Virus record (IMG/VR): IMGVR_UViG_2880505610_000001
Coordinates: 1 to 64,000 of that record
From: a virus
Taxonomy: Duplodnaviria; Caudoviricetes
Length of the DNA stretch: 64,000 nucleotides
Reading direction: 5' to 3' (one strand)
Made by a program: the position numbers and the translations under genes. The notes under the pieces are model-generated. The model ran no database searches. It was not told where the DNA came from and saw only the letters and a list, made by a program, of their open reading frames with translations. Shown here piece by piece: positions 1-64,000 of this stretch (the first letter of the stretch is position 1; each line of letters begins with the position of its first letter).

Positions 1-237
1 GTGAGCGCGGTGCAGGCGCGGCGGCCCAGGCGGCTCGAGCAGCCCCCGCCCGCAGCCGGCACCGTGGAGATGACGCTGCGGGGTTCGAGCCGCGACGTAG
101 ACGCCACGATCGCGCAGATGCGCGAGCTGGGCCTGGTGGTGCGGCACGCGCCGGACCACCCGTACCCGGACCGGGACGGGGTGAGCATCCGCCGGCGGGT
201 GGTCATCGACCGGCGGGAGAAGCCGGGCCGGCCGTGA
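1..237 (+). CDS. hypothetical protein (may be 5' truncated)
   Basis: ORF with high-GC3 codon usage; no motif recognised. Confidence 0.5.
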   Translation: MSAVQARRPRRLEQPPPAAGTVEMTLRGSSRDVDATIAQMRELGLVVRHAPDHPYPDRDGVSIRRRVVIDRREKPGRP

Positions 238-380
238 TGCTTGCCGTCGGGTCGTTGACGTCACCACCCCGGTTGGTGGGGGCCTGGAGCCCGCCCGCCC
301 TTCGGGCCGGAGGTTGGAACGAAGGGCGCGGGGCCGGCAGTGTCCCGCCGAATACCCCGCGCCCTGCGGCCCGGCGGCAG

Positions 381-671
381 CTACTCCCCTGTCTTCTCTT
401 TGCGAGGGCGTGCGTGGATTCCTGTGGGTTCCCCAGATTCGAGTTGCTTGACGCGGCTGAAGTGGACGCCGATGAGTGGCCCAATGGCGCGGTAGCTCAG
501 GCCGGCGGCTCTGAGTTCCTTGACACCGTCTCGTCTGGCCTCGGCAAGGGTGGAGTTCCCTTCGTGGATGGCTTTGAGGGCTTCGGTGGCAGCTTTGGCT
601 CTGACCTGGGGGTCTTCGATCTGGGTGATCTCGGTGATGGCGTCGTGGATGCGTTGGGCGCGCTCGTCCAT
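381..671 (-). CDS. small HTH DNA-binding protein (repressor-like)
   Basis: ARRDGVKELRAAGLSYRAIGPLIGVHFSRVKQL HTH; start taken at MDERAQ; divergent from 773. Confidence 0.75.
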   Translation of the reverse strand: MDERAQRIHDAITEITQIEDPQVRAKAATEALKAIHEGNSTLAEARRDGVKELRAAGLSYRAIGPLIGVHFSRVKQLESGEPTGIHARPRKEKTGE

Positions 672-725
672 GCGCTGATCGTAGAGGTGGGGTCGACGGG
701 TTCTCATCCGGAAGACTTGCATGAT

Positions 726-755
726 GTATAGGTTACCTATACTGTATAGGTAACC
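726..755. promoter_or_regulatory. operator in divergent promoter region
   Basis: Perfect inverted repeat GGTTACCTATAC-T-GTATAGGTAACC (731-755) overlapping near-palindrome GTATAGGTTACCTATAC (726-742); AT-rich. Confidence 0.7.
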
Positions 756-772
756 ACAACGATGGAGACGAG

Positions 773-1018
773 ATGACCGCCATGACCAGCACCGCACACC
801 CCCTGGTCAAGCAGCACGACTTCATCCCCCGCAGGATGCTGATCGGCACGTCCACCCTGCACGCCGACACCTGCTGGACCACCGCCGACGGCTACGTCGT
901 CTACCGCACCGGCGCCTACGCCTACTGGGTGCGGGAGCGGAACGGCCGCTACGCCCGCCAGTCCACCCTCGCCGACGCCCACGCGGACATCGCCTGGCTG
1001 CGCGCAAAGGGGCGCTGA
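773..1018 (+). CDS. hypothetical phage protein
   Basis: GGAG RBS, strong GC3 bias. Confidence 0.7.
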   Translation: MTAMTSTAHPLVKQHDFIPRRMLIGTSTLHADTCWTTADGYVVYRTGAYAYWVRERNGRYARQSTLADAHADIAWLRAKGR

Positions 1019-1093
1019 CGCCCCGCCTCGCCCCAGAACCCCGCGTCAGGGGCGGGACAGGACACCAGATCACGCGAGATCACAGGAGCCCTT

Positions 1094-1390
1094 ATGAGCG
1101 TGAACTACTACCTCGACAGTCCCGACAACGAGGCTGGCCACATCGGCAAATGGGCTGCTGGCCACTTCACCGCGAAAGCCCCCGATGGCGTGAACAGCTT
1201 CGCCGAGTGGGAGGCGATGCTGCAGGGGCACAAGATCTTCGCCGAGCACGGCGTCGAGTACGCGCCCGCCGACTTCGTAGCAGACCTCGGCCCGACCGAC
1301 TCTGGTCGCCGCAACCTTCGCCGTCCCCGCCCCGAGCGCGGCGAGTGGATTGAGCGCGGTGTGCTGTTTGTCCGTCATGACTTCTGCTGA
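1094..1390 (+). CDS. hypothetical phage protein
   Basis: AGGAG RBS, GC3 bias. Confidence 0.7.
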   Translation: MSVNYYLDSPDNEAGHIGKWAAGHFTAKAPDGVNSFAEWEAMLQGHKIFAEHGVEYAPADFVADLGPTDSGRRNLRRPRPERGEWIERGVLFVRHDFC

Positions 1391-1468
1391 CGCCCTGTCT
1401 GGGCGCTCCACTCGCCCCGTAGTGGAGCGCCTCACTGGAGGCCAGACCAACCGCTAGAGGAGCAATCG

Positions 1469-1696
1469 ATGCGACCCGCACCCTGCGAGCACGGGTCCCC
1501 CGCCCGGTTCGTCACCGTCGTCGACCAAACCCGCAAGACCGGCCACGACCCATACGGCGACGTCCACGGGCCTGTGCGCATCGAACGCCTCGATGCCCTG
1601 CGCCAACTCCAGGACGCCGAAGCCGTAGACGCCCGCGACTACGAGCGGTTCACGCTGGCGTTCCTACACGCAGACCGCTGCCGCACCGAACAGTAA
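1469..1696 (+). CDS. hypothetical protein
   Basis: GAGGAG RBS. Confidence 0.65.
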   Translation: MRPAPCEHGSPARFVTVVDQTRKTGHDPYGDVHGPVRIERLDALRQLQDAEAVDARDYERFTLAFLHADRCRTEQ

Positions 1697-1707
1697 GGAG
1701 TCCCGGC

Positions 1708-1950
1708 ATGGCCGACACCACGACCAAGACCCGCTGCGAGACCGTCGACCAGATCGTCCGCTGGGAGGACGTCACCGAAGGCGACCTCGTCCTGTACGGC
1801 GGCCGGCTCGAGCTGGTCACCGGAATCACCTCGATCAGCACCCTGTCCGTGCCGTTGCGACTGCGTCTCGAGGGCCACATCGCTCCGGTGACGGTCTCCC
1901 GCAAGGGGCTGACCGCAGTCGCCCGCTACGTCGAGACCGCCGGGGAGTGA
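1708..1950 (+). CDS. hypothetical protein
   Basis: AAGGAG RBS; first of GTGA-coupled run. Confidence 0.7.
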   Translation: MADTTTKTRCETVDQIVRWEDVTEGDLVLYGGRLELVTGITSISTLSVPLRLRLEGHIAPVTVSRKGLTAVARYVETAGE

Positions 1951-2153
1951 AGCACATGTCGCAATCCATGTTCTCCGAGCAGGCCCGGCAGGACCGAATC
2001 ATCTCCGGGTACCTGCGCGCCCGCGACGCTTTGGACACGGCAGCCCGCGCCATCAAGGCGCCCCTCCCGCACAACCCCGGCACGATCAGGGTGCTGAAGA
2101 AGGCACAGGCCGAGCTGAGCTGGTACCTGACCGAACTGGAGAAAAGCCCGTGA
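1947..2153 (+). CDS. hypothetical protein
   Basis: GTGA overlap with upstream gene. Confidence 0.65.
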   Translation: MKHMSQSMFSEQARQDRIISGYLRARDALDTAARAIKAPLPHNPGTIRVLKKAQAELSWYLTELEKSP

Positions 2154-2419
2154 CCGCACCCGACCCCCTCGCTGTCCGCGGCTACCGCGCTGCGGTCAAG
2201 CGCCACCACGACAATGCCGCCCGCGAGGCCAACTACCTCAAGAGCCTCGTCGACCGGATGGTGTCCGACTTCTGTGAGACGAAGGTCCCCTCTGCGGGCG
2301 ATGCCCGGCGGGCAGTCCACTGCGCTGTCGATCTGCTGGAGCGGCTCACCGCGCTGGAGGCCCTTAAGCAGGATGCCGAGCACCTCACCGACGACCCGGA
2401 AGCCGAGGAGAAGCCGTGA
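2150..2419 (+). CDS. hypothetical protein
   Basis: GTGA overlap. Confidence 0.65.
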   Translation: MTAPDPLAVRGYRAAVKRHHDNAAREANYLKSLVDRMVSDFCETKVPSAGDARRAVHCAVDLLERLTALEALKQDAEHLTDDPEAEEKP

Positions 2420-2670
2420 CCGGCCAGGAGATCCGTGACGCTGCCGCCTTCCAGGTCCAGTCCTCCAGAGATGGCCGCGCCTGGGTCCCCCGCCAGCCGT
2501 CCCCCAACGGCATCGACACGATGGTCCACGGCGGCGACCACTGGTACACCGACCACCACGAGGCCTGGGTCGCGGCAAACGGGCTCCGCAACGCGCTCAC
2601 GTGGTCGGAGGTCCGCATCGTCGCCAAGAACAAGGCTGGCGAGGTCATCGGCGCCCAGAGCATCGTGTGA
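2416..2670 (+). CDS. hypothetical protein
   Basis: GTGA overlap, followed by hairpin. Confidence 0.65.
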   Translation: MTGQEIRDAAAFQVQSSRDGRAWVPRQPSPNGIDTMVHGGDHWYTDHHEAWVAANGLRNALTWSEVRIVAKNKAGEVIGAQSIV

Positions 2671-2699
2671 CTCCTCGGCGCGGGATCACAGAAGCGCAC

Positions 2700-2730
2700 A
2701 GGACCCCACCCCTGCAGGGAGTGGGGTCCT
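2700..2730 (+). terminator. GC-rich hairpin terminator
   Basis: AGGACCCCAC...GTGGGGTCCT after small-gene operon. Confidence 0.65.
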
Positions 2731-2910
2731 CGGCGTTACAGCGGCCAGTCAGCGGATGACGTAGATCTCTACCCCTCAACACTCGCCCGAACTGTCACAC
2801 CCTCGCTCCATGATGAGTTCGACACCGTCACAGCCTCTCCAGCCTCACCCGCTCGAGGGCCACGACACCCACTCCACTCCCCCCGCGAGAGTCTCAGTGA
2901 GGAGCCCCCC

Positions 2911-3837
2911 GTGAACATCCCGGCCTGCGTGTACGTCCCCCGGCCCTCCGCAGCCAACTTCAATATCGGCATCAACCAGGGCATCTGGGGCTGGCGTACC
3001 TCTGCCCTTGACCGTGCTGGCGCCCGAGCCGTCGCGCAATCCCTTCAAGTGGGTGACTACCTGCTGTTCGGGCACCGCGGCCCGTCTAGCCGAGTCGCCG
3101 CCAACGGGTGGGCCAGCGCCACACTGGTCCGAATCGTCGTCGCCCGGATCACTCAGCCCTGGTATATCGCCAGCACCCAGGTGTGGCCCGACGACGTGTA
3201 CCCCGAACGGGTCCGTATGGAGATCCTCGACGACCGCGACCACGTCCAGGGAACCTCCCTCACCCCCGACGTGATGGAAGCGCTGCGAATGTCGGCGAAC
3301 AAGCAGGGTGTGCCCGTCCTGGCCGGTCAGGGCGCACTGCTACAGATCGCCGAGCAAGCCACCACCGACACCGATCAGGACGACGAAGGAGCGGGGCCTG
3401 CGGGTGTGCTGGACGTAGACGGCCCCACCGACGCCGTCCGGACCGCCCTAGTCCGCAAGGAGCAGAAGCGGATCCGCAAGCACTTGTTCGCGGGCAAAAC
3501 CGTCGCGGCGTGCAGCCTGTGCGGGCGGACGTTCCCTCTCCGTCTGCTGGTAGCCGCGCACATCAAGCGTCGCGCGGACGCGACCCACGAGGAACGCCGC
3601 ACCATGGCCAACATCATGCCCGCGTGCGTGATGGGCTGCGACGCCCTTTTCGAGTACGGGTTCGTCCACGTCGATACCGATGGCGTCATTCGCGTGTCCG
3701 TTCCTGCCGAAGCGCCCGTGGACCTAGTGGCGGCGGCCAGTCTCCTTGAGGGGCGGCTGTGTGCGGCGTTCGGGGAGGAGAGCCGCGGGTTCTTCGACCA
3801 TCACCGCAGCAAGGCACTCGCGCCCGCTGGCTCCTGA
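2911..3837 (+). CDS. EVE/PUA-like domain + HNH endonuclease (candidate modification-dependent restriction enzyme)
   Basis: N-term NFNIGINQGIWG...LQVGDYLLF...VWPDDVYPERV; C-term RKEQ...CSLCG...LVAAHIK...N...C...CDALFEYG (HNH_2 pattern). Confidence 0.75.
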   Translation: MNIPACVYVPRPSAANFNIGINQGIWGWRTSALDRAGARAVAQSLQVGDYLLFGHRGPSSRVAANGWASATLVRIVVARITQPWYIASTQVWPDDVYPERVRMEILDDRDHVQGTSLTPDVMEALRMSANKQGVPVLAGQGALLQIAEQATTDTDQDDEGAGPAGVLDVDGPTDAVRTALVRKEQKRIRKHLFAGKTVAACSLCGRTFPLRLLVAAHIKRRADATHEERRTMANIMPACVMGCDALFEYGFVHVDTDGVIRVSVPAEAPVDLVAAASLLEGRLCAAFGEESRGFFDHHRSKALAPAGS

Positions 3838-3847
3838 GACGCAGGGA

Positions 3848-3882
3848 AGGCCCCGCTCCCCCCTGGCTGGGGAGCGGGGCCT
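3848..3882. terminator. bidirectional hairpin terminator
   Basis: AGGCCCCGCTCCCC...GGGGAGCGGGGCCT between convergent genes. Confidence 0.7.
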
Positions 3883-3900
3883 CCTGCTTTCAACGTCTGG

Positions 3901-4347
3901 TCAGCAGTACCGACTTGAGCCGCTCCTGCCCCACGAGCACGAGTCCGCAGCCGTCCCGTTCGGGTAGCGGAGGTAGGCGGTGTCGCCCGTGTTGTTCCAC
4001 ACGTACCAGGACCTTCCCCAGTACCGGTGGCCGGCGCTGTTGGAGCCCTTACCGGTGTGGACGTACACGGACTTGCGCCCGCCCAGGGTGACCGCCCCGA
4101 ACGTGTACGTGTACCCGGTCTTGTCCCGCAGCTTGTACCCCTTGAGCTGCCTGGACGTCTTGGACGTGTTGAACAACTGGACCCATTCGGCGTTCAGGCT
4201 CTTGTTAGAGCCGGTGTCCGAGCCCGGGCTGTTGTAGTAGACCCGGTAGATCTGGACCGCGCTGGCAGCTTCCGCCGGCGCCGCGGCGAGTCCGATACCG
4301 CCGGCCGCGACTGCGGCGGCTGCCCCCGTGACGATGAGTCGTCTCAA
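3901..4347 (-). CDS. secreted lamin-tail-domain (LTD) protein
   Basis: Signal peptide ending APAEA; VQIYRVYYNSPGSD...LNAEWVQL...VWNNTGDTAYL. Confidence 0.85.
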   Translation of the reverse strand: MRRLIVTGAAAAVAAGGIGLAAAPAEAASAVQIYRVYYNSPGSDTGSNKSLNAEWVQLFNTSKTSRQLKGYKLRDKTGYTYTFGAVTLGGRKSVYVHTGKGSNSAGHRYWGRSWYVWNNTGDTAYLRYPNGTAADSCSWGRSGSSRYC

Positions 4348-4568
4348 CCCCGTTGCCTCTCTCCTGTTGTGGGTGGGAGCACTGGTCTATCAGCGACTCG
4401 CGGGTAGCAGACGGTGATGGCCACTGCGGGACCGGGCGTGAACCACACGACCTCATCCAGCGTCGCGTGCCGGGTCGCCGCCCCACGCATCGGCCGTGCC
4501 GCGTGCGGGACACATAAAGTGTTGCGAACCCTTGAGCAGCGAAACCTTAAGGTGCATAGACTCGGCCC

Positions 4569-4856
4569 ATGAGCGCCCAGCCCGTGCACCAGGAGCCGGA
4601 CCCGCGCGACCCCCAGGTCATCCACGACCAGCTCCCCGAGGCTGCACGCGCCAAGTTTCTCGCTGAATATCATGCGGCTGTCGACGCCGCCCACGACTTC
4701 GCTGGCTACCGAGCTCTCCAGGACCTCCTACAGACCTGGCGCCTGCTGACCGCCGCTTATTCCAAGCCAGACTTTCAGCAGCGTTACGAGGACGTACGCC
4801 ACGGCGTCGGCCAGTATGTTCCCATGGATGAGGCCTTCCCCCACCTCAAGGCGTGA
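4569..4856 (+). CDS. DUF6247-like putative antitoxin
   Basis: MSAQPVH...FLAEYHAAVDAA...LQDLLQTWR; coupled to RelE-like gene. Confidence 0.65.
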   Translation: MSAQPVHQEPDPRDPQVIHDQLPEAARAKFLAEYHAAVDAAHDFAGYRALQDLLQTWRLLTAAYSKPDFQQRYEDVRHGVGQYVPMDEAFPHLKA

Positions 4857-5110
4857 GCGCCTACGAGCCGGTCTGGCACGCCAAAGGCGCTGCTGAAGTA
4901 CGCGGCCTCCCCGAACGCGCTGGCAAGGCACTTTGGGACACGCTCGTAGCTGTACTCAGGGACCCATGGGGGCAAACCCAAGCAGACCGCTCTGAGAATG
5001 ACGAGGCGTTCCGGTTCGCCTTGTTCGATCTTGGGGACGGTGTCGTTCACATCCGTATCGATGACCAGGCCAGGACCGTTACCGTGCACGGCGTCACCTG
5101 GCTCGGATGA
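4853..5110 (+). CDS. RelE/ParE-like putative toxin
   Basis: 85 aa, YEPVW..A..EVRGLP...IDDQARTVTVHGVTW; GTGA overlap. Confidence 0.6.
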   Translation: MSAYEPVWHAKGAAEVRGLPERAGKALWDTLVAVLRDPWGQTQADRSENDEAFRFALFDLGDGVVHIRIDDQARTVTVHGVTWLG

Positions 5111-5214
5111 GTTGCATCATGGCCAATGACCAGGCGGCGGCTCTGCGGTAGGGACGCTCTGGCCGCTGCTACCCGCCAGCCGTGACCGCGTATCCCCGGA
5201 GAGCTGGCCCCTAC

Positions 5215-5673
5215 TCACGTGTGCTTGAGCTTGCTCGGCCACACCTCGTGCTTGGGATCCCACCACACAACATGGAAGACGTTCCCCAGTAAGAAGCCGT
5301 ACAGGCGTGGCTCACCCTGCAGCCGAAGACACGAGATCTTCGTCATGTCACCCAGCTGCAGCTCGGTGAGCCGCCCCAGCGCTTCCGATGTCGGGATGGA
5401 CTCGACCTCATAGTGCTTGCCCGGGTAGTCGCTGTTGTTGAAGATCTCATTGATCTTCATCGTCTCGAACTGCCCGAGCCGGCCCATCAGCCAGCACAGC
5501 GTCTCGCCATCGACGTGCCCGAACCCCCACGGGCCCTCATGGTCGACATGGCAGAACCGCCAGCAGATCCGCTCATCCGACGTCTCCGCCCCCGGCAGCA
5601 CGCTGCGCCGCGGAACTTCCTTCGTCTTGATCTCGGGGGTGGAGACGTGCTTCTTAGACTTCTTCTTCGCCAT
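5215..5673 (-). CDS. putative toxin partner of Panacea antitoxin (RelE-like fold suspected)
   Basis: LRLQGEPRLYGFLLGNVFHVVWWDPKHEV C-terminus; overlaps 3' end of DUF4065 gene. Confidence 0.65.
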   Translation of the reverse strand: MAKKKSKKHVSTPEIKTKEVPRRSVLPGAETSDERICWRFCHVDHEGPWGFGHVDGETLCWLMGRLGQFETMKINEIFNNSDYPGKHYEVESIPTSEALGRLTELQLGDMTKISCLRLQGEPRLYGFLLGNVFHVVWWDPKHEVWPSKLKHT

Positions 5674-6124
5674 CGGCGTTCGCCGCAGTGAGGGCGTCGA
5701 AGAACTCGAAGATCTCCTCGTCGAGCAGTTCCTCGCTGCTCCGCTCGAGCAGCACCGCGCCAGCACGCTTGCGGGCGTTCACCCACGGCGCCTCGTTGTG
5801 CGTCATCGTCGACAACTGGTGCGCGGTGTAGTCGCCGAGGCCCGCCAGGACCATGTCAACCGACTCCTGCTCCCCTTCGTCGAGCGCGGCCGGGTCGCCT
5901 GGGATGTCGCCGGCGCTGAGCTGGAAACACCCGCGGTGGCACCGGTACAGGCGCGGGGACACGGGCCCGTTCGCCCACGCCTCGAACCGCTCCGGGAACA
6001 GGGGACGCTCTTCCCACGCCAGGTGGTAGCCGTAGGCGTAGTAGCAGAGCTTCTGCAGCTTCATCGCCGACATCGGCCCGCGAGCCCGCAGGATGTACGC
6101 GGCGACATCATTGATCGCTGCCAT
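5654..6124 (-). CDS. Panacea/DUF4065 (SocA-like) antitoxin
   Basis: MKLQKLCYYA...LFPERFEAWANGPV...LSTMTHNEAPW. Confidence 0.9.
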   Translation of the reverse strand: MAAINDVAAYILRARGPMSAMKLQKLCYYAYGYHLAWEERPLFPERFEAWANGPVSPRLYRCHRGCFQLSAGDIPGDPAALDEGEQESVDMVLAGLGDYTAHQLSTMTHNEAPWVNARKRAGAVLLERSSEELLDEEIFEFFDALTAANADGEEEV

Positions 6125-6486
6125 CGGCCTGTCCCCTCCTTCCCTCCCTGACATACGTACCCGTTTGGGCGAGCGTATGGGCATGGCCGGTCCTCACCAG
6201 TTCGTAACGTTTCCGATCGTGCCTGGAGCTGCGACACATGACTACGCGCCGCCGCGGGGTCCTGAGTGTGACTTGACCGAACCTTCACCCGAGGACCCCG
6301 CTGAAGACGTTCCCAGCTTCTCTCCCGCATCAGACATCCGGCACGCACAGTGGCCGCACGTGGACGCCACGCCAACCAGCTGGGCGCAGAGCACGTCACC
6401 AACGCCAGCCCGCCACGCTCTCCGGGGAGCGTGTCGGGACACCACCGCAACTGATGCTGCGGACGAGAACGCCTGGCGATGCGCGA

Positions 6487-7275
6487 TCACTCCGACAGGG
6501 AGGACGGCGTCCCCAACCAGACCCGGCGACGCGCCCGCCGGCCATAGAGCAGCACCCGATAGACCCGCTTGGCGTCCGGACCACGCCGCATCGGATGCCG
6601 CCGCAACAACTCTGCGGCAACGTGCCTGGTCCTCCCTGACAACGCCCCCAGGTCCGGGCGCCCCTCGTTGTACCTCTCTATCGCCAGCGAGGAATCCTCA
6701 CCGAACGGGCCGCGCCCGTTGCGTGCCCGGACGATCAGCTCTCCGAACTGCCGCAGGTCACTCTGCCGCCGCTTGTAGAACTCATGTCGCGAATCCGTAC
6801 GCAGTTCGGCCCGGCCGAAGTCCAGGACATAGATCCCTCCGTCGGTGCCTACGATCAGGTTCTGTCCGCGGAAGTCGCCGTGTGCAACACCGACCGAGTG
6901 CATCGCCACCAGGCTCGCGGCGAGCCGTATGGCCAGGCGTTGGACCTGAACGTCAGTCAGCTGCCCGCGTTCGGCGATCAAGCCGTCGACGGTAGTGCCC
7001 TGGATGTACTCCATCACGTAGTACGGCCGCTCGCCTGTCGAGTTCGACTCGATGAACTTCGGGACGAATGCCGGGTTGACGGCGCTGAGAGCAACCACTT
7101 CCTTATCCAGAGCGCGATGAGTCTTGCTCTGGCCCACCTGGCTGGAATGGATCGTCTTGATCGCTACCTCGCGCCCGGATCCATCATCCGCGAGGAACGT
7201 CTCGCCCTGCATGCCACTGCCAAGCAGCTTGATCACCTGATAGCGACCAAAGGTCTGCGGAAGATCGGCACTCAT
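6487..7275 (-). CDS. Ser/Thr protein kinase (Hanks-type, atypical)
   Basis: LGSGMQG, VAIK, YVMEYIQG, HGDFRGQN, DFG; no APE motif. Confidence 0.85.
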   Translation of the reverse strand: MSADLPQTFGRYQVIKLLGSGMQGETFLADDGSGREVAIKTIHSSQVGQSKTHRALDKEVVALSAVNPAFVPKFIESNSTGERPYYVMEYIQGTTVDGLIAERGQLTDVQVQRLAIRLAASLVAMHSVGVAHGDFRGQNLIVGTDGGIYVLDFGRAELRTDSRHEFYKRRQSDLRQFGELIVRARNGRGPFGEDSSLAIERYNEGRPDLGALSGRTRHVAAELLRRHPMRRGPDAKRVYRVLLYGRRARRRVWLGTPSSLSE

Positions 7276-8052
7276 GGGCAGTGAGATCCATCTACCGCGC
7301 CGAGAATAGGGCGCTTGTATCCGTCAAGGACCACGACATTCTCAGGGAATATCGCGTAGGCTGTTGTATGCATCCGCCCTCCGTCAGGGGGGTACTTGGA
7401 GAGGGCCGCCTCCAACCACTGGCCTGCAGCGGTGCGGTGGGGGCGGCCCTCGGCATTGATGGGTGTTGCCGAAGCGCCTGACCTGTGCCGACGCCCACTC
7501 GGGGCGCACGGGTCCGCGCCGATCGTCCGCCCGTACCTGCAGGTGGGCGCGACGACCGCCTCGGCGTCGCCGGACGCCGGGAGTGCTTGATCCTCTCTCG
7601 TTGTGCCGTACAGCACGCAGGCTTCAGCCAGGTCGATACCGAAGCCTCGCGGCCATCCTGCAGGTTATTTTCTCGTCAACCTGCCCCCGCGCGTCGGCAG
7701 ATCCATGTATTCGCCCGGCCATCAGTGCAAAATTCCCTATCCACGGAGCTCAGACCTGGCGCGCTGCGGGAGAAAATCCTCTACCCGACACGGGGTGTAG
7801 CGACATCGACTGAGATTCAACCTATCCCGTAAATAGCCTGTCATTGCGGGATGAATCGGTCACGAATTAAGACATCTCCGGCATGCTGAAGGTGACCACC
7901 CACTCACATTGTCGGGTCGCAATAGCGTTAAAGGCTGCCCCGAAAAGCCGCTTGGGCGCTGTGGCCGCAACCGGACGGCGGCCAACCCAACCTCGGGCCA
8001 CGACGTCGAACCTTCGCCGACACCACACGCCAACCACGAGAGCGCGGGCCAC

Positions 8053-8682
8053 TTGACCATCCACTCCGGCGAAGAACACACCATCTGGGAAGGCGAGTCC
8101 CAGAACGTCACCGCCAAAGCCACCGGCGGCCGGTTCACCCTCCACTACCGGCTCACCACCCACTACCTGTACTTCGAGACAGGCGGGATCACCGGCACCA
8201 AGCTCGAGCAGGTGCCCCTCATCAACGTCCAGGACGTCGACGTCGCCCAGTCACTGGTCCAGAAAACCCGCAAGGTCGGGAACCTGATGGTCCACATCGT
8301 CCGGCCGGACGGGCGCCACGAGACTGCGGTGTTCGACTCGATCCCCGACCCGGTCAGGGTCCGGGACCTGATCAACCAGACGGTGCACCAGGTGCGGGCC
8401 GCGGCGCATCAGCGGCAGGTCGCCGAGCAGCAGAACCTCAACGTCCACCGCTACGAGGCGACCGGCCCGGTGCCCGCCGCGCCGCCAGCCGCGGGGATGC
8501 CGTCCGCGCCGCCACCGCAGTACACGCCCGCGGGGACCCCGCCGGCCGCGGCCGGGCAGCAGGCGTACACCGCAGATCAGGTCATGGAGATGCTCAAGAA
8601 GCTCGGAGAGCTCCGCGACGCCGGCGTCGTCACGCCTGAGGAGTTCGAGGCCAAGAAGAAGGACCTGCTCGACCGCATCTAA
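8053..8682 (+). CDS. bacterial PH domain + SHOCT domain protein (start uncertain)
   Basis: YRLTTHYLYFETG...INVQDVDVAQSLVQK...VGNL; C-term LKKLGELRDAGVVTPEEFEAKKKDLL. Confidence 0.85.
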   Translation: MTIHSGEEHTIWEGESQNVTAKATGGRFTLHYRLTTHYLYFETGGITGTKLEQVPLINVQDVDVAQSLVQKTRKVGNLMVHIVRPDGRHETAVFDSIPDPVRVRDLINQTVHQVRAAAHQRQVAEQQNLNVHRYEATGPVPAAPPAAGMPSAPPPQYTPAGTPPAAAGQQAYTADQVMEMLKKLGELRDAGVVTPEEFEAKKKDLLDRI

Positions 8683-8697
8683 CCCGCGGCAAACGCA

Positions 8698-8725
8698 ACG
8701 CCCGCCCCAAGCAAGGGGCGGGCGT
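8698..8725. terminator. bidirectional hairpin terminator
   Basis: ACGCCCGCCCC...GGGGCGGGCGT between convergent genes. Confidence 0.7.
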
Positions 8726-8750
8726 CAGCAACAGCAGCACGGCCCAGCTC

Positions 8751-9212
8751 TCACGCTAGGCGCCGCTTATCCCCCGGCACCTCCTCACGACCAGCATCAC
8801 GCCCTCCATATCGTCGCAGCAGCCCCGACTTGTCCCCAGGCGAAAGCAACTGGGACACACGTTGAGGCGACACCATCAAAACCAGAGCAATCTCTCGCCC
8901 ACTCAGCCCCGCCTGCCGCAACAGGCCAGCAACCCTGCGGTTCTTCTTCGCGGCACGCTCCTGGGCCCGCTCGGCATCGGCCGTGGCTCTCTTCGCTTCA
9001 GCGATGCCACGGCCGAGCTCTTCACCCACGTCCGGGGTTATCTCCACATCGAACGAGTCCGGGTCCAGGTCTCGGTCTAGCGCGATGTAGTCGCGGACCG
9101 TTTCCTCGGCGTTGTTGAGCCTTTTCACCTGGGTGACCCCAACGTCCTCGATGTGCAGTTCCCAACCGCAGTCCCAGCGTTTGGCTACCACCCTGAAGAC
9201 GGACGGTCTCAA
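8751..9212 (-). CDS. hicB: HicB-like antitoxin with C-terminal HTH
   Basis: FRVVAKRWDCGWELHIEDVGVTQ...VRDYIA; GLSGREIALVLMVSPQRVSQL; TTG start overlapping hicA stop. Confidence 0.8.
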   Translation of the reverse strand: MRPSVFRVVAKRWDCGWELHIEDVGVTQVKRLNNAEETVRDYIALDRDLDPDSFDVEITPDVGEELGRGIAEAKRATADAERAQERAAKKNRRVAGLLRQAGLSGREIALVLMVSPQRVSQLLSPGDKSGLLRRYGGRDAGREEVPGDKRRLA

Positions 9213-9424
9213 TGCAGCCACCCCTCTGCGAGACACTCCAGGCGTTTTTCGGTGTCGCCGACGACACCAGGCGAGATCATCCTGTGGCGCGGGATGATCA
9301 CGATGTGCTTCCCGCAGCCGCAGACCCACTTTTCGTGAGGGCCGCGGCTGGCGTTCCGGTCCAGCTCACAGCCGTTCTCCTTGAGGGCCCGGATGACCTC
9401 TCGCCTCTTCATACCCTTCGGCAT
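9209..9424 (-). CDS. hicA: HicA-family toxin (true start may be 9412)
   Basis: MKRREVIRALKENGC...GPHEKW...IIPRH..ISPGVV. Confidence 0.85.
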   Translation of the reverse strand: MPKGMKRREVIRALKENGCELDRNASRGPHEKWVCGCGKHIVIIPRHRMISPGVVGDTEKRLECLAEGWLH

Positions 9425-9426
9425 AG

Positions 9427-9455
9427 AGGCTAAATCTAGCCCCCCTAGACGTCAA
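9427..9455 (-). promoter_or_regulatory. hicAB promoter with operator
   Basis: TTGACG-17bp-TAGCCT on minus strand; spacer holds TCTAG-N5-CTAGA inverted repeat. Confidence 0.65.
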
Positions 9456-9597
9456 CCTGCGACTCGGGCAAATCCCCTCTGAGCAGGCATAACACCGCGA
9501 ATATTTACCGCGCTGCTACGCCCAGCATGCCAACAATCAACACTCCGTAGTGGCGGTGGCCGCATCCGGCAACCACCCCGCCTACGCCCGGCCCCGG

Positions 9598-9777
9598 CTA
9601 CCGGCGCCGCTTCTTCAGCAGGACGGTCACCCACCGCTCGCCCGCCGGCGCGATCCCAACCGCCTCCCACCCGTCCTTCCCCAGTTCGTAGAGCTCCTCC
9701 GGCTCCCCGGCCTGCGCGCCGGTCTCCACGAAGCGGTACATCCACTGCGGCTCATCGGCATCTACTGAGGTCGTCAT
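9598..9777 (-). CDS. small DUF4177-like protein
   Basis: QWMYRFV...LYELGKDGWEAV...VLLKK. Confidence 0.6.
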   Translation of the reverse strand: MTTSVDADEPQWMYRFVETGAQAGEPEELYELGKDGWEAVGIAPAGERWVTVLLKKRRR

Positions 9778-9887
9778 AGCTGGACCGTAAGCACCCGCGC
9801 AGCCCACGAAGGGGGCTTCGCAGGGCGGACTGGCCCGCGGGTAAGGCGCTCCACCCGGCCCCGCCACGCCCGGCGCCCAGACCTCCC

Positions 9888-10459
9888 GAACCCTTCTCGT
9901 AAGGGTTAGCCGAACCCCCTCAGCAACCCCGTCTGGAGCCCTCACCAGCTCGGCAGCGCAGCACCGACCACGGCACTGAACGGCTCGGCACACCCCTCGA
10001 CCAGGTTCGACTCCGCCCACCGCCTCCGGGATGCCGCGGCAGGCGCGTCGACCAAAGCCCGCACGCCGGAACGTCCTCGCAGGTCAGGGCGCTTTCTAAG
10101 GGTTCCGCTAACCCTTAGCTGAACCCTTCCGGGAACCCCTCCCGGAACCCGGTCCGCAACCCTGATCGGCACCCCCGCAGAACCCTCGCCGCGGCAGGAG
10201 CCGGCCACGAAACGCCAGCCAGCAGCGGCACGACGCCTCCGCCTCCAACACGGCCGCGCCGGCCCGGCCAGCGACCGCCCGACGCCGACCCGGCCGCCGA
10301 GCATCCGTGCAGGTCAGCGCACGTGGAGGTAGGTGCGTGGGAGGGTTGGTGGAAGGGTTACCGGAACCCTTCCGCTAGGGGTTGCCGGAACCCTTCGCCC
10401 GACCCTTCCCAGGGGAAAGGGGAACGTATAGGTAGTTGTTAACGTCTCCCCTTTCCCCT
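9888..10459. repeat. 12-bp-periodic AACCCTT/AAGGGTT array, candidate origin or centromere
   Basis: Three clusters (about 9888-9931, 10098-10187, 10341-10407) then inverted repeat AGGGGAAAGGGGA/TCCCCTTTCCCCT around an AT-richer core. Confidence 0.75.
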
Positions 10460-10600
10460 GATCCCCTTACCCCGGAGCCCCATCGCGCGCGGGCCCGCGC
10501 GCAGCCACGCGCACACGCGAGGCTCGACCGCAAACACGGGCGGAGTCGATCGTCGACGATGGCCGTAGACGACCCCAGAATCGATCACGAGCGACGAAGA

Positions 10601-10633
10601 CCCGTGACCCTAGTACGCACCTAGGGTCACGGG
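10601..10633. terminator. hairpin
   Basis: CCCGTGACCCTAG-7nt-CTAGGGTCACGGG perfect 13-bp stem. Confidence 0.6.
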
Positions 10634-10880
10634 CCTTCATTGCGGCACAGGCGAAATCAGAGCTTCAGGACGTGGGTGAGGCCTCCGAGGCACACGTGGC
10701 CTCCCCTGGCACGGCCGCTACCAGCCACGAGCCCGCCGCGAAGCCCAACCACGCAGCGGTCCCCCACGAGCCACCCAACTCGCCCTCCCCCGCCACGCCA
10801 CGGTGCGCCGGCCGTCAACCCCGTTGCCGCAACCGGCAACCACCGGGCGTCGAAGCAGGCGCTCGGGCACGCTCATTCTC

Positions 10881-11261
10881 GTGACGAGACCCGCTCCCCT
10901 CGCAGCCCTGGCCGCCGTCGTACTCACCACCACCGCGTGCTCGTACGCCGACTACAACGAACGCATCGGCTACCTCCGCAAGGTCGCCGGCCGCGGGGTC
11001 GAAACGCACAATCTCCTCGCCAGCCAGGGCACCAAGGTCGATGCAAGGCGCTGCAACGCCGCATACGACGCTCTGGCCGATAAAGATCTTCCAAATGACG
11101 TAGCTGGAACTCAAACTGCTAAATGGGAGGCCCAGGTTCGCCAGTTCTTCGTTGACTCCTGTGTAACCGGCCTCCCAAAGCCCGTACCGGGCCAGCCCAC
11201 CCCCTCCAAGCCCCAGCCGACCACGCCCACCCCATCACCAACCTCCGAACGTACGAGGTGA
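10881..11261 (+). CDS. putative lipoprotein
   Basis: Signal peptide with lipobox-like TTAC; Pro/Thr-rich tail. Confidence 0.7.
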   Translation: MTRPAPLAALAAVVLTTTACSYADYNERIGYLRKVAGRGVETHNLLASQGTKVDARRCNAAYDALADKDLPNDVAGTQTAKWEAQVRQFFVDSCVTGLPKPVPGQPTPSKPQPTTPTPSPTSERTR

Positions 11262-11481
11262 GAATGCCCTCCGAAAAAGTCGACGCAGCCGTCTACGAAG
11301 TCGCGGTTCGCCGTCCTCGCTGCTTCACCTAACAACCCGCCCGACAACCTTGACCCGGCCGTATACGCCCAACTGGCCAACGCGTGGGCCATCGTCGCCC
11401 TCGCCCAAGCCATCACTGCCAACGCCGACCGGAACTCAGCAAATTGAGACCTGAACAAGCCCCTTCTGAAAGGCTCTCCCT

Positions 11482-11688
11482 GTGGCGATGACCGGCCCCG
11501 AACACTACGCAGAGGCTGAGCGGCTTCTCGACAAGGTCAACCGCAACAAGAACGACCCCGCGAACACCAACCGGCTTCACCGGGCGCAAGTCCATGCCGC
11601 CCTCGCCCTCGTTACCGCCACCGTCCAGGCTGGCCAACTCAGCTCCAAGAACCTCCGAGACTGGGAGATGCGTGGACTCAAGACCTAA
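11482..11688 (+). CDS. hypothetical actinophage-type protein
   Basis: MTGPEHYAEAERLL...AQVHAALAL. Confidence 0.7.
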   Translation: MAMTGPEHYAEAERLLDKVNRNKNDPANTNRLHRAQVHAALALVTATVQAGQLSSKNLRDWEMRGLKT

Positions 11689-11709
11689 CCGCAGGACACC
11701 GCCAGCGGA

Positions 11710-12324
11710 TCACCACACGTTGTTCTCGGGGCTGTAATAGCTCACCTTGACCCGCCGCTCCCAGTGGCCGTCGCCCCCCAGGGAGTCCCCGTTGGGCCGG
11801 CCACACCCACAACTCCACACCTGCTGGTGGCCAGAGCCCTCAACTGGCGGCCAAAACTTGAAGATGATCTCCACGAGGCGCGGCCTCACCTGGCCGGGCG
11901 CCCACGCCTCGATTACGAACTCCATCGCCTCATTCAGCGGCGTGATACTAGAGAGCGCCAGCTCGGTCAGGGACTCCCCGGCACAGCCAAAGGCACGCAC
12001 TCTGTACTGCCGATCCAGTGTGATCGAGCCATAGAGGGCGCCCCCGTTCACATCCCTCTTGAACGCGGCATCGATCGCACTAGGCAGGTTGGGAGCAAGC
12101 TCCTCATGGCGGTACTCCTTCTCCTCGGCACGCCGATCAGCCTCAATCTCACGTAGGTGCCGCGCCTCGGCTGCGGACTCCCCGGCGTGAAGCGCAGAAC
12201 GACCAGCATGGTGAGCTGAACGCTTCGCATACCGAACTGCAACTGTGGCCACCACCAGACTGCCAATGCCAGTAGCAGCGCCCACGCCGCCTATGACCAA
12301 AGCACCCCACTCAGCGCCATTCAT
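11710..12324 (-). CDS. membrane-anchored hypothetical protein
   Basis: N-terminal TM helix and SA..A stalk; ATGA-coupled to rep. Confidence 0.7.
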   Translation of the reverse strand: MNGAEWGALVIGGVGAATGIGSLVVATVAVRYAKRSAHHAGRSALHAGESAAEARHLREIEADRRAEEKEYRHEELAPNLPSAIDAAFKRDVNGGALYGSITLDRQYRVRAFGCAGESLTELALSSITPLNEAMEFVIEAWAPGQVRPRLVEIIFKFWPPVEGSGHQQVWSCGCGRPNGDSLGGDGHWERRVKVSYYSPENNVW

Positions 12325-13112
12325 GCCGCCTCCCGCATCTTCCTGATCCTGTTGATGACCGCTTTCGGTTCCGCCCCATCGGCGAGCATGGCATCCGTTG
12401 TTGACGCCTCTACGGGATCGAGTCCCCCAACGCTCTCGTTGATGAAGTCGTAGGCGGCGAAGCTGCTCGCGGCGCGCGAGCTTGCTCGTGCGCCCGCGCT
12501 CGGACGCGCGGCGTGGTGTTGAGAAGGCTTGGTGGTTGAGGCTTGGTGGTACTGCTCTACGGACCGGTGGTCGGGATCCGTCTGACCGGTGGTCGGAGTC
12601 CGTTTGGCCGGTGGTCGGAGCGGTGTGGCTCCGTCGCGAGGTGCGCCTCGGGGCGGCCCGAACTGCTCCTGCGCCTCAGCACAGTGGATGCACGAGGGCT
12701 CGAACTTGCCTCGCTGGTCGTGCCAGCGGACATGGTTGGCCATACCACCGCGTCCGCGTCCCGTCCGGCGGCTGTCGGGCTTGCTCTCGAGCCGGACTCG
12801 TGCCTCAAGGTCTGCGGGTATCGCCAGGTCGTACGCGTCGGCGAAGTTTCGTTTTGCCGCGGTGGAACCCTTGAGCGTCCGAACGATGAGGCCGATCTCT
12901 CGGAGTTGCTCCAGGCAACGGCGGACCGTCCGCTCGCTGAGCTCGGTCTCATGAACCAGTCGCCGAAGGCCGGGATGGGCGTTAGTGCCATTGCTGTTGG
13001 CGTGGTGGCTGAGCCAGGCAGCGACGCTCTTGGTTGCTGCGCCAAGCCGGCACTCGGCAACCTTCCGCTCCCACTCGAACTTGAACCCTCGATCTTCTGG
13101 GGCCTTGCCCAC
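12321..13112 (-). CDS. HTH replication initiator-like protein
   Basis: AHPGLRRLVHETELSERTVRRCLEQLREIGLI winged HTH; NHVRWH...CIHC motif; internal iterons; AGGAGG before GTG. Confidence 0.75.
   Translation of the reverse strand: MGKAPEDRGFKFEWERKVAECRLGAATKSVAAWLSHHANSNGTNAHPGLRRLVHETELSERTVRRCLEQLREIGLIVRTLKGSTAAKRNFADAYDLAIPADLEARVRLESKPDSRRTGRGRGGMANHVRWHDQRGKFEPSCIHCAEAQEQFGPPRGAPRDGATPLRPPAKRTPTTGQTDPDHRSVEQYHQASTTKPSQHHAARPSAGARASSRAASSFAAYDFINESVGGLDPVEASTTDAMLADGAEPKAVINRIRKMREAA
12562..12620. repeat. 22-bp-period iterons inside rep gene
   Basis: GRCCGGTGGTCGG at 12562, 12584, 12606. Confidence 0.75.
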
Positions 13113-13351
13113 AGGACGCCTCCTGGCCTCGCATTGCGAACGGAGACCGGCGCCACACCGTGGAAGTCCTACCGTAGGACTCAACAACTTGCTACAGTCA
13201 TCACCAGCTACAGGGTGACTGCGCGGTGGTGCAGATCTCCGACTTCAGACAAGTCCCGGCCCTCCACGGCTGGGACTTTGTCGTTTCTCACGCTAATGCA
13301 AAGCGCCTTCAAAGGCCGACCCGACACACCGTTTTTCGGCCGCACATATCA

Positions 13352-13405
13352 CGTGCAACGGGCACACTAAATGCGCAACGCTCATTCCTGGCGTGCAACG
13401 TGCAC
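13352..13405. promoter_or_regulatory. 20-bp-period operator array upstream of rep
   Basis: CGTGCAACGGGCAC, TGCGCAACGCTCAT, CGTGCAACGTGCAC; GCAACG at 13355, 13375, 13395. Confidence 0.6.
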
Positions 13406-13458
13406 ACCAGCCGAGCCAGCCTGGCCGCCTCCCCCTGCCAGCGCTTATGCATTTAAGA

Positions 13459-14100
13459 TCACGTCCGAAGCTCGGTCAGTCCATAGGACTGGGCGAAGCG
13501 GTCCCACCACACGCGCGGCGGCAACTGCTGGGCCAACGCCGCAAGGCGCCTCCCCGTCTCAGTGCTCACCGAGTCCACCATTGTGGTGATCCACGGCTCG
13601 ACCTGCGTGTTGCCGGCTGCCTCGTACTCTCGCGCCTGGAGCAGGCACTCGAGCTTGTCAGCGTCCCTGCTGCATTTAGCCTCTAGTGTGGCCGCAGGGG
13701 TCTTCGCCGACTCGTGCTCCTGGACGAGAGCCACGATGTGCTGGGCCAGAACACCCGGAAGCCCTGCGACCTGGTCCTCCGCCACGGCCAACGGGTCGGC
13801 GCTCGTTACGTACCGCTTGCCAACAGACGCAATGTCGCTGGTCCTGGTCTCCGGCAGGTCATGGAACAGCCCGAGCGTGGCCGCCCGGTCAGGGTTCCCG
13901 CCCTCTTGGACCGCGATCACGTAGGCCAAGACGCCCACACGAAAACTGTGCTCGGCTACAGACTCCGGGCTTGCGACGCCTGCGAGTTGCCATCCTGCCC
14001 GCGGGAGCCGCTTTAGGAAGCCGGCCTCGTAGGCGAACGCGACGATCGCCTGGGCTCCTTCTATGGATGCCCCGTCTTTCTCCGCACCGGTCTGTGTCAC
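13459..14100 (-). CDS. HD-domain hydrolase (YfbR/HDDC2-like 5'-deoxynucleotidase family)
   Basis: LKRLPRAGW...ESVAEHSFR...FHDLPETRTSDI...DADKLE. Confidence 0.9.
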   Translation of the reverse strand: MTQTGAEKDGASIEGAQAIVAFAYEAGFLKRLPRAGWQLAGVASPESVAEHSFRVGVLAYVIAVQEGGNPDRAATLGLFHDLPETRTSDIASVGKRYVTSADPLAVAEDQVAGLPGVLAQHIVALVQEHESAKTPAATLEAKCSRDADKLECLLQAREYEAAGNTQVEPWITTMVDSVSTETGRRLAALAQQLPPRVWWDRFAQSYGLTELRT

Positions 14101-14309
14101 GGCAGGTCGTGGTCGCCGTTCTTAACTGCTGTGGTGAACTGGATCCACTCACTTGCCTTGAAGGCAAGGATCGGGCCGCCTCGGTCGTAGGTGTCCCGAA
14201 CGCCAGCGGTGTCCTCGAGGAAAGCCACCTCGACGCAGCCGATATCACCGCTCTTGTCCGACTTTCGGAAAGTAGCGTTCCTAAGAAGCTCGACGGTGCG
14301 GACGTCCAT
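14097..14309 (-). CDS. DUF397 (BldB-like) protein
   Basis: FRKSDKS...CVEVA...VRDT...W..F...VKNG. Confidence 0.9.
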   Translation of the reverse strand: MDVRTVELLRNATFRKSDKSGDIGCVEVAFLEDTAGVRDTYDRGGPILAFKASEWIQFTTAVKNGDHDLP

Positions 14310-14862
14310 GGCCTAGTTCCTCCGTTGATTCTTTGATCTGGGCGAGGTAGGTGTTCAGTGGGGTGGCCGCAGCCATCGCCGTGTCCCTTGCTCGGCAGCT
14401 GTGCTCCACGATGTCGGGCTCGTCGGTGACATCCACGCTGAGCCAGTTGCCGTCGGCGTCATAGTCCATGACCGCCACACGGGCGGAGTCCAGCAGCCAG
14501 TAGTCCTTCGCGGGTAGGTCCAGGCCGGCAGCGGCGTGACGTGGCAGGATTCGTACGTCCTCGCCCGCCTCGACATTGGCCGGATACACGCAGGTGATCT
14601 CAAAAGCCGCATAGTCGGTCAAGGGCTCAGTGACGACGTGGACGCGGGCCATGGTCCGCCCCTCTGCAAGGACTGATTCAACGAAGGCCTTCCATGGCTC
14701 CCGCCATGTCGCGTCGGGCTGGCGGCCGGAGAGGAAGATCCGGAACGGCTCAACCTCATTGGATGCCACGTAGTGGTCGAACTGCTCGAGCCGGTAGGCC
14801 GACTGCGCGAAGGCGCCACGGAACCGCGCTGCGAACTCGTCAGGAGAGAGACGTGCCATCAC
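14281..14862 (-). CDS. DUF6879 family protein
   Basis: SAYRLE...Y...RVHVVTEPLTDY..FE...N...GEDVRIL...DYWLLD. Confidence 0.85.
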   Translation of the reverse strand: MMARLSPDEFAARFRGAFAQSAYRLEQFDHYVASNEVEPFRIFLSGRQPDATWREPWKAFVESVLAEGRTMARVHVVTEPLTDYAAFEITCVYPANVEAGEDVRILPRHAAAGLDLPAKDYWLLDSARVAVMDYDADGNWLSVDVTDEPDIVEHSCRARDTAMAAATPLNTYLAQIKESTEELGHGRPHRRAS

Positions 14863-14932
14863 TGTGCCTTCAGAGAGCGTGGGGACTCCTGCAACGCTAG
14901 CCCGTCCGGCAACCTGGGGGAAGACTCTTTAC

Positions 14933-14944
14933 GCGACTAGTCGC
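14933..14944. promoter_or_regulatory. GACTAGTC operator
   Basis: Palindrome GCGACTAGTCGC between divergent DUF6879 and XRE genes. Confidence 0.65.
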
Positions 14945-15013
14945 CTCAAGTCTGGGAAGCCGAGACTTACCCCACTAGCATGGCCGGAACCCCACGGAAG
15001 GTCACGACACCCG

Positions 15014-15859
15014 ATGAGCGCACAGCCCAGGAGACGCCGCCAAGAGCTCGGCGCCGAGCTCAGGAAGCTCCGCAAGAGCACCGGCATGAACAGCACAGCC
15101 TTCGGCGCCTCCTGCGGCTGGTCCCAGTCCAAGGTGTCCAAGTCCGAGCGTGGCGCCACACTCCTCTCCCCCGAGGACGTGAAGGTCTGGGCCAACAAGG
15201 CCGGGGCCGACCGTGCCACAGTCGACCGCCTTGTAGCTCTGGCCGTGGAGCTCAGCTCGGAGGATCTCAACTGGTCCCCCGAACAGGGGAAGCTATCCGA
15301 ACGCAACGCCTACATTGGCGAGGTGGAGCGCGAAAGCGCCGGCCTCCACAACTTCCAACCCTCCGCCATCTCCGGGCTGCTTCAGACCGCGGACTACGCG
15401 CGCCGAGTAATGACTCTTCTGGACGTGGGCGATGAGCACGATGTCGCTGCAGCCGTCGCGAAGCGGATGGACAGACAGACGGTTCTATACGACGCCAGCA
15501 AGACTCTAGAGTTCCTGCTCACAGAGGGAGCCCTGCGCTGGCGGCCGGGCCCACCTGCCCTGATGCTGCCCCAGTTGGACCGACTGCTCTCTTTGGCAAC
15601 GCTCCCTAACGTGACGATCGGCGTTCTCCCCTTCGACCGACAAGCCACAACCCTCTACCTCAACGGCTTCACGATCTTTGACCACCCCGAGGACCCGTTC
15701 GTCCTGGTCGAGACCTACCACGGTGAGCGGCGGTTCCGCGACGAGGACAAGCTCGCCCAGTACCGGGCAGCGTTCAGTCGGCTGAGGGAGTCGGCAGCCA
15801 CCGGAACTGAGGCCACCGCGCTGATCAGGCGGATCATGGACGAGACTCCGCGCGACTAG
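15014..15859 (+). CDS. XRE HTH + DUF5753 (WhiJ/Scr1-like) regulator
   Basis: LGAELRKLR...WSQSKVSKSERG; GLLQTADYAR; R..RQ..L; E.ALR. Confidence 0.92.
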   Translation: MSAQPRRRRQELGAELRKLRKSTGMNSTAFGASCGWSQSKVSKSERGATLLSPEDVKVWANKAGADRATVDRLVALAVELSSEDLNWSPEQGKLSERNAYIGEVERESAGLHNFQPSAISGLLQTADYARRVMTLLDVGDEHDVAAAVAKRMDRQTVLYDASKTLEFLLTEGALRWRPGPPALMLPQLDRLLSLATLPNVTIGVLPFDRQATTLYLNGFTIFDHPEDPFVLVETYHGERRFRDEDKLAQYRAAFSRLRESAATGTEATALIRRIMDETPRD

Positions 15860-15872
15860 TCTCTACCTCTCA

Positions 15873-15905
15873 AAGCCCCACGCCGGGACTGGCGTGGGGC
15901 TTCTT
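15873..15905 (+). terminator. intrinsic terminator
   Basis: AAGCCCCACGCC...GGCGTGGGGCTT followed by CTT. Confidence 0.75.
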
Positions 15906-15933
15906 CATGTTCACCTGGGATTTCGCCAACACC

Positions 15934-15969
15934 TTGACGCTGAAGACTAGTCGCGACTAGTCTTCAGCG
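15934..15969 (+). promoter_or_regulatory. transfer-operon promoter with 32-bp palindromic operator
   Basis: TTGACG(15934)-18bp-TAGTCT(15958); perfect palindrome CGCTGAAGACTAGTCGCGACTAGTCTTCAGCG 15938-15969. Confidence 0.8.
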
Positions 15970-15970
15970 C

Positions 15971-16282
15971 ATGCAGCGCATTGAGAGCCGTGTGACGCCT
16001 CTGGCGTCCAGGAGCCGCCAGGCGGTTGAGGCGGCAGGAGGTCAGCAGACGCACGACCTCATGCCGATCAAGTCCGCGGCGGCCCGACTCAACGTCAGCG
16101 AGGCCACCATCCGCCGCGCCTTCGACGCTGGCGACTTCCCTGGCCTGCAGATCGGCCGGAGTTACCGCGTTTCCCGCCCGTTCGTTGAGGCGCTTCTCGA
16201 CGAGGTGCGAGCTGGCCGTCGAGTGGTGTTCGAGGAGTTTGCCGCCGCGTGGTTGGCCAGGGCCAACAGAGGCGCGGCGTGA
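15971..16282 (+). CDS. excisionase-like HTH_17 DNA-binding protein
   Basis: LMPIKSAAARLNVSEATIRR...GDFPGLQIGRSYRV. Confidence 0.85.
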   Translation: MQRIESRVTPLASRSRQAVEAAGGQQTHDLMPIKSAAARLNVSEATIRRAFDAGDFPGLQIGRSYRVSRPFVEALLDEVRAGRRVVFEEFAAAWLARANRGAA

Positions 16283-16566
16283 CCACCTACCGAGAGGACG
16301 CCCGAATGGACACGACCCGCGCGCTCTTCCAGAGCCTGGCCGCCGAGACCGCTGCCCGCAGCACGCAACTGGCGGAGCTGGGCATCGGCCGTTTCGTGGC
16401 AGGCGACCCCCGCCACGGGCTGCCCGCCATCACCGTCACCGTCGAGGAGGCCGCGACTGTGATCGCCGACAACACCACCCGCGCCGCGATCGAGCACGTA
16501 GCCCGAGAGGGCCGGAAGAACGGCGTGTTCCTGTCCGTCGCGAACGCCAGCCGGGTGCGGGCGTGA
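16279..16566 (+). CDS. hypothetical protein
   Basis: GTGA-coupled; VAREGRKNGVFL resembles an FtsK-ATPase segment. Confidence 0.6.
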   Translation: MTTYREDARMDTTRALFQSLAAETAARSTQLAELGIGRFVAGDPRHGLPAITVTVEEAATVIADNTTRAAIEHVAREGRKNGVFLSVANASRVRA

Positions 16567-16754
16567 ACTACCGGGACGACGAGCCGGTCACCCAGCCCGT
16601 GACCGCGCCGGTCCGGAAGGACAAGCCGGCGCCGGAGACCGCGGAGGAACGGGCCCAGAGGATCGCGCAGCAGCTCGGCGCCTACTGGGGACGCTCGTGC
16701 GTCGCCGCCTGGCGGACGGTCTTCCCTCCCGGCTGGACGCGCCGGCCCCGATGA
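16563..16754 (+). CDS. hypothetical protein
   Basis: GTGA-coupled short ORF. Confidence 0.5.
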   Translation: MNYRDDEPVTQPVTAPVRKDKPAPETAEERAQRIAQQLGAYWGRSCVAAWRTVFPPGWTRRPR

Positions 16755-16889
16755 GCCGCCTCCGCCGTCCCGCGCCCTCATCCCCGTTGCGGGCCGGCGG
16801 AGGCCCAGAACAGCAAAAGACCCCGCCCGGTGGTGGTGCACCGGAGCGGGGCCAACGGAACCGCCTACCAGATCAACGAGAGAGGTCCC

Positions 16890-17033
16890 ATGAGCACGCT
16901 ACCCGCTCCGCCGCCCCACAGCGAGACCTGGCCCAACGGCGAGAAGCCCGCCCACTACCCCGACGACAAGACGCCTCGCCCCGGGTGCCGCGCCGCCTAC
17001 GACCAGCAGCAGAAGGGAGGCGACCGGAAATGA
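16890..17033 (+). CDS. hypothetical protein
   Basis: GAGG RBS; ATGA overlap with next gene. Confidence 0.5.
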   Translation: MSTLPAPPPHSETWPNGEKPAHYPDDKTPRPGCRAAYDQQQKGGDRK

Positions 17034-17401
17034 CCACGACCGTTGAGACGCGTGACCCGATGAGCCGCCTCCTGGCGCTCGCATCCACCGCCGTCGTCCC
17101 CTGGGCGCTGGTGACCGCGCTGCAGTCCCCCGACCCCTGCGTCGCCCAGCACACGGTCGAGGGCACCCCCGCGACCGTGACCGTCGGCGCCGGCGCGCTC
17201 GAGCCGCGCGCGGTCATCGACGCCTGGATGGCGCTCCGCGCCGTCCGCCAGCAGATCGCCGCGCTCGACCCCACGGTCCCCTACATGACGCGGCTGGACC
17301 TGCCAACCCCGATCCACCAGGTCAAGTTCGACCACGGCGGCGTGACCGTCACCGTCGGCTCCCTCACCGCAGGCACCGAAGGAAACGGAGCGGTGGCATG
17401 A
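17030..17401 (+). CDS. hypothetical protein
   Basis: GGAGG RBS; coupled on both sides. Confidence 0.65.
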   Translation: MTTTVETRDPMSRLLALASTAVVPWALVTALQSPDPCVAQHTVEGTPATVTVGAGALEPRAVIDAWMALRAVRQQIAALDPTVPYMTRLDLPTPIHQVKFDHGGVTVTVGSLTAGTEGNGAVA

Positions 17402-17664
17402 CCGCCCCCACTTCCCGAACCCGCATCAGCGGCCTGTCGACTCGCCCGCCAGCCGTGTGCCCGGTCCACCCCGAGCACGAGCTCGAAGGCGGCCCGATCC
17501 GATACCGGTGCCCGCTCGGGCACTCACTGGCAGCGGCCGACATCGACCACGAACTCCCGCCGCCGAGCGCCACCAGCAGACTCGCCGACCAGATCGCCGC
17601 CACCACCGACATGAACGCCGTCAAGGCCAGCCTCCACGCACGGATGCGGGGTGACCACCGGTGA
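17398..17664 (+). CDS. hypothetical protein, possible Zn ribbon
   Basis: CPVH...YRCPLGH. Confidence 0.65.
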   Translation: MTAPTSRTRISGLSTRPPAVCPVHPEHELEGGPIRYRCPLGHSLAAADIDHELPPPSATSRLADQIAATTDMNAVKASLHARMRGDHR

Positions 17665-18041
17665 AAACCTTCACCCTCCTCGTCGACATCGCCCGTTCCG
17701 GCGGACCGGCGAGGAAGATCACCTACCTGGCCGGTGACTACGTGATCCTCCTCGACTGGATCTGCGCCTACGACTGCACGGCCAACTCGAACACCTTCAC
17801 TGGCGACCTGTCTGGTGACCCCAAGGCACCGACCCTGGACCTGCAGATGTCCACGCGCCGCCGCGGACACCGCTTCCGCATCCGGGCCCAGTTCCACTAC
17901 CTCCCGTCCTGCGGATTCGTCCTCACGACCGCCACAGTCCAGAACGCGGCCAAGCACAACGGCACCCGCCGCACAGTCACCTCGATGCTCGACCTGGTCA
18001 ACATCATCCAGCGAGGCGAGTCCGAATGGGGAAGGTCCTGA
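17661..18041 (+). CDS. hypothetical protein
   Basis: GTGA-coupled. Confidence 0.6.
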   Translation: MKTFTLLVDIARSGGPARKITYLAGDYVILLDWICAYDCTANSNTFTGDLSGDPKAPTLDLQMSTRRRGHRFRIRAQFHYLPSCGFVLTTATVQNAAKHNGTRRTVTSMLDLVNIIQRGESEWGRS

Positions 18042-18292
18042 TGAACGCCTGGCGCCGCCTCATCTGCCGCAACCTCGGCCGGCACGCCTGGAAGCACCAG
18101 GCCGCCGAGACCGCCATCACCGGCCGCGTCTGCGGTCCCTGGATCTACTGCACCGGATGCGGGATCACCCGCAAGCTCCAGGCCGAGCCGCCGTTCGAAC
18201 ACCCCGACTCGATGACCGCCGAACTTCCCGCGGAGCAGGAGGAGTGGCTGGCCTCTGTCGACGCCGTGCTGTGGCCCCGCGAGGCGGTGTGA
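18041..18292 (+). CDS. hypothetical protein, Cys/His motif
   Basis: LICRNLGRHAW...CTGCG; TGATG overlap. Confidence 0.6.
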   Translation: MNAWRRLICRNLGRHAWKHQAAETAITGRVCGPWIYCTGCGITRKLQAEPPFEHPDSMTAELPAEQEEWLASVDAVLWPREAV

Positions 18293-18395
18293 ACGCTCCG
18301 TCAGACACAGCGGCCGAAGCCACCCCGTAAAACCCAAGCCACCGCCCGACACCCGGACCCCCTCCGGACGTCAACTGCCCTACTAGGAGCCCACG

Positions 18396-18731
18396 ATGGT
18401 TGCCATCCACTGGCGATCCAACTCGCGAAGCCGGCACCTCACCGTCGGCGAAGGCCAGCCGTTCACTTCCCCGAAGGCACCCGCCTCGCTGGACTGGCAG
18501 GCCGACGCCCTGTGCCGTGAGGTCGGCACCGACCTCTTCTTCGAAGACGGGGATGGCCCGAGCCAGCAGCGCGCTGCCAAGGAAGTCTGCGCCGCCTGCC
18601 CGGTCCGTGACGCCTGCCTGCAGTGGGCGCTGACCTTCCCGGCCTTCGAGGACATGCACGGCGTGTTCGGCGGCACCAGTCCCCAGGACCGCCGCCGGAT
18701 CCGCAGCGAGCGTCAGGCGGTGGCGGCATGA
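18396..18731 (+). CDS. WhiB-family Fe-S transcription factor
   Basis: WQADALC...LFF...AKEVCAACPVRDACLQWAL...GVFGG. Confidence 0.95.
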   Translation: MVAIHWRSNSRSRHLTVGEGQPFTSPKAPASLDWQADALCREVGTDLFFEDGDGPSQQRAAKEVCAACPVRDACLQWALTFPAFEDMHGVFGGTSPQDRRRIRSERQAVAA

Positions 18732-20251
18732 TTCCCGACCTCAACTTCCCCAGCTGGTTCACCGGCCCCATCCCCTACCTGGCCACCGGAGGCGCCGTCC
18801 TCGGAACGTGCCTGGTCTCGGTCATCGTCATGGCTTACCGGGGCCGGCACGCCGCTCCCCGCCCCCTCAAGGCGAAGAAGCAGGAGGGGACGAAGGAGAA
18901 GGGCACGCTCGAGAACAAGCTGACCTTCCTCGTCGCCCTCATCATTGCCGGGGTCTGCGCGCAGGGGATGGGCAAGTTCTTCAAGGACAAGCTCGACTTC
19001 CCCCTCGAACTTGTGATCGTGGTCGGCGGAGTCCTTGAGCTCACGGCATTCACCTGCGCGCTCCGGGCCCGCCGCAACGTCCGCGACCCGAACATCGGCA
19101 AGGCCGGCATCGATGGCATCGCCGTGTGGGTCGTGACCGCCCTCTCTGGGGCGTTCGCTGCGATGGACGCCGACACGTTCGAGGTGGCGCTGTTCCGACT
19201 GATCATGCCGCTGCTGGCGGCGTGGCTGTGGGAGCGGGGCATGGCCATCGAGCGGCGCCGGGTCCGCGGTCGCAGCGCGATCCACTGGCGCGTCACGCCC
19301 GAGCGGGTCTTGGTGTGGCTGCGGATCGCTGAGCCCACCGGCCGGACCGCCAGCGAGGTCGACGCTCACCGCCGCCTCACCCGCGTCGCGAAGGCGGCAA
19401 AGAAGGTCCGGCGGCTCCGGAACACGGGCGCGTTCGCGTGGCGAGTTGAGCGCGCGGAGGCGCGCCTGGAGCGAGCGATGGGCAGTGCGGTCGCGCATGC
19501 CGGTCTCGCCTCGGACCCGGTCCGGCAGCGGAACCTGATCGCGCAGATCGGGTCCCTCTACAACGCGACCCAGCTCGCGGACCTGACCCCGGACGCGCCG
19601 TGGGCGGAGTTCTCTTCTCCGGCCCAGCGGACCTGGTTTGAAGCGCAGGGTCTTTCGTTCATGCCAGCGCAGTCCCTCCCCCAGGTCCAGGTCCGAGCGG
19701 AGGTCGAACCGCCTGCGCAGTGGGCGCTCTCGGGCCCTTCAATCTCCGCTGACAACGGGTCCGCGAAGCAGGTCTCCGGACCGGTCTCGGACCTGCCGGA
19801 CCAGGTCCGGGTTTCAGTGGCAGACCGGTCTGTGAATGGGTCTCGGACCCAGGTCTCGGACTGGTCCGGCAATGGGTCCGAGACCGGTCCCGAGTCTGGG
19901 TCTACCCAGGCTTCTCGGACCCAGGTCTCGGACCGGTCCGCGAGGCAGGTCCCGGACCCGCAGGTCCGAGAGGTCTCGGACCCGAAGGCGAGCCCGGCGG
20001 CAGACCGGTCCCCGGACCAGGTCCCGGACCCGGCCAAGCAGACCCGGCCTCGCAGGAGGCGGACCCGCAGCAAGACGAGGAAGCCCATCGAGCGCTTGGA
20101 CGAGGCCATTGCCGCCGACAAGGCGTACCTCGCTGACCACGGCCGGCACATCCCTGCCGAAAAGCTCGCGAAGGCACTGAGCATCGGCAAGCCCGCTGCC
20201 CTGGAGCTGGTGAAGCAGGTCCGCGGCGGCCACATCGACCTGGCGAAGTGA
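18728..20251 (+). CDS. Spd-like multi-pass membrane protein with repeat linker and C-terminal HTH
   Basis: About five hydrophobic helices, QVSD repeats, IPAEKLAKALSIGKPAALELV. Confidence 0.7.
   Translation: MIPDLNFPSWFTGPIPYLATGGAVLGTCLVSVIVMAYRGRHAAPRPLKAKKQEGTKEKGTLENKLTFLVALIIAGVCAQGMGKFFKDKLDFPLELVIVVGGVLELTAFTCALRARRNVRDPNIGKAGIDGIAVWVVTALSGAFAAMDADTFEVALFRLIMPLLAAWLWERGMAIERRRVRGRSAIHWRVTPERVLVWLRIAEPTGRTASEVDAHRRLTRVAKAAKKVRRLRNTGAFAWRVERAEARLERAMGSAVAHAGLASDPVRQRNLIAQIGSLYNATQLADLTPDAPWAEFSSPAQRTWFEAQGLSFMPAQSLPQVQVRAEVEPPAQWALSGPSISADNGSAKQVSGPVSDLPDQVRVSVADRSVNGSRTQVSDWSGNGSETGPESGSTQASRTQVSDRSARQVPDPQVREVSDPKASPAADRSPDQVPDPAKQTRPRRRRTRSKTRKPIERLDEAIAADKAYLADHGRHIPAEKLAKALSIGKPAALELVKQVRGGHIDLAK
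19771..20030. repeat. GGTC-N3-GACC repeat array within Spd-like gene
   Basis: GGTCTCGGACC at 19783, 19839, 19924, 19972; inverted copy 19875; variants at 19771, 19852, 19948, 20007, 20020. Confidence 0.8.
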
Positions 20252-20631
20252 GGTCAGACATGTCCTTCGACCACCACAAGCTGCTGCAGGACCTCGGGGC
20301 CGCGTTGGAAACCGAGGAGTCCGGCGAGGTCACCATCCGCTGGTGGACCACTGGTGGACGCCGTTACGCCGAGATCAAGCGGGTCGAGAGCTGGAAGCCG
20401 GACCTGCCCAGTGGGGCGACGAGAAGGTCTGACGAGGTCCAGCAGGTCCTGGACCTGATCGACCGGCATGGCTACGACGCGGTCAAGCTCGCGATGGTCC
20501 GCCAGGTCCTGGGGTTCAAGAAGACCACCGCCCACTACCGGCTCGCCGAAGCCCGCCGCATCGCAGCGCTCGCCACCAGCAAAGGGGCGCCTGGCCGAAA
20601 CAGCCGCGCTTCCCGTCCGAAAGGGGTCTGA
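20248..20631 (+). CDS. hypothetical protein with C-terminal HTH-like segment
   Basis: VRQVLGFKKTTAHYRLAEAR; coupled. Confidence 0.6.
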   Translation: MRSDMSFDHHKLLQDLGAALETEESGEVTIRWWTTGGRRYAEIKRVESWKPDLPSGATRRSDEVQQVLDLIDRHGYDAVKLAMVRQVLGFKKTTAHYRLAEARRIAALATSKGAPGRNSRASRPKGV

Positions 20632-20634
20632 CCG

Positions 20635-20835
20635 ATGAGTGATGAGCGTCTGATGTCGAAGCCAGGACTGCTGCTCGCGGCGATCTATCTGGTGGCCGGG
20701 TTCGTGTTCATGGTCGTCCTCAGCGAGGTCGCCCGGCGGGTCGGAGCGCCGGCCGGGGCCGCAATCGGCGGGGCCGTTCTGGCCGCTGCCGCGGGGGCCA
20801 GGGCCGCGGTTCTGCGGTCGAGAACAAGCCGATGA
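20635..20835 (+). CDS. small membrane protein
   Basis: Two hydrophobic segments. Confidence 0.55.
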   Translation: MSDERLMSKPGLLLAAIYLVAGFVFMVVLSEVARRVGAPAGAAIGGAVLAAAAGARAAVLRSRTSR

Positions 20836-20948
20836 CGAACTGTCTGTGGGCGGTCACCGAGACGGGCCGCAAGCCCTTGGGGGAGCCCCAACGTGCGAGT
20901 GCACACGGACACGTACACACGTACGCACGCGCGAGAGGAAGCATACAC

Positions 20949-21197
20949 ATGCCTGCGAGTCTTCGCGACAAGGCAGCCAACCGGGCCAGCTTGTACCGCC
21001 GATCGATCGCCGAGAAGCAGGCGGCCGGTGACTTCAAGGGTGCTTTGCATGAGGCGAATCGGTGGCTGCTGGAGGAGCTGGCGAAGGTGCGCCGGCAGCG
21101 TCCGCATGAGGCTGCGGCGGTTGATGCGGAGCTGACCGAAAAGCTCGCGCAGCTCGCTGAGGCGGTGCCCTTTTTCCGGCCGGCGAGGAAGGGGTGA
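20949..21197 (+). CDS. hypothetical protein
   Basis: GAGGA RBS before MPASLRDK; helical. Confidence 0.6.
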   Translation: MPASLRDKAANRASLYRRSIAEKQAAGDFKGALHEANRWLLEELAKVRRQRPHEAAAVDAELTEKLAQLAEAVPFFRPARKG

Positions 21198-21200
21198 CCG

Positions 21201-21779
21201 GTGTCTTCGCTGCCTGACGTCAGTCTCGGTGGCGCCCCGGGCCCAGCCCTGGACGCTCCGGTTCCGACTGAGGAGCTCGATGCTCGCCCCGCAGCGGCTG
21301 CCGCGGCGCCGCAGGAGCGCCCGGCCACCGAAGAGGCCCCGCTGGACCTGTGGGACGAGGAGGCGGAGACGACCAAGGTCTTGCCCGCCCCGGCCGGCGA
21401 GGTCGTCAAGCTTCCCGACAGCGACCTGGACGGCGACCGGATCAATGCGGCCGAGCGTGCCCTGGTCCTGGTCCGGCACTGGTCCAAGCACACGCTGCAG
21501 GAGGTCCAGCAGTCCACGACCCGGCCCGGCGGGATCTACGCCGCCCAGCCCGAGTCGTTCGCGCAGTACCGCGCGTACGTGGCGTCGCGGGCGTGGCTGC
21601 CCGAGGGCTACGACGGCCGGTGGCTGACCTGGATCACGGTGGCCTACTACAACTCCCTCGGCTGGGCCGGCGTTGCCGCTGGCCGCGGCCTGGCCTGGCT
21701 GTTCTCGCGGATGCTCCGCTTCAACGTCGCGGTCATGGTGACCGCGGTCAGCGTCACCCTGTGGCGCGTCTTCGGATGA
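21201..21779 (+). CDS. membrane protein of transfer region
   Basis: C-terminal TM helices. Confidence 0.7.
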   Translation: MSSLPDVSLGGAPGPALDAPVPTEELDARPAAAAAAPQERPATEEAPLDLWDEEAETTKVLPAPAGEVVKLPDSDLDGDRINAAERALVLVRHWSKHTLQEVQQSTTRPGGIYAAQPESFAQYRAYVASRAWLPEGYDGRWLTWITVAYYNSLGWAGVAAGRGLAWLFSRMLRFNVAVMVTAVSVTLWRVFG

Positions 21780-21801
21780 TCACGAAAGGAGTTCGATCGA
21801 A

Positions 21802-22191
21802 ATGAGTATCGCTGGGGCAGTCGTCCTGGGCGTCATCGCCCTCGCCCTTCACCTGAAGCACCGCCTGCCGAGGTTCGTCGCGTGGCTCGTGCTGTTCGTC
21901 GGGCTGGGAGCCGCTTCCACCGTCTCCGGCTGGGTCGGTGGGCTCGACGGCATCAACCTCTACGGCGTCGGCCTGTTCACCATCGGCGCGATCTTCACGG
22001 CGGTCTTCTTCTGGGAGGAGGCCGTGAAGCGCAACGGGATGCACCGCACCCGCACCCCGCTCATCGCGTTTGCGTTCGGGATCTCCCTCGTGCTGGCCGG
22101 CGGCTCGTTCTTTCAGGCCGTCGAGCGGGCCCTGGACACCGCTGGTTCGAACGTCGACAAGGCCGTCGTCAACAACCTCAACGGCAAGTAG
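21802..22191 (+). CDS. Spd-like membrane protein
   Basis: AAGGAG RBS; four hydrophobic segments. Confidence 0.75.
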   Translation: MSIAGAVVLGVIALALHLKHRLPRFVAWLVLFVGLGAASTVSGWVGGLDGINLYGVGLFTIGAIFTAVFFWEEAVKRNGMHRTRTPLIAFAFGISLVLAGGSFFQAVERALDTAGSNVDKAVVNNLNGK

Positions 22192-22200
22192 GAGCTCCAC

Positions 22201-23388
22201 ATGGATCCGGTCAGTGCCCTGATCACCGCGTGCGCGCTCGCGTGGTTCGTCACGCGTGGTGCTGTGGACGCCGCCTCAGCGCAGGCCGGGCAGGAGGCTC
22301 GGGTTGCGGCGGCGGCGATCCAGGACGATCTGCGGCGCCGCCGTGAGGCGTGGGCGAAGCGTCTGGCCGACCGGGTGGCCGGTGGCAGGGCCGGTGGTCC
22401 TGCCACCGCGTTGTGGTGGGCGTGGGCGGCGGCGCGGACGGCCCAGGCGGTGCGCCGCGGGCTGCGCCGTGAGCCGCGGGCGGGGGAACGGGCCCGGGAA
22501 CTGCGTGGAGAGACGGGCCCGTTCCGCCGGATCTGGGACGCGGGCGTCAACGGCGCACGGTTCGCCCGGCAGGAGTCGCGGCGTCAGCGTCACACCGAGG
22601 AGCGTCACGCCCGGGTGCCGCTGGGTGTGTGTGGCCGCTGCGGAACTGTGGTCGCCCGCAGGTCCCTGGCTCCGGACCCTGCCGACGCTTCGGTGCTGGT
22701 GTGCGTGCTGTGCCGCGGCGCGGCCAAGCCCACCCAGCCCGACACCGAGAAGCCGGCCGGTCCAGCCCCGGAGCTGGTGGACGCGAAGGTGGTCGACGCC
22801 GATGCCACCGGCGACACGCCACGGCTGATCGACCCGCCACGGCCCGGCGGTGACAGTGCGCCTCCGCCTCCGCCGCCGGTCCTGCCCAGCCCGCCCGAAC
22901 CGCCCACCCCGGCGCCGGTCCCCGAAACTCCGCAGGTCCCGGCTGCACCTCAGCCTGCCGCGGTGCCTGCGGCGAACACCCGAGAGATCGAAGAAGGAGA
23001 GCCCATGCCACCTCGGCAGCCCGGCCAGATCGTTCCGCGCCGTCACCACGCGCCCAGCCGCACCGCAGGCCACGCCCCGGCGCGTGCCAACGGAGGCGAG
23101 TCCTACACCCACGGCCAGTGGAACCGTGCCGTGGCCGACATCCACAAGCAGCTCGACGCGCTCCCTGCCGCGCTGGAGTTGATGCTGCGCCGGCTCACCG
23201 TCGCCGACGCTGGCCGCTCCCAGGTCCGCGGCGTCCTGCAGCTGCACGACGACATCGTCCAGTTCATGGGCCAGGTCACCGACATGCTCCGCGAGGTCAA
23301 CCGGATCGAGCAGCCCGTCCTGGCGGCGGTCGAGGCCGCTGGCGGCACCGAAGAGATCGCCGGCATCCCCTACCTGTCCGACGTCTAG
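22201..23388 (+). CDS. transfer-region protein: N-terminal anchor, CxxC pair, Pro-rich linker, helical-hairpin domain
   Basis: CGRC..CVLC; C-terminal YTHGQW...AGRSQ...AGGTEEIA. Confidence 0.75.
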   Translation: MDPVSALITACALAWFVTRGAVDAASAQAGQEARVAAAAIQDDLRRRREAWAKRLADRVAGGRAGGPATALWWAWAAARTAQAVRRGLRREPRAGERARELRGETGPFRRIWDAGVNGARFARQESRRQRHTEERHARVPLGVCGRCGTVVARRSLAPDPADASVLVCVLCRGAAKPTQPDTEKPAGPAPELVDAKVVDADATGDTPRLIDPPRPGGDSAPPPPPPVLPSPPEPPTPAPVPETPQVPAAPQPAAVPAANTREIEEGEPMPPRQPGQIVPRRHHAPSRTAGHAPARANGGESYTHGQWNRAVADIHKQLDALPAALELMLRRLTVADAGRSQVRGVLQLHDDIVQFMGQVTDMLREVNRIEQPVLAAVEAAGGTEEIAGIPYLSDV

Positions 23389-23403
23389 ACCGAAAGGGCC
23401 CCA

Positions 23404-23757
23404 GTGATGAGCACTCCCACGAACCTGCCCGTGCCGTCCTCACCGTCGTCCCCGTCCGCCGGGGCCGGCTACACCCACCGGACGTGGCTGGACGAGATGG
23501 CCGAGGTCCTGATGACCGTCGCGACCATCTACAAGGGCCTCGAGGTCATGGACGCAACCCTCCACGAGGTGAAGGCGGGCCGTACCCAGCTGAACCTCGT
23601 CGATGAATCCAGGGCGACGGCGCTGGAGCTGATGACCCGAGGCGTGCGGTTCACCGAGGACACCGACGCCCGCTACATGCAGGTGTTCGAGGCGATCCAG
23701 CAAGCCGGTGGCCAGCAGGAAGTCGCCCAGGACAAGCGGTACCACGACCGCGACTAG
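23404..23757 (+). CDS. helical-hairpin protein paralogous to upstream C-terminal domain
   Basis: YTHRTW...AGRTQ...AGGQQEVAQDKRYH. Confidence 0.8.
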   Translation: MMSTPTNLPVPSSPSSPSAGAGYTHRTWLDEMAEVLMTVATIYKGLEVMDATLHEVKAGRTQLNLVDESRATALELMTRGVRFTEDTDARYMQVFEAIQQAGGQQEVAQDKRYHDRD

Positions 23758-23803
23758 CCGGGCAGCCGAAGTCCCGAGCAACCACGAGAGAAGGGAGGGG
23801 ACG

Positions 23804-24364
23804 GTGCGCATCCTGGCCGCCGTAGACCGCATGTACCAGACGCTCGCCTCAGCCGACGCCCCGCTACGCCAGCTGAAGGGTGTGACCCAGTGGCGGGCCG
23901 ACATCGCCGCGGCGGTGCGGGCGTCCGCAGTGTGCGCCGCCCCTCCCGGCATGCACATCGAGGACCGGCCCCAGTTGACCGCCCGCGGCTGGCGGCGCCC
24001 GGCCCGGGTGGGGTTCTTGCACGGGACGGCGACTCACCGGGCGTGGGTCGACCTGGTCGAGGCGATCGTGGCCTGCCTGCTGGAGCAGGAGGCCGCCGCC
24101 GACGACCTGCATGAGACGGCGATCGGTGCCGCGGCCCGTGCTCGGGTGTTGCAGCAGCCCGGCCAGTACGCCGCAGCGGCAGCCCGCGCGAACGCCGCTC
24201 TGAAGTGGCGTGATGCTGCCGGCCAAGCAGCCGCCGCAGGCGTGGCCCTGCTGACCACCGAGAACAAGATCATGCGGCCGGTCGGTGAGGCGATCGCCTC
24301 CGTCGGTGCCGCAGAAGTCGCCAAGGACAAGCACTACCACGCACGGCACACGGGGAGGCGATGA
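23804..24364 (+). CDS. third paralogue of helical-hairpin domain
   Basis: ATHRAW...PVGEAIASVGAAEVAKDKHYH; ATGA overlap with FtsK gene. Confidence 0.7.
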   Translation: MRILAAVDRMYQTLASADAPLRQLKGVTQWRADIAAAVRASAVCAAPPGMHIEDRPQLTARGWRRPARVGFLHGTATHRAWVDLVEAIVACLLEQEAAADDLHETAIGAAARARVLQQPGQYAAAAARANAALKWRDAAGQAAAAGVALLTTENKIMRPVGEAIASVGAAEVAKDKHYHARHTGRR

Positions 24365-26490
24365 TGGACGCCGGTAAGGCCACACACACCACGGCGGTCC
24401 CTGAGGTCACGGGAGCCCCTCACGGCGCCACAGCGGCCTTCTCAGAGGCCATCAACACCTCCCTCAGCCCTGCCGAGGCTCAGCCTCCGCTAGAGGCTCC
24501 TGAGCCCGTTCAGCGCCCCAACGCGCTGCGGGTGATCCTCGCGTCGAACTCGCCCGCCCTCACGCCGTGGCGCTGGATGGCCGCCACCGACATCACCGCC
24601 CTCACCGCCCACTACGCCACCCCCAGCCTGTGGTGGGCCGCGCTCACCGCCGCCGGCGCTTCCGCCGCCGCCGCCGGATGGGCGACGTGGCGGACCCGAG
24701 AAGCCCGCCTCGCCAAGACCATCAAGACCGCCCGGACCCGCCACAAGGTCCGCACCAACGCCAAGATCGCCGTAGCCGCAGGATCGACGTGGATGCTGGT
24801 CGGATCGGTCTGGACCCCGATCGGCCCGCGCGCCGGGATGCAGCTCGCGCTGCTGGGCGGCGGCCTGGCGATCGCCGCGCCGCACCTGTACCGCAACCGC
24901 CGCCGCGACAGCACGCTCGAGCTGGCCGAGCCGGTCGCCGAACTCGCACCGCCGGCCGAAGACCCTCGCCTCACCCGGTTCCGGGACCACTTCTGCGTGC
25001 AGGGCACCCTCGCCGGCGCGCGCCTCCACGACTTCGAGAAGGTGCCGGGCGGCTTCCGGTTCCACACCGAACTGCCGCTCAACAGGCGTGTGACGTTCAA
25101 CCACGTCAAGCAGCTCGAGGACGAGATCGCCGCGCTGTACGACGTTCCCTACGACCAGGTGTCGGTCGAGCCTCCCGAGTCCCGCAGCGCCCGCCGGGCG
25201 GTCGTCACCGTCCTGACGGCGACGAAAGCCCACGAACGCGAAGAGCCCTGGGACGGCACCTCCACCTACGACCCGGACGCAGGCACCTTCAACCTTGGCC
25301 GCTACGCCGACTCAACCCGGTCACGCTGGCAGATCCACGCCCCCTACTCCGGAGCCTGCAGCGGCATCGTCGTCGGCGTTCAGGGGTCCGGGAAGACCGG
25401 CACCCTGCATGTCGTCGCGTCCGAGATCGGTCAGGCGAAACTGTGCGTCGAGTGCCTTGCTGCGCAGTCCTGCCCCCAGTGCACGCCCCGCCGCTTCTCG
25501 GCACTGTGGATGGGCGACCCGCAGCAGCAGCCATTCGCGGTCTGGCGGGGCCGCGCCGACGTCACCGCCTGGGGCCCGATCTCCTGCGTGCGGATGCTGT
25601 CGTGGATGCACGCAGCCATGCGGCACCGCTCAGACTTCTTCGGCCGCATGGAGTGGACCGATCACCTCGGCCGCAGCAACACCGGCAAGGGCTGGTTCGA
25701 CCCCACCCCCCAGTTCCCCCAGATCACCGGCGTGATCGACGAGTGGCCGGTCATCTCCTCCGACCCGGACCTGGGCCCCTACGCCGTCCAGTTCGCCCTG
25801 GACATCCTCCGCGAGGGACGCAAGGTCGGGTTCGGCCTCATCCTGGGCTCTCAGGAAGCCGACGTCGACGTCCTCGGCGACCGCGGGGTCCGCCAGTACC
25901 TGCGGGCGTTCAACGCGTGCGTGCACCGGTCGGATCGTCTCGCCAAGCAGATGCTCAGCATCGAAGGAAACCCCGAGGACCTTCCCGACGGCATCCACGG
26001 CGTCAGCTACCTCAAGAGCCTGGACCAGCGCAGCGGCATCGTCCAGAGGCCCAAACACCTCCGCGAGTACCTTCGCCCGGGAGAGAACGGCGTCGATGTC
26101 CGCGCGATCGCCGACCGCATCGCCGCCGACCCGATCACCTACGACGAGTCGATCATGCGCGCGATCGTCCCGCTCGGCTACGCCGGCCCAGGCCAGATCC
26201 TGTCGGACGACGACGGCGACTGGGACATCAGCAAGCTCATGCCCACGGCCGCCGAAGACGACGAGCACGACGTCACCGACACGACCGCAGGGCAGGCTGC
26301 GCCGGCGACCGCGGCCCCGTACGCCGCGGTCATCCACAAGGCCCTGCAGGACTCACCCAGCGCCGACGTGTTCGACCTCATGGAATCCACCGGCCTCAGC
26401 GCCCTGGAAGTCCACCGCGCTGTTGAAGCCCTCGTCATCGACGGCCACGCCGTCCGCCACACCGACGGCAACTACGCCGCCCGCATCTAA
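24361..26490 (+). CDS. FtsK/SpoIIIE-family TraB-like DNA translocase
   Basis: N-terminal TM helices, Walker A GVQGSGKT, Walker B VIDEW, REGRKVG..LILGSQ, C-terminal wHTH. Confidence 0.85.
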   Translation: MMDAGKATHTTAVPEVTGAPHGATAAFSEAINTSLSPAEAQPPLEAPEPVQRPNALRVILASNSPALTPWRWMAATDITALTAHYATPSLWWAALTAAGASAAAAGWATWRTREARLAKTIKTARTRHKVRTNAKIAVAAGSTWMLVGSVWTPIGPRAGMQLALLGGGLAIAAPHLYRNRRRDSTLELAEPVAELAPPAEDPRLTRFRDHFCVQGTLAGARLHDFEKVPGGFRFHTELPLNRRVTFNHVKQLEDEIAALYDVPYDQVSVEPPESRSARRAVVTVLTATKAHEREEPWDGTSTYDPDAGTFNLGRYADSTRSRWQIHAPYSGACSGIVVGVQGSGKTGTLHVVASEIGQAKLCVECLAAQSCPQCTPRRFSALWMGDPQQQPFAVWRGRADVTAWGPISCVRMLSWMHAAMRHRSDFFGRMEWTDHLGRSNTGKGWFDPTPQFPQITGVIDEWPVISSDPDLGPYAVQFALDILREGRKVGFGLILGSQEADVDVLGDRGVRQYLRAFNACVHRSDRLAKQMLSIEGNPEDLPDGIHGVSYLKSLDQRSGIVQRPKHLREYLRPGENGVDVRAIADRIAADPITYDESIMRAIVPLGYAGPGQILSDDDGDWDISKLMPTAAEDDEHDVTDTTAGQAAPATAAPYAAVIHKALQDSPSADVFDLMESTGLSALEVHRAVEALVIDGHAVRHTDGNYAARI

Positions 26491-26498
26491 GGAACCTC

Positions 26499-26819
26499 AT
26501 GGCCTGGTGGACCCTATTCAGCAAGAACCAGCTGCCCGCGGGCAGTCCCGCCCGCGACACCGACCGTCTGGTCGCCATCGACTGCGCGCTACGGCTCACG
26601 CCCGCCTCCGTGCTCGACAGCGGAGCCTCTGAGGCCGGCGAGGTCACCTCGCGAGCTCGCAAGCTCGCGACGTGGCTCGCCGAAGCACGGGACGAAAGGG
26701 ACGCGCAGATCCGGCGGGTCCTGCTTCTCATGACCTGCGACAAAGCGCGCCCAGAGATCCCCTCAGACCGGCTCCTGTCGCTGGTCAAGGAACTCCACCA
26801 CTACGTCACCCGCAACTAA
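26499..26819 (+). CDS. hypothetical protein
   Basis: AAGGA RBS. Confidence 0.65.
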   Translation: MAWWTLFSKNQLPAGSPARDTDRLVAIDCALRLTPASVLDSGASEAGEVTSRARKLATWLAEARDERDAQIRRVLLLMTCDKARPEIPSDRLLSLVKELHHYVTRN

Positions 26820-26845
26820 CCCCCCACGACACCAGAGGAGTCACG

Positions 26846-27100
26846 ATGACTGCCGCTTGGGACCTGATCGAGTTCGACCTGCTGCGGGCCTTGCAGCTCC
26901 CTCGTACGACCCGCGAGGTCACCACCTTGACCGCGCTGCCGCCGGACACTGCGAAGTCCCAGCTCGAGGCGCTCCGCAACCGGGGCCTGCTGATCAGCAC
27001 CATCGAGCGCGGTGTCCGCTTCCAACTCACCCTGGCCGGCCGTCGGCACCTCATCGCGTTGGCCGCCTCCACACACACGCCCCACGCACAGGCGGCCTGA
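26846..27100 (+). CDS. winged-HTH protein
   Basis: TAKSQLEALRNRGLL...FQLTLAGR; GAGGAG RBS. Confidence 0.7.
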   Translation: MTAAWDLIEFDLLRALQLPRTTREVTTLTALPPDTAKSQLEALRNRGLLISTIERGVRFQLTLAGRRHLIALAASTHTPHAQAA

Positions 27101-27167
27101 CCGGAACACCACCCCGTCTCCGGCCGCCCGGCCGCGAAGCAACCACCCACCCAGAAGGAGCAACGCA

Positions 27168-27380
27168 GTGCAGTACGAGATCGACTTCCAGCCCGACGAC
27201 GGCCGCAAACAGACCCTGTACGCCGACCTCACCCAACAGCAGGCCGACGACATCCAGAAAGCCATCGACAGCAAGGACGCCGCCGACACCGTCCTGCGCA
27301 TCCCGTCCCGCGTCGCCAAAAACAGCCCCACCCACTCGTGGCTGTTCCGCGCCAGCCGCATCAGCCTGCGCAAGGCGTGA
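27168..27380 (+). CDS. hypothetical protein
   Basis: AAGGAG RBS before GTG. Confidence 0.7.
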   Translation: MQYEIDFQPDDGRKQTLYADLTQQQADDIQKAIDSKDAADTVLRIPSRVAKNSPTHSWLFRASRISLRKA

Positions 27381-27383
27381 GCT

Positions 27384-27506
27384 GTGGCAGGCAAGAAGTG
27401 CACTGCGTGCAACGACACCAAGGTCATCGGATACAGCCGCCGTCTTGACCCGCTCACCGGCAGGCCCGTCTCCACGACCCCGATTCCGTGCAGGAGCTGC
27501 AAGTGA
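27384..27506 (+). CDS. 40-aa zinc-finger microprotein (absent from ORF track)
   Basis: MAGKKCTACNDTKVIGYSRRLDPLTGRPVSTTPIPCRSCK; stop overlaps MazG start (GTGA). Confidence 0.65.
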   Translation: MAGKKCTACNDTKVIGYSRRLDPLTGRPVSTTPIPCRSCK

Positions 27507-27823
27507 CGACAACACGTGCCCTACAGCAGGACATCGTGGCGCACAAGCGCCGCAAGGGGTTCAACACCACCTCCCACGACCGCGAGGTCCTCCTGGCGAT
27601 GCGGGAGCTCGGCGAACTCCACGAGGCCCTCGACCACAACCGGCGCGACGAGATCGGCGGAGAACTCGCCGACGTCGCCATCTACCTCCTCACCATCGCC
27701 GAGATGCACGGCCTCGACCTGGGCGAGGAGGTCGTCCGGAAGATGCAGGTCAACAAGGCCCGCCGGTACGAGCCGGACGAGAGCGGCACCCTGATCCGCG
27801 TCAAGAACCCGGTGCAGTCATGA
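27503..27823 (+). CDS. MazG-like nucleotide pyrophosphohydrolase
   Basis: ELGELHEA...ELADVAIYLLTIAEMHGLDL...KMQVNKARRY. Confidence 0.9.
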   Translation: MTTTRALQQDIVAHKRRKGFNTTSHDREVLLAMRELGELHEALDHNRRDEIGGELADVAIYLLTIAEMHGLDLGEEVVRKMQVNKARRYEPDESGTLIRVKNPVQS

Positions 27824-28218
27824 ACCGCGACCGCGTCAGCCTGCGGGGCGTGACGGACAACGCCACCACGAACATCCTCGAAGCCATCAACATCGGGGAC
27901 CTTCCTCGGGCCCGCGCGCTGTTCATCAGGGCCGCGGCGCAAGGTGACATCGAACGTCTCGTGATGGCCCTCTCCGACCTCGTCGAACCCAAGCCCAGCG
28001 AGATCACTCTCGGTGAAGGGCACCTGGTATTCGGGAACCCGCTAAGGGACGGGTGGGCGTGGCGATGCGGCCACTGCCTGCACGCCTACCGGACCGGCGG
28101 CCGGCCCCCCGCAGCCGGAGTGAACTACAAGACGCAGCGAGCCGCCGCCACCGCCGCCCGCAAACACTCCACCGAAGAGCACGCCGGAGCCGTGCCAGTG
28201 AAGGTGGTGACCCGGTGA
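27820..28218 (+). CDS. hypothetical protein, CxxC...H motif
   Basis: WAWRCGHC...AARKHSTEEH; ATGA coupled. Confidence 0.65.
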   Translation: MNRDRVSLRGVTDNATTNILEAINIGDLPRARALFIRAAAQGDIERLVMALSDLVEPKPSEITLGEGHLVFGNPLRDGWAWRCGHCLHAYRTGGRPPAAGVNYKTQRAAATAARKHSTEEHAGAVPVKVVTR

Positions 28219-28658
28219 CCCTCGGACGCATGGGCGGACTCTACGCCGCTCTCCACGCCGGCCACATGGTCGGGGACTACTGGGCCCAAACCGACAGATG
28301 TGCACAGGCGAAAGGCAAGCCCGGCAAGGACGGCCGCCGCGCCTGCGCAACCCACGTGGCGACCCTCACCGCCACCCAGGCCGCATTCATCAGCTTGGCA
28401 GCCGCCGCCACCGGAGAGCGGCTCCCCGCCCGTCGCGTCGCGGCAGGCCTCGCCGTGAACGCCATCTCCCACTACGCCATCGACCGCCGCGACCACGGCG
28501 TCATGCCCCACCTCTGCCGGGCCCTCCGCCGCTACGGCAAGGAGGACTTCGCCCGGCTCGGCGCTCCCGGCCTCGCGTCCGGCGCCGCCTACCTCGACCA
28601 GGCGTGGCACATCGCCTGGTGCGCCATCTCCGCCGCGATCATCGCAGGAAAGGGCTGA
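28215..28658 (+). CDS. DUF3307-like membrane protein
   Basis: HMVGDYWAQT...H...SHYAIDRR...DQAWH. Confidence 0.8.
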   Translation: MTLGRMGGLYAALHAGHMVGDYWAQTDRCAQAKGKPGKDGRRACATHVATLTATQAAFISLAAAATGERLPARRVAAGLAVNAISHYAIDRRDHGVMPHLCRALRRYGKEDFARLGAPGLASGAAYLDQAWHIAWCAISAAIIAGKG

Positions 28659-28664
28659 AGCATC

Positions 28665-28880
28665 ATGACCACACCCGCCACCAACACCCTGCCGAGCTTC
28701 CTGACCTTGGGAGGCGCCCACGTGGTCGTCCAGCCGCCCCGCTACGAGGGGGGCGGCTTCAGGTGGGAGTGCCTGGGCTGCGACGAATCGCTGACTCACA
28801 CCTACAAGAAGCACGCCTGCGACGGCGCCAACGCCCACGCCGGCAGGTGCCGTTCCATGCCCAGGCCGGACGGAGCCTGA
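28665..28880 (+). CDS. small Zn-binding hypothetical protein
   Basis: WECLGC...ANAHAGRC. Confidence 0.65.
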   Translation: MTTPATNTLPSFLTLGGAHVVVQPPRYEGGGFRWECLGCDESLTHTYKKHACDGANAHAGRCRSMPRPDGA

Positions 28881-28970
28881 CCTCGGGGCTGGTGCTGCGT
28901 CCGAGCGCTCCGCTGCCCAGTGGTGGAGCGCCCCACGGAACACCAGACGGTCAACCGCAGCAGGATGCAC

Positions 28971-29666
28971 ATGGACACTGATGAAGCCCTGACCTACACC
29001 GACCCCGAAGTGCTACGCGCCGCGGAGGCGGGCGCGGACTGGGCCGACCCGATCACCGACCCCACCCAGATCGACTGGGCGCCGCGGCAGGATGCCGCGC
29101 TGATCCCGTTTGAGGTGATCAACGGGCGTCCCATGAACCCGCGCGAGAAGACCGGCATCACGCGCGGCCGCAACAAACTCGGCCACTGGGGCGAGAAGGC
29201 CGCGGCCGACGCGCTGGTGCTGGCGACCGGGCCAGACGGCCACCGCCGCGCCCTCCTGATCGAGCGGACGGACCGCCACGGCTGGGCCATCCCGGGGGGC
29301 TGCCTCGATCCCGAGGAGACGCCCCTGGCCGCCGCCGTCCGCGAGTTGGAGGAGGAGACCGGCCTGGTCCTGCCCGACGCGGCGTGGCAGGTCACCCCGG
29401 TCCGGTACGTCCCGGACCCACGCGCGAGCGACGAGGCGTGGATGGTCACCGTGCTGTGCGTCGCGCAGCTCGGCGCTGGCGACGAACTCCCCGCGGTCGC
29501 CGGCGCTGACGACGCCGCCCGCGCCGAGTGGGTCCTCGCCGACGACTACGAAACGCTCGTGAAGGACCTGGCCGACACCTACGGCGGCGTCGTGTTCCCC
29601 GCCCACGTCGACATGCTCCAGGAAGCCTTGCATGCCAGCGTCACAGCCAAGCCGGAAGGGGCCTGA
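28971..29666 (+). CDS. Nudix hydrolase, NUDT9/ADP-ribose pyrophosphatase-like
   Basis: GRPMNP..TG..GRNKLGHWG; WAIPGGCLDPEETPLAAAVRELEEETG; DPRASDEAW; AGADDA. Confidence 0.9.
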   Translation: MDTDEALTYTDPEVLRAAEAGADWADPITDPTQIDWAPRQDAALIPFEVINGRPMNPREKTGITRGRNKLGHWGEKAAADALVLATGPDGHRRALLIERTDRHGWAIPGGCLDPEETPLAAAVRELEEETGLVLPDAAWQVTPVRYVPDPRASDEAWMVTVLCVAQLGAGDELPAVAGADDAARAEWVLADDYETLVKDLADTYGGVVFPAHVDMLQEALHASVTAKPEGA

Positions 29667-29667
29667 C

Positions 29668-30060
29668 ATGGGCCAGACCACCAGCATCATCGTGCAGTCC
29701 CAGCCCCGCCCTGGCGAGGTCAAGGAACTCTTCGACCACTGCCGCACCCTCCTCGGCGCCAACGGCCGCCACCGCTGGCACGAAGGCCCATCCGCGTACA
29801 TGCCGGGCAACCTGGAGTACGCCATGTTCCCCGCGCAGGGCCTCCCCGTCTGGCTGAAGATCTTCCACACCCCGAAGGGGAGCCTCCAGGGTCACGACCC
29901 CGACGCCGATGTCCCGGCGGGCTCCGTGGAGATCCGGCTCGACGACGGCACCCGCGACAGCCACGCCCGCCTGGTCAAGGACATCGGCCGGTGGCTCAAG
30001 AACCGCGGCTGGAACTGGCAGGTGCGCGAGCATCCCGACCAGCCGTGGCGCCACGGCTGA
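29668..30060 (+). CDS. hypothetical protein
   Basis: Abuts Nudix stop; GC3 bias. Confidence 0.65.
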   Translation: MGQTTSIIVQSQPRPGEVKELFDHCRTLLGANGRHRWHEGPSAYMPGNLEYAMFPAQGLPVWLKIFHTPKGSLQGHDPDADVPAGSVEIRLDDGTRDSHARLVKDIGRWLKNRGWNWQVREHPDQPWRHG

Positions 30061-30181
30061 TGCTGTGTCCGGGCGGCCCGCGCCCGAGCACGGGCCGTCA
30101 CACGGAACACCAAACGCGAAGAGGACTGACCGGAGATGGACACCGCCTGATCAGCCACGGCTCGCCGCCTACGCTCGTGCC

Positions 30182-30631
30182 GTGAGCTGGGACCACGCCC
30201 GCGGGGCGGTATACCTGACGGCAGCCCTCGCCGCGAGCGGGTTCATCGGCTACCTCGTCGGCCAGGTCGACTTGAACAACGCCCAACCGACCCCCGCGCC
30301 TACACCAGCTGCAACCTGGGTAGCGCCAACGTGGTCCCCCACAAACGAACCACCCGAGGTCATCAACTGCGGGCCAGCCGACACCCCGAGTCTCCTACTC
30401 ATGCGCAACCAGACGTGTATGACACCCGACCCGGAAGACGAGCAACTCGACCGGCTGATCAAAAAGTTCGCCGAACAACAACGCAAAGCCCAGAAGAACC
30501 CACCCGTCTACCCGTTCCCAGTGCCGTCACCAACCCTCCCGAGCGGCGGAGGGACGTTGTGCGCGGACGGGACCTGGTCCACCGCATCAGGCCGCGGCAC
30601 CTGCTCGTGGCACGGTGGCACCGCCGACTGA
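30182..30631 (+). CDS. DUF3761-like secreted/membrane protein
   Basis: CADGTWS...RGTCSWHGG C-terminus; N-terminal TM. Confidence 0.7.
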   Translation: MSWDHARGAVYLTAALAASGFIGYLVGQVDLNNAQPTPAPTPAATWVAPTWSPTNEPPEVINCGPADTPSLLLMRNQTCMTPDPEDEQLDRLIKKFAEQQRKAQKNPPVYPFPVPSPTLPSGGGTLCADGTWSTASGRGTCSWHGGTAD

Positions 30632-30797
30632 GGCCTTGAAGGCAACCTCGATAAGTCGCGTCCCGAAAGCTCGTTCTGGGACGGGTCGTACTTCCTGATC
30701 CGCCAGTTCGACGCGTAGGGATTGGGAGGAATCCCGGAAACGCAGCGGCTACCAGGGCGATGATGTCGCTATTCACCCCTCACGCACAGGAGCAGCC

Positions 30798-32162
30798 TTG
30801 GCGTTCCAGTCCACTCGGCTCAGCACGATCTTCGGAGCATCGCCCGAAAGCGTGACCTACGAACAGCTTGAGGCCCTGATTTCGAACGATGCTGCCAGGG
30901 AAGCTGAAGATCTTGATTACAAACGCAAGTACGAGACCGGCGACAAGGGCAGTGACGATGTAGCCGTCGACATCACCACTTTCGCCAACCACCTCGGCGG
31001 CGTAATCGTCGTGGGGATGGCTGAGGTCAATGCGCAGCCATCAAAGATCATCGGGATCGAGCTGACCGATGAGCTGGAGAGATGGATCCACACGAGGGTC
31101 GCGGACCGCGTCTTCCCAAAGCCACGCTTCCGACTCCGCCGTGTCCCGGATCCGACTGACACCAGCCAGAAGCCTCGTGGGCTCCTCCTCATCATGGTCC
31201 CTCGCAGTTCGATGGCACCGCACGCCGTCGTAGTACCGAACGAAAAGGAGAAGCTGCGCTGGCCTCGTAGGCAAGGGACAGGCAAGATCTGGCTCACTGA
31301 GGGTGAGATCGCCGCAGCCTATCGCCAGCGCTTCGTTACCGTGGTCACGGCAGCAGACAGGCTCAGCGAGGTCCAAAACGACAACCTCGAAGCGATCGCT
31401 CGCAAACAGACCCACCCTGCACGCAATGTGGCCGCTCGACTGACCGTGTCGCTGGTCCCAGACATCCGCGGCAACTACCTCATTGACCACGACTCCTACC
31501 AACAATTCCTCAGCGAAGAACAGCGAGGGCGCCTCTTGGTCGGCAACGACGACGGCTATCGGACGACTACCGTTGGCGTCGGCTATCGACGGCTTGTGTG
31601 CACTATGAACGGCTGGCTGCGAAGCCGATCTGAACTCCATACGGATGGGGCCGGCTCGTTCACTGTCGAACTGGTCGGGGAGATGCCTCCTGGTCAGCCG
31701 TCTCAGGTTTGGGATAGCTCGATCGTCTTGTGGACAGCCTCTGGGCTGCGTTATCTCGCTCGACACGCCCGCGATCGGGCCAGCGCATCTGGTGGCGCCC
31801 TGACTTCATCCGAAATCATGCCGTACGGACTCACAAAGGCCAACGAGCCAGCACAGCTCGGTGGAGAGCTAACCATCTTGACCTCGAGCCCGGCCGGGCC
31901 TGAATTGTACGGCCGCGATCCTCAACCCCGTGCTCGTGGAGAGGCCTACTTTCTTCTCGATCACCTGGCTGACGACGGTCAGCCGCTGGCACAGGCCACC
32001 GCTCACCTCGTCGGGGACCTGTTCCAGACATTCAACGCCGTAAGCATTCGTCAGATTACCCGGGACGGCGAACTCGATCTGGACGCCTGGGGATCCGAGC
32101 GCGCGGTTGCTGAAGCGTGGGCAACTCAAGCCGCTATTCCACTCTCCACAGGTAGCCGCTGA
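30798..32162 (+). CDS. AlbA_2/Schlafen-domain protein
   Basis: EAEDLDYK...DITTFANHLGGVIVVGMAE...VPRS..APH...RRQG; lower GC than neighbours. Confidence 0.85.
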   Translation: MAFQSTRLSTIFGASPESVTYEQLEALISNDAAREAEDLDYKRKYETGDKGSDDVAVDITTFANHLGGVIVVGMAEVNAQPSKIIGIELTDELERWIHTRVADRVFPKPRFRLRRVPDPTDTSQKPRGLLLIMVPRSSMAPHAVVVPNEKEKLRWPRRQGTGKIWLTEGEIAAAYRQRFVTVVTAADRLSEVQNDNLEAIARKQTHPARNVAARLTVSLVPDIRGNYLIDHDSYQQFLSEEQRGRLLVGNDDGYRTTTVGVGYRRLVCTMNGWLRSRSELHTDGAGSFTVELVGEMPPGQPSQVWDSSIVLWTASGLRYLARHARDRASASGGALTSSEIMPYGLTKANEPAQLGGELTILTSSPAGPELYGRDPQPRARGEAYFLLDHLADDGQPLAQATAHLVGDLFQTFNAVSIRQITRDGELDLDAWGSERAVAEAWATQAAIPLSTGSR

Positions 32163-32219
32163 CCCGGTACCTAAGTCACCACGAGCTTCCCCTCATCAAT
32201 CAGCGGCAGGAGAGAGCAC

Positions 32220-32957
32220 ATGGGCGTTGACGCGGGCGGCCTAGTCGTCGCCGTGATTAGCGTGGCAGTGTCCGTAGCCTTCACGTTGTGGTTCACTCGG
32301 CAGCAAACGACCGCTGCGAAGAAGCAGGCCAAGGCCGCAATCGATCAGGCAGAGTCCGCCAAGGCGCAGGCCAGGTCTGCGGAAGAGTCTGCTCGAGCGG
32401 CTCAGCGCCAAGTCGAACTCACCGAGCAAGTACGCAGAGAGCAGGCAGAACCCTACGTGGTCGTTGACATTCGCCCGTCCGATCACGTCAGTTCTGTCTT
32501 CCTGCTGATCATTGAGAACGTTGGCCCCACGGTCGCGCGCAACGTGCAGATCCAGTTCGACCCACTACTCGAGCGGACTCTTGAGACAAGCAGGGCCAGT
32601 TGGAAGCCCATTCGGGACGCACTGCTCTTCACAAGCGGGATCCCCCTCATGCCACCTGGGCGCCGCATGGAGTGGTTCTTCGACATGACTCCGGCGCGCT
32701 TCAGCTCCACCTTGCCGATGCATTACACGGTGACCGTCGAAGCAGATGGTCCCTTCGGTGCCGTGGAACCACTGGTCTACCAGATCGATCTCGCGATCTA
32801 CGGCGGCATAAACCGGCTCGGTGTCAAGAACGTCCACGACGGCGTCAAGGCACTCGAGCAGCTGGTGAAGGAGACGAGCAGAGTCTCGGCTGCGCTTGCC
32901 CGCCCGCTACCCGTGTGGTTCGTGCAAATGGACACCCCCGAATCGGGGGATGAGTAG
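32220..32957 (+). CDS. membrane-anchored hypothetical protein
   Basis: TM helix, coiled-coil stalk, PYVVVD...IENVGPTVARNV beta domain. Confidence 0.75.
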   Translation: MGVDAGGLVVAVISVAVSVAFTLWFTRQQTTAAKKQAKAAIDQAESAKAQARSAEESARAAQRQVELTEQVRREQAEPYVVVDIRPSDHVSSVFLLIIENVGPTVARNVQIQFDPLLERTLETSRASWKPIRDALLFTSGIPLMPPGRRMEWFFDMTPARFSSTLPMHYTVTVEADGPFGAVEPLVYQIDLAIYGGINRLGVKNVHDGVKALEQLVKETSRVSAALARPLPVWFVQMDTPESGDE

Positions 32958-32996
32958 TTGATCAAGAACTAATCCGTCCGGCCAAGGTCATGGACG

Positions 32997-33032
32997 TCTG
33001 GGTTCCGTTAAGATGCATTATAGGAACCTAGA
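32997..33032. other. tyrosine-recombinase crossover site (dif/lox-like)
   Basis: GGTTCCGTTAA-GATGCA-TTATAGGAACC: 11-bp inverted arms, 6-bp spacer, directly upstream of recombinase operon. Confidence 0.75.
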
Positions 33033-33051
33033 ATTCGATGGGGGAGCCCAC

Positions 33052-33267
33052 GTGAAGACCGACAGCACAGGTCCAGAAATGACCACGTTCGAGGCCGCGC
33101 ACGAGGCGATCCTGCGTGCTGCCAGACTCCTCGATGCCGAAGCCGAGGAACTGGAGGCCGACGGCGGCCCGGGCGTCTTCAACCAAAAGGAGAAGAGCAT
33201 CGCAGCGCAGACGCTCCGCAACGCCGCTAGCAAGGTCCGCGCCATGCCAGTAGCTCCGCGATCATGA
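33052..33267 (+). CDS. hypothetical protein
   Basis: GGGGAG RBS; ATGA overlap with recombinase. Confidence 0.6.
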   Translation: MKTDSTGPEMTTFEAAHEAILRAARLLDAEAEELEADGGPGVFNQKEKSIAAQTLRNAASKVRAMPVAPRS

Positions 33268-34313
33268 CCGACCTCGAACCTGCACGCTCCCCCATCGTCG
33301 TCCGCCCCACCGAGCCTGCGCCCGTCGCGTACAGCGACATCGACTTCACCATCAGCGCCGACACCGCCGAGAGGCTCCTCAACTCCACCGCCGAGAACAC
33401 CCGTGTCACCTACGACCGAGCGTGGAGAAACTTCCGGGAGTGGTGCAAGACCGAGGGCCGCGTGTACCTGCCAGCCACAGCGCAGACGCTCACCGAGTAC
33501 GTCAACCACATGTGCAAAAGCGGGAGCGCCCCCAACACCATTGCGCAGGCCGTCTCCACAGTCCGCTCTAAGCATGCTGATGAGGGCCATCAGGACGAGC
33601 CCGACAGCCGGCAACCTCTCAGAGCCCTCAAGGACTACCGGAAAGAGTGGGCCGACGAAGGGAACCGAGAGAAGCAGGCGACACCGGTCATGCCCGACGC
33701 GCTGCGCGCCATGGTCGCGACGTGCGACCTGGGCACCCTGCAAGGAGTGCGGGACCGGGCGCTCCTGCTCCTCGGGTTCAACATGATGGCTCGGCGCTCC
33801 GAACTCGTTGGCCTCGACCAGGGCGACGTCGTTGAAGCCACCGAAGGTCTCGTCGTCTACGTCAAGCGATCCAAGACCGACCAGGAAGCCCGCGGCGTCA
33901 CGGTTGCTGTCCCCCGCGGGAAGCGCTCCGCGATGTGCCCCGTCGAAGCCGTCAACGCGTGGAAGGCGCGCCTCGCTGAGCGGGGCCTAGCGGACGGTCC
34001 CCTGTTCCGCCCCATCGACCGACACGGCCGCGTCGGAGGCGAGCCCGACATCGCCGGCAAAGCTGCTGTGCGCCTCACCGGCAAGTCCGCATGCAACATC
34101 GTTCACCGACGCGGCGTCCTCGCCAACCTTCCAGCCAAATACACATCCCATGGTCTCCGAGCTGGCTCAGCCTCAACCGCGTACGCAGCGGGTGTCCCCA
34201 TCTCCGAGATCGCCAAGCATGGCCGCTGGAACCCCAACTCCCCTGTGCTGCTCATCTACATCCGGTTCGTGGACCAGTGGAAGAACAACCCGATGAACGA
34301 GGTCGACCTGTGA
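33264..34313 (+). CDS. Cre-like tyrosine recombinase
   Basis: RDRALLLLGF...RRSEL, RSKTDQ, HGLRAG, HGRW...YIR; no N-terminal arm-binding domain. Confidence 0.92.
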   Translation: MTDLEPARSPIVVRPTEPAPVAYSDIDFTISADTAERLLNSTAENTRVTYDRAWRNFREWCKTEGRVYLPATAQTLTEYVNHMCKSGSAPNTIAQAVSTVRSKHADEGHQDEPDSRQPLRALKDYRKEWADEGNREKQATPVMPDALRAMVATCDLGTLQGVRDRALLLLGFNMMARRSELVGLDQGDVVEATEGLVVYVKRSKTDQEARGVTVAVPRGKRSAMCPVEAVNAWKARLAERGLADGPLFRPIDRHGRVGGEPDIAGKAAVRLTGKSACNIVHRRGVLANLPAKYTSHGLRAGSASTAYAAGVPISEIAKHGRWNPNSPVLLIYIRFVDQWKNNPMNEVDL

Positions 34314-35164
34314 CGGGTTTGTACACGCGCTGTGGCCGCCTCACGCAGAAGGGGCGTCCCTGTCGGCTCGGAGTCCACCGGCTGCGATGGCGCGATCCCC
34401 TCGGATGGGAACCGCCACAGGCGTGTGGGGTTCATCTAACCAGCGAAGAGTGGGAAGAGATCTACAAGATCGAGGATTCCTACAACGAGCGAAAAGCGGA
34501 GGCGGAGCGGATCAAGGACAAAGAGATCCTCTCCCGCCCAGCGAACTGGTCTGGCTTCCTCGGCAGCACATGTAGCGCTCCTGATGTCTCGTGCAGACAA
34601 ACGGCAGTGGCGTGGCTGGTGACCATGGACATGCCTGATCCGAGGGTGTGCTACGACCACCTCACGCCAGAAGAGCGCGCCGCCCTCGACAGCGCCCAGG
34701 CTGCAGTGGAAGCACGGTTGAGGAGACTGGCCGAGGAGCCGGACTGCTGGTCGTGGCCGGTCCCAGAACCACGCGAGTATGCCTCCGAGGAGGAAGCCTG
34801 TGATGCGCTCTCCGCGTGGCAGCATGGCCGAGGCTGTGCGGTCTGCGGTGATCCCTCCGGACTCGTCCAGGATCACGACCACACGACCGGACTCGTGCGA
34901 GGCAAGCTCTGCCACACGTGCAACGTGAAGGAAGGGAAGGGATCCACGCGGGCGCCGTTCACCAGGTACCGCGAGCGCAATCCCGCGTCGATCCTCGGCG
35001 TGAAGGTCCGCTATTGGAGCCCCTGGACCGGCTACGCAGAGCCCGAGCCCACCCTGACCGAAGAAGAGAGGGCGGCGGAACAGCGCACACTGAGGGATGC
35101 AGTCGACCGACTCACCTTCCCTGCCTTCGGCTCTCTCCCCCTCGACGACAGGAACGATGCGTGA
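34310..35164 (+). CDS. endonuclease VII domain protein
   Basis: CAVCG...DHDHTTGLVRGKLCHTCN..EG; N-terminal CG..T..G.PC. Confidence 0.85.
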   Translation: MTGLYTRCGRLTQKGRPCRLGVHRLRWRDPLGWEPPQACGVHLTSEEWEEIYKIEDSYNERKAEAERIKDKEILSRPANWSGFLGSTCSAPDVSCRQTAVAWLVTMDMPDPRVCYDHLTPEERAALDSAQAAVEARLRRLAEEPDCWSWPVPEPREYASEEEACDALSAWQHGRGCAVCGDPSGLVQDHDHTTGLVRGKLCHTCNVKEGKGSTRAPFTRYRERNPASILGVKVRYWSPWTGYAEPEPTLTEEERAAEQRTLRDAVDRLTFPAFGSLPLDDRNDA

Positions 35165-35598
35165 TCGAACGGGACCTCAAACGGGTGGCTCGCTTCGTCA
35201 TCGCTCAGCGAGGAAATCTGGGACTCTCTCAGTCCGAACTTGCCGAGCGGGCGGGGGTGGACTCCAAGACAATTTGGAACCTTGAGTCTGCGCAGAGATG
35301 GCCGATCTCCCGCAATCGCGTCAAGATCGAGAAGGCGCTGGGTGTAGAGCCCGACTCTCTGGCCATGGTGTCTAGAGGCATCTTCCCCGCATCTGACGGC
35401 GGCGTGTCCGATGATCTCCTCCGTGAGGCGGCTGGCAGCCCTGAGTTCGAGGGGCTGTTGGGGCAGAGAGCCGCAGAGTTGTCGGACGAGCAGCGGATCG
35501 TCCTGGACATGTTACTCGAAGAGCTCAGGGCGGCTGAGGATGCTCGGCGTCGACTCATAGCGAAGATCATCCGGTACTCCAAGGGGTCCCAACCTTGA
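35161..35598 (+). CDS. XRE-family HTH regulator
   Basis: GLSQSELAERAGVDSKTIWNLES...KIEKALG. Confidence 0.85.
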   Translation: MIERDLKRVARFVIAQRGNLGLSQSELAERAGVDSKTIWNLESAQRWPISRNRVKIEKALGVEPDSLAMVSRGIFPASDGGVSDDLLREAAGSPEFEGLLGQRAAELSDEQRIVLDMLLEELRAAEDARRRLIAKIIRYSKGSQP

Positions 35599-35644
35599 CC
35601 CCCTCCTCCGGCTACGGGTTTCTAGGGCTGTCTAGGATCAGCGC

Positions 35645-35917
35645 GTGGCCGACTTTGACTTCCCCGCTGACCTGATCGACCTCCAGCGCGCCTTCTACGC
35701 CGCGGACCGCCGCTGTGAGGAGATCGGGGCGTCGTGGCCTAGGCCCACGGCTGTCGCCGCCGGCATAGAGGAGATCAGCGAGGAGCAGCACGCTGAACTC
35801 TCCCGGGCGCGGGCTGAGCGGCTGGAGGTCGTGGAGCGGATGGCCGCGCACCCGTGGTGGGGCACGGTCGACCGGCTGAAGGCCAAAGCTGCCCTCCGCA
35901 AGGCCGCGCGGGCGTAG
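35645..35917 (+). CDS. hypothetical protein
   Basis: FPADLIDLQRA...AHPWWGTV. Confidence 0.7.
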   Translation: MADFDFPADLIDLQRAFYAADRRCEEIGASWPRPTAVAAGIEEISEEQHAELSRARAERLEVVERMAAHPWWGTVDRLKAKAALRKAARA

Positions 35918-35981
35918 CAGCTCCAGGCGCCGCTATTTCGACGTGCGATCTTGGAATCGGCGCGCTAGCTTGTTGATCAGC

Positions 35982-36060
35982 ACCTCTCCCGAAGTGCTGG
36001 GCGACGGTTCCTTCCTTCGCATGGCAGAACAACCGCCGCCCGATCTGTTGTCGGGAGGGT
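35982..36060 (+). ncRNA. short Y-like RNA (Ro60-binding stem only)
   Basis: CTCCCGA/TCGGGAG terminal stem, AGTGC/GTTG internal loop, GGGCGACGGTT/AACCGCCGCCC stem; same layout as next RNA; TAGCTT -10 at 35966. Confidence 0.7.
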
Positions 36061-36063
36061 CGA

Positions 36064-36234
36064 CAACTTCAGACGAGCGGGTGCCCGAAGTGCAGGCAAC
36101 GGTTTCTTCCACTGGTTAATGGAGAGGTCGCAGGTTCGAATCCTGTCACCGGGCCTTGCCGGGTGTAGCTCAGTTGGCAGAGCACTTACGTCACCGTCGC
36201 CGACCTCGTTGTCGGGCACCCCTCGCTGAAGTTG
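36064..36234 (+). ncRNA. yrlA: YrlA-type Y RNA with circularly permuted tRNA-like domain
   Basis: GGGTGCCCGA/TCGGGCACCC stem enclosing T arm GCAGGTTCGAATCCTGT (36130-46) before closed acceptor and D arm GCTCAGTTGGCAGAGC (36168-83); next to TROVE gene. Confidence 0.88.
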
Positions 36235-36266
36235 AACCCCTCCCCCAGCTCATCTGGGGTCGCAGG

Positions 36267-37892
36267 ATGGCGAAGTTCAACAAGGCCGGTGCCCGCACCG
36301 CCGTATCTACTCCGGTCAAGACCGAGACTGTCGCGTCAGGCCGCACCCATGAGGGCGCTCCCGGTTACGGGCGGGACATCAAGTCGGAACTGTTCCTGCT
36401 CGGTATCTCGAACATGGTCGGCGAGGACACCTTTTATGAGAAGGGTCAGCAGCGGGACCAGAGGTTCGCCGACCTTGTTGTCGCCGCCGGCCGGGAGGAC
36501 CCGGAGTGGACCGCGGGGTTCCTCCGCTGGCTCCGCTCCGAGGGCAACATGCGGTCCGCGCCGCTCGTGGCCGCGGCCGAGCTCGTCCGCGCGAAGCCGG
36601 AGGGCATGCGGACCCGCAAGGTGGTGGACTCGGTGCTGCAGCGTGCCGATGAGCCCAGCGAGATCCTCGCGTACTGGCTGAGCCGGTATGGCAAGCCGAT
36701 CCCGATCGCGCTCAAGCGCGGTGTCGCGGACGCGGTCGTCCGTCTCTACGACGAGCGGTCACTGCTGAAGTACGACTCGGCGGACCGCGCGGTCCGGTTC
36801 GGGGACGTCGTGGACCTGACGCAGCCCGCCTACCACCGGTCGGAGATCCGGGGGACGTGGCGGTACGACCTGCTCGGCCACGCCCTAGACCGCAGGCACG
36901 GCCGCGACAAGCCGCTGCCTGAGAGCCTTCGGCTGCTGCGCGCCCGGGCTTTGCTGATGGCGCTGCCGGTGGGTGAGCGCCGGTCCGTCCTGTCGGACCC
37001 GGCCCGGCTCAAGGCGGCGGGGATGACGTGGGAGGCGCTGGCCGGCTGGCTGCAGGGGCCGATGGACGCCGCGGCGTGGGAGGCCATCATCCCCTCAATG
37101 GGGTACATGGCGCTCCTCCGGAACCTGAGGAACTTCGACGAGGCCGGCGTGTCCGACGAGGCCGCCGAGCGGGTCGCGTCCCGGCTGGCCGACCCGGAGC
37201 ACGTGGCCAGGTCGAGGCAGCTGCCGATGCGGTTCCTGTCGGCGTACCGTGCGGCGCCGTCGCTGCGGTGGGCGCACCCGCTCGACAAGGCCCTGACCGC
37301 GTCCATCGGCAACGTCCCGTCGCTGCGTGGGCGGACGCTGGTCCTGGTGGACACCAGCTCGAGCATGGACGCCGGGTTCTCCAAGGACGGCACGCTCATG
37401 CGGTGGGACGCCGCGGCGCTGTTCGGTGTGGCGTTGGCGCAGCGGTGCGAGTCCGCCGACGTGGTGTCGTTCTCGTCCACGGCCCGGTACTGGGCTGACC
37501 CCGCCGCCGGTGCTCGGACGAAGGTGTTCCCGCTCAAGCGCGGGGAGTCGCTACTGCGGTCGCTGGACCGGTGGAAGGGTGACGGGTTCTTCCTCGGCGG
37601 CGGCACCGAGACCGCCAGCGCGGTGCGCAAGCACCTGGCCGGGCACGACCGGGTGGTGATCCTGACCGACGAGCAGGCGTCGGGTGGCGACGTCGATGCG
37701 GTGGTGCCGGAGCGGACCCCACTGGTGACGTTCAACCTGGCGGGGTATCAGCGTGGCCACGCACCCTCGGGGACGGGCCTGCGGGTGACGATCGGGGGCC
37801 TGTCGGATGCGGGGTTCCGTGTTCTGCCGTTGCTGGAGGCCGGAAGGTCCGCGGACTGGCCATGGGCTATGGAGCGCTATGGAGGGCTGTAG
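36267..37892 (+). CDS. rsr: Ro60/TROVE-domain RNA-binding protein
   Basis: THEGAPGY...ELFLL...DTFYE; MALLRNLRNF; RSRQLPMRFLSAY; vWA DTSSS, GGT, ILTDEQ. Confidence 0.92.
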   Translation: MAKFNKAGARTAVSTPVKTETVASGRTHEGAPGYGRDIKSELFLLGISNMVGEDTFYEKGQQRDQRFADLVVAAGREDPEWTAGFLRWLRSEGNMRSAPLVAAAELVRAKPEGMRTRKVVDSVLQRADEPSEILAYWLSRYGKPIPIALKRGVADAVVRLYDERSLLKYDSADRAVRFGDVVDLTQPAYHRSEIRGTWRYDLLGHALDRRHGRDKPLPESLRLLRARALLMALPVGERRSVLSDPARLKAAGMTWEALAGWLQGPMDAAAWEAIIPSMGYMALLRNLRNFDEAGVSDEAAERVASRLADPEHVARSRQLPMRFLSAYRAAPSLRWAHPLDKALTASIGNVPSLRGRTLVLVDTSSSMDAGFSKDGTLMRWDAAALFGVALAQRCESADVVSFSSTARYWADPAAGARTKVFPLKRGESLLRSLDRWKGDGFFLGGGTETASAVRKHLAGHDRVVILTDEQASGGDVDAVVPERTPLVTFNLAGYQRGHAPSGTGLRVTIGGLSDAGFRVLPLLEAGRSADWPWAMERYGGL

Positions 37893-38002
37893 TCCGGAAC
37901 AGCGCAGGTAACCGGGGGCAAGGTGCCTTATTGGACACACCGTTGACCACTAAAGGTCATGACCTCGACACGTTAGGACGCCCTCTGGGCATGATCGGCA
38001 CC

Positions 38003-38824
38003 ATGCACGACAACACCCCTCCCCCACCCGGCGTCGACACCACCCGCCCCTCCCCCGCACGCATGTACGACTACGCCCTCGGCGGCAAGGACAACTACCA
38101 GGTCGACCGGGAAGCCGGCTCGAAGATCCTCGCAGTCGCACCGGGGATGGCAGAGCTCGCGACCTACAACCGGGCGTGGCTGCGCCGGGTCGTCAGGTAT
38201 CTATGCCAGCAGGGAATCGGCCAGTTCATCGACATCGGGTCGGGCCTGCCGACGGTGGAGAACGTCCACGAGGTAGCGCAACGGCACCGCGCGGGTGCGC
38301 GGGTGGTGTACGTCGACCATGAACCGACCGTTCACGTGCACGCCAGGGCTCTGCTCGACGGCGACGAAGGGACAGAGTTCGTGCTGGCCGACGCACGTGA
38401 CCCTGATGCCGTTCTGAATGCGGATGAGACCACGCGGTTGATCGACTGGTCGGAGCCGACCGGGTTGATCCTGGCGAGTGTGCTGCACTTCTTCGGTGAT
38501 GCCGCCGACCCTGCCGGCACCGCTGCCCGTCTCGCTGAGCGGCTCCCCGCGGGAAGCTTCGTTGCGGTGTCGCACGCCTCGTCGGAGAGGTCGGCGCCTG
38601 AGCTACGCGCCCGCCTGGACGCGGTCTACCGGGGAGCGTCGGAGTACCTGTACCTGCGCCCCCGCGGCGACATCGCGGGCATCGTGGACGCGGTCACGGC
38701 CTCGGTGGGGCGCTGGGAGATGGTGGAGCCTGGGCTCGTGCCGGTGCAGGACTGGCGCCCCGACGAGGACGTTCCTCCGCCGCCGCTGACCATCCTGGGA
38801 GCGATGGTTCGGCGCGTAGCCTAG
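38003..38824 (+). CDS. SAM-dependent methyltransferase (Methyltransf_19 family)
   Basis: DTTRPSPARMYDYALGGKDNYQVDR...QFIDIGSGLPT..NVHEVAQ. Confidence 0.92.
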   Translation: MHDNTPPPPGVDTTRPSPARMYDYALGGKDNYQVDREAGSKILAVAPGMAELATYNRAWLRRVVRYLCQQGIGQFIDIGSGLPTVENVHEVAQRHRAGARVVYVDHEPTVHVHARALLDGDEGTEFVLADARDPDAVLNADETTRLIDWSEPTGLILASVLHFFGDAADPAGTAARLAERLPAGSFVAVSHASSERSAPELRARLDAVYRGASEYLYLRPRGDIAGIVDAVTASVGRWEMVEPGLVPVQDWRPDEDVPPPPLTILGAMVRRVA

Positions 38825-39648
38825 CGGGCTTGGTCGGCGATCTCCGCCAGCAGACGACGCGATTGCGTGCGTGTGAGGGCCGCGGCGAGTAGCTCCTCGA
38901 ATCGGTCGGTGAACGGGGTGACCTCGGCGGGGTCCTCATGCCACGCTTCGCAGCCGGGCCATGCCACGTAGACGGCCTCTGGGTCGATCACGTGGCGGAA
39001 GGTCAGGTGAATGAAAGCGTCCAGCAACGGCGCCGGCGCGGTCAGCGGATAGATCTGCAGCCGGACGTTGTTGAGGCCGGCCAGTTCCAGGAGGTGGTCG
39101 AGCTGGTCGGCGTGGGCTTCGCGCCCGCCGACCTGCTGCCGGAGTGCGCTCTCGGCCACGATCACCCAGTAGATGAGCGGATCCGGCTCGTGGAGCACCT
39201 TCTTTCGTTGGGTGATGATCGCGGCGGCAGCATCGCCTGCCGCCGTCGGATGGAGGGCGCGGGCGTACTCCGGCGTCTGGAGGAGGTCAGGGATGCGGAG
39301 CGGGGAGACTTCGCGGGCGACGACGGCTTCCTGTTCGAGACCGATGAACGTGGCCGCGGTGGAGCTGAGGTGCTTGTGCCGGCTCCACCAGCCGCGGTCG
39401 CGGGCCTGGAGGGCGAATCGGATGAGTTCGTCGCGTCGGGTGCCGGTGACGCCGTAGACGTCGAGGAGGGCCTCGACGAGGTGGACCTTGGGGATTCGCC
39501 AGTCGTTGCGTTCGATGCGGGTGAGGGTGGAGGGCGTCCATCCGAGCTGTTTGGCGACGGCGTCGGCTGTGAGGCTCGTGGTTTCACGGAGGTGGAGGAG
39601 TTCGCGGGCCAGGTGGCGGCGCCGGCCGGTCGGGCTGGTCCTGGGCAT
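38821..39648 (-). CDS. XRE HTH + DUF5753 regulator
   Basis: LARELLHLRE...WTPSTLTRIE; IPDLLQTPEYARA; ESALRQQVGG. Confidence 0.9.
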   Translation of the reverse strand: MPRTSPTGRRRHLARELLHLRETTSLTADAVAKQLGWTPSTLTRIERNDWRIPKVHLVEALLDVYGVTGTRRDELIRFALQARDRGWWSRHKHLSSTAATFIGLEQEAVVAREVSPLRIPDLLQTPEYARALHPTAAGDAAAAIITQRKKVLHEPDPLIYWVIVAESALRQQVGGREAHADQLDHLLELAGLNNVRLQIYPLTAPAPLLDAFIHLTFRHVIDPEAVYVAWPGCEAWHEDPAEVTPFTDRFEELLAAALTRTQSRRLLAEIADQAR

Positions 39649-39906
39649 GCGTGTCCCTTGGGAGCAAAGAGGTTAGTGACTGTCCCCGGCTCTCATGATG
39701 GCGGAGGAATCATTCACAGGACAAGACAAGATTTGAGTCTTGCAGATTCTTCGGCGAGCGTGTCACTCTGACAACCCACTGCAACAACCGCTTCTTGAGA
39801 AGAACAGAGCGAATCGGACACCCCTACCAAGGGCCTGGCTGCATGAGGCCATGCGACTGGACATGGGCCCCCGGCGCCTGCCGTCGGGGACCCACAGCTC
39901 ATCCGG

Positions 39907-40116
39907 CTATCGAAGGTCGTAACGGCCGGTCTTCACTCCGGCGGCAAGATCCCGCCACGCACCGGCCGACATGATCACTGCCCCGATGGTAGGAGCCTTG
40001 CTGTCGCGGACGCCGACCGCGCCGGCGACGGACGCGACCTCCACGCAGTTGTTGCCGCCTCCGGTACTGCGGCGCGACCTCCGCCAGACCGCCTGTGCCA
40101 TGTCGGGCACGCTCAC
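39907..40116 (-). CDS. DUF397 (BldB-like) protein
   Basis: WRRSRRS...NCVEVA...VRDSK. Confidence 0.92.
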   Translation of the reverse strand: MSVPDMAQAVWRRSRRSTGGGNNCVEVASVAGAVGVRDSKAPTIGAVIMSAGAWRDLAAGVKTGRYDLR

Positions 40117-40137
40117 GATGGGCTCCTTACGACTGGA

Positions 40138-40980
40138 CTACTCCCGCGTGCGAGCGGCGAGCCAGTCCGCGGATTCGGCAGGTGACAGCGCCGCTTCACA
40201 CACGCCTGCGAACGCAACCCTAAGCCGTGTGAGCTGGGCTTCACTCTCCGCGTACCACTCTCCCAGGGCTCCCTCGGAGTGGCCGACGTCCAGGCCGTGG
40301 TCGCCGGGGAAGGAGAAGAGGGTGAAGGGCCCTTCGAGCGCGTGGGGGATCGCTGCGGTGAACGGCAGGATCTGGATCGTGACGTTGGGGCGCTCGACTG
40401 CCGCCTGCCACAGCGCAGAGACCTGCTTGCGCATCAGATCGGCGTGCTCTATCTGGAATCGGAGGACGGACTCGCTGATGACGAAGTGGACGTCGGGCGG
40501 GTTCACTCTCTCGAGCACAGCCTGACGGGCGATCCTGGCGGCCACGAGCCGGTCGAGTTCGTTGGCTTCGACTCTCCGAACACCGCGGATCAGAGCGCGG
40601 GCGTAGTCGGGAGTCTGGAGCAGCCCAGGGACGGCCGTGGTCTCGTAACCCCGGATCTCCGGCGCCTGGTCCTCGAGGAGGACGTAGTTGCCAGTGAAGG
40701 CGTCACCGTAGGCGGTCCACCAGCCGCGCTGCCAGGAGTCCTCCAGCAGTTGGAGGATCGCGTCGTGGCGGTCGGAGTCGAGGCCGTACAGCTGCAGGAG
40801 CCCTTGGACGTCTTTGGCGGTGGGGCGGGTGGCGGCGTCCTCAATGCGGGATATTTTGCTCCTGCTCCAGGAGAGTCGGCGTGCTACTTCGGCCTGTCCC
40901 AGGTCGCTCCGCTCTCGGAGTCGGCGGAGTTCGAGGGCGAGGCGACGCCCGCGCAGTGTCGGCGTTTTGACGACGGCCAT
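40138..40980 (-). CDS. XRE HTH + DUF5753 regulator
   Basis: RRLALELRRLRE...WSRSKISRIE; VPGLLQTPDYARA; RIARQAVL. Confidence 0.92.
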   Translation of the reverse strand: MAVVKTPTLRGRRLALELRRLRERSDLGQAEVARRLSWSRSKISRIEDAATRPTAKDVQGLLQLYGLDSDRHDAILQLLEDSWQRGWWTAYGDAFTGNYVLLEDQAPEIRGYETTAVPGLLQTPDYARALIRGVRRVEANELDRLVAARIARQAVLERVNPPDVHFVISESVLRFQIEHADLMRKQVSALWQAAVERPNVTIQILPFTAAIPHALEGPFTLFSFPGDHGLDVGHSEGALGEWYAESEAQLTRLRVAFAGVCEAALSPAESADWLAARTRE

Positions 40981-41042
40981 GTCTCGATCATCTCGTTCCG
41001 GCTGGCGCGTTGCGCAGTATGTCCGCTTACGGTCACGATTTG

Positions 41043-41077
41043 CGTGCACGTCGCATTGCTATCGTGCACGTTGCACG
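41043..41077. promoter_or_regulatory. 20-bp-period operator in divergent promoter
   Basis: CGTGCACGTCGCA (41043) and CGTGCACGTTGCA (41063). Confidence 0.6.
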
Positions 41078-41143
41078 GCATTCTAATGGTGAGGATTTGA
41101 TCAAGTACGTACGGTTAGTCGACGTGGATCGCAGGTGAGGTAG

Positions 41144-41515
41144 TTGAACCTCCTCGGGCACCGTCTCGAACTCTCCACACCGGAGACTGCACCCGACACG
41201 CGCAAGACCGTGCGGGCCCTGGCTGCTGGCATCGTGACCAACCCGGGCAGGCTCGACGACATCGAGCTCATGACCGGGGAGGGCATCGCGAACGCGCTGC
41301 TGCACGGTGAAGGACCGATCGACGTCTCGGTCAGCGTCAACGCGAACCAAGTCTGCGTAGAGATCACGAACCACGCCCGCTCGAACCGGCCGGCGAAGGG
41401 GCATCGTGGCGACCACGGCCGCGGGCTCAGCATCATCGACGCCCTCGCCACATCGTGGCGGCTCGAGCGCGCCGGCGCCGACACGATGCTGAGGTTCGAA
41501 GTGGACGTGGACTAG
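41144..41515 (+). CDS. HATPase_c_2 anti-sigma-like (AbaA-like) protein
   Basis: EGIANALLHG...HGRGLSIIDALATSW. Confidence 0.88.
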   Translation: MNLLGHRLELSTPETAPDTRKTVRALAAGIVTNPGRLDDIELMTGEGIANALLHGEGPIDVSVSVNANQVCVEITNHARSNRPAKGHRGDHGRGLSIIDALATSWRLERAGADTMLRFEVDVD

Positions 41516-41529
41516 ACCGTCTAGACCTG

Positions 41530-41563
41530 GGGTCGCGCCCCGCCCCGCTTCGGGGCGCGACCC
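41530..41563 (+). terminator. hairpin terminator
   Basis: GGGTCGCGCCCCG...CGGGGCGCGACCC. Confidence 0.6.
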
Positions 41564-41793
41564 TGAGGGGGGAGGTTGCGGGTCCGGGGTCGCCATACCG
41601 GTGTGCCTACCGCCCCGGGCCCGCAACCACATTGCTTGGGCGTGCCTCGAGAGGCGCGTCTGGGGGGCGGGTTGACCCGCGTGGTTCCCGGCCCTGACCG
41701 AGTGGTTGTGCCAACGCCCTCGGCTGGGCCGGGACACCTGCCGCGGCAACCCTCGCTCAGCGGCATGTTGTTGCAGGTCATAGCATCATCGGC

Positions 41794-41988
41794 ATGGGTA
41801 AGCAGTGGGTCGGGCCGCGGGGATGGGACGTTGAGCTCATCCTGCTGGACGGCAGGCCGAAGCTGCGGGCACGCCAGTACGGCGTCCTCAGCGACTACTG
41901 CTCGACCATCATCGAGCTGGAGCGGCTACTCCTCCGCGCGGGTCTCACGGTGGCCGACCTGGTGGAGGTCCTCCCCCGCTCTCGTTAG
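41794..41988 (+). CDS. small hypothetical protein
   Basis: 64 aa, WDVELILLDG...YCSTIIEL. Confidence 0.6.
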   Translation: MGKQWVGPRGWDVELILLDGRPKLRARQYGVLSDYCSTIIELERLLLRAGLTVADLVEVLPRSR

Positions 41989-42920
41989 AGCTCCAGTGGC
42001 CGGACTCTGATCCCCTTTGACGCCCACGGCTCGAACTCTGGGTCCTCGGCCAGCCGCTCAAGCCAACGGATCTGATCCGCCAGATAGGTGTGCGACGGGG
42101 ATCCCTCCCCGAACGTGATGATCGGGCCCTGGGTACCGCGTTTGCCGTGCCCGTAGATCATCACCCGGCACGCGTCGTCGATCTCCTCGATCGCGAACGA
42201 GCACGGGAAGTTGAACGTGAAGATCCGGAACGCCTCGTGCCGCCCGGCCGCACGATGCAGCGGCACGAGGATCTCTCTCGTGTACCGTTCCGGGTCCTCC
42301 ATCGTGGCCTCGGCCGGCTCGATCCGGTACCGGTCCCGCCGCGAGCAGCAGCCCGGGTCCATCACGTACACGTGCACCGGGACACCGGCCCCGGCACGTT
42401 CCTCCAGCAGCGGCAGCACCTCACCGCGGACGTAGTAGTTCCGGGAAAGGCCGAACAGGTTGATCCTGTGCCGTGCGCCGGCGAGGCGGTCCCGCAGGTC
42501 CTGCTCGGACTCCTGGCATGTGTAGGGGTAGGCGTCCACGATCCCCGCCCGCTGCAGGTTGGGAACCTCCGCGCCCGTGTGGTCCGTGCCGTACCCGAGC
42601 CGGTCCGGCCGGGTCCGGTACAGCCGGCACAGGTAGTCGATGCGCTCCTCCCCCGGCCTACGCTCACCGAGTTCCCACCGGCACAGCGTCGCCGAGTCGA
42701 GCCCGGGCGGCATGAGCCCGTCCGCCTCATACAGCATGTCGATCCGCCGGGACACCTCGGTCCTCGACCAGCCGTTGGCCAGCCGCCAAGCCTCGAGCGG
42801 AAACACATCCAGCTCTCGCATGATCCGGTCCGCGGTTTCCTCAACGGCCAGGCCGCGGCGGATCCCGTCATATCGGATCTCGTTCGCCTGACGTTCGATT
42901 TCTGCGCGTTTACGCGCCAT
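41985..42920 (-). CDS. XRE HTH + PLD-like (DUF5919-like) regulator
   Basis: AWRLANGWSRTEV...LCRWELGERRP...LG; ARHRINLFGLS...VYVMDP...IDD..V. Confidence 0.75.
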   Translation of the reverse strand: MARKRAEIERQANEIRYDGIRRGLAVEETADRIMRELDVFPLEAWRLANGWSRTEVSRRIDMLYEADGLMPPGLDSATLCRWELGERRPGEERIDYLCRLYRTRPDRLGYGTDHTGAEVPNLQRAGIVDAYPYTCQESEQDLRDRLAGARHRINLFGLSRNYYVRGEVLPLLEERAGAGVPVHVYVMDPGCCSRRDRYRIEPAEATMEDPERYTREILVPLHRAAGRHEAFRIFTFNFPCSFAIEEIDDACRVMIYGHGKRGTQGPIITFGEGSPSHTYLADQIRWLERLAEDPEFEPWASKGIRVRPLEL

Positions 42921-42949
42921 GTCCGCCACCCTCCACCCGATTGCCGCCG

Positions 42950-42970
42950 CACGGCAATCGCATTGCCGTG
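42950..42970. promoter_or_regulatory. inverted-repeat operator
   Basis: CACGGCAAT-CGC-ATTGCCGTG; extra ATTGCC half-sites at 42940 and 42978. Confidence 0.55.
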
Positions 42971-43071
42971 ATCTGTCATTGCCCCCGTTGACGCTGTGCG
43001 ACAACCTCGGAGCGGGTGAGAACAGTGACGCGGAAAGCAGGTAGCTGGGTGAACACTCGGGATAGTAGGCG

Positions 43072-43296
43072 ATGACTGCGGACGAATCACATCCCCCGCA
43101 AGGGCAGAACATCGACGAGATCAAAGCCCGGCTGTGTGAGGAGTTCGGCCCGAGCTGGTCGATCGTCTACAGCAGCAGAGGCCGATGGTGGGCGTTCCGC
43201 GGCCCTATGACGTCTGAGACGTTCAACGAGGTCAGCGATGTCGAGGCTGACTCTCCCGAGGACCTGCGCGCCAAGCTTCTCGAGGTCATGTCCTAG
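43072..43296 (+). CDS. hypothetical protein
   Basis: WSIVYSSRGRWWA...VEADSPEDLRAKL. Confidence 0.7.
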   Translation: MTADESHPPQGQNIDEIKARLCEEFGPSWSIVYSSRGRWWAFRGPMTSETFNEVSDVEADSPEDLRAKLLEVMS

Positions 43297-43374
43297 CCGC
43301 GGTGGCCCGGGCGGAGGCGCGCGGCCGGGGCTGCGATACCACTCCAGGGAGCGCGCCGAGAAGGAGAAGGCCCC

Positions 43375-43950
43375 ATGCTCAAGACCGCACGGCCCGCGCC
43401 TAGCGACGTCGGCCCCGTCGCCGCACGCATCCTCCACACCCTCAGGGACGACCCCGAGTACGGGCGGCTGGTTGACACCTGCGGCAGCTACAACGAGGAC
43501 TGGACCTGCACGGCCGGCACACTCACCATCGACCAGTGGGACATCGCCGACGACGCCGAACCGCTCATCGAGGAGGCGCTGCGGGCTCTGGCGTTGAAGG
43601 CCGCCGTGTACGAGCTCACCGACGACGAGGAGGCCGCGGAGCTACCTATCGCCCGGCCGGTCGACGAGGTCCTGCACGCGGCCCTCGCCCAGCGCACCCT
43701 CACCGAGCGGATGGCGCAGCGCTGCCGGATCCAGATCGTCCACATGACCGACACCGAAACGGCCGGGCCAGCCTACGAGACGGGCGACTACACGACGGCG
43801 TGCTACGCCAAGGCGTGGGGGCAGGAACCACCGGCCCGGTACTGGATCGGCGCCGAAGAGCACGCCCGCCGCGTGAAGGTCCTGGACGCTCGCCTGCAGG
43901 AGATCGGGATCCGCGACCTCGGGCACCGGCACGCCATCACCTTCAACTAG
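43375..43950 (+). CDS. hypothetical protein (GRDP/DUF1399-like pattern)
   Basis: P...VDEVLH...H...T...Y...WG.EPP..YW. Confidence 0.65.
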   Translation: MLKTARPAPSDVGPVAARILHTLRDDPEYGRLVDTCGSYNEDWTCTAGTLTIDQWDIADDAEPLIEEALRALALKAAVYELTDDEEAAELPIARPVDEVLHAALAQRTLTERMAQRCRIQIVHMTDTETAGPAYETGDYTTACYAKAWGQEPPARYWIGAEEHARRVKVLDARLQEIGIRDLGHRHAITFN

Positions 43951-44441
43951 CCGCGGGCAGCGCGGCCGAGTTCCGTCGAGAGAACCCGGCGGAGCGCGTT
44001 CACGATCTCCTCGCCGGTGAACCGCTGCGCGGCGATGGCCTCCGCCTGCTCCAGGGCGGAGGCCATCGCATGATGCGGGGCAGCGCGGAGCACCGCGATG
44101 ACCCAGCCCTCCAGGTCGGCCACCGACTCGGGCAGCTCGAGCTGGTCCGCGGACGGGTAGAAGACGGCGGCGCCGGTAGCACCTACCGGCTGACGGTCGC
44201 TGGCGTACAGGCCCGGCTCGAGCCCGACCCGGAACGGGTGCACACACACTGGCGCCCCGGTGGCCTGGTCCACCCGGCAGCCGGCAGCGCGGTCGAAGGT
44301 GTACCGGGGGGCGGGCCTGTCGACGACATCGAACTCACCCGGGCCCCGGCGCTGGGCAGGGCAGATAACGCAGCAGTCAGCAACCCACTCCGGTTTCGGT
44401 CCCACAGGTCGAGCATGCCAGGCGGCTTTGTTTCCAGGCAC
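43947..44441 (-). CDS. hypothetical protein
   Basis: ORF convergent with previous; Cys-containing N-terminus. Confidence 0.55.
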   Translation of the reverse strand: MPGNKAAWHARPVGPKPEWVADCCVICPAQRRGPGEFDVVDRPAPRYTFDRAAGCRVDQATGAPVCVHPFRVGLEPGLYASDRQPVGATGAAVFYPSADQLELPESVADLEGWVIAVLRAAPHHAMASALEQAEAIAAQRFTGEEIVNALRRVLSTELGRAARG

Positions 44442-44512
44442 GACGAAACGCCCCCGCCCACCCGAAGGTGAGCGAGGGCGTTCAGGCGCCAGGGCCCGTT
44501 CAGGGCTCCAGG

Positions 44513-44869
44513 CTACGCCGGGGGCGGCGTCGCCCGCGTGCCGACGACCGGCGCCGGGCTGACGTTCTGTCGCAGCAGCAGCGCCAGCACGATGCTCAGC
44601 GCCGTCACTGTCGCACCGATCTGCTCCGTGCTCAGTTCCAGCCCGAACGCGGCCACGGCCGCGAGGACGGTGGCCGCCGCGCCCGTGATGGTCGACACCA
44701 CCACCGGCCGGGTCATCGCCGCCGCGACGGCCGCCAGGATCGCCGTGTTGATGACGCTGACCGCGCTCACCTGGTCCTGGGACAGGTCCAGCCCGTAGGC
44801 CACCAGCAGCGCTACGGCCGCGTTCACCGCGTAGGCGATGACGGCCGGCTCGTAACCGAAGATCTTCAT
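44513..44869 (-). CDS. holin-like membrane protein
   Basis: MKIFGYEPA, internally duplicated TM pairs, RQNVSP end. Confidence 0.8.
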   Translation of the reverse strand: MKIFGYEPAVIAYAVNAAVALLVAYGLDLSQDQVSAVSVINTAILAAVAAAMTRPVVVSTITGAAATVLAAVAAFGLELSTEQIGATVTALSIVLALLLRQNVSPAPVVGTRATPPPA

Positions 44870-45086
44870 GAGTGACCTCCTCGGGTCACGGGCCTTTCCC
44901 TGGTCCGGGAAAAGCCTGGTCAGGGGCAACGATCAACTCAGAGTTGATCGTTGGGTTCTGTCGACTTGCTCCAAGTTGCTCCAACCTCTTGGAGCAACTG
45001 GGGCGTTGCTGCAGGTAGCGAGGCTGGTTTCGTCGCGGGTTACTCACGGCCCAGCAGGACGTGCGGCTTCCGCGCACGGGCATGGG

Positions 45087-45287
45087 TCAGCGGGACCCGC
45101 TCAGAGCCTCCACAGCGAGGTCTACTGCCTCACCCAGATGATCGATCGCCTTGTCCCGCTCGGGACCGGCGGGAAGAGTGATCAGCCAGTGCTCCGCCAC
45201 TGCAAGGCCTACGCCTCGAACGTGACGGACCGGCTGCGCGTCATCCGCGAGCGCAGCGAACCTGCGGAGAATGTCGTCGAGAGAGAT
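45087..45287 (-). pseudogene. degenerate Acb2/Tad1-like helical hairpin ORF
   Basis: LDDILRRF...VR...LPAGPERDKAIDHLGEAVDLAVEAL; no canonical in-frame start after endolysin (ATC at 45287). Confidence 0.4.
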
Positions 45288-45369
45288 TGGTGGCCTGCTT
45301 TCGGCCGAGGCCGACCAGCGGCCACGAAAACCGGGAGGTCCTCCAACGTACCCGCCCGCGCCGACACTC

Positions 45370-46419
45370 TCAGGAAGCGTCCCAGGCAACCGGCACAGCA
45401 CCGTCGTCCTCGCGCTGAACCGACACCCCATCGGTCGTCGTCGGGTCACGGAACTTGAACCACGGCTTCGGCCGGGTCGAGTCCACCACGATGTGCTGGG
45501 CGTACCACCCCTTCGCGTCGTGGACCGCCACACGCAGCTTCGCCGGCGGCAGCTTCGCCAGGTCGTTGTCACCAACGAAACCGATCGCGCCAACGTCGCC
45601 CGGGTGCAGCGAGATCGGGGTGATCGCGCTCGGCCCATCGGTGAGCTGTCCGTAGTACCGCACTTCCTCGTCCTCCTCAGGAACCTGTGGGGCCAGCGCG
45701 CGCTGCAGCAGCGCCGCGGTGGCCACGTCGTAAACGCCCGACGCTGTGAGCGAGCGGGAGCGCTGGAACGTCTTCACCGCAGTTTCGGTCTCGCCGCCGT
45801 AGTCGCCGTCGGCGCCGTAGACGGGGAGCGTCTGCCCGGCTCTCAGTAGGGCGTTCTGCAGGTCTCGGACCTTGTCCCCCACGTCACCGGGTCGCAGCGT
45901 CGCGGCCGGCGCCTTCCCGGACCATTTGTAGGGCGCGTCCGTGCCGCTGCCGCTGTAGTACGGCCGGCCGTACCCGGCGATGGTCGACGCATCCCGGACA
46001 CGCCGCTTGCAGGCGTCACCGGTGTTGCCCTCGATCGTCTGCACCCGGCCCCCGCCGAGGACCTTCTCGATGATGCCGACGTGGTCGATGGCGCCGATCG
46101 AGTTGCTGGCCCCCCAGTCGAAGAACACGATGTCCCCGGGCTTAGCCCGGTCGACGTTCGCCGCCGTCCCGGTGTGCCAGCGACCCGCATTCTGGAAGTC
46201 CTGGGCGTGCCACACCGTGAACGCACGGTCGCCTCCGAGCAGGACCGCCGCGGCGTTCCCCGACCGGCGCGCCCAGTAGGTCACGGCCATGTCGCACCAG
46301 GGCGCGCGCAGGAACTCGTCGCCGTACCGGGAGGCGTAGTCGCGGGTGATGTAGTTCGGGCGCCCCGCCAGGCCCAGGGACTTGCGGGCCTCGGCGAGCA
46401 TCCCATCAGCCGTTCCCAT
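45370..46419 (-). CDS. endolysin (CHAP + peptidoglycan-binding domain)
   Basis: PWCDM, PGDIVFFDW, DHVGII, TIEGNT; LRPGDVGDKVRDLQ...ADGDYGGETETAVKTFQ. Confidence 0.92.
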   Translation of the reverse strand: MGTADGMLAEARKSLGLAGRPNYITRDYASRYGDEFLRAPWCDMAVTYWARRSGNAAAVLLGGDRAFTVWHAQDFQNAGRWHTGTAANVDRAKPGDIVFFDWGASNSIGAIDHVGIIEKVLGGGRVQTIEGNTGDACKRRVRDASTIAGYGRPYYSGSGTDAPYKWSGKAPAATLRPGDVGDKVRDLQNALLRAGQTLPVYGADGDYGGETETAVKTFQRSRSLTASGVYDVATAALLQRALAPQVPEEDEEVRYYGQLTDGPSAITPISLHPGDVGAIGFVGDNDLAKLPPAKLRVAVHDAKGWYAQHIVVDSTRPKPWFKFRDPTTTDGVSVQREDDGAVPVAWDAS

Positions 46420-46584
46420 CGGCCCGCCCCCCGGTCACGAACAGCTCACCGGGAGCGCAGACCCCGTCCACCCACCACGTGCCGTCGCTTGCCTTGTGAT
46501 CGCCGTCGTGGCCCCGCTCCAGGGAGCACGCCCAGGACTCGCCGCCCAGCTTCCACACCGGGCCGACGACCTTTCCGCAGTGCA

Positions 46585-46767
46585 TCAGCCCTCACCTCGG
46601 AACACGCCGTCGTCGTCCGGCTCGCCGTACAGCTCGCGCAGCGCGGCCTCCTCATCGGGCACCGTCGCCTGGTGAGCGCCCGGGTGCCGGTCGACCTGGC
46701 CCATGTGCTCGAACTCCGAGCCGACGGGCCCTTCCTCGGAGGCCACGCCACCATGCGGCTCGTTCAC
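46585..46767 (-). CDS. small acidic hypothetical protein
   Basis: GTGA-coupled in lysis cassette. Confidence 0.6.
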   Translation of the reverse strand: MNEPHGGVASEEGPVGSEFEHMGQVDRHPGAHQATVPDEEAALRELYGEPDDDGVFRGEG

Positions 46768-47417
46768 TGTTCCTCCTTGCTGACGCTGCAGCGCCATGCC
46801 TCCCCAGTCACCTGGCCAGGCGGATCGGGAGGCGTGCAGTAGATCGGATGCGTTGACAGGTACTCCTGGACGGCAGCGCGGATCTGCGCCTCAGTAGGCG
46901 GCGGGCCTGGCTCGCCATCGCGACCGGCGGCGCCGTCCTGCCCGTCCTTACCTGGTGCGCCGCTTGGACCGGCAGGACCCGATGGGCCGATGGGACCTGT
47001 GGGTCCGGCGGCTGGCGGGTGCTCCCGCAGGTACCCAGCCACCGCGGCAATGATCTCCGCCATCGTCGGTGCACGGCCTTGCGGCGGCGGGTGGTCCCGC
47101 AGATACCGGGTGACGGCTGCGGCGATCTCTGCTTGTGTCGGTGCCCGCCCGGGGCGCCCCGAAGCCCCTGTGTCACCCGGCCGGCCCGATGAGCCGGTCC
47201 GCGGAGATCCGCCGGGCCGGGACGGAGAAGGCGCGGGTGAGACGAGCGGCACCCCGCCCAGATCTCGGACCTGACCGGCCAGCACATCGATCTCGTGCTG
47301 CTGCCGCCACTGAAGCCAGGCCACCAACCCGATAACCACCGCAATGACCACGGCAATCGCTAGTGGGGCCCCGTACACGCGTGGCTGACAGCCAGGATCC
47401 TCAGGGCTGGCCTTCAC
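46764..47417 (-). CDS. membrane-anchored collagen-like protein
   Basis: TM helix, G-X-Y runs, three PTxAxIxAAVxxYLxxHP repeats. Confidence 0.8.
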   Translation of the reverse strand: MKASPEDPGCQPRVYGAPLAIAVVIAVVIGLVAWLQWRQQHEIDVLAGQVRDLGGVPLVSPAPSPSRPGGSPRTGSSGRPGDTGASGRPGRAPTQAEIAAAVTRYLRDHPPPQGRAPTMAEIIAAVAGYLREHPPAAGPTGPIGPSGPAGPSGAPGKDGQDGAAGRDGEPGPPPTEAQIRAAVQEYLSTHPIYCTPPDPPGQVTGEAWRCSVSKEEQ

Positions 47418-47752
47418 GGCGCCGTCCCCTTGCCTCGCAAATAGAGCTGCAGTATCAGCAGCGTCAATGGCGCCAGAACCGACGTGAACAGGGCCAGCAA
47501 GATCATGCGCCGGTCTGCCGAACGCTGCCGCTGGTCGGCGTCGAGACGGGCCACCACATCGGTGATGTCCTTGGCCAGTTCGTCATGTTCGCGCCTGGCC
47601 GTCTCCACATGCGCTTGGTACAGCGGCAGTCCCACCATCTCTCTTGCCAGCGCGTCCAGGCGCTGGCTGAGTGCCGCGTGACGGTCTCGTAGGTCGTGGC
47701 GGAGGTCGGAGATGTTGCGCTGGAGCTCTCCTGGGGTGGGGTCATCGGCCAC
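47414..47752 (-). CDS. membrane protein of lysis cassette
   Basis: Coiled coil plus C-terminal TM. Confidence 0.75.
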   Translation of the reverse strand: MADDPTPGELQRNISDLRHDLRDRHAALSQRLDALAREMVGLPLYQAHVETARREHDELAKDITDVVARLDADQRQRSADRRMILLALFTSVLAPLTLLILQLYLRGKGTAP

Positions 47753-47782
47753 GCGACCCCCTCATGGTCATCGTGGGCTCCG

Positions 47783-48958
47783 TCAGGCGACGCTCAGCGT
47801 CCAGTCATCGGCGGCGTACTTCGAAACGATTCCGCTGGACTGCTGTTGCAGGAGCCTGGTGCCCGCGTTCGGTGCCAGCGGGGCGGTCACCTTCACGTTG
47901 GTCACGCCCGTAGCGGCGTAGATGGCGGGCGTCCCCGGCGGGGTGTACCCCGTCTGGGCGGCGAAGCCGCTGAACTGGCAGCCGTCGAACAGCAGGTCGC
48001 CGGCGGACCCTCGGATGAAGACCTGCCCCCGGTCGACCGGGTTCCGGCCGGTGCTGGCCGGGCGGACGGCGTTGTTGAAGAACCACAGCTTGTCGAAGAC
48101 CATCCCCTTGCCGCCGGTGATGAGGATCGCGGCGCCCTGGCACGCGCGGGTCTGGTCCCGGCCGGTGCAGTCCAGCAGCGTCCCGTTGAAGACCAGGCCG
48201 CCGTAGCTGCCGTCGATCCGGATGCCGGTCGCCTTCTCCGGCGTGATGTAGAGCGGGCCGAACTGCGACCGGCTCATGTGGGTGAGCCAGACGTAGAACT
48301 TGGTGGCGGCGAGCCTTGTCGAGGACAGAAACCCGCCGGACTGCCAGTAGAAGTTGTCGCTGCCGGCCAGCTTGAACTGGGTGTCGGTCCCCTCGTTCAC
48401 GTACGTGCGGTCGATCCGGACCCGGAGGTGCCGGGCGTGCATGACCGTCGCGAACCCGACCCAGGCCGAGTCCACGAACGTTGCGTCCTCGATCACCGGC
48501 CCCCGCGCCATGTCGGTGACCGGAGTCTGGAAGTGCACGCTGCTCGATGCGGCGCGGAACTGGAGCCCGGACACCCACACGTTCCGGACCCCCGCGGCAG
48601 GGACCGAGAACAGCGCGCTGCCGCCCACGGTCGCCACGCACTGCGGCCCATCCGAGGCGAACTCCCGCTCGGTCGTACCGAGCGACCCGACCAGCCGTAA
48701 CCCGTCGTAGAGCTCGTACGGGCCGCCGGTGAACGTGTGTGCCCGGCTGGCCAGAACGATCGCTGGTGGCCGGGTCTGCGCCGCGGCGTAACTCATCGCC
48801 GCCTTGAGCTTGGCGTCGTCGTCCGCGCCGGCGAAGGCGTCCAGGGGCGCACCGTAGGTGATCTCGTGAACCGAGAGGCGTTTCTCTATGCCGTCGATGG
48901 GTGCTTGGAGGGAGGCGCCCCAGCTCTTGGCGAGTGGCTGGTAGGGGTAGCCGGTCAC
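47783..48958 (-). CDS. beta-helix (pectin-lyase-like) tail spike / receptor-binding protein
   Basis: FAGADDDAKLKAA start and repeated beta-helix-like strands; end of tail operon. Confidence 0.6.
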   Translation of the reverse strand: MTGYPYQPLAKSWGASLQAPIDGIEKRLSVHEITYGAPLDAFAGADDDAKLKAAMSYAAAQTRPPAIVLASRAHTFTGGPYELYDGLRLVGSLGTTEREFASDGPQCVATVGGSALFSVPAAGVRNVWVSGLQFRAASSSVHFQTPVTDMARGPVIEDATFVDSAWVGFATVMHARHLRVRIDRTYVNEGTDTQFKLAGSDNFYWQSGGFLSSTRLAATKFYVWLTHMSRSQFGPLYITPEKATGIRIDGSYGGLVFNGTLLDCTGRDQTRACQGAAILITGGKGMVFDKLWFFNNAVRPASTGRNPVDRGQVFIRGSAGDLLFDGCQFSGFAAQTGYTPPGTPAIYAATGVTNVKVTAPLAPNAGTRLLQQQSSGIVSKYAADDWTLSVA

Positions 48959-49581
48959 CTGGGCCACACCTTCAGGCGGGCCTGCGCGCGCCACACATGC
49001 CCCGGGTAAGGCTTGTCGTAGCCGGGGACGAGGAACTGGCCCTGCTCGTTCATGTGGTGGAACTGGGCGATGTTCACCCGCAGGCACTCGGTGCTCTTGA
49101 CCTCTTCGGCAGTGAAGTGGAACTGGACGTGCTTGGTGCACATGCGGTGCCCGGACGCGTCGGTGACGACGTTGCCGCTCTCGTCCCACAGCAGGTCGTC
49201 GTAGTGCAGCGGCGCGTAGCCCTCCTCGGAGAACAGCGTGCTGCGAGTGTTGAGGACCTCGTTGTCGGAGGTGCGCGCCTTGGTCAGCCACACCTGGTAC
49301 TCGGTGCGCTGCGTCGGGGACGGCGCCCACAGGTCACGGACCCACAGGCTGACCGTCCCGTCCACCAGGGCACCCGACGAGCCGATGTTGGGACCCCAGA
49401 CGATGCTGATGCCGCCGGAGTCGGAGTGGTGCCCCTTCGGGTCCTCCAGGTCCTCATTGAAGTACACGAACAAGCCGTTCCCACCGACGTCCGGGTCGAC
49501 CGACGGGATCGGCTGGATCGGGTCGCCGCCCGTGTTCTTGTAGCCGTAGCGGACGCGGACCGGCTGGAAGGGCAGGGGCAT
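48955..49581 (-). CDS. minor tail / hypothetical virion protein
   Basis: AGGAG RBS; coupled in tail operon. Confidence 0.65.
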   Translation of the reverse strand: MPLPFQPVRVRYGYKNTGGDPIQPIPSVDPDVGGNGLFVYFNEDLEDPKGHHSDSGGISIVWGPNIGSSGALVDGTVSLWVRDLWAPSPTQRTEYQVWLTKARTSDNEVLNTRSTLFSEEGYAPLHYDDLLWDESGNVVTDASGHRMCTKHVQFHFTAEEVKSTECLRVNIAQFHHMNEQGQFLVPGYDKPYPGHVWRAQARLKVWPR

Positions 49582-49589
49582 GGAGGCTC

Positions 49590-50975
49590 CTATCGTCGTT
49601 CGAGGTTCTTCAGCCGCCGGTTGACCTGAGCGGCGCGGCGCCGCGGGTCGGGCTTGGGCCCGCCGACGGTCAGCTCCAGCGCCTCTTCGCCGTTCTCTCC
49701 GATGGAGAACTGCATCTCGTACACCCTGAGCAGGTCGTTCACCTGCAGCCTGGGTGGAGATATGATCACGACCTGGACCCAGTCGCCCAGCCAGATGTGG
49801 TCCGGCCCGTCCCACGCGTCCTGCACCAGCGTGAGAGTGTAGGTCGGTTGGACCACCTGCGATTCGGCGATCTGCCACAGCGCCCGGTCGTTCAGGGCGG
49901 GCTGCGTCGTGAGGCCGGCGTCGCCGAACACGGCGTCCCAGCGCCCTTCGGGGCGGTCGGCCAGGTCGGTGGCCTCGAGTTCTTGGGCGACGAGGGTCTC
50001 TTCGCCGGTCATCCGGATCGCGTTGGCGTAGTCGCCGACGTTGACCTCTCGGCGGGCGCCCGCGATCAGGCCGCCGTACTCGAGGACGACACCGCGGTTC
50101 ACGCCGCGCTGCGGGTAGTACACGTTCACCTGCAGCGCCGAGGCCGAGTCGGCTTCGACGTCCCAGTCGAACCCGCCGATGACCTCAGACAGTTCCTGGA
50201 TCCGCTCGCCGACGGAGTCGCCGGCCTCGTATGTGCGGTCTCTCAGCACGCCTGTCGGTGTGGTGCCGGTCCAGCCCTTGGAGAGGCCCAGGCCGCCCGC
50301 GGTGTTGCCTTGGGTGGCGGAGATGAGCCCCCACACGATCTCGGCCTGGTCGGTGGCCGTGTAGGTGAGGGGGTTGGTGGAGTACAGGCGGCGCCGGTTC
50401 AGGACGGCCCGGTAGTCCAGGGCCGCCACGTCCATCTGGTGGGATGTGCTGTCAAGGGTGTCGCCAGTGTTGCCGTTCCGGCCGCGCATCACGATGCGGG
50501 TCTGTCCGGCGTCAGGCGTCCACAGCACGTGGGTGTCGGTGGTCAACTCGTCGATAGCGGCTGCCTGAGGATGGCGGCCGTCGATGCTGTAACTGACCTC
50601 TGAGGGATCCGTCAGCCGAGCCGTGAATCTGCGTCCGCGGGCCTCGGTCAGCGCGAGCTCGTGGCCTCCTCCGGCGGGCCCGACCACGAACTGCCAGCGG
50701 ATCCGCGGACGTGGAATGGACCCGATCCCGGACTGCTTGTCGCCGGTGCCGGACAGTTCTACGACACCGGTGATGGTGGCTGTTCCGTAGGCGTTCTTTC
50801 TGCCTGTGCCGGTCAGGGTGACGGTGCCGGTGATGGTTCCCGAGCCAACGGCGTTCTTGGTTCCGGTGCCGGCCAGCATGGCTGTGCCGGTGATGACGCC
50901 CGTACCACCGGGTTGGGTCACTCGCGGCCGTGAGGTGATCGGCCGGTTCGGCTGTCCACGTCCGAGGCGGGCCAC
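49590..50975 (-). CDS. minor tail protein (siphovirus Gp37-like hub)
   Basis: GERIQELSEVIGGFDW...YYPQRG...LEYGG..; LGDWVQV; G/T-rich N-terminal repeats. Confidence 0.8.
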   Translation of the reverse strand: MARLGRGQPNRPITSRPRVTQPGGTGVITGTAMLAGTGTKNAVGSGTITGTVTLTGTGRKNAYGTATITGVVELSGTGDKQSGIGSIPRPRIRWQFVVGPAGGGHELALTEARGRRFTARLTDPSEVSYSIDGRHPQAAAIDELTTDTHVLWTPDAGQTRIVMRGRNGNTGDTLDSTSHQMDVAALDYRAVLNRRRLYSTNPLTYTATDQAEIVWGLISATQGNTAGGLGLSKGWTGTTPTGVLRDRTYEAGDSVGERIQELSEVIGGFDWDVEADSASALQVNVYYPQRGVNRGVVLEYGGLIAGARREVNVGDYANAIRMTGEETLVAQELEATDLADRPEGRWDAVFGDAGLTTQPALNDRALWQIAESQVVQPTYTLTLVQDAWDGPDHIWLGDWVQVVIISPPRLQVNDLLRVYEMQFSIGENGEEALELTVGGPKPDPRRRAAQVNRRLKNLERR

Positions 50976-50978
50976 AGG

Positions 50979-51674
50979 TCACCACCTCGTTGCGCGGACG
51001 CCTGCGGTGCGGGGCTCGATCAGGGGCGCCGTGCGGCGGGTGATGGGGCCGGGCCAGCCGGTGTTGTTGACCTGCAGGCCGTCAAGCCAGCCTGTCCACG
51101 TCGCCGAGTTGAAGCTGCCGAACTGGACGGTGTCGCAGTTCACGCCAAGCCCGGCGGCGACAGTGCTGAGGTTTTCACTGGGGGTGGTCGAGTCCGGCGA
51201 GTTGTAGGTGCGCAACTCGACGACCGCGCCGGACGCGACGAACTGGATGTGCCACTCGATCCGGACCCACTGGCCGGTGGGGATGGCGGCGGCGGTCGCG
51301 ATTTCGGCGGCGTTCCCGGCATCGCTGAGCGTCAGGACCCCGGTCGACTCGTACCGGAGCCGGGCAGCCTGGCTGCCGCCGGTCACCCAGCGGACGATGC
51401 CCGTGACACCGGAAGGCGCCGAGCTCGACCACAGGTAGAAGCGGCCCCAGGTCTCGGCCTGGGTGCCATGGCTGGCCGACGTCCACGCCACCTGCTGCGC
51501 ACTCGCACCCGCGACCACCCTGTACGAGAGGGCGCCGAGCGCCTGGGTGTTGTCGAAGGTGATCGTGGGCGTGCCCACGGTGGAGTCGAAGGGGTTGCCG
51601 GAGGCGCCGCCGGAGTTGGCCGCGGACACGGTCGCGCCGTTGGTGCCGCCCTCAGCCGAGTTGTTCAGCTCCAC
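50979..51674 (-). CDS. minor tail protein, ConA/LamG-like
   Basis: IPTGQWVRIEW beta-sandwich pattern. Confidence 0.65.
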   Translation of the reverse strand: MELNNSAEGGTNGATVSAANSGGASGNPFDSTVGTPTITFDNTQALGALSYRVVAGASAQQVAWTSASHGTQAETWGRFYLWSSSAPSGVTGIVRWVTGGSQAARLRYESTGVLTLSDAGNAAEIATAAAIPTGQWVRIEWHIQFVASGAVVELRTYNSPDSTTPSENLSTVAAGLGVNCDTVQFGSFNSATWTGWLDGLQVNNTGWPGPITRRTAPLIEPRTAGVRATRW

Positions 51675-52154
51675 TCAGGCCCGTTCCCACACCAGCCCGG
51701 CGCGGACGTTCACGCCCGCCGGCGCGGTCACGCGGATCGCGAACCCCTCGGAGAACGCGCAGTCCGGGGTGTCGCCGAGCGGCCAGTCGTACACCACGAT
51801 CCCGCCCGCGGGCGACACCAGCCACTCCTCCAGCGGCGTCAGCACCGTCGGTTCGCTGGTCCAGTTCTTCCCCGCGGTGACGCCGTGAGTCTGGGCGCGG
51901 CCGTACAGCTGAGCGACCGCCGAGGTGAGCGTGGTGTTGTTGGTGCCCATCGTGCCGTTGGTCGCCCACGTGCAGTAACACACCTCGACCAGCGCGGGCA
52001 CGGCCGTGGCCGTCGTCCCGTCGAAGGACACGCGGACCTTCTTCAGGTCGAGCCCGAACGCGGCGTTGGCGCGGACGCCGAGGACGGTCTTGGCCGCGCC
52101 GCCGGTGAGAGCGACCGCGCCGCCGGTGGTGACGGTGTATCCGGCCTTGGCCAT
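51675..52154 (-). CDS. minor virion protein
   Basis: TGATG coupling; beta-rich. Confidence 0.7.
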   Translation of the reverse strand: MAKAGYTVTTGGAVALTGGAAKTVLGVRANAAFGLDLKKVRVSFDGTTATAVPALVEVCYCTWATNGTMGTNNTTLTSAVAQLYGRAQTHGVTAGKNWTSEPTVLTPLEEWLVSPAGGIVVYDWPLGDTPDCAFSEGFAIRVTAPAGVNVRAGLVWERA

Positions 52155-52459
52155 CAGTCGCTCACCCGGACTCCGGCCAGGTCGTCCCAGGAAGAGTTGA
52201 CCGTGAACTGGATGGCGTCGTCGGGGCTCTCGCCGGTGACCGCCGGGTTGGCCGCGACCGCCCATGTGAACCGGTCGACGAACATTGCCGAGCCGGTCAG
52301 GACGTCGTAGGCCAGGGCCTGCCTCTTGCCCGCAGTGGCATCGCTCATGCCGTCGGGGGCCTCGCCCATGATGTCCTTGGCCGCGGTCACGATCGCCATG
52401 CGGACCCGGTTCCGGAACGCCGGGTCCTCGGCAAGGGCGGCCTGGTCAGCAAATGCCAC
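52154..52459 (-). CDS. hypothetical virion-operon protein
   Basis: AGGAG RBS; DDAIQFTVNSSWDDLAG. Confidence 0.7.
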   Translation of the reverse strand: MAFADQAALAEDPAFRNRVRMAIVTAAKDIMGEAPDGMSDATAGKRQALAYDVLTGSAMFVDRFTWAVAANPAVTGESPDDAIQFTVNSSWDDLAGVRVSD

Positions 52460-52470
52460 ATCGGCTCCTG

Positions 52471-52818
52471 TCAGGTGAGGGTCGCGGTGAGGTTGAGCGT
52501 GTAGGTGCCCTGCGCCCCGAAGGACTCGACGGTGGTGGTGCCGCCGCCGCGGAAGGTTCCGCCCGAGGCCCCGGTCCATGTCCCGCAGTGCGTGACGGTG
52601 GTGCCGGCGGGCACGTCGAACGTCACGCTCGCGGTGACGGTCTTGGATCCCGCCGAGGACGGGTTCCACGTGATCGCCTTCCTGGCGTACGCGGGGGAAC
52701 CGCCCGTCACCTCGTTAGCACCGGTCGTCCCAGGGTCGGCAGTGTGAAGGCTGGCGTGGGTCGCCAACGTGTCGAGGTCGTCGAGGAAGTCGTCACGGGT
52801 TGCTGCGGTGAACGGCAT
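52471..52818 (-). CDS. phage tail fibre-associated protein
   Basis: SLHTADPGTTGANEVTGGSPAYARKAITW...FDVPAGTTVTH. Confidence 0.8.
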   Translation of the reverse strand: MPFTAATRDDFLDDLDTLATHASLHTADPGTTGANEVTGGSPAYARKAITWNPSSAGSKTVTASVTFDVPAGTTVTHCGTWTGASGGTFRGGGTTTVESFGAQGTYTLNLTATLT

Positions 52819-52819
52819 G

Positions 52820-53890
52820 TCAGGCCGCCTCGTAGGTGATCGTGATCGAGAGCTGGTCGTTGTTCGCCCAGGCGAACGGGCCGCTCGAGCCCCACAGGGT
52901 GTTCTCGGTGACGATCTCCACGGCCGTCCAGGAGGTCGCCGAGCGGATCCGGCAGATGCCGTCCCTCACGTTGTTCGCGCTGGCGTCGAAGGTCTCCGCG
53001 CTGCCGATGTGCTCGCCAACACTCAACGCCTTGGCGGCGACGGGCAGGGACACCATGTAGACGCCGGACCCGCCGGACGCCCCGCTAGTGCCGGCCTTGA
53101 TGTTCGCCCGTACCGTGACCATGGGCCCGTACCGGATGTAGGCGCCCTCCCGCAGCGCGCCGGTACCGAGCGCAGGGGTGGAGGTCACCGCAGTCAGGGC
53201 GGGTGTGTACGTCGTCCACGCCGCGCCGCCACCGTTCCGCCGGGGGATCTCGAACCAGGACCCGCCGTTGGCCATCTCGTAGGTGGTGCGGTCGGTCCGG
53301 TAGATCAGCTCCGAGTCGTACCCTGCCGGCGGCCGGGTACTGTCCGATCCCACGAGCGGGTACTTCGAGCTGATCAGCGCAGCGCTGAGCCGGGTGTCGG
53401 TGATATTGCCGTCCTGCACGCTCGACTGCCCCGCCGCCACGCTCACCGTCGCCAGCGAGATCGCCGACGCCGGGACGGCTGGCGTGCCGGAACCGCTGTC
53501 CTCCAGCACCTCCAACGTCCACTCGTAGGTCGACCACGAGCCGTTGTGAAGTTTGTCCTTCACCCGCGCCACCACCCGGTGCGTCCGGGACCCGGTGCCC
53601 GGCGGTGACGGCACCGTCAGGTTCTCCACGGCGGTGGACTGGCACATGTAGTAGCCCTGGTTGGACACGTCGTCGCCGACGATCGCGCAGCGTCCGGGGG
53701 CGATGTCGACCGAGAAGTTCGCTCCAGCCGCCCGCTGAGTCACCTTCAGTGCGCCGTACACCACGTCCGGGGCGACGATGCCTTCCTGATGCATGAGGCC
53801 CGACAGCAGGTCACGGTTGTCCAGAGCGCTGTAGCTGAAGGTCGAGTCGCCCCCGCCAGCCTGCATGTAGAGCGGGCGCTTCAGAGTCAC
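52820..53890 (-). CDS. minor tail protein
   Basis: Follows Dit; P.VPASAISLATVSVAAG...ITDTR; fibre-like C-terminus. Confidence 0.8.
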   Translation of the reverse strand: MTLKRPLYMQAGGGDSTFSYSALDNRDLLSGLMHQEGIVAPDVVYGALKVTQRAAGANFSVDIAPGRCAIVGDDVSNQGYYMCQSTAVENLTVPSPPGTGSRTHRVVARVKDKLHNGSWSTYEWTLEVLEDSGSGTPAVPASAISLATVSVAAGQSSVQDGNITDTRLSAALISSKYPLVGSDSTRPPAGYDSELIYRTDRTTYEMANGGSWFEIPRRNGGGAAWTTYTPALTAVTSTPALGTGALREGAYIRYGPMVTVRANIKAGTSGASGGSGVYMVSLPVAAKALSVGEHIGSAETFDASANNVRDGICRIRSATSWTAVEIVTENTLWGSSGPFAWANNDQLSITITYEAA

Positions 53891-53921
53891 AGTCAGCCTC
53901 CAGAGCAGGGTGAAGGGAGAG

Positions 53922-54788
53922 TCACAGCCACGTGGAGCGGTACTCGATCGCGGCGACCGCACCACCAGCGGCAGATAGGGGCGCGTAGCGGATCAGCTGG
54001 TCACCCGGTTCGATCCGCCACCAGCTGGTGGTGGCGAAGTCCAGGTAGTTCAGCCGGGAGGCGGTACTCATTGACAGCAGGTACGCCGTCCGGTCGCGGG
54101 TGTCGATCTCGACGTACTCGCCGGCGCCAAGGGTCAGGGCCTCGGTAAACACGATCTGCTCGCCGGTGGTCTCGTTGATCAGCCGCGGCCCCGAGCAAGG
54201 TCCGTACAGGCGGGCGATGAAGTGTGACGGGACCGACCCGAGATTGCTCACCTCGCTCGCTCCCGTCGAGGTTGTCGCGTCCCAGGTGATCGGGAAGGTG
54301 ATCGGGAACGTCAGCCCGACTGTGGTTGGAACGTCGGCGCTGATCTCAGGCAGGGTGGTCAGCTCTGCCGCCTCCCAGACGCCGTCCGGGGCACGCCATT
54401 GCAGTTGGACCTCGCGGGCCTGGGAAGCGACGTAGCCGGTGTAGGGCTCCGACCACTGGTCCACCCGCAGCCTGATGCGCCGTTCCTGCGCCCACCCGGT
54501 GTCCGTGACGTACAGGTAGGGGCGTGACCTCGGGTGCAGGAACGACTTCATCTGGTCGATGACCTGTTCGCACTCGAAGATCTCGTCCTTGAGGACCACC
54601 ACGTCCAGTGACACCGCGCGGCTCCCGAACAGCAGGGTGGTGTCGCGTTCACCGTCGTCGTCCACGCGGCTTTCGCTGACGTCGCGGATCGCCGGCGAGG
54701 ACACCTGCAGCGATTGCGGGAGGATGTGCCGGGACGGGTGGAGGATCAGCTCTCTTGCCCCGTCGACCAGCCGGACTCCCGTCTTCAC
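53922..54788 (-). CDS. distal tail protein (Dit)
   Basis: After TMP; LTFPITFPITW, N.GSVP, GP...PRL.N.TTGE, WWRIEPG. Confidence 0.85.
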   Translation of the reverse strand: MKTGVRLVDGARELILHPSRHILPQSLQVSSPAIRDVSESRVDDDGERDTTLLFGSRAVSLDVVVLKDEIFECEQVIDQMKSFLHPRSRPYLYVTDTGWAQERRIRLRVDQWSEPYTGYVASQAREVQLQWRAPDGVWEAAELTTLPEISADVPTTVGLTFPITFPITWDATTSTGASEVSNLGSVPSHFIARLYGPCSGPRLINETTGEQIVFTEALTLGAGEYVEIDTRDRTAYLLSMSTASRLNYLDFATTSWWRIEPGDQLIRYAPLSAAGGAVAAIEYRSTWL

Positions 54789-54801
54789 CCGCGGCCCCCC
54801 T

Positions 54802-57800
54802 TTACTCGCCGAAGGTGGACGCCCGGGCGGCGAAGTCCAGCCGCTGCGCCACCGAGTCGACGTCGACGGTGTCGTGGATGTGCTGGTGCTCGACGTTCAT
54901 CAGCGTCCCGATCCGCGGGCCGTCGCCGCCCCGGGTGCTGCCGGAGAGCTTGGACCACTGCGCGTCGGTGAAGACGGGCTCGGGGGCGCCGGTGCCGTTG
55001 TAGACCAGGCTCGTGCCGGTCGGCAGCCAGCCTCCTGAGTCGAACGTCAGCGTCCCCTTCGCCAGCTCGCGGTACATGCTGGTCAGAGGGGCGGTCCGGT
55101 CGGCAGGGTCGAAGTTGCGCTGCCCGAACACCTTCGGGTCGATGACGCCGCCGAGCGCGAACCCCGGCCGCAGCACCGTCGCGGGGTTGGAGCGGGTGCC
55201 GCGCTTGACCCTGGGGCCTTCGTTACCTCCGATGGTGCGGTACGTCGACCCGCCGAGCGGCTTCTCGATCAGGTTGACGTGGCTGTTGGACCCATACGTT
55301 GCCAGGTCCCCAGGCCGGCCTGCGGAGGTGGAGATGTGCTTCATGCGGGCGTTGAACGTCGCCACCGCAGCGGTCGGGTAGCCGGGGTAGAACTTCCCGG
55401 CCTTGGCGTCCTTCACCGCCGTGGAAACGAACAACGCGCACCAGGGCGTACCCGCGGGCCACCCCCATTGGCGGGTGAACCGGTTGTTGTTGTCCATGCC
55501 GCGGTCGTCGCCGACACCGATGTACCGGCGGGCCGCAGCGACCACGCCCTTGGCGTCCCCGCCGATCTTCGCCTCGAGCGGACCGAAATAGGTCATGATC
55601 TTGCTGATGAGGGCGTGCGGGATCGCCGAGACCAGCTTCCCGAACGCGCCCATTCCGCCGGTGGTCTTGTCCGACAGCGCCAGCAGCGGCCCGAACACAC
55701 GCTGCGCGGACTTCTTCAGCCCGTCAGCGAACAGGCCCTTGGCGGCGTTCTTGAACTTGTCGACCACGCCACCAAGGAAGAAGTTGCCGCCGAACGCCCC
55801 GGTCATGAACCTGGCGGCGGCGCCGACTCCGCCGCGGCGTGCAGCAGCGTTGGCCGCGTCCACGAACCCGGGCCCGACCGCTCGTGTCCACTCCGGCCGC
55901 ATGATGGCCTCGCCGCCGGATACCCCGATGAGGCCGATGTCGCGGCCAGGGGTGTAGCCCGGGTAGATGCCGCCGGTGTTGAACCCGCGGATCGGGTCGA
56001 GCCTCCCCACGCCCGGGACCAGCGCGGCCACAGCGTTCCAGACACCGACGATGCCCTTGTTGAACACGGTGTTGACCACGAACGAGACGGGTGCCTTGGC
56101 CGCGTCCTTCAGCTTGTCCCAGGCTTTACGGATCGCGTCGACGCCGACCTTGAACGCCCTGCCCAGCTTCCCCACCGCCGACTTGATCCCATCGAAGGTG
56201 GGGCGGATGAAGGTGTTCCACACGTACCGGATGGAGGATCCGATCGCGTTCCACACCGGCCGGATGATCGTGTTGTACAGCCACCTCACCGCCGGAGCGA
56301 CGTAGGTGCGCATCACGGTCACGAACATGTTCAGCACAGGCCGGATGAACGTGTTGTAGGCCCATCGGATGACCGTGGCGATGCCGCGGAACGCTGGCGC
56401 GATTACCGAGCTCCACAGCCACTTGACGATCCCAGCGACGATCTTGAACTGGAGGATCAGCGGCGCGATCAGCACCACAGCAATGAACGAATACAGCCAC
56501 CGGGCAACGGTGGCGATGCCACGGAACGCCGGGGCGATCGCGTTGCTCCACAGCCACTGCGCCCACCGACCCACCGTCTGAAGGGCAACCCAGATGCCGT
56601 GGAAGATCGGCTGGATGACGCTCGAGACCCATGTCACCACGGAAACCATCAGCCGGAACACGGGCAGGAGCAGCCCCACCACGACCTGCCAGTACCGCAT
56701 CACGATGGTGATCGCCAACCGCAGCACCGGGACCAGGTAGCCGACAAGCACGGCAACGAGTTGCACGAGCGGCGGGATCACCGGAGCGATGGCCAGCACA
56801 AGCTGGGAGAACATCGGCAAGATCGGTGTCAGAGCCGGCAGCAGCGACGCCACCGCCAGCACGATCTGCTGCAGAGCCGGCAGTGAGGCCACCAGAGCGG
56901 ACACCAGAGCGCCACCGATCTCGACCGCGGTCTGGGCGATCAAGTTGATGATCGGGGTCAGGATCGGCAGCAGACCTTGCGCCAGTTGCGCAATAGCCAG
57001 GCCCAGCGGAACCAGGATCGGTGTCAACGCCCCAACGACCCGGCCGAACGCGGCTACCAGGACGTTCACCAACGGGATGAGCGCCATCACCACCGGATGG
57101 AGGCCCTGAAGAAGCTGCGCGACGATCCCACCGATGATGGGGAGGATCGGTGCTAGAGCCCGGCCGATCGCGCCGACCGCCTGGAAGAACGCGGTCATCG
57201 CCTGCTGCGCTGCCGCGGTCTTCAGGAATGCGTTGAGCTGGTTCAGCATCGGGCCCAGCACGCCGAAAAGACCCGACCCTGCGGCGCGTGCAGCGGTGAA
57301 GATGCTGTTAATGACCCCGCCCAGATCGACCAGCAGCGCACCAACCTGCTGAACGACGGCAAGGCCCGCGTTAATGATCTGCGTGACGCGCCCGGAGGCG
57401 GCCAGATTCGACATCCACTGCCCGAACCTGGTGGCCACATCCGCTGCGCCGCCAGCGAGCCGCTCCATGGACGAGGTACCTGCCGAGGCCATGTCCCGCA
57501 GTCCGCGAAGCACCGGATTGATCGCGGGCACCAGCGACCGCACCGAGGCGCGCAGCGCCCCAAAAACCGTGTTCAGCGCCCTGACGCTCTGCGACTCCCG
57601 AGCAAACACCAGGGCCTGACGGGCGGCAGCACCGTACTCGGTCGCCAGGCCACGAACCCCTGCTCGCAGGGGGCCGGTGAGCACCTGCGCGGTGCTGCGC
57701 AACTGGCCCGTCAGCTTTGCGAAGAACGCGTCCTGGGCGGCGTGGCGTATGCCCACCAGTTCCGGTCGGAGGGCCCGAAGTTCCCGTGCTGCCGCTTGAG

Positions 57801-58494
57801 CAGCTGGCGACAAACCCTCAAGAGACTTCTCGAACTTCTCAGCGTCCTCACCGAGAGCCGCCTTGAACGCGTCGCCAACCCCGGACAATGCCAGCTTGAG
57901 AGTCCCAACGGCGGCGACCGTGCCCCCGATCACGGCAGGGAGCGCGGCCGTCAGACCGATGACCGGGGCAAGGTTCGCGGCTAGCTGGATCAACCCTGCG
58001 CCGGCACCGATCGCTGCCGCAGCCAACGCCGGGAGCGGCAGCCCCAGGATGCCGCGGCGAAGCCCGCCGAGGCTGGAAGAGGCGCTGGTGGCGCTCCCAC
58101 TCAGGCGCAGCAGGCTGGTGATACTGCGATCAGCGTCGGTGCGGACGTTGATCGTGATCGTGCGCTGATCCAGCCTTCGCAGTATCTGCTCGAGCGCGAC
58201 CAGTTCAGCCGGGGTGTTGCCGAAATCGATGGTGACGCGGGCCTGGACGTGACGGCCGTCGATCTCCTCCAGGGCTTTCTTCAGCCTCGTCAACCGGGCC
58301 AGAGCCTGGCCCATGTCGACGCGGATGCGGACCGGCTTGATCTCCTTCTCGATGCCTTCCTGGATCCGCTTGCCAGCCTCCCTCCCGATCCTGGAGGCAT
58401 CAGGGAGGATCTGCGCGCGCACCCTCGATGCAAAGTCACGCACCGATGGCACGACGTCGACCGAGACCGACCCGACACTGATGGAGGCCACCAC
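54802..58494 (-). CDS. tape measure protein with C-terminal CHAP-like domain
   Basis: 1230 aa Ala/Leu-rich with Trp-periodic repeats; SGGEAIMRPEW; PWCALFVS...PGDL...HV...GGN; FDSGGWLP. Confidence 0.95.
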   Translation of the reverse strand: MVASISVGSVSVDVVPSVRDFASRVRAQILPDASRIGREAGKRIQEGIEKEIKPVRIRVDMGQALARLTRLKKALEEIDGRHVQARVTIDFGNTPAELVALEQILRRLDQRTITINVRTDADRSITSLLRLSGSATSASSSLGGLRRGILGLPLPALAAAAIGAGAGLIQLAANLAPVIGLTAALPAVIGGTVAAVGTLKLALSGVGDAFKAALGEDAEKFEKSLEGLSPAAQAAARELRALRPELVGIRHAAQDAFFAKLTGQLRSTAQVLTGPLRAGVRGLATEYGAAARQALVFARESQSVRALNTVFGALRASVRSLVPAINPVLRGLRDMASAGTSSMERLAGGAADVATRFGQWMSNLAASGRVTQIINAGLAVVQQVGALLVDLGGVINSIFTAARAAGSGLFGVLGPMLNQLNAFLKTAAAQQAMTAFFQAVGAIGRALAPILPIIGGIVAQLLQGLHPVVMALIPLVNVLVAAFGRVVGALTPILVPLGLAIAQLAQGLLPILTPIINLIAQTAVEIGGALVSALVASLPALQQIVLAVASLLPALTPILPMFSQLVLAIAPVIPPLVQLVAVLVGYLVPVLRLAITIVMRYWQVVVGLLLPVFRLMVSVVTWVSSVIQPIFHGIWVALQTVGRWAQWLWSNAIAPAFRGIATVARWLYSFIAVVLIAPLILQFKIVAGIVKWLWSSVIAPAFRGIATVIRWAYNTFIRPVLNMFVTVMRTYVAPAVRWLYNTIIRPVWNAIGSSIRYVWNTFIRPTFDGIKSAVGKLGRAFKVGVDAIRKAWDKLKDAAKAPVSFVVNTVFNKGIVGVWNAVAALVPGVGRLDPIRGFNTGGIYPGYTPGRDIGLIGVSGGEAIMRPEWTRAVGPGFVDAANAAARRGGVGAAARFMTGAFGGNFFLGGVVDKFKNAAKGLFADGLKKSAQRVFGPLLALSDKTTGGMGAFGKLVSAIPHALISKIMTYFGPLEAKIGGDAKGVVAAARRYIGVGDDRGMDNNNRFTRQWGWPAGTPWCALFVSTAVKDAKAGKFYPGYPTAAVATFNARMKHISTSAGRPGDLATYGSNSHVNLIEKPLGGSTYRTIGGNEGPRVKRGTRSNPATVLRPGFALGGVIDPKVFGQRNFDPADRTAPLTSMYRELAKGTLTFDSGGWLPTGTSLVYNGTGAPEPVFTDAQWSKLSGSTRGGDGPRIGTLMNVEHQHIHDTVDVDSVAQRLDFAARASTFGE

Positions 58495-58515
58495 CGCACC
58501 TCCTCGGCTGGTCGA

Positions 58516-58998
58516 TCAGCTGGCGGGCGGTAGTGGTGGAGCGGCGCCATTCATGTGGGCGATGAGCCACTCGGCCGTCTCTGGCGGCATCACCGGGCGG
58601 GGGGGTTTACGGCCCACGCCAGGCCGCGGAGTCGGCTCAGGCTGTTTGGGTTTTTTATCGCCCTTGCCGAGCCGGGACACCGCAGCCTCCCAGCGGGCAT
58701 AGCGGGTCTCGTCAAGCAGCATCGCGACCAGCAGTTCGAGCTGGGACCACTGCCCATCGGCCGGGTCAGCGTCGCTGTCGCTCACCTTGTCAGGGTGGTT
58801 GACGCGGAGCGCGGTCATCGTCGCGCTCTCCGGCGGAAGGAAACGGAGTAGGTTCCGCAGCCGCCGCCATGTCAACTGTGAACGGCCCCCGCCGGGGCGC
58901 CACAGGTCCCGCAGGTCAGTGGAGTAGTACCGCTGAAGGTCGGCCTCTACCTGCGCCGCCGCTTCTTCGAGGAGCGCGGTGAGGCCTGCGATTCCCCC
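58516..58998 (-). CDS. tail assembly chaperone, -1 frameshift extension
   Basis: After GGGGGAA the -1 frame reads GIAGLTALLEEAAAQVEADLQRYYSTDLRDLWR..LTWRRL, joining ORF 58516-58875. Confidence 0.85.
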   Translation of the reverse strand, partial: GGIAGLTALLEEAAAQVEADLQRYYSTDLRDLWRPGGGRSQLTWRRLRNLLRFLPPESATMTALRVNHPDKVSDSDADPADGQWSQLELLVAMLLDETRYARWEAAVSRLGKGDKKPKQPEPTPRPGVGRKPPRPVMPPETAEWLIAHMNGAAPPLPPAS

Positions 58999-59309
58999 GT
59001 CCGGATCCCGTAGTGCTTCTGCGCGCCCTCCACGATCGCGTTGAGCTTGCGGTTGGAGACCGTCTGCTCGCAGAACCGCTCGTAGTCCTCGTCACCGAGG
59101 AGCTCGCGGATGAACGCGCGCAGGCCGCCCGGTGAGTCGGTGTCGGCGGTGGCCTGCCAGTCCGCTTCATCCGGTGAGATCGCGGTGAACACCTCACCGC
59201 CGACGCGGAAGGTGAACGTGGCTTCGGTGGCCTCGTCCTCCATCGCGTCCAGGTCCAGGTGGACCACGGGTTCACCGTCCTCGGTGATGATCCTGGGTGC
59301 AGCGGTCAT
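58947..59309 (-). CDS. tail assembly chaperone
   Basis: Between major tail and TMP; slippery site near 3' end. Confidence 0.88.
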   Translation of the reverse strand: MTAAPRIITEDGEPVVHLDLDAMEDEATEATFTFRVGGEVFTAISPDEADWQATADTDSPGGLRAFIRELLGDEDYERFCEQTVSNRKLNAIVEGAQKHYGIRTGESQASPRSSKKRRRR

Positions 59310-59386
59310 GGGCTCCCCTCAGTGGAGTGGGTTGATGGTCATGGAAGAGCAGCCGGTCGACTGTCGGCCGCCTGGGGGCGTGCCGG

Positions 59387-59983
59387 TCAGGACCCTCCGC
59401 CGGGCAGCGCCGACGGGTCGATCTTGGAGGTGTGGTACAGCAGGTTCCCGGCCGCGTCCGGGTACACGCTGACGGTCACCTCGTAGCCGGTGACCTCGTC
59501 CCCCTTGTAGACCACGTCGCCGCGCTCGGAGATCTCCGCCTCCGGCGCGAACATCCGCAGCATCGACTCGCCGTCGTAGACGTCCCACACCCAGGCACGG
59601 CGGTCCGGTGCCGGCGTCGCCGACTCGGCGAACGAGGTGAGCCCGTCTGTATCCGGGGTGACGCCAGCGACCGGCAGCCGGTACATCAGGCTCTTGACCA
59701 GGGGACGCTGCGTCTCCCACAGCGTCATCTGGAACGTCCGAACCGACCCGGTGACGACCTTCCGGAACGGGGAGGTCTGCCCCCACGCCTTGAACTCCTC
59801 GGAGTCCTCGTCGATGGCGTAGGTCAGGCCGTCCTCGGAGATCATGCCCACCGGCATCCACGGCGAGGCCAGGCTGGTGAATCCGGTCGGCGCGGTCGGG
59901 GTCGCGGTACCCAGATCGACGGCCCATGCGCCGCCGTTGATACCGATCATCGCGAGGTCGTCGGACCGCTCAATCGTGGGCAT
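59387..59983 (-). CDS. major tail protein
   Basis: GMISEDGL...FKAWGQ...TFQMTLWET...EISERGDVVY...GYEVTVSVYPD. Confidence 0.92.
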   Translation of the reverse strand: MPTIERSDDLAMIGINGGAWAVDLGTATPTAPTGFTSLASPWMPVGMISEDGLTYAIDEDSEEFKAWGQTSPFRKVVTGSVRTFQMTLWETQRPLVKSLMYRLPVAGVTPDTDGLTSFAESATPAPDRRAWVWDVYDGESMLRMFAPEAEISERGDVVYKGDEVTGYEVTVSVYPDAAGNLLYHTSKIDPSALPGGGS

Positions 59984-60046
59984 AGGGCCCTCCCATGCGA
60001 AAGACCCCACCGCCTGGTGGGGCCCTGGTTTCCGATTCGTCTCAGG

Positions 60047-60427
60047 TCAGGTGTGCGCGGACAGCCGGTAGGTGGCCAGGTAGCGGCACAGATTCGGGTT
60101 GGGGTCAGATAGCCAGTACGGGGCCACGTCCACCGACGCGGCGGTGACGACCCCCTCGGGGCGGCGCTGCCCGATCAGAGTCCACGTGGTGAGGTCCACG
60201 ACCTGCTGGGCGATCTGCGAGCACAAGGCCCGCTGCGCCTTGAGCGTCCACACCGACACGTCCACCAGCGGGCGGTCCAGCCGGTATCCGGCGCCGCTGG
60301 GCACACGGGCGACCTGGATGACCGGGACGGCCTGCTCCAACGTCGCCGGCAGCTCGGTGGCCGCGCGGTAGCCGGTCTCGGCCCGGTAGAACGCGACCAG
60401 CAACTTCTCGATGTCGGGGTAGGCCAC
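60047..60427 (-). CDS. tail terminator
   Basis: YPDIEKLLV...LP...P.IQV.RV...DRPLVDVSVW. Confidence 0.8.
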   Translation of the reverse strand: MAYPDIEKLLVAFYRAETGYRAATELPATLEQAVPVIQVARVPSGAGYRLDRPLVDVSVWTLKAQRALCSQIAQQVVDLTTWTLIGQRRPEGVVTAASVDVAPYWLSDPNPNLCRYLATYRLSAHT

Positions 60428-60429
60428 GG

Positions 60430-60750
60430 TCAATCCCCAGCGGCCCGCAGCGCGTTCCGCAGGATGTGCCGCGCCGGCGTGGTGGAGGTGCCGTACTCGA
60501 CGAACACCGCGTGCCCGGCAGTGTTGTTGACACGGCCGTAGGCGCGGTCCCGACGGACCCCGCCGCGGGCCCCAGACGACACCGTGAACGAGTTCTTGTA
60601 CTCGCCGGACTCCACCGGCGCCGTGGCCTCCGCCACCCATTTGACTCTGTCGGCGCGGCGGCGCATCTCCGCCTGCATCCACGGGGAGCGGAGCATTACT
60701 CCGACGCCACGGTAGGACGCCCGGAACGTGGTCCCCCGCGTACTAGCCAT
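60430..60750 (-). CDS. HK97 gp10-like neck protein
   Basis: APVESGEYKNS...AVFVEYGT...HILRNAL. Confidence 0.85.
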   Translation of the reverse strand: MASTRGTTFRASYRGVGVMLRSPWMQAEMRRRADRVKWVAEATAPVESGEYKNSFTVSSGARGGVRRDRAYGRVNNTAGHAVFVEYGTSTTPARHILRNALRAAGD

Positions 60751-60955
60751 CGTCGCCTCCCGCCTGTACCGCGACCCCGGCGATTCCGCCGATCACCACG
60801 AAAGACACCGTCGGGAATGATCTGCGTAGCTGCGCGGTGAACGCCTGCACGTCCTCGGCGGGGATGTCCTCGGTGAGCGCGATCAGGACCCGATCCCCGG
60901 GGCGGAGGACCACCATCGGTGGCACTGAGGCGCCCTGCAGTTCAGGCATCGGCAT
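60743..60955 (-). CDS. small hypothetical protein
   Basis: Fills gap in neck operon; VLRPGDRVLI. Confidence 0.6.
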   Translation of the reverse strand: MPMPELQGASVPPMVVLRPGDRVLIALTEDIPAEDVQAFTAQLRRSFPTVSFVVIGGIAGVAVQAGGDDG

Positions 60956-60964
60956 CTCAGCACC

Positions 60965-61306
60965 TCACCCGGTGACGCGCGACAGTTCGATCTGCACGCC
61001 GCCCTCAGTCCCGGTCAGCGGAGACCGCCACTCCCCCGGGTCACCGTCCACCTCATACAGGACCCCGCGGACCCGTGCCCGGTCATGCGGGCGGACATCG
61101 GTGCCATAGGGGGCCAGCACATTCAGGCCCTCCAGGACCTGCAGGCGGGCCTGCACGTCCTCCGACGACGTCCGCGGCCACACCGCGCACCCCGCCACCG
61201 CGACCTCCACGTCCGGGCCGGGCACGTCGTTTCCGTAGTCGTCCTGCGTCGGAGGGCCGGGGCGGATGATCGTGACCGTCTCCCCGAACGGGTAGGGCGG
61301 CGGCAC
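60965..61306 (-). CDS. head-to-tail stopper
   Basis: ETVTIIR...DDYGN...DRARVRGVLYEVDGDP..W.SP.TG. Confidence 0.85.
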   Translation of the reverse strand: MPPPYPFGETVTIIRPGPPTQDDYGNDVPGPDVEVAVAGCAVWPRTSSEDVQARLQVLEGLNVLAPYGTDVRPHDRARVRGVLYEVDGDPGEWRSPLTGTEGGVQIELSRVTG

Positions 61307-61310
61307 CCGG

Positions 61311-61727
61311 TCACCACCCCGCCTCAAGGTCGACCCAGCCGCCGCGCGGGTCGTCCCGGTCGGGATCCCACTCCTGCGGCCAGGTCACCTCCGGGTCGGC
61401 GTCTGCCGGTGTCGGGTCCACCGTAAACGCCCCACCCCGCCCAGCGAGGCGCTGCAAGGTCCGCCGCTCGTCCCGGGTCATGTACAGGCCCGCCTGCGGA
61501 CGCTGCACGCTCACCGGCCCGACCGTCTCGTACGCCACGCCCTGCGGGTTGGCGTACGCCCGGCCGGCGACGGCCAGCACCACCGCCGACGCCGCCTCCG
61601 GAAGCGGGGTGACGATCGACTCTGCCAGCAGGATCGCCTGCTCGATCATCAACTCGGCGCGGGCACCGTCGATCTCGGACAGCCCCAGATACAGGGCAAG
61701 GTCCTCTGCGGTGACGTCGACCGGCAC
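61311..61727 (-). CDS. head-to-tail adaptor
   Basis: V.GRAYANPQG...ETVGP...GLYMTRDERRTL. Confidence 0.85.
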   Translation of the reverse strand: MPVDVTAEDLALYLGLSEIDGARAELMIEQAILLAESIVTPLPEAASAVVLAVAGRAYANPQGVAYETVGPVSVQRPQAGLYMTRDERRTLQRLAGRGGAFTVDPTPADADPEVTWPQEWDPDRDDPRGGWVDLEAGW

Positions 61728-61731
61728 GAGC

Positions 61732-62889
61732 TCACCCCTTCGACGTGACCGCCTCGACCGCCGTGCACCACTCCGCCAGGTCCGCGGCCGGGTCCAGTTC
61801 CTTCGCCCGGGCCAGGGACCGCTCGGACGCCGCGGCCCACTGCGCGGGGTCGGTGAGCGCCTGCACCGCCTCCACCCACGCGTCCACGTCACCGCGTTCG
61901 GCGAAGATCCCGGCCTCTCCCAGGCATTCGGCGAGACCGGTCGTGGGCGCGGCGACCACCGGGATCCCCGACGCCATCGCCTCCACCGCCACCCGGCCCC
62001 ACGACTCGCTCGCAGACGGGACCAGCAGGATCCGGGTGCGGGCATACACCTCGTCCCGCATCCGCTCGCCCGGCATGTGCTCGACGACCTCCACGTTCGG
62101 CAGACCGCCGCGGCGTTCGATCTGCTGCCCGTAGGCGCCCTTGACGCCCAGGAACCTCAGATCGGGGAGCCGTTCGGCGACCTGCCAGAACAGGGCCCCG
62201 CCCTTGTCGGCGTTGAGGTTGATCAACGTGACGTGGTCGCCCGGAGTGGTGCGGTAGTCGTCGCCCAGTACCGGCGGGCGAACCACGATCGACTGTTCCG
62301 GTCGCAGCGCCGGGGTGTACTCGCAGAAGAACGCCTCGGCCTCCGCCTGCATGTGCAGGCTGTTGTACACCGCCAGCGACACCGCGCCCCGCCCGATGTT
62401 CTTGAAGACCACCGGGGCGGTGTTGTGCGCCAGCGCCACGAACGGGCGTCCCATCCCCCGCGCCAACGCGCCGGCGGACGGGACGTTCTCATGGTGGGCG
62501 ATGATCACATCGGCGCTCTTGGCCGCGGCACCGAAGTCCTGCCGGGCCGCGTACGGCACCACGTGCACGCCGTCGACCTGGTACGGGGCCCGGTCGGGCG
62601 AGTACCGCGACAGCCACACCGACACTTCGTGGCCGCGTGCCACCAGCGCCCGCAGCATCGAATGCAGCATCCATTCCGACCCGGCGTTGTGCCGGGGCGG
62701 GTAGGCGTGGACGCGCGCCACGACGTTCAGCGGCGCCGTGGCCCGGCCGAGCCCCTCGAACACCGACACCGCCTGCGCCGCTGACGCATCCGGGGTGGCG
62801 GTCTTCTTCTTGGTGGTGCCCGGCCGGGAACGCCGCTGAGGCGACGCCCTACGCTGCCGCGGCGACGCGGGAACGTCGGTGTCGGTCAC
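61732..62889 (-). CDS. GT4-family glycosyltransferase
   Basis: YPP..NAGSE..L..L..RGHEV; KG; PS.SESWGRVAVEAMASGIPVVA. Confidence 0.9.
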   Translation of the reverse strand: MTDTDVPASPRQRRASPQRRSRPGTTKKKTATPDASAAQAVSVFEGLGRATAPLNVVARVHAYPPRHNAGSEWMLHSMLRALVARGHEVSVWLSRYSPDRAPYQVDGVHVVPYAARQDFGAAAKSADVIIAHHENVPSAGALARGMGRPFVALAHNTAPVVFKNIGRGAVSLAVYNSLHMQAEAEAFFCEYTPALRPEQSIVVRPPVLGDDYRTTPGDHVTLINLNADKGGALFWQVAERLPDLRFLGVKGAYGQQIERRGGLPNVEVVEHMPGERMRDEVYARTRILLVPSASESWGRVAVEAMASGIPVVAAPTTGLAECLGEAGIFAERGDVDAWVEAVQALTDPAQWAAASERSLARAKELDPAADLAEWCTAVEAVTSKG

Positions 62890-63842
62890 GAACCGACACC
62901 GTCGGCGGTGTAGGTCACGAACGCGTCGGCGTCGCCCATGACGAAGCCGTAGAACGCCTCCGCCAGCAGCAGCACCAGGTTCTCCTGGAACGCCGAGTGG
63001 ACGCCGCCTTCCTCGTCCACGTAGGTCGCCTCGCTGGAGATGCGGACGGTGATGTCCATCCCGATGCCGTAGGCGGCCTGCGACCAGTCGCCGCCGACCG
63101 CGCGAAGCCCAGTGTCGGCGCTGGAGGACTGGCGGCGCTGCTTGCCCGACACCCCACGCGAGTACGCCAGCGGCTCTCCGATCAGGGTGCCGCCCATCGC
63201 CTGGTTCAGGCCCGGGGTGGTGGTGTCGACGAAGATCGGCCGGCCGTTGGCGTCGGTCGCCAGCATCAGCTTCGGCTTCAGCCGCGGGTCAGCGACGGTG
63301 CCGGTGTAGTCCCAGTCGTCGTCGACGACCATGGCCATGCCGTTGACCAGGTCCGCCCACAGGCCGCCGGAGGTCTGCGCCGCGGTGTCGAGTTCGACGG
63401 TGTTGGTGGTGGAGGCCAGGTAGTCGCCGAACGGGCCGGCCGCGCCCTTCATCGTCTTGCCGTGGATCGCGGCGTGGTCGAAGGCCCGCGCGAACGCGGT
63501 CGGCAGGTCCCGCTGCAGCTGCGTCCACAGGCCGGCGGCGTTGGTCCGCACGACCTCTTCCGACACCGGGATCAGCACCGCGATCTTCTTCGGCGTCATC
63601 TGCTTGACGTCGATCCCGCCGCTGGACAACGGCTTGCGCGCCCCGGAGCCGACCCAGTCGGCGGTGGGCACGTCCAGTGGGATCGGAATGGAGGTGTTGG
63701 CGTCGATGGACAGCGGCGCGCGCTGCGCCAGCGACATGATCGCCGACTGCTCCACCGACTTCTCGAAGATGGGACCCGCCAGCGTCCGCGGCAGGAGGTT
63801 GCTGTCGATATCCGACAGCAGGATCGGGTCGGTGGTGGCCAC
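62886..63842 (-). CDS. major capsid protein (HK97 fold)
   Basis: KKIAVLIPVSEE...AFARAFDHAAIHG...D.NGRPIF...GDWSQ..YG...FQENLVLLLAE. Confidence 0.95.
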   Translation of the reverse strand: MATTDPILLSDIDSNLLPRTLAGPIFEKSVEQSAIMSLAQRAPLSIDANTSIPIPLDVPTADWVGSGARKPLSSGGIDVKQMTPKKIAVLIPVSEEVVRTNAAGLWTQLQRDLPTAFARAFDHAAIHGKTMKGAAGPFGDYLASTTNTVELDTAAQTSGGLWADLVNGMAMVVDDDWDYTGTVADPRLKPKLMLATDANGRPIFVDTTTPGLNQAMGGTLIGEPLAYSRGVSGKQRRQSSSADTGLRAVGGDWSQAAYGIGMDITVRISSEATYVDEEGGVHSAFQENLVLLLAEAFYGFVMGDADAFVTYTADGVGS

Positions 63843-63856
63843 CGGTCACCCCTCTC

Positions 63857-64000
63857 TCAGCGGCCCTTGCTCTTCAGCAGCCGCGAATTGACGAACCCCG
63901 CGAACTCGTCCGCGGGGTCCTTGGCTCTGGTCTGGTTGGCGCCCGATGCCTGCGTCCGGTCCGGCGCCGGGCGGCGCCGCTCCGGTTCGGCAGGCTTGAG
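63857..64000 (-). CDS. capsid scaffolding protein, C-terminal fragment
   Basis: LKPAEPERRRPAPDRTQASG...DPADEFAGFVNSRL immediately upstream of capsid gene. Confidence 0.75.
   Translation of the reverse strand, partial: LKPAEPERRRPAPDRTQASGANQTRAKDPADEFAGFVNSRLLKSKGR

Follow-up and report, generated by a model that had tools for sequence, protein, structure and literature searches.

The 64,000-nucleotide stretch analyzed here (the window) covers the left arm of a 106.5-kb prophage together with its lysis, tail and capsid genes. As read from its sequence, and with somewhat better than even confidence, this prophage belongs to a temperate siphovirus whose excised dsDNA would be either packaged or pumped by a TraB-like operon. 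In this genome the element is an integrated serine-integrase prophage and not a plasmid, a reading that follows from its chromosomal position, its serine integrase and the fact that ParA and ParB were not found in it. The reading of the virion genes and the TraB-like operon as one mobile unit is supported, since a single att pair surrounds both and their linkage is kept in relatives.

Location and Boundaries of the Element

The window (G000:C1:4296515-4360514) lies mid-chromosome on a single 8.99-Mb contig; the host is a Spirillospora-type actinomycete. Positions 1..64000 form the left ~60% of the insertion, which extends from attL at window -1451 to attR at window-equivalent 105017. Three related species (G002, G009, and G017) retain an empty attB, in which -1451 is joined directly to 105017. 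The attB site is inside a cysteine-synthase/CBS-like gene, with an att core of approximately TGGGCC and inverted arms on the phage side. Both attL and attR are intact. The GC content across the insertion is 0.68, down from 0.73, and is lower still (0.63-0.65) at 4-16 kb and 30-36 kb.

The earlier note had taken this DNA for a host-gene-free replicon with no arm-domain integrase. The window is in fact chromosomal, and a large serine integrase of 519 aa, with Resolvase, Recombinase and Zn-ribbon domains and 30-34% identity to actinophage serine integrases, is encoded beyond it at window-equivalent 103465-105024, abutting attR. A phiC31 gp3-like RDF (1.4e-42) is also found to the right of the window. 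IS elements and housekeeping genes, which the note had reported as missing, were indeed not seen in the window. The island was found to contain neither a ParB_N domain nor a ParA-type Walker A, and between the virion module and the tra region there is no att site or integrase.

Virion and Lysis Genes

The siphovirus capsid, tail and lysis genes described in the earlier note are confirmed, all on the minus strand. The head module includes an HK97-type major capsid protein (62886-63842), whose gene is adjoined by that of a GT4 glycosyltransferase (61732-62889), and the head-tail connectors (60047-61727); the tail tube is encoded at 59387-59983. The tail module (47783..58494; weak Prophage_tail match) contains tail-tip and baseplate genes, Dit and the tape measure. 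The 1230-aa tape-measure-sized protein (54802-58494) is homologous to the TMP-position genes of the closest relative, G098, which is another Spirillospora species (43% identity), and of the plasmid NZ_CP109578 (28%), while Dit (53922-54788) matches SPP1_Dit at 2.3e-6. The lysis cassette (44513..46767; 64-66% identity in G098) consists of a holin-like protein with four transmembrane segments in a TM scan (44513-44869), a CHAP+PG_binding endolysin (45370-46401) and two small genes. The terminase and the SPP1-type portal, together with DnaB and the methylases, lie outside the window, to the right of its edge; TerL is 63-67% identical to that of phages SF1, SF3, and VWB.

The TraB-Like, Putative Transfer Operon

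A module resembling the transfer regions of plasmids and AICEs occupies 14 kb of the plus strand (15971..30060) and comprises ~30 genes, most of which overlap (4-bp overlaps in the gene calls). The operon is shown to be conserved and, as judged from its upstream DNA, palindrome-controlled. A perfect 32-bp palindrome with two copies of GACTAGTC (15938..15969; self-match of 32 nt at 100%) overlaps its promoter, and G098 retains this palindrome with an identical 1-nt insertion in each arm. The operon core (20949-26819) is kept in G098, L022, L026, G116, and G118.

A WhiB-family regulator is encoded within the operon (18396..18731, +; PF02467, 9.1e-20), and WhiB is likewise located upstream of the TraB-like gene in the Streptomyces plasmid L008 and in L022, L023, and L026. 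The adjacent gene (18728..20251, +) encodes a protein of 507 aa with 50% identity in G098, which bears on the Spd function claimed earlier. Its membrane topology, with four N-terminal TM segments, and a language-model feature search (Atlas; DUF2637 clusters 0.94, HTH_SpdB_C cluster 0.86) point to a SpdB2/DUF2637-like protein, but it has no Pfam, PHROG or NCBIfam match, and the Spd assignment stays tentative. Three genes of 395, 116, and 186 aa (22201..24364, +) are always directly upstream of the translocase; they are kept in G098, L022, L026, and G118 and have no family matches in Pfam, PHROG or NCBIfam. The distal genes of the operon span 27536..29666 (+) and, according to Pfam, encode a MazG-like protein (27536-27823), a DUF3307 protein (28215-28658) and a Nudix hydrolase (28920-29666), the last of which matches the pZL12.76c region.

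The predicted FtsK/TraB-like dsDNA translocase (24361..26490, +; 709 aa) begins with a helical N-terminal region; its motor domain contains Walker A (GVQGSGKT) and Walker B (VIDEWP), and a winged-helix-like domain forms the C terminus. The earlier assignment to FtsK/TraB holds for the fold, as a Foldseek search with the AF2 model (pLDDT 75) places the FtsK motor 6t8g first (E 1.7e-13), followed by TcpA and EccC. It does not hold at the family level: Pfam FtsK_SpoIIIE gives no match, and the only NCBIfam match is plasmid_TraB at 17.6 bits, against a cut-off of 800 bits.

An accessory function in the phage, such as superinfection exclusion, secretion through an EccC-like ATPase, or the handling of phage DNA when the host septates or sporulates, is a rather unlikely alternative to transfer. 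An EccC-like ATPase could act on the small helical products of upstream genes, the three conserved genes directly before the translocase match no family, and EccC and EssC match its fold at E 1e-8 to 1e-10. In addition, PHROGs classes FtsK/SpoIIIE-like proteins of phages as morons without an assigned role (phrog_1358), and no clt/TRS repeat set was identified. However, EccC comes after both the FtsK motor and the coupling protein TcpA in the fold search, and a single ATPase domain followed by a winged helix, with FtsK_gamma (PF09397) present in three homologs, fits DNA recognition. Transfer also agrees with the synteny to streptomycete plasmid tra regions, in which WhiB and DUF2637 precede a 695-aa translocase homolog, and with the Nudix gene at the end of the operon, as in AICEs.

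Replication, Regulators and Cargo of the Left Arm

The iteron-bearing initiator of the earlier note stands in part. A phage O-like replication initiator is encoded at 12321..13187 (-; phrog_1032, 1e-12), with an HTH_36 match of 25.8 bits that is only just over the cut-off, but its gene contains only two 22-bp tandem repeats (12562-12605), and the AACCCTT array is separate. This non-coding AACCCTT/AAGGGTT array with a 12-bp period (9885..10460; array proper 9885-10410) is the only cluster of the motif within the island, precedes a perfect 14-nt inverted repeat, and is a candidate origin or other protein-binding array. The motif is not met with again in G098 or G116, and the array is not conserved beside the translocase; the initiator has no homolog in G098, G116 or L022.

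An operator motif shared between 13.4 kb and 41 kb, also claimed previously, is borne out by the exact 14-mer CGTGCAACGTGCAC at 13392(+) and 41064(-). Upstream of the initiator gene, two copies of the operator-like 14-mer CGTGCAACG(T/G)GCAC are placed 40 bp apart (13352..13405, +), and an exact copy in reverse complement is present at 41064-41077. At ≤2 mismatches the 14-mer has 6 matches against 1.09 expected, and none of 100 shuffles reached 6.

A regulatory cluster (13459..15859; Pfam; 67-86% identity in G098) encodes an HD phosphohydrolase (13459-14100, -), a DUF397 protein (14097-14309, -), a DUF6879 protein (14281-14862, -) and a WhiJ-like XRE-DUF5753 regulator (14864-15859, +). Pfam also detects two XRE-DUF5753 regulators (38821-39648 and 40138-40980, both -), a DUF397 protein (39907-40116, -) and a HATPase_c_2 anti-sigma-like protein (41210-41515, +). 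These genes and the operator-like site at 41064-41077 are grouped in 38821..41515.

What remains of the three TA pairs proposed earlier is, as candidates, one TA-like pair with a Panacea antitoxin and the XRE-DUF5753/DUF397 pairs. The former (5215..6124, -) consists of a SocA/Panacea antitoxin-domain protein (5654-6124, -; PF13274, 2.5e-16) and a partner with a weak MAG6450 match only (5215-5673, -). Cargo further includes a Ser/Thr protein kinase similar to the defence kinase PD-T4-6 (6487..7275, -; Pkinase 8.6e-20; PADLOC PD-T4-6 1e-28) and a low-GC Schlafen/AlbA_2-domain protein (30798..32162, +; PF04326, 3.9e-9). The Panacea pair and the Schlafen gene are both missing from G098. A Ro60 (TROVE + vWA) orthologue is encoded at 36267..37892 (+; PF05731, 5.6e-17).

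The Cre-like recombinase and its putative crossover site are borne out, and form a candidate resolution module (32989..35164, +). It comprises an inverted-repeat site of the 11-6-11 type with a 6-nt spacer (32989-33040), an Xer/Cre-type tyrosine recombinase (33264-34313, +) and an endonuclease VII whose true start is uncertain (ORF 34091-35164, +). For the recombinase, identity is 34% to pZL12.36c and 30.5% to its counterpart in NZ_CP109578; EndoVII shares 48-52% with pZL12.35c. The module is missing from G098, which keeps the transfer operon. Plasmid-type maintenance, as the earlier note had it, is not upheld: because the rep gene and iterons, the Cre-like recombinase and the Panacea pair are missing from G098, they are, by this comparison, variable cargo.

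The same genes would suit a true phage-plasmid as read by the earlier note, normally autonomous like P1 or pZL12, of which the chromosomal copy is incidental or one of two states. An O-like initiator with internal repeats plus a separate repeat array, a recombinase that, like the one of pZL12, is accompanied by EndoVII and has a site close by, and a TA-like pair would be expected of such a replicon. PhiNon1, moreover, occurs both integrated and as a circle (~17 copies), and one relative is a circular or terminally redundant contig of 159.7 kb. This explanation is nevertheless improbable, as the assembly is one contig in which intact attL and attR flank the element, which encodes a serine integrase and an RDF. 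In addition, the island has neither ParB_N nor ParA-type Walker A, and the closest relative is without rep, recombinase and TA-like pair.

Linkage of Virion and Transfer-Like Genes in Relatives

The reading as one integrated mobile unit is consistent with the arrangement in relatives. G098 carries a ~103-kb syntenic island (identities: TraB-like protein 68%, Ro60 82%, TerS 80%, TerL 49%), in which the operon-plus-virion layout is collinear despite 25-86% protein divergence. The linkage is also present in IMG/VR viral contigs of 91-160 kb. UViG_3300035086_000100 (99 kb) contains the operon, terminase, serine integrase and RDF, and in UViG_3300028800_000061 (159.8 kb) the translocase gene spans a 150-nt end overlap. 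It is retained as well in NZ_CP109578, a 92-kb plasmid of Streptomyces sp. NBC_01369 that carries ParAB and ~17.5 kb of collinear backbone DNA common to pZL12. Here, capsid (74% identity), GT4 (56%), connectors (50-63%) and tube (53%) are in the same order, and the portal is 64% identical. The translocase aligns to the 757-aa Tra-position protein of this plasmid with an hhalign probability of 98%, whereas its alignment to pZL12.71c is marginal (11.5%).

A composite island would consist of a ~60-kb prophage (44-105 kb) and an independent AICE- or plasmid-derived element (~9-35 kb), lodged within the prophage or next to it, that move separately and are linked by accident. It would account for the AICE gene set of the left arm (Rep, HD, XRE, FtsK-like Tra, Nudix), the tyrosine recombinase at 33 kb, the two stretches of lowest GC and the mosaic gene content. 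It is highly improbable, however, given that everything lies within a single attL/attR pair and that neither internal att-like direct repeats nor a tRNA was found. The collinear layout in G098, its recurrence in IMG/VR contigs and NZ_CP109578, and the retention of the operon in G098 without the tyrosine recombinase also argue against it.

Comparison with Known Systems

The plasmid-phage pZL12/phiZL12 (GQ919031, 90.4 kb; relatives pSLE1 and NZ_CP109578) is described as a single Streptomyces replicon that replicates as a plasmid through repA, has a locus for conjugal transfer and also runs a lytic phage cycle (Zhong et al., 2010, J Bacteriol 192:3747; PMC3583192, PMC4487206, PMC5431353). The combination that the earlier note considered uncharacterized thus has a precedent, and the head module shares 56-74% identity with its counterpart in a pZL12-related plasmid. 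The present element shares with the pZL12 group a siphovirus virion module and FtsK-like tra operon in one replicon of ~90-106 kb, an Xer/Cre-type recombinase accompanied by EndoVII, and the adjacency of the GT4 and capsid genes. By contrast, it uses a serine integrase and a gp3-like RDF, is without ParAB, has a translocase barely alignable to pZL12.71c, carries its tra operon beyond the lysis genes instead of beside the terminase, and resides in a Spirillospora-like host, not in Streptomyces.

PhiNon1 (Nonomuraea gerenzanensis, NZ_LT559120, 59 kb), a plasmid-phage element likened to pZL12 by its authors, is also an integrating phage-like element with a terminase and a distant translocase homolog (24% identity, E 4e-15). 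Its host presumably belongs to the same order as the present one. However, PhiNon1 is half the size, its terminase is only 23% identical, and its 50-bp att is at a tRNA-Val gene.

AICEs span ~11-17 kb in the best-characterized examples and are described as having Nudix (Pif) as a hallmark gene (PMC2440964). Like AICEs (pSAM2, SLP1, pMEA300) and Streptomyces TraB plasmids (pSVH1, pIJ101), the left arm combines an FtsK-like Tra and small membrane Spd-like genes with a Pif-like Nudix gene, an HD phosphohydrolase, an XRE regulator and a Rep whose gene contains repeats. Maintenance in the integrated state is a further likeness to AICEs, which differ in being without virion genes and in their usual insertion into tRNA genes by a tyrosine integrase. 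The present translocase also falls far under the cut-off of the curated TraB model. With phiC31/phiBT1-type actinophages the element shares a serine integrase beside attP, a gp3-like RDF, insertion into a host ORF and a siphovirus late operon, and in packaging it resembles SF1, SF3, and VWB. Its genome is roughly double the length of those of phiC31/phiBT1-type phages, and has an extra ~45-kb arm with the transfer-like operon, Ro60 and regulators.

Proposed Mechanism

A phiC31-type large serine integrase inserted the element into the cysteine-synthase-family gene. In the scheme proposed here, excision would yield a circular double-stranded genome. This genome may be packaged into virions or, by a second route, a TraB-like hexamer with Spd-like partners may pump the dsDNA into neighbouring hyphae. 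The XRE-DUF5753/DUF397/DUF6879 module may act as the switch, and persistence would depend on integration, not on ParAB partition as in pZL12. Such a two-route scheme would match both the plasmid-phage pZL12 and the AICEs. The pairing of virion and transfer functions has already been shown experimentally in pZL12, and the present element would be an integrative member of that known kind.

The integrated element and its boundaries

The window corresponds to G000:C1:4296515-4360514 of the genome that carries it and lies inside one 8,992,097-bp contig; it is therefore chromosomal and not a separate replicon. The earlier note had proposed a candidate conjugative phage-plasmid; in this genome the element is not an autonomous replicon, being integrated mid-chromosome between attL and attR in an assembly consisting of a single contig. 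From window-equivalent -1.5 kb to 105 kb, GC content is lowered from ~0.73 to ~0.68. Both flanks of this island were used as queries against 30 relatives, and in G002:C15, G009:C39 and G017:C1 the DNA equivalent to window -1454/-1451 is joined straight to that equivalent to window 105017/105023, forming an uninterrupted attB. The intact target gene in G002 encodes a 364-aa cysteine-synthase/CBS-family PLP enzyme. A core of ~TGGGCC is common to the junction sequences, and the arms on the element side are mutual inverted copies (GGCAGACTAC and GTAGTCTGCC). These attL and attR boundaries (window-equivalent -1451 and 105017) mean that the insertion is 106.5 kb long and that the window holds just its left 60%. 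Long direct repeats flanking or subdividing the island were not found, nor were internal att repeats. The island has no tRNA gene in or beside it, the sole one within the 244 kb scanned being located ~57 kb to its left.

The start of a 519-aa integrase ORF (L021:966-2525, minus strand) overlaps attR. Its product includes the Resolvase (PF00239) and Recombinase (PF07508) domains and a Zn-ribbon (PF13408, below cut-off), and shows 30-34% identity with the serine integrases of actinophages. A recombination directionality factor (RDF) resembling phiC31 Gp3 (PF18897, 1.4e-42) is encoded at window-equivalent 94147-95175. With an att-adjacent integrase, a short core, an empty attB and a gp3-like RDF, the element is a temperate actinophage of the large-serine-integrase (phiC31) type. 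Separately, the left flank in G000 contains ~3.5 kb between two conserved genes (L001:13706-17195, window-equivalent ~-6300 to -2800) that is missing at the same position in G002, G009 and G017, and constitutes a distinct small indel by the prophage.

The virion module

Between 102 kb and 45 kb the genes form a single long minus-strand array. To the right of the window it encodes the Gp3-like RDF, a DnaB helicase, C5 and N6/N4 methylases, an RNA ligase, GT2 glycosyltransferases, a methyltransferase, TerS (Terminase_7), TerL, an SPP1-type portal and VG15. Within the window it continues with the capsid, a GT4 glycosyltransferase, connectors, tail tube, a 1230-aa tape measure, Dit, tail-tip proteins, a CHAP+PG_binding lysin and a 4-TM holin-like protein. 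All called virion and lysis genes are open, and across the element the virion set is complete (TerS, TerL, portal, VG15, MCP, connectors, TTP, TMP, Dit and lysin). The capsid, tail and lysis genes previously noticed in the window are thus present as described, and the packaging and portal genes lie beyond its edge. TerL is 63-67% identical to that of the Streptomyces phages SF1, SF3 and VWB; a megablast of 21-22 kb pieces against phage and plasmid collections gave no match.

The GT4 gene (61732-62889, minus strand) is flanked by the capsid gene on one side and by the head-tail connectors on the other. The same arrangement beside the capsid is found in the plasmid-phage NZ_CP109578 (84918-85907, 56% identity) and in G098, the closest relative (50%). 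At 70.4-74.4 kb lie two or three GT2 genes and one for a methyltransferase; together with GT4 they point to virion glycosylation as a conserved trait.

Transfer-like operon and putative operators

The plus-strand operon (15971-30060, 14 kb) encodes a WhiB protein, a four-TM protein of 507 aa, further small membrane proteins, three conserved proteins without a family match, a 709-aa translocase, and MazG-like, DUF3307 and Nudix proteins. The language-model clusters closest to the 507-aa protein are DUF2637 (0.94) and HTH_SpdB_C (0.86), which serve as a lead and not as a test.

A perfect 32-bp palindrome (15938-15969) covers the operon promoter. The GACTAGTC site is present in the intergenic region between the XRE and DUF6879 genes (14935), at the XRE stop (15854) and twice inside the palindrome. 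G098 retains all these positions (G098:C4 572913, 573832 and ~573915-573945, loci L010), and its palindrome shows GACTTAGTC in both arms. Such a matched 1-nt insertion in the two arms argues for a real, if putative, operator. An operator-like 14-mer, the motif that the earlier note had described as shared between 13.4 kb and 41 kb, is confirmed as exact copies at 13392(+) and 41064(-). Also present is a perfect 25-nt inverted repeat (17183-17207 vs 41458-41482, E 9e-5), tying a small operon gene (17030-17401) to a HATPase_c_2 gene (41210-41515) 24 kb apart.

Among the early and late genes lies that of a 295-aa protein without a family match (window-equivalent 76147-77034; L002:12147-13034, minus strand). 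Its homolog in the viral records G116 and G118 and at locus L026 is encoded downstream of the TraB-like gene, at a distance within ~2-3 kb, and the protein may represent a transfer-module component that has been displaced.

The 709-aa translocase

The translocase (24361-26490, plus strand) contains the motifs GVQGSGKT (Walker A) and VIDEWP (Walker B). Its AlphaFold (AF2) model rests on 19 homologs and has a pLDDT of 75. The best Foldseek matches of this model are FtsK motor domains (6t8g; E 1.7e-13, TM 0.57-0.60 by target), followed by the pCW3 coupling protein TcpA and by EccC. Long helices, candidates for an N-terminal membrane anchor, are predicted at residues 55-187, none of which exceeds the Kyte-Doolittle threshold of 1.6. 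At the C-terminal end, residues 655-707 form three helices and a β-hairpin (pLDDT 84-93), a putative winged-helix domain for DNA recognition. FtsK_gamma (PF09397) is found in three homologs of the translocase, and the protein itself matches no Pfam family at E<=0.01, FtsK_SpoIIIE included. The only NCBIfam match is plasmid_TraB (NF041214), at 17.6 bits against a cut-off of 800 bits (E 1.1e-3). The FtsK-like fold and motifs, taken with these sub-threshold family scores, place the protein as a predicted FtsK-superfamily DNA translocase of TraB-like architecture, outside the curated TraB family.

The protein is also 26-27% identical to hypothetical or wHTH-annotated proteins of Streptomyces plasmid tra regions, one of which has the order WhiB, DUF2637 and a 695-aa translocase homolog. 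A tblastn search against the phage collection gave no match. The 62 homologs retrieved are mostly derived from metagenome assemblies. In a sample of 401 species genomes of the order, 6 have the family at E<=1e-30, the close relatives being just G000 and G098; G019, one of the six, is unpublished and supports none of the claims made here.

The left arm and its variable cargo

Genes of the left arm were assigned by Pfam, PHROG and NCBIfam searches. Gene calling by host codon usage overlooked most of the low-GC cargo genes, and a model trained on the island overlooked the rep gene. The arm includes a TA-like Panacea-antitoxin pair (5215-6124) and a 262-aa PD-T4-6-like Ser/Thr kinase (6487-7275, minus strand; PADLOC PD-T4-6 models, 1e-28), which is probably prophage-borne anti-phage cargo. 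An AACCCTT array with a 12-bp period (9885-10410) follows, within a 1.7-kb stretch containing no called genes. It is the sole dense repeat array and was considered as a candidate clt, the locus of repeated 8-bp sequences that a TraB recognises; this was dropped, the motif being lacking in G098 and G116, which keep the translocase.

An O-like replication initiator (12321-13187; phrog_1032, 1e-12) contains two internal 22-bp repeats. These repeats, with the 12-bp-period array nearby, may be iterons of a plasmid-type initiator, but would be no less characteristic of a lytic phage origin; the initiator is absent from G098. HD phosphohydrolase, DUF397, DUF6879 and XRE-DUF5753 genes (13459-15859) lead up to the operon. 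Downstream of the operon are found a Schlafen-domain gene, a tyrosine recombinase with an inverted-repeat site and EndoVII, Ro60 and a methyltransferase, and then two more XRE-DUF5753/DUF397 units with the HATPase_c_2 protein. The Ro60 gene (TROVE+vWA; 36267-37892, plus strand) shares its prophage with a T4-type RNA ligase (window-equivalent 77231-78310; L002:13231-14310, minus strand), and no Rfam family reaches its gathering threshold anywhere in the window, so that the Y RNAs proposed beside Ro60 are not confirmed.

G098 has no counterpart of Rep, of the tyrosine recombinase and its EndoVII, or of the AACCCTT array, and it lacks the Panacea pair, the kinase and the Schlafen gene. No ParA-type Walker A occurs among the island proteins and no ParB_N domain in the island, the sole ParB_N of the genome lying at 7.04 Mb. 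The plasmid-type maintenance functions (rep, recombinase and Panacea pair) on which half of the phage-plasmid argument had relied are thus variable cargo. Judged by gene conservation, the backbone is the transfer-like operon with its regulator, and not the plasmid-maintenance genes.

Linkage of the operon and virion genes in relatives

In gene order, four concordant lines of evidence show that the linkage of the virion genes with the putative transfer operon is not accidental. The linkage recurs in G098, in viral contigs and in the plasmid NZ_CP109578. G098, a genus-mate (Spirillospora sp. NPDC048911 by NCBI protein name), carries a collinear ~103-kb low-GC island. Identities there reach 86% for XRE, 90% for the first operon gene, 68% for the TraB-like protein, 82% for Ro60 and 66% for the lysin; among the virion proteins they are 43% for TMP, 50% for GT4, 25% for the capsid, 49% for TerL and 80% for TerS, and the early genes also match.

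A 98.6-kb NCBI contig (JAXOUH010000333.1) shares the operon core and encodes a 60%-identical translocase homolog. Three further relatives are IMG/VR viral contigs of 91 kb, 99 kb and 159.8 kb. In the 99-kb contig, which has serine integrase and RDF homologs, the operon lies 7.5 kb from the terminase. The large subunit of this terminase (UViG_3300035086_000100; L023/L024 19523-22127) has 920-940+ aa and a weak LAGLIDADG_3 match, and probably contains an intein. The ends of the 159.8-kb contig overlap by 150 nt inside the translocase gene, so that this contig is circular or terminally redundant. Searches of the three records for the portal protein and for Pfam Phage_capsid gave no match; their head modules either differ or are too remote.

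Comparison with known systems

The characterised system closest in kind is pZL12/phiZL12 (GQ919031; Zhong et al., 2010), whose features are taken here from citing papers and its GenBank annotation. [quoted passage not shown] NZ_CP109578, the 92-kb plasmid of Streptomyces sp. NBC_01369, includes ParAB, PhlD, a GntR-tra operon, a tyrosine recombinase and a virion module. Over 17.5 kb its DNA is collinear with that of pZL12, the longest segments being 67-79% identical, although the Tra proteins of the two are unrelated by BLASTP. The present element is related to it both in the virion module (capsid 74%, portal 64%, GT4 56% and tail tube 53% identity) and in the translocase (hhalign probability 98%). 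By contrast, the partition proteins ParA/ParB of pZL12, pSLE1 and NZ_CP109578 are not found in the element. PhiNon1 of Nonomuraea, which is described as a pZL12-like element both integrated and circular, carries a distant homolog of the translocase.

The typical gene set of AICEs, as far as the account in PMC2440964 goes, consists of an FtsK-like Tra, a Nudix protein (Pif), an HD phosphohydrolase and an XRE/GntR regulator, with a Rep that binds repeats within its own gene. The left arm holds this whole backbone set. However, AICEs are small, contain no virion genes and have their own integrase and att site (usually in a tRNA gene), whereas the element measures 106.5 kb, with a full virion module and no tRNA. 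The explanation that an AICE is nested in a prophage was rejected due to the lack of internal att sites and the conserved synteny. The description that fits the element best is that of an integrative variant of the pZL12 kind that lacks ParAB; in other words, it is a prophage of the phiC31 type joined to a transfer module like that of AICEs.

The pairing of virion and transfer functions is already known, from one studied plasmid, pZL12. To this the analysis adds an integrative, ParAB-less form and relatives that are 91-160 kb viral contigs from soil metagenomes. It also shows that the operon, and not the plasmid-maintenance genes, is the conserved part.

Proposed mechanism and significance

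The conjugative phage-plasmid proposed in the earlier note is partly confirmed as an observation and partly supported as an interpretation: the linkage of virion genes and transfer-like operon holds in relatives, whereas the element is not a plasmid in this genome and its maintenance genes are variable cargo. The structural description of the element, comprising its integration, gene content and conserved linkage, can be held with high confidence. That it actually transfers independently of virions is, from its predicted genes, close to an even bet, leaning slightly against.

In the proposed mechanism, the integrase and RDF would excise the element, after which the circular dsDNA would either be packaged or be pumped into neighbouring hyphae in TraB-like fashion. 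Spd-like proteins would then spread it within the mycelium, and the Nudix protein would provide donor immunity. Control would be exerted by the XRE/DUF397/DUF6879 module via the GACTAGTC palindrome.

Tentatively, and at somewhat less than even odds, these elements may form a 90-160 kb temperate siphovirus lineage of mycelial actinomycetes (Spirillospora, soil metagenome UViGs and Streptomyces plasmid-phages) with a TraB/Spd-type dsDNA transfer operon as its backbone. The integrated prophage would then also be an AICE-like conjugative element capable of virion-free spread, and a WhiJ-like XRE/DUF397/DUF6879 switch would pick the route. If this is true, spread through and between mycelia would bypass receptor-based phage resistance.

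The new serine integrase, with its attP/attB pair and RDF, could be of use as a tool for integration in actinomycetes. With a functional operon, the prophage would have two horizontal routes, infection and hyphal conjugation. This would change how the host range, resistance and spread of actinomycete phages are modelled, and would blur the line between prophages and AICEs.
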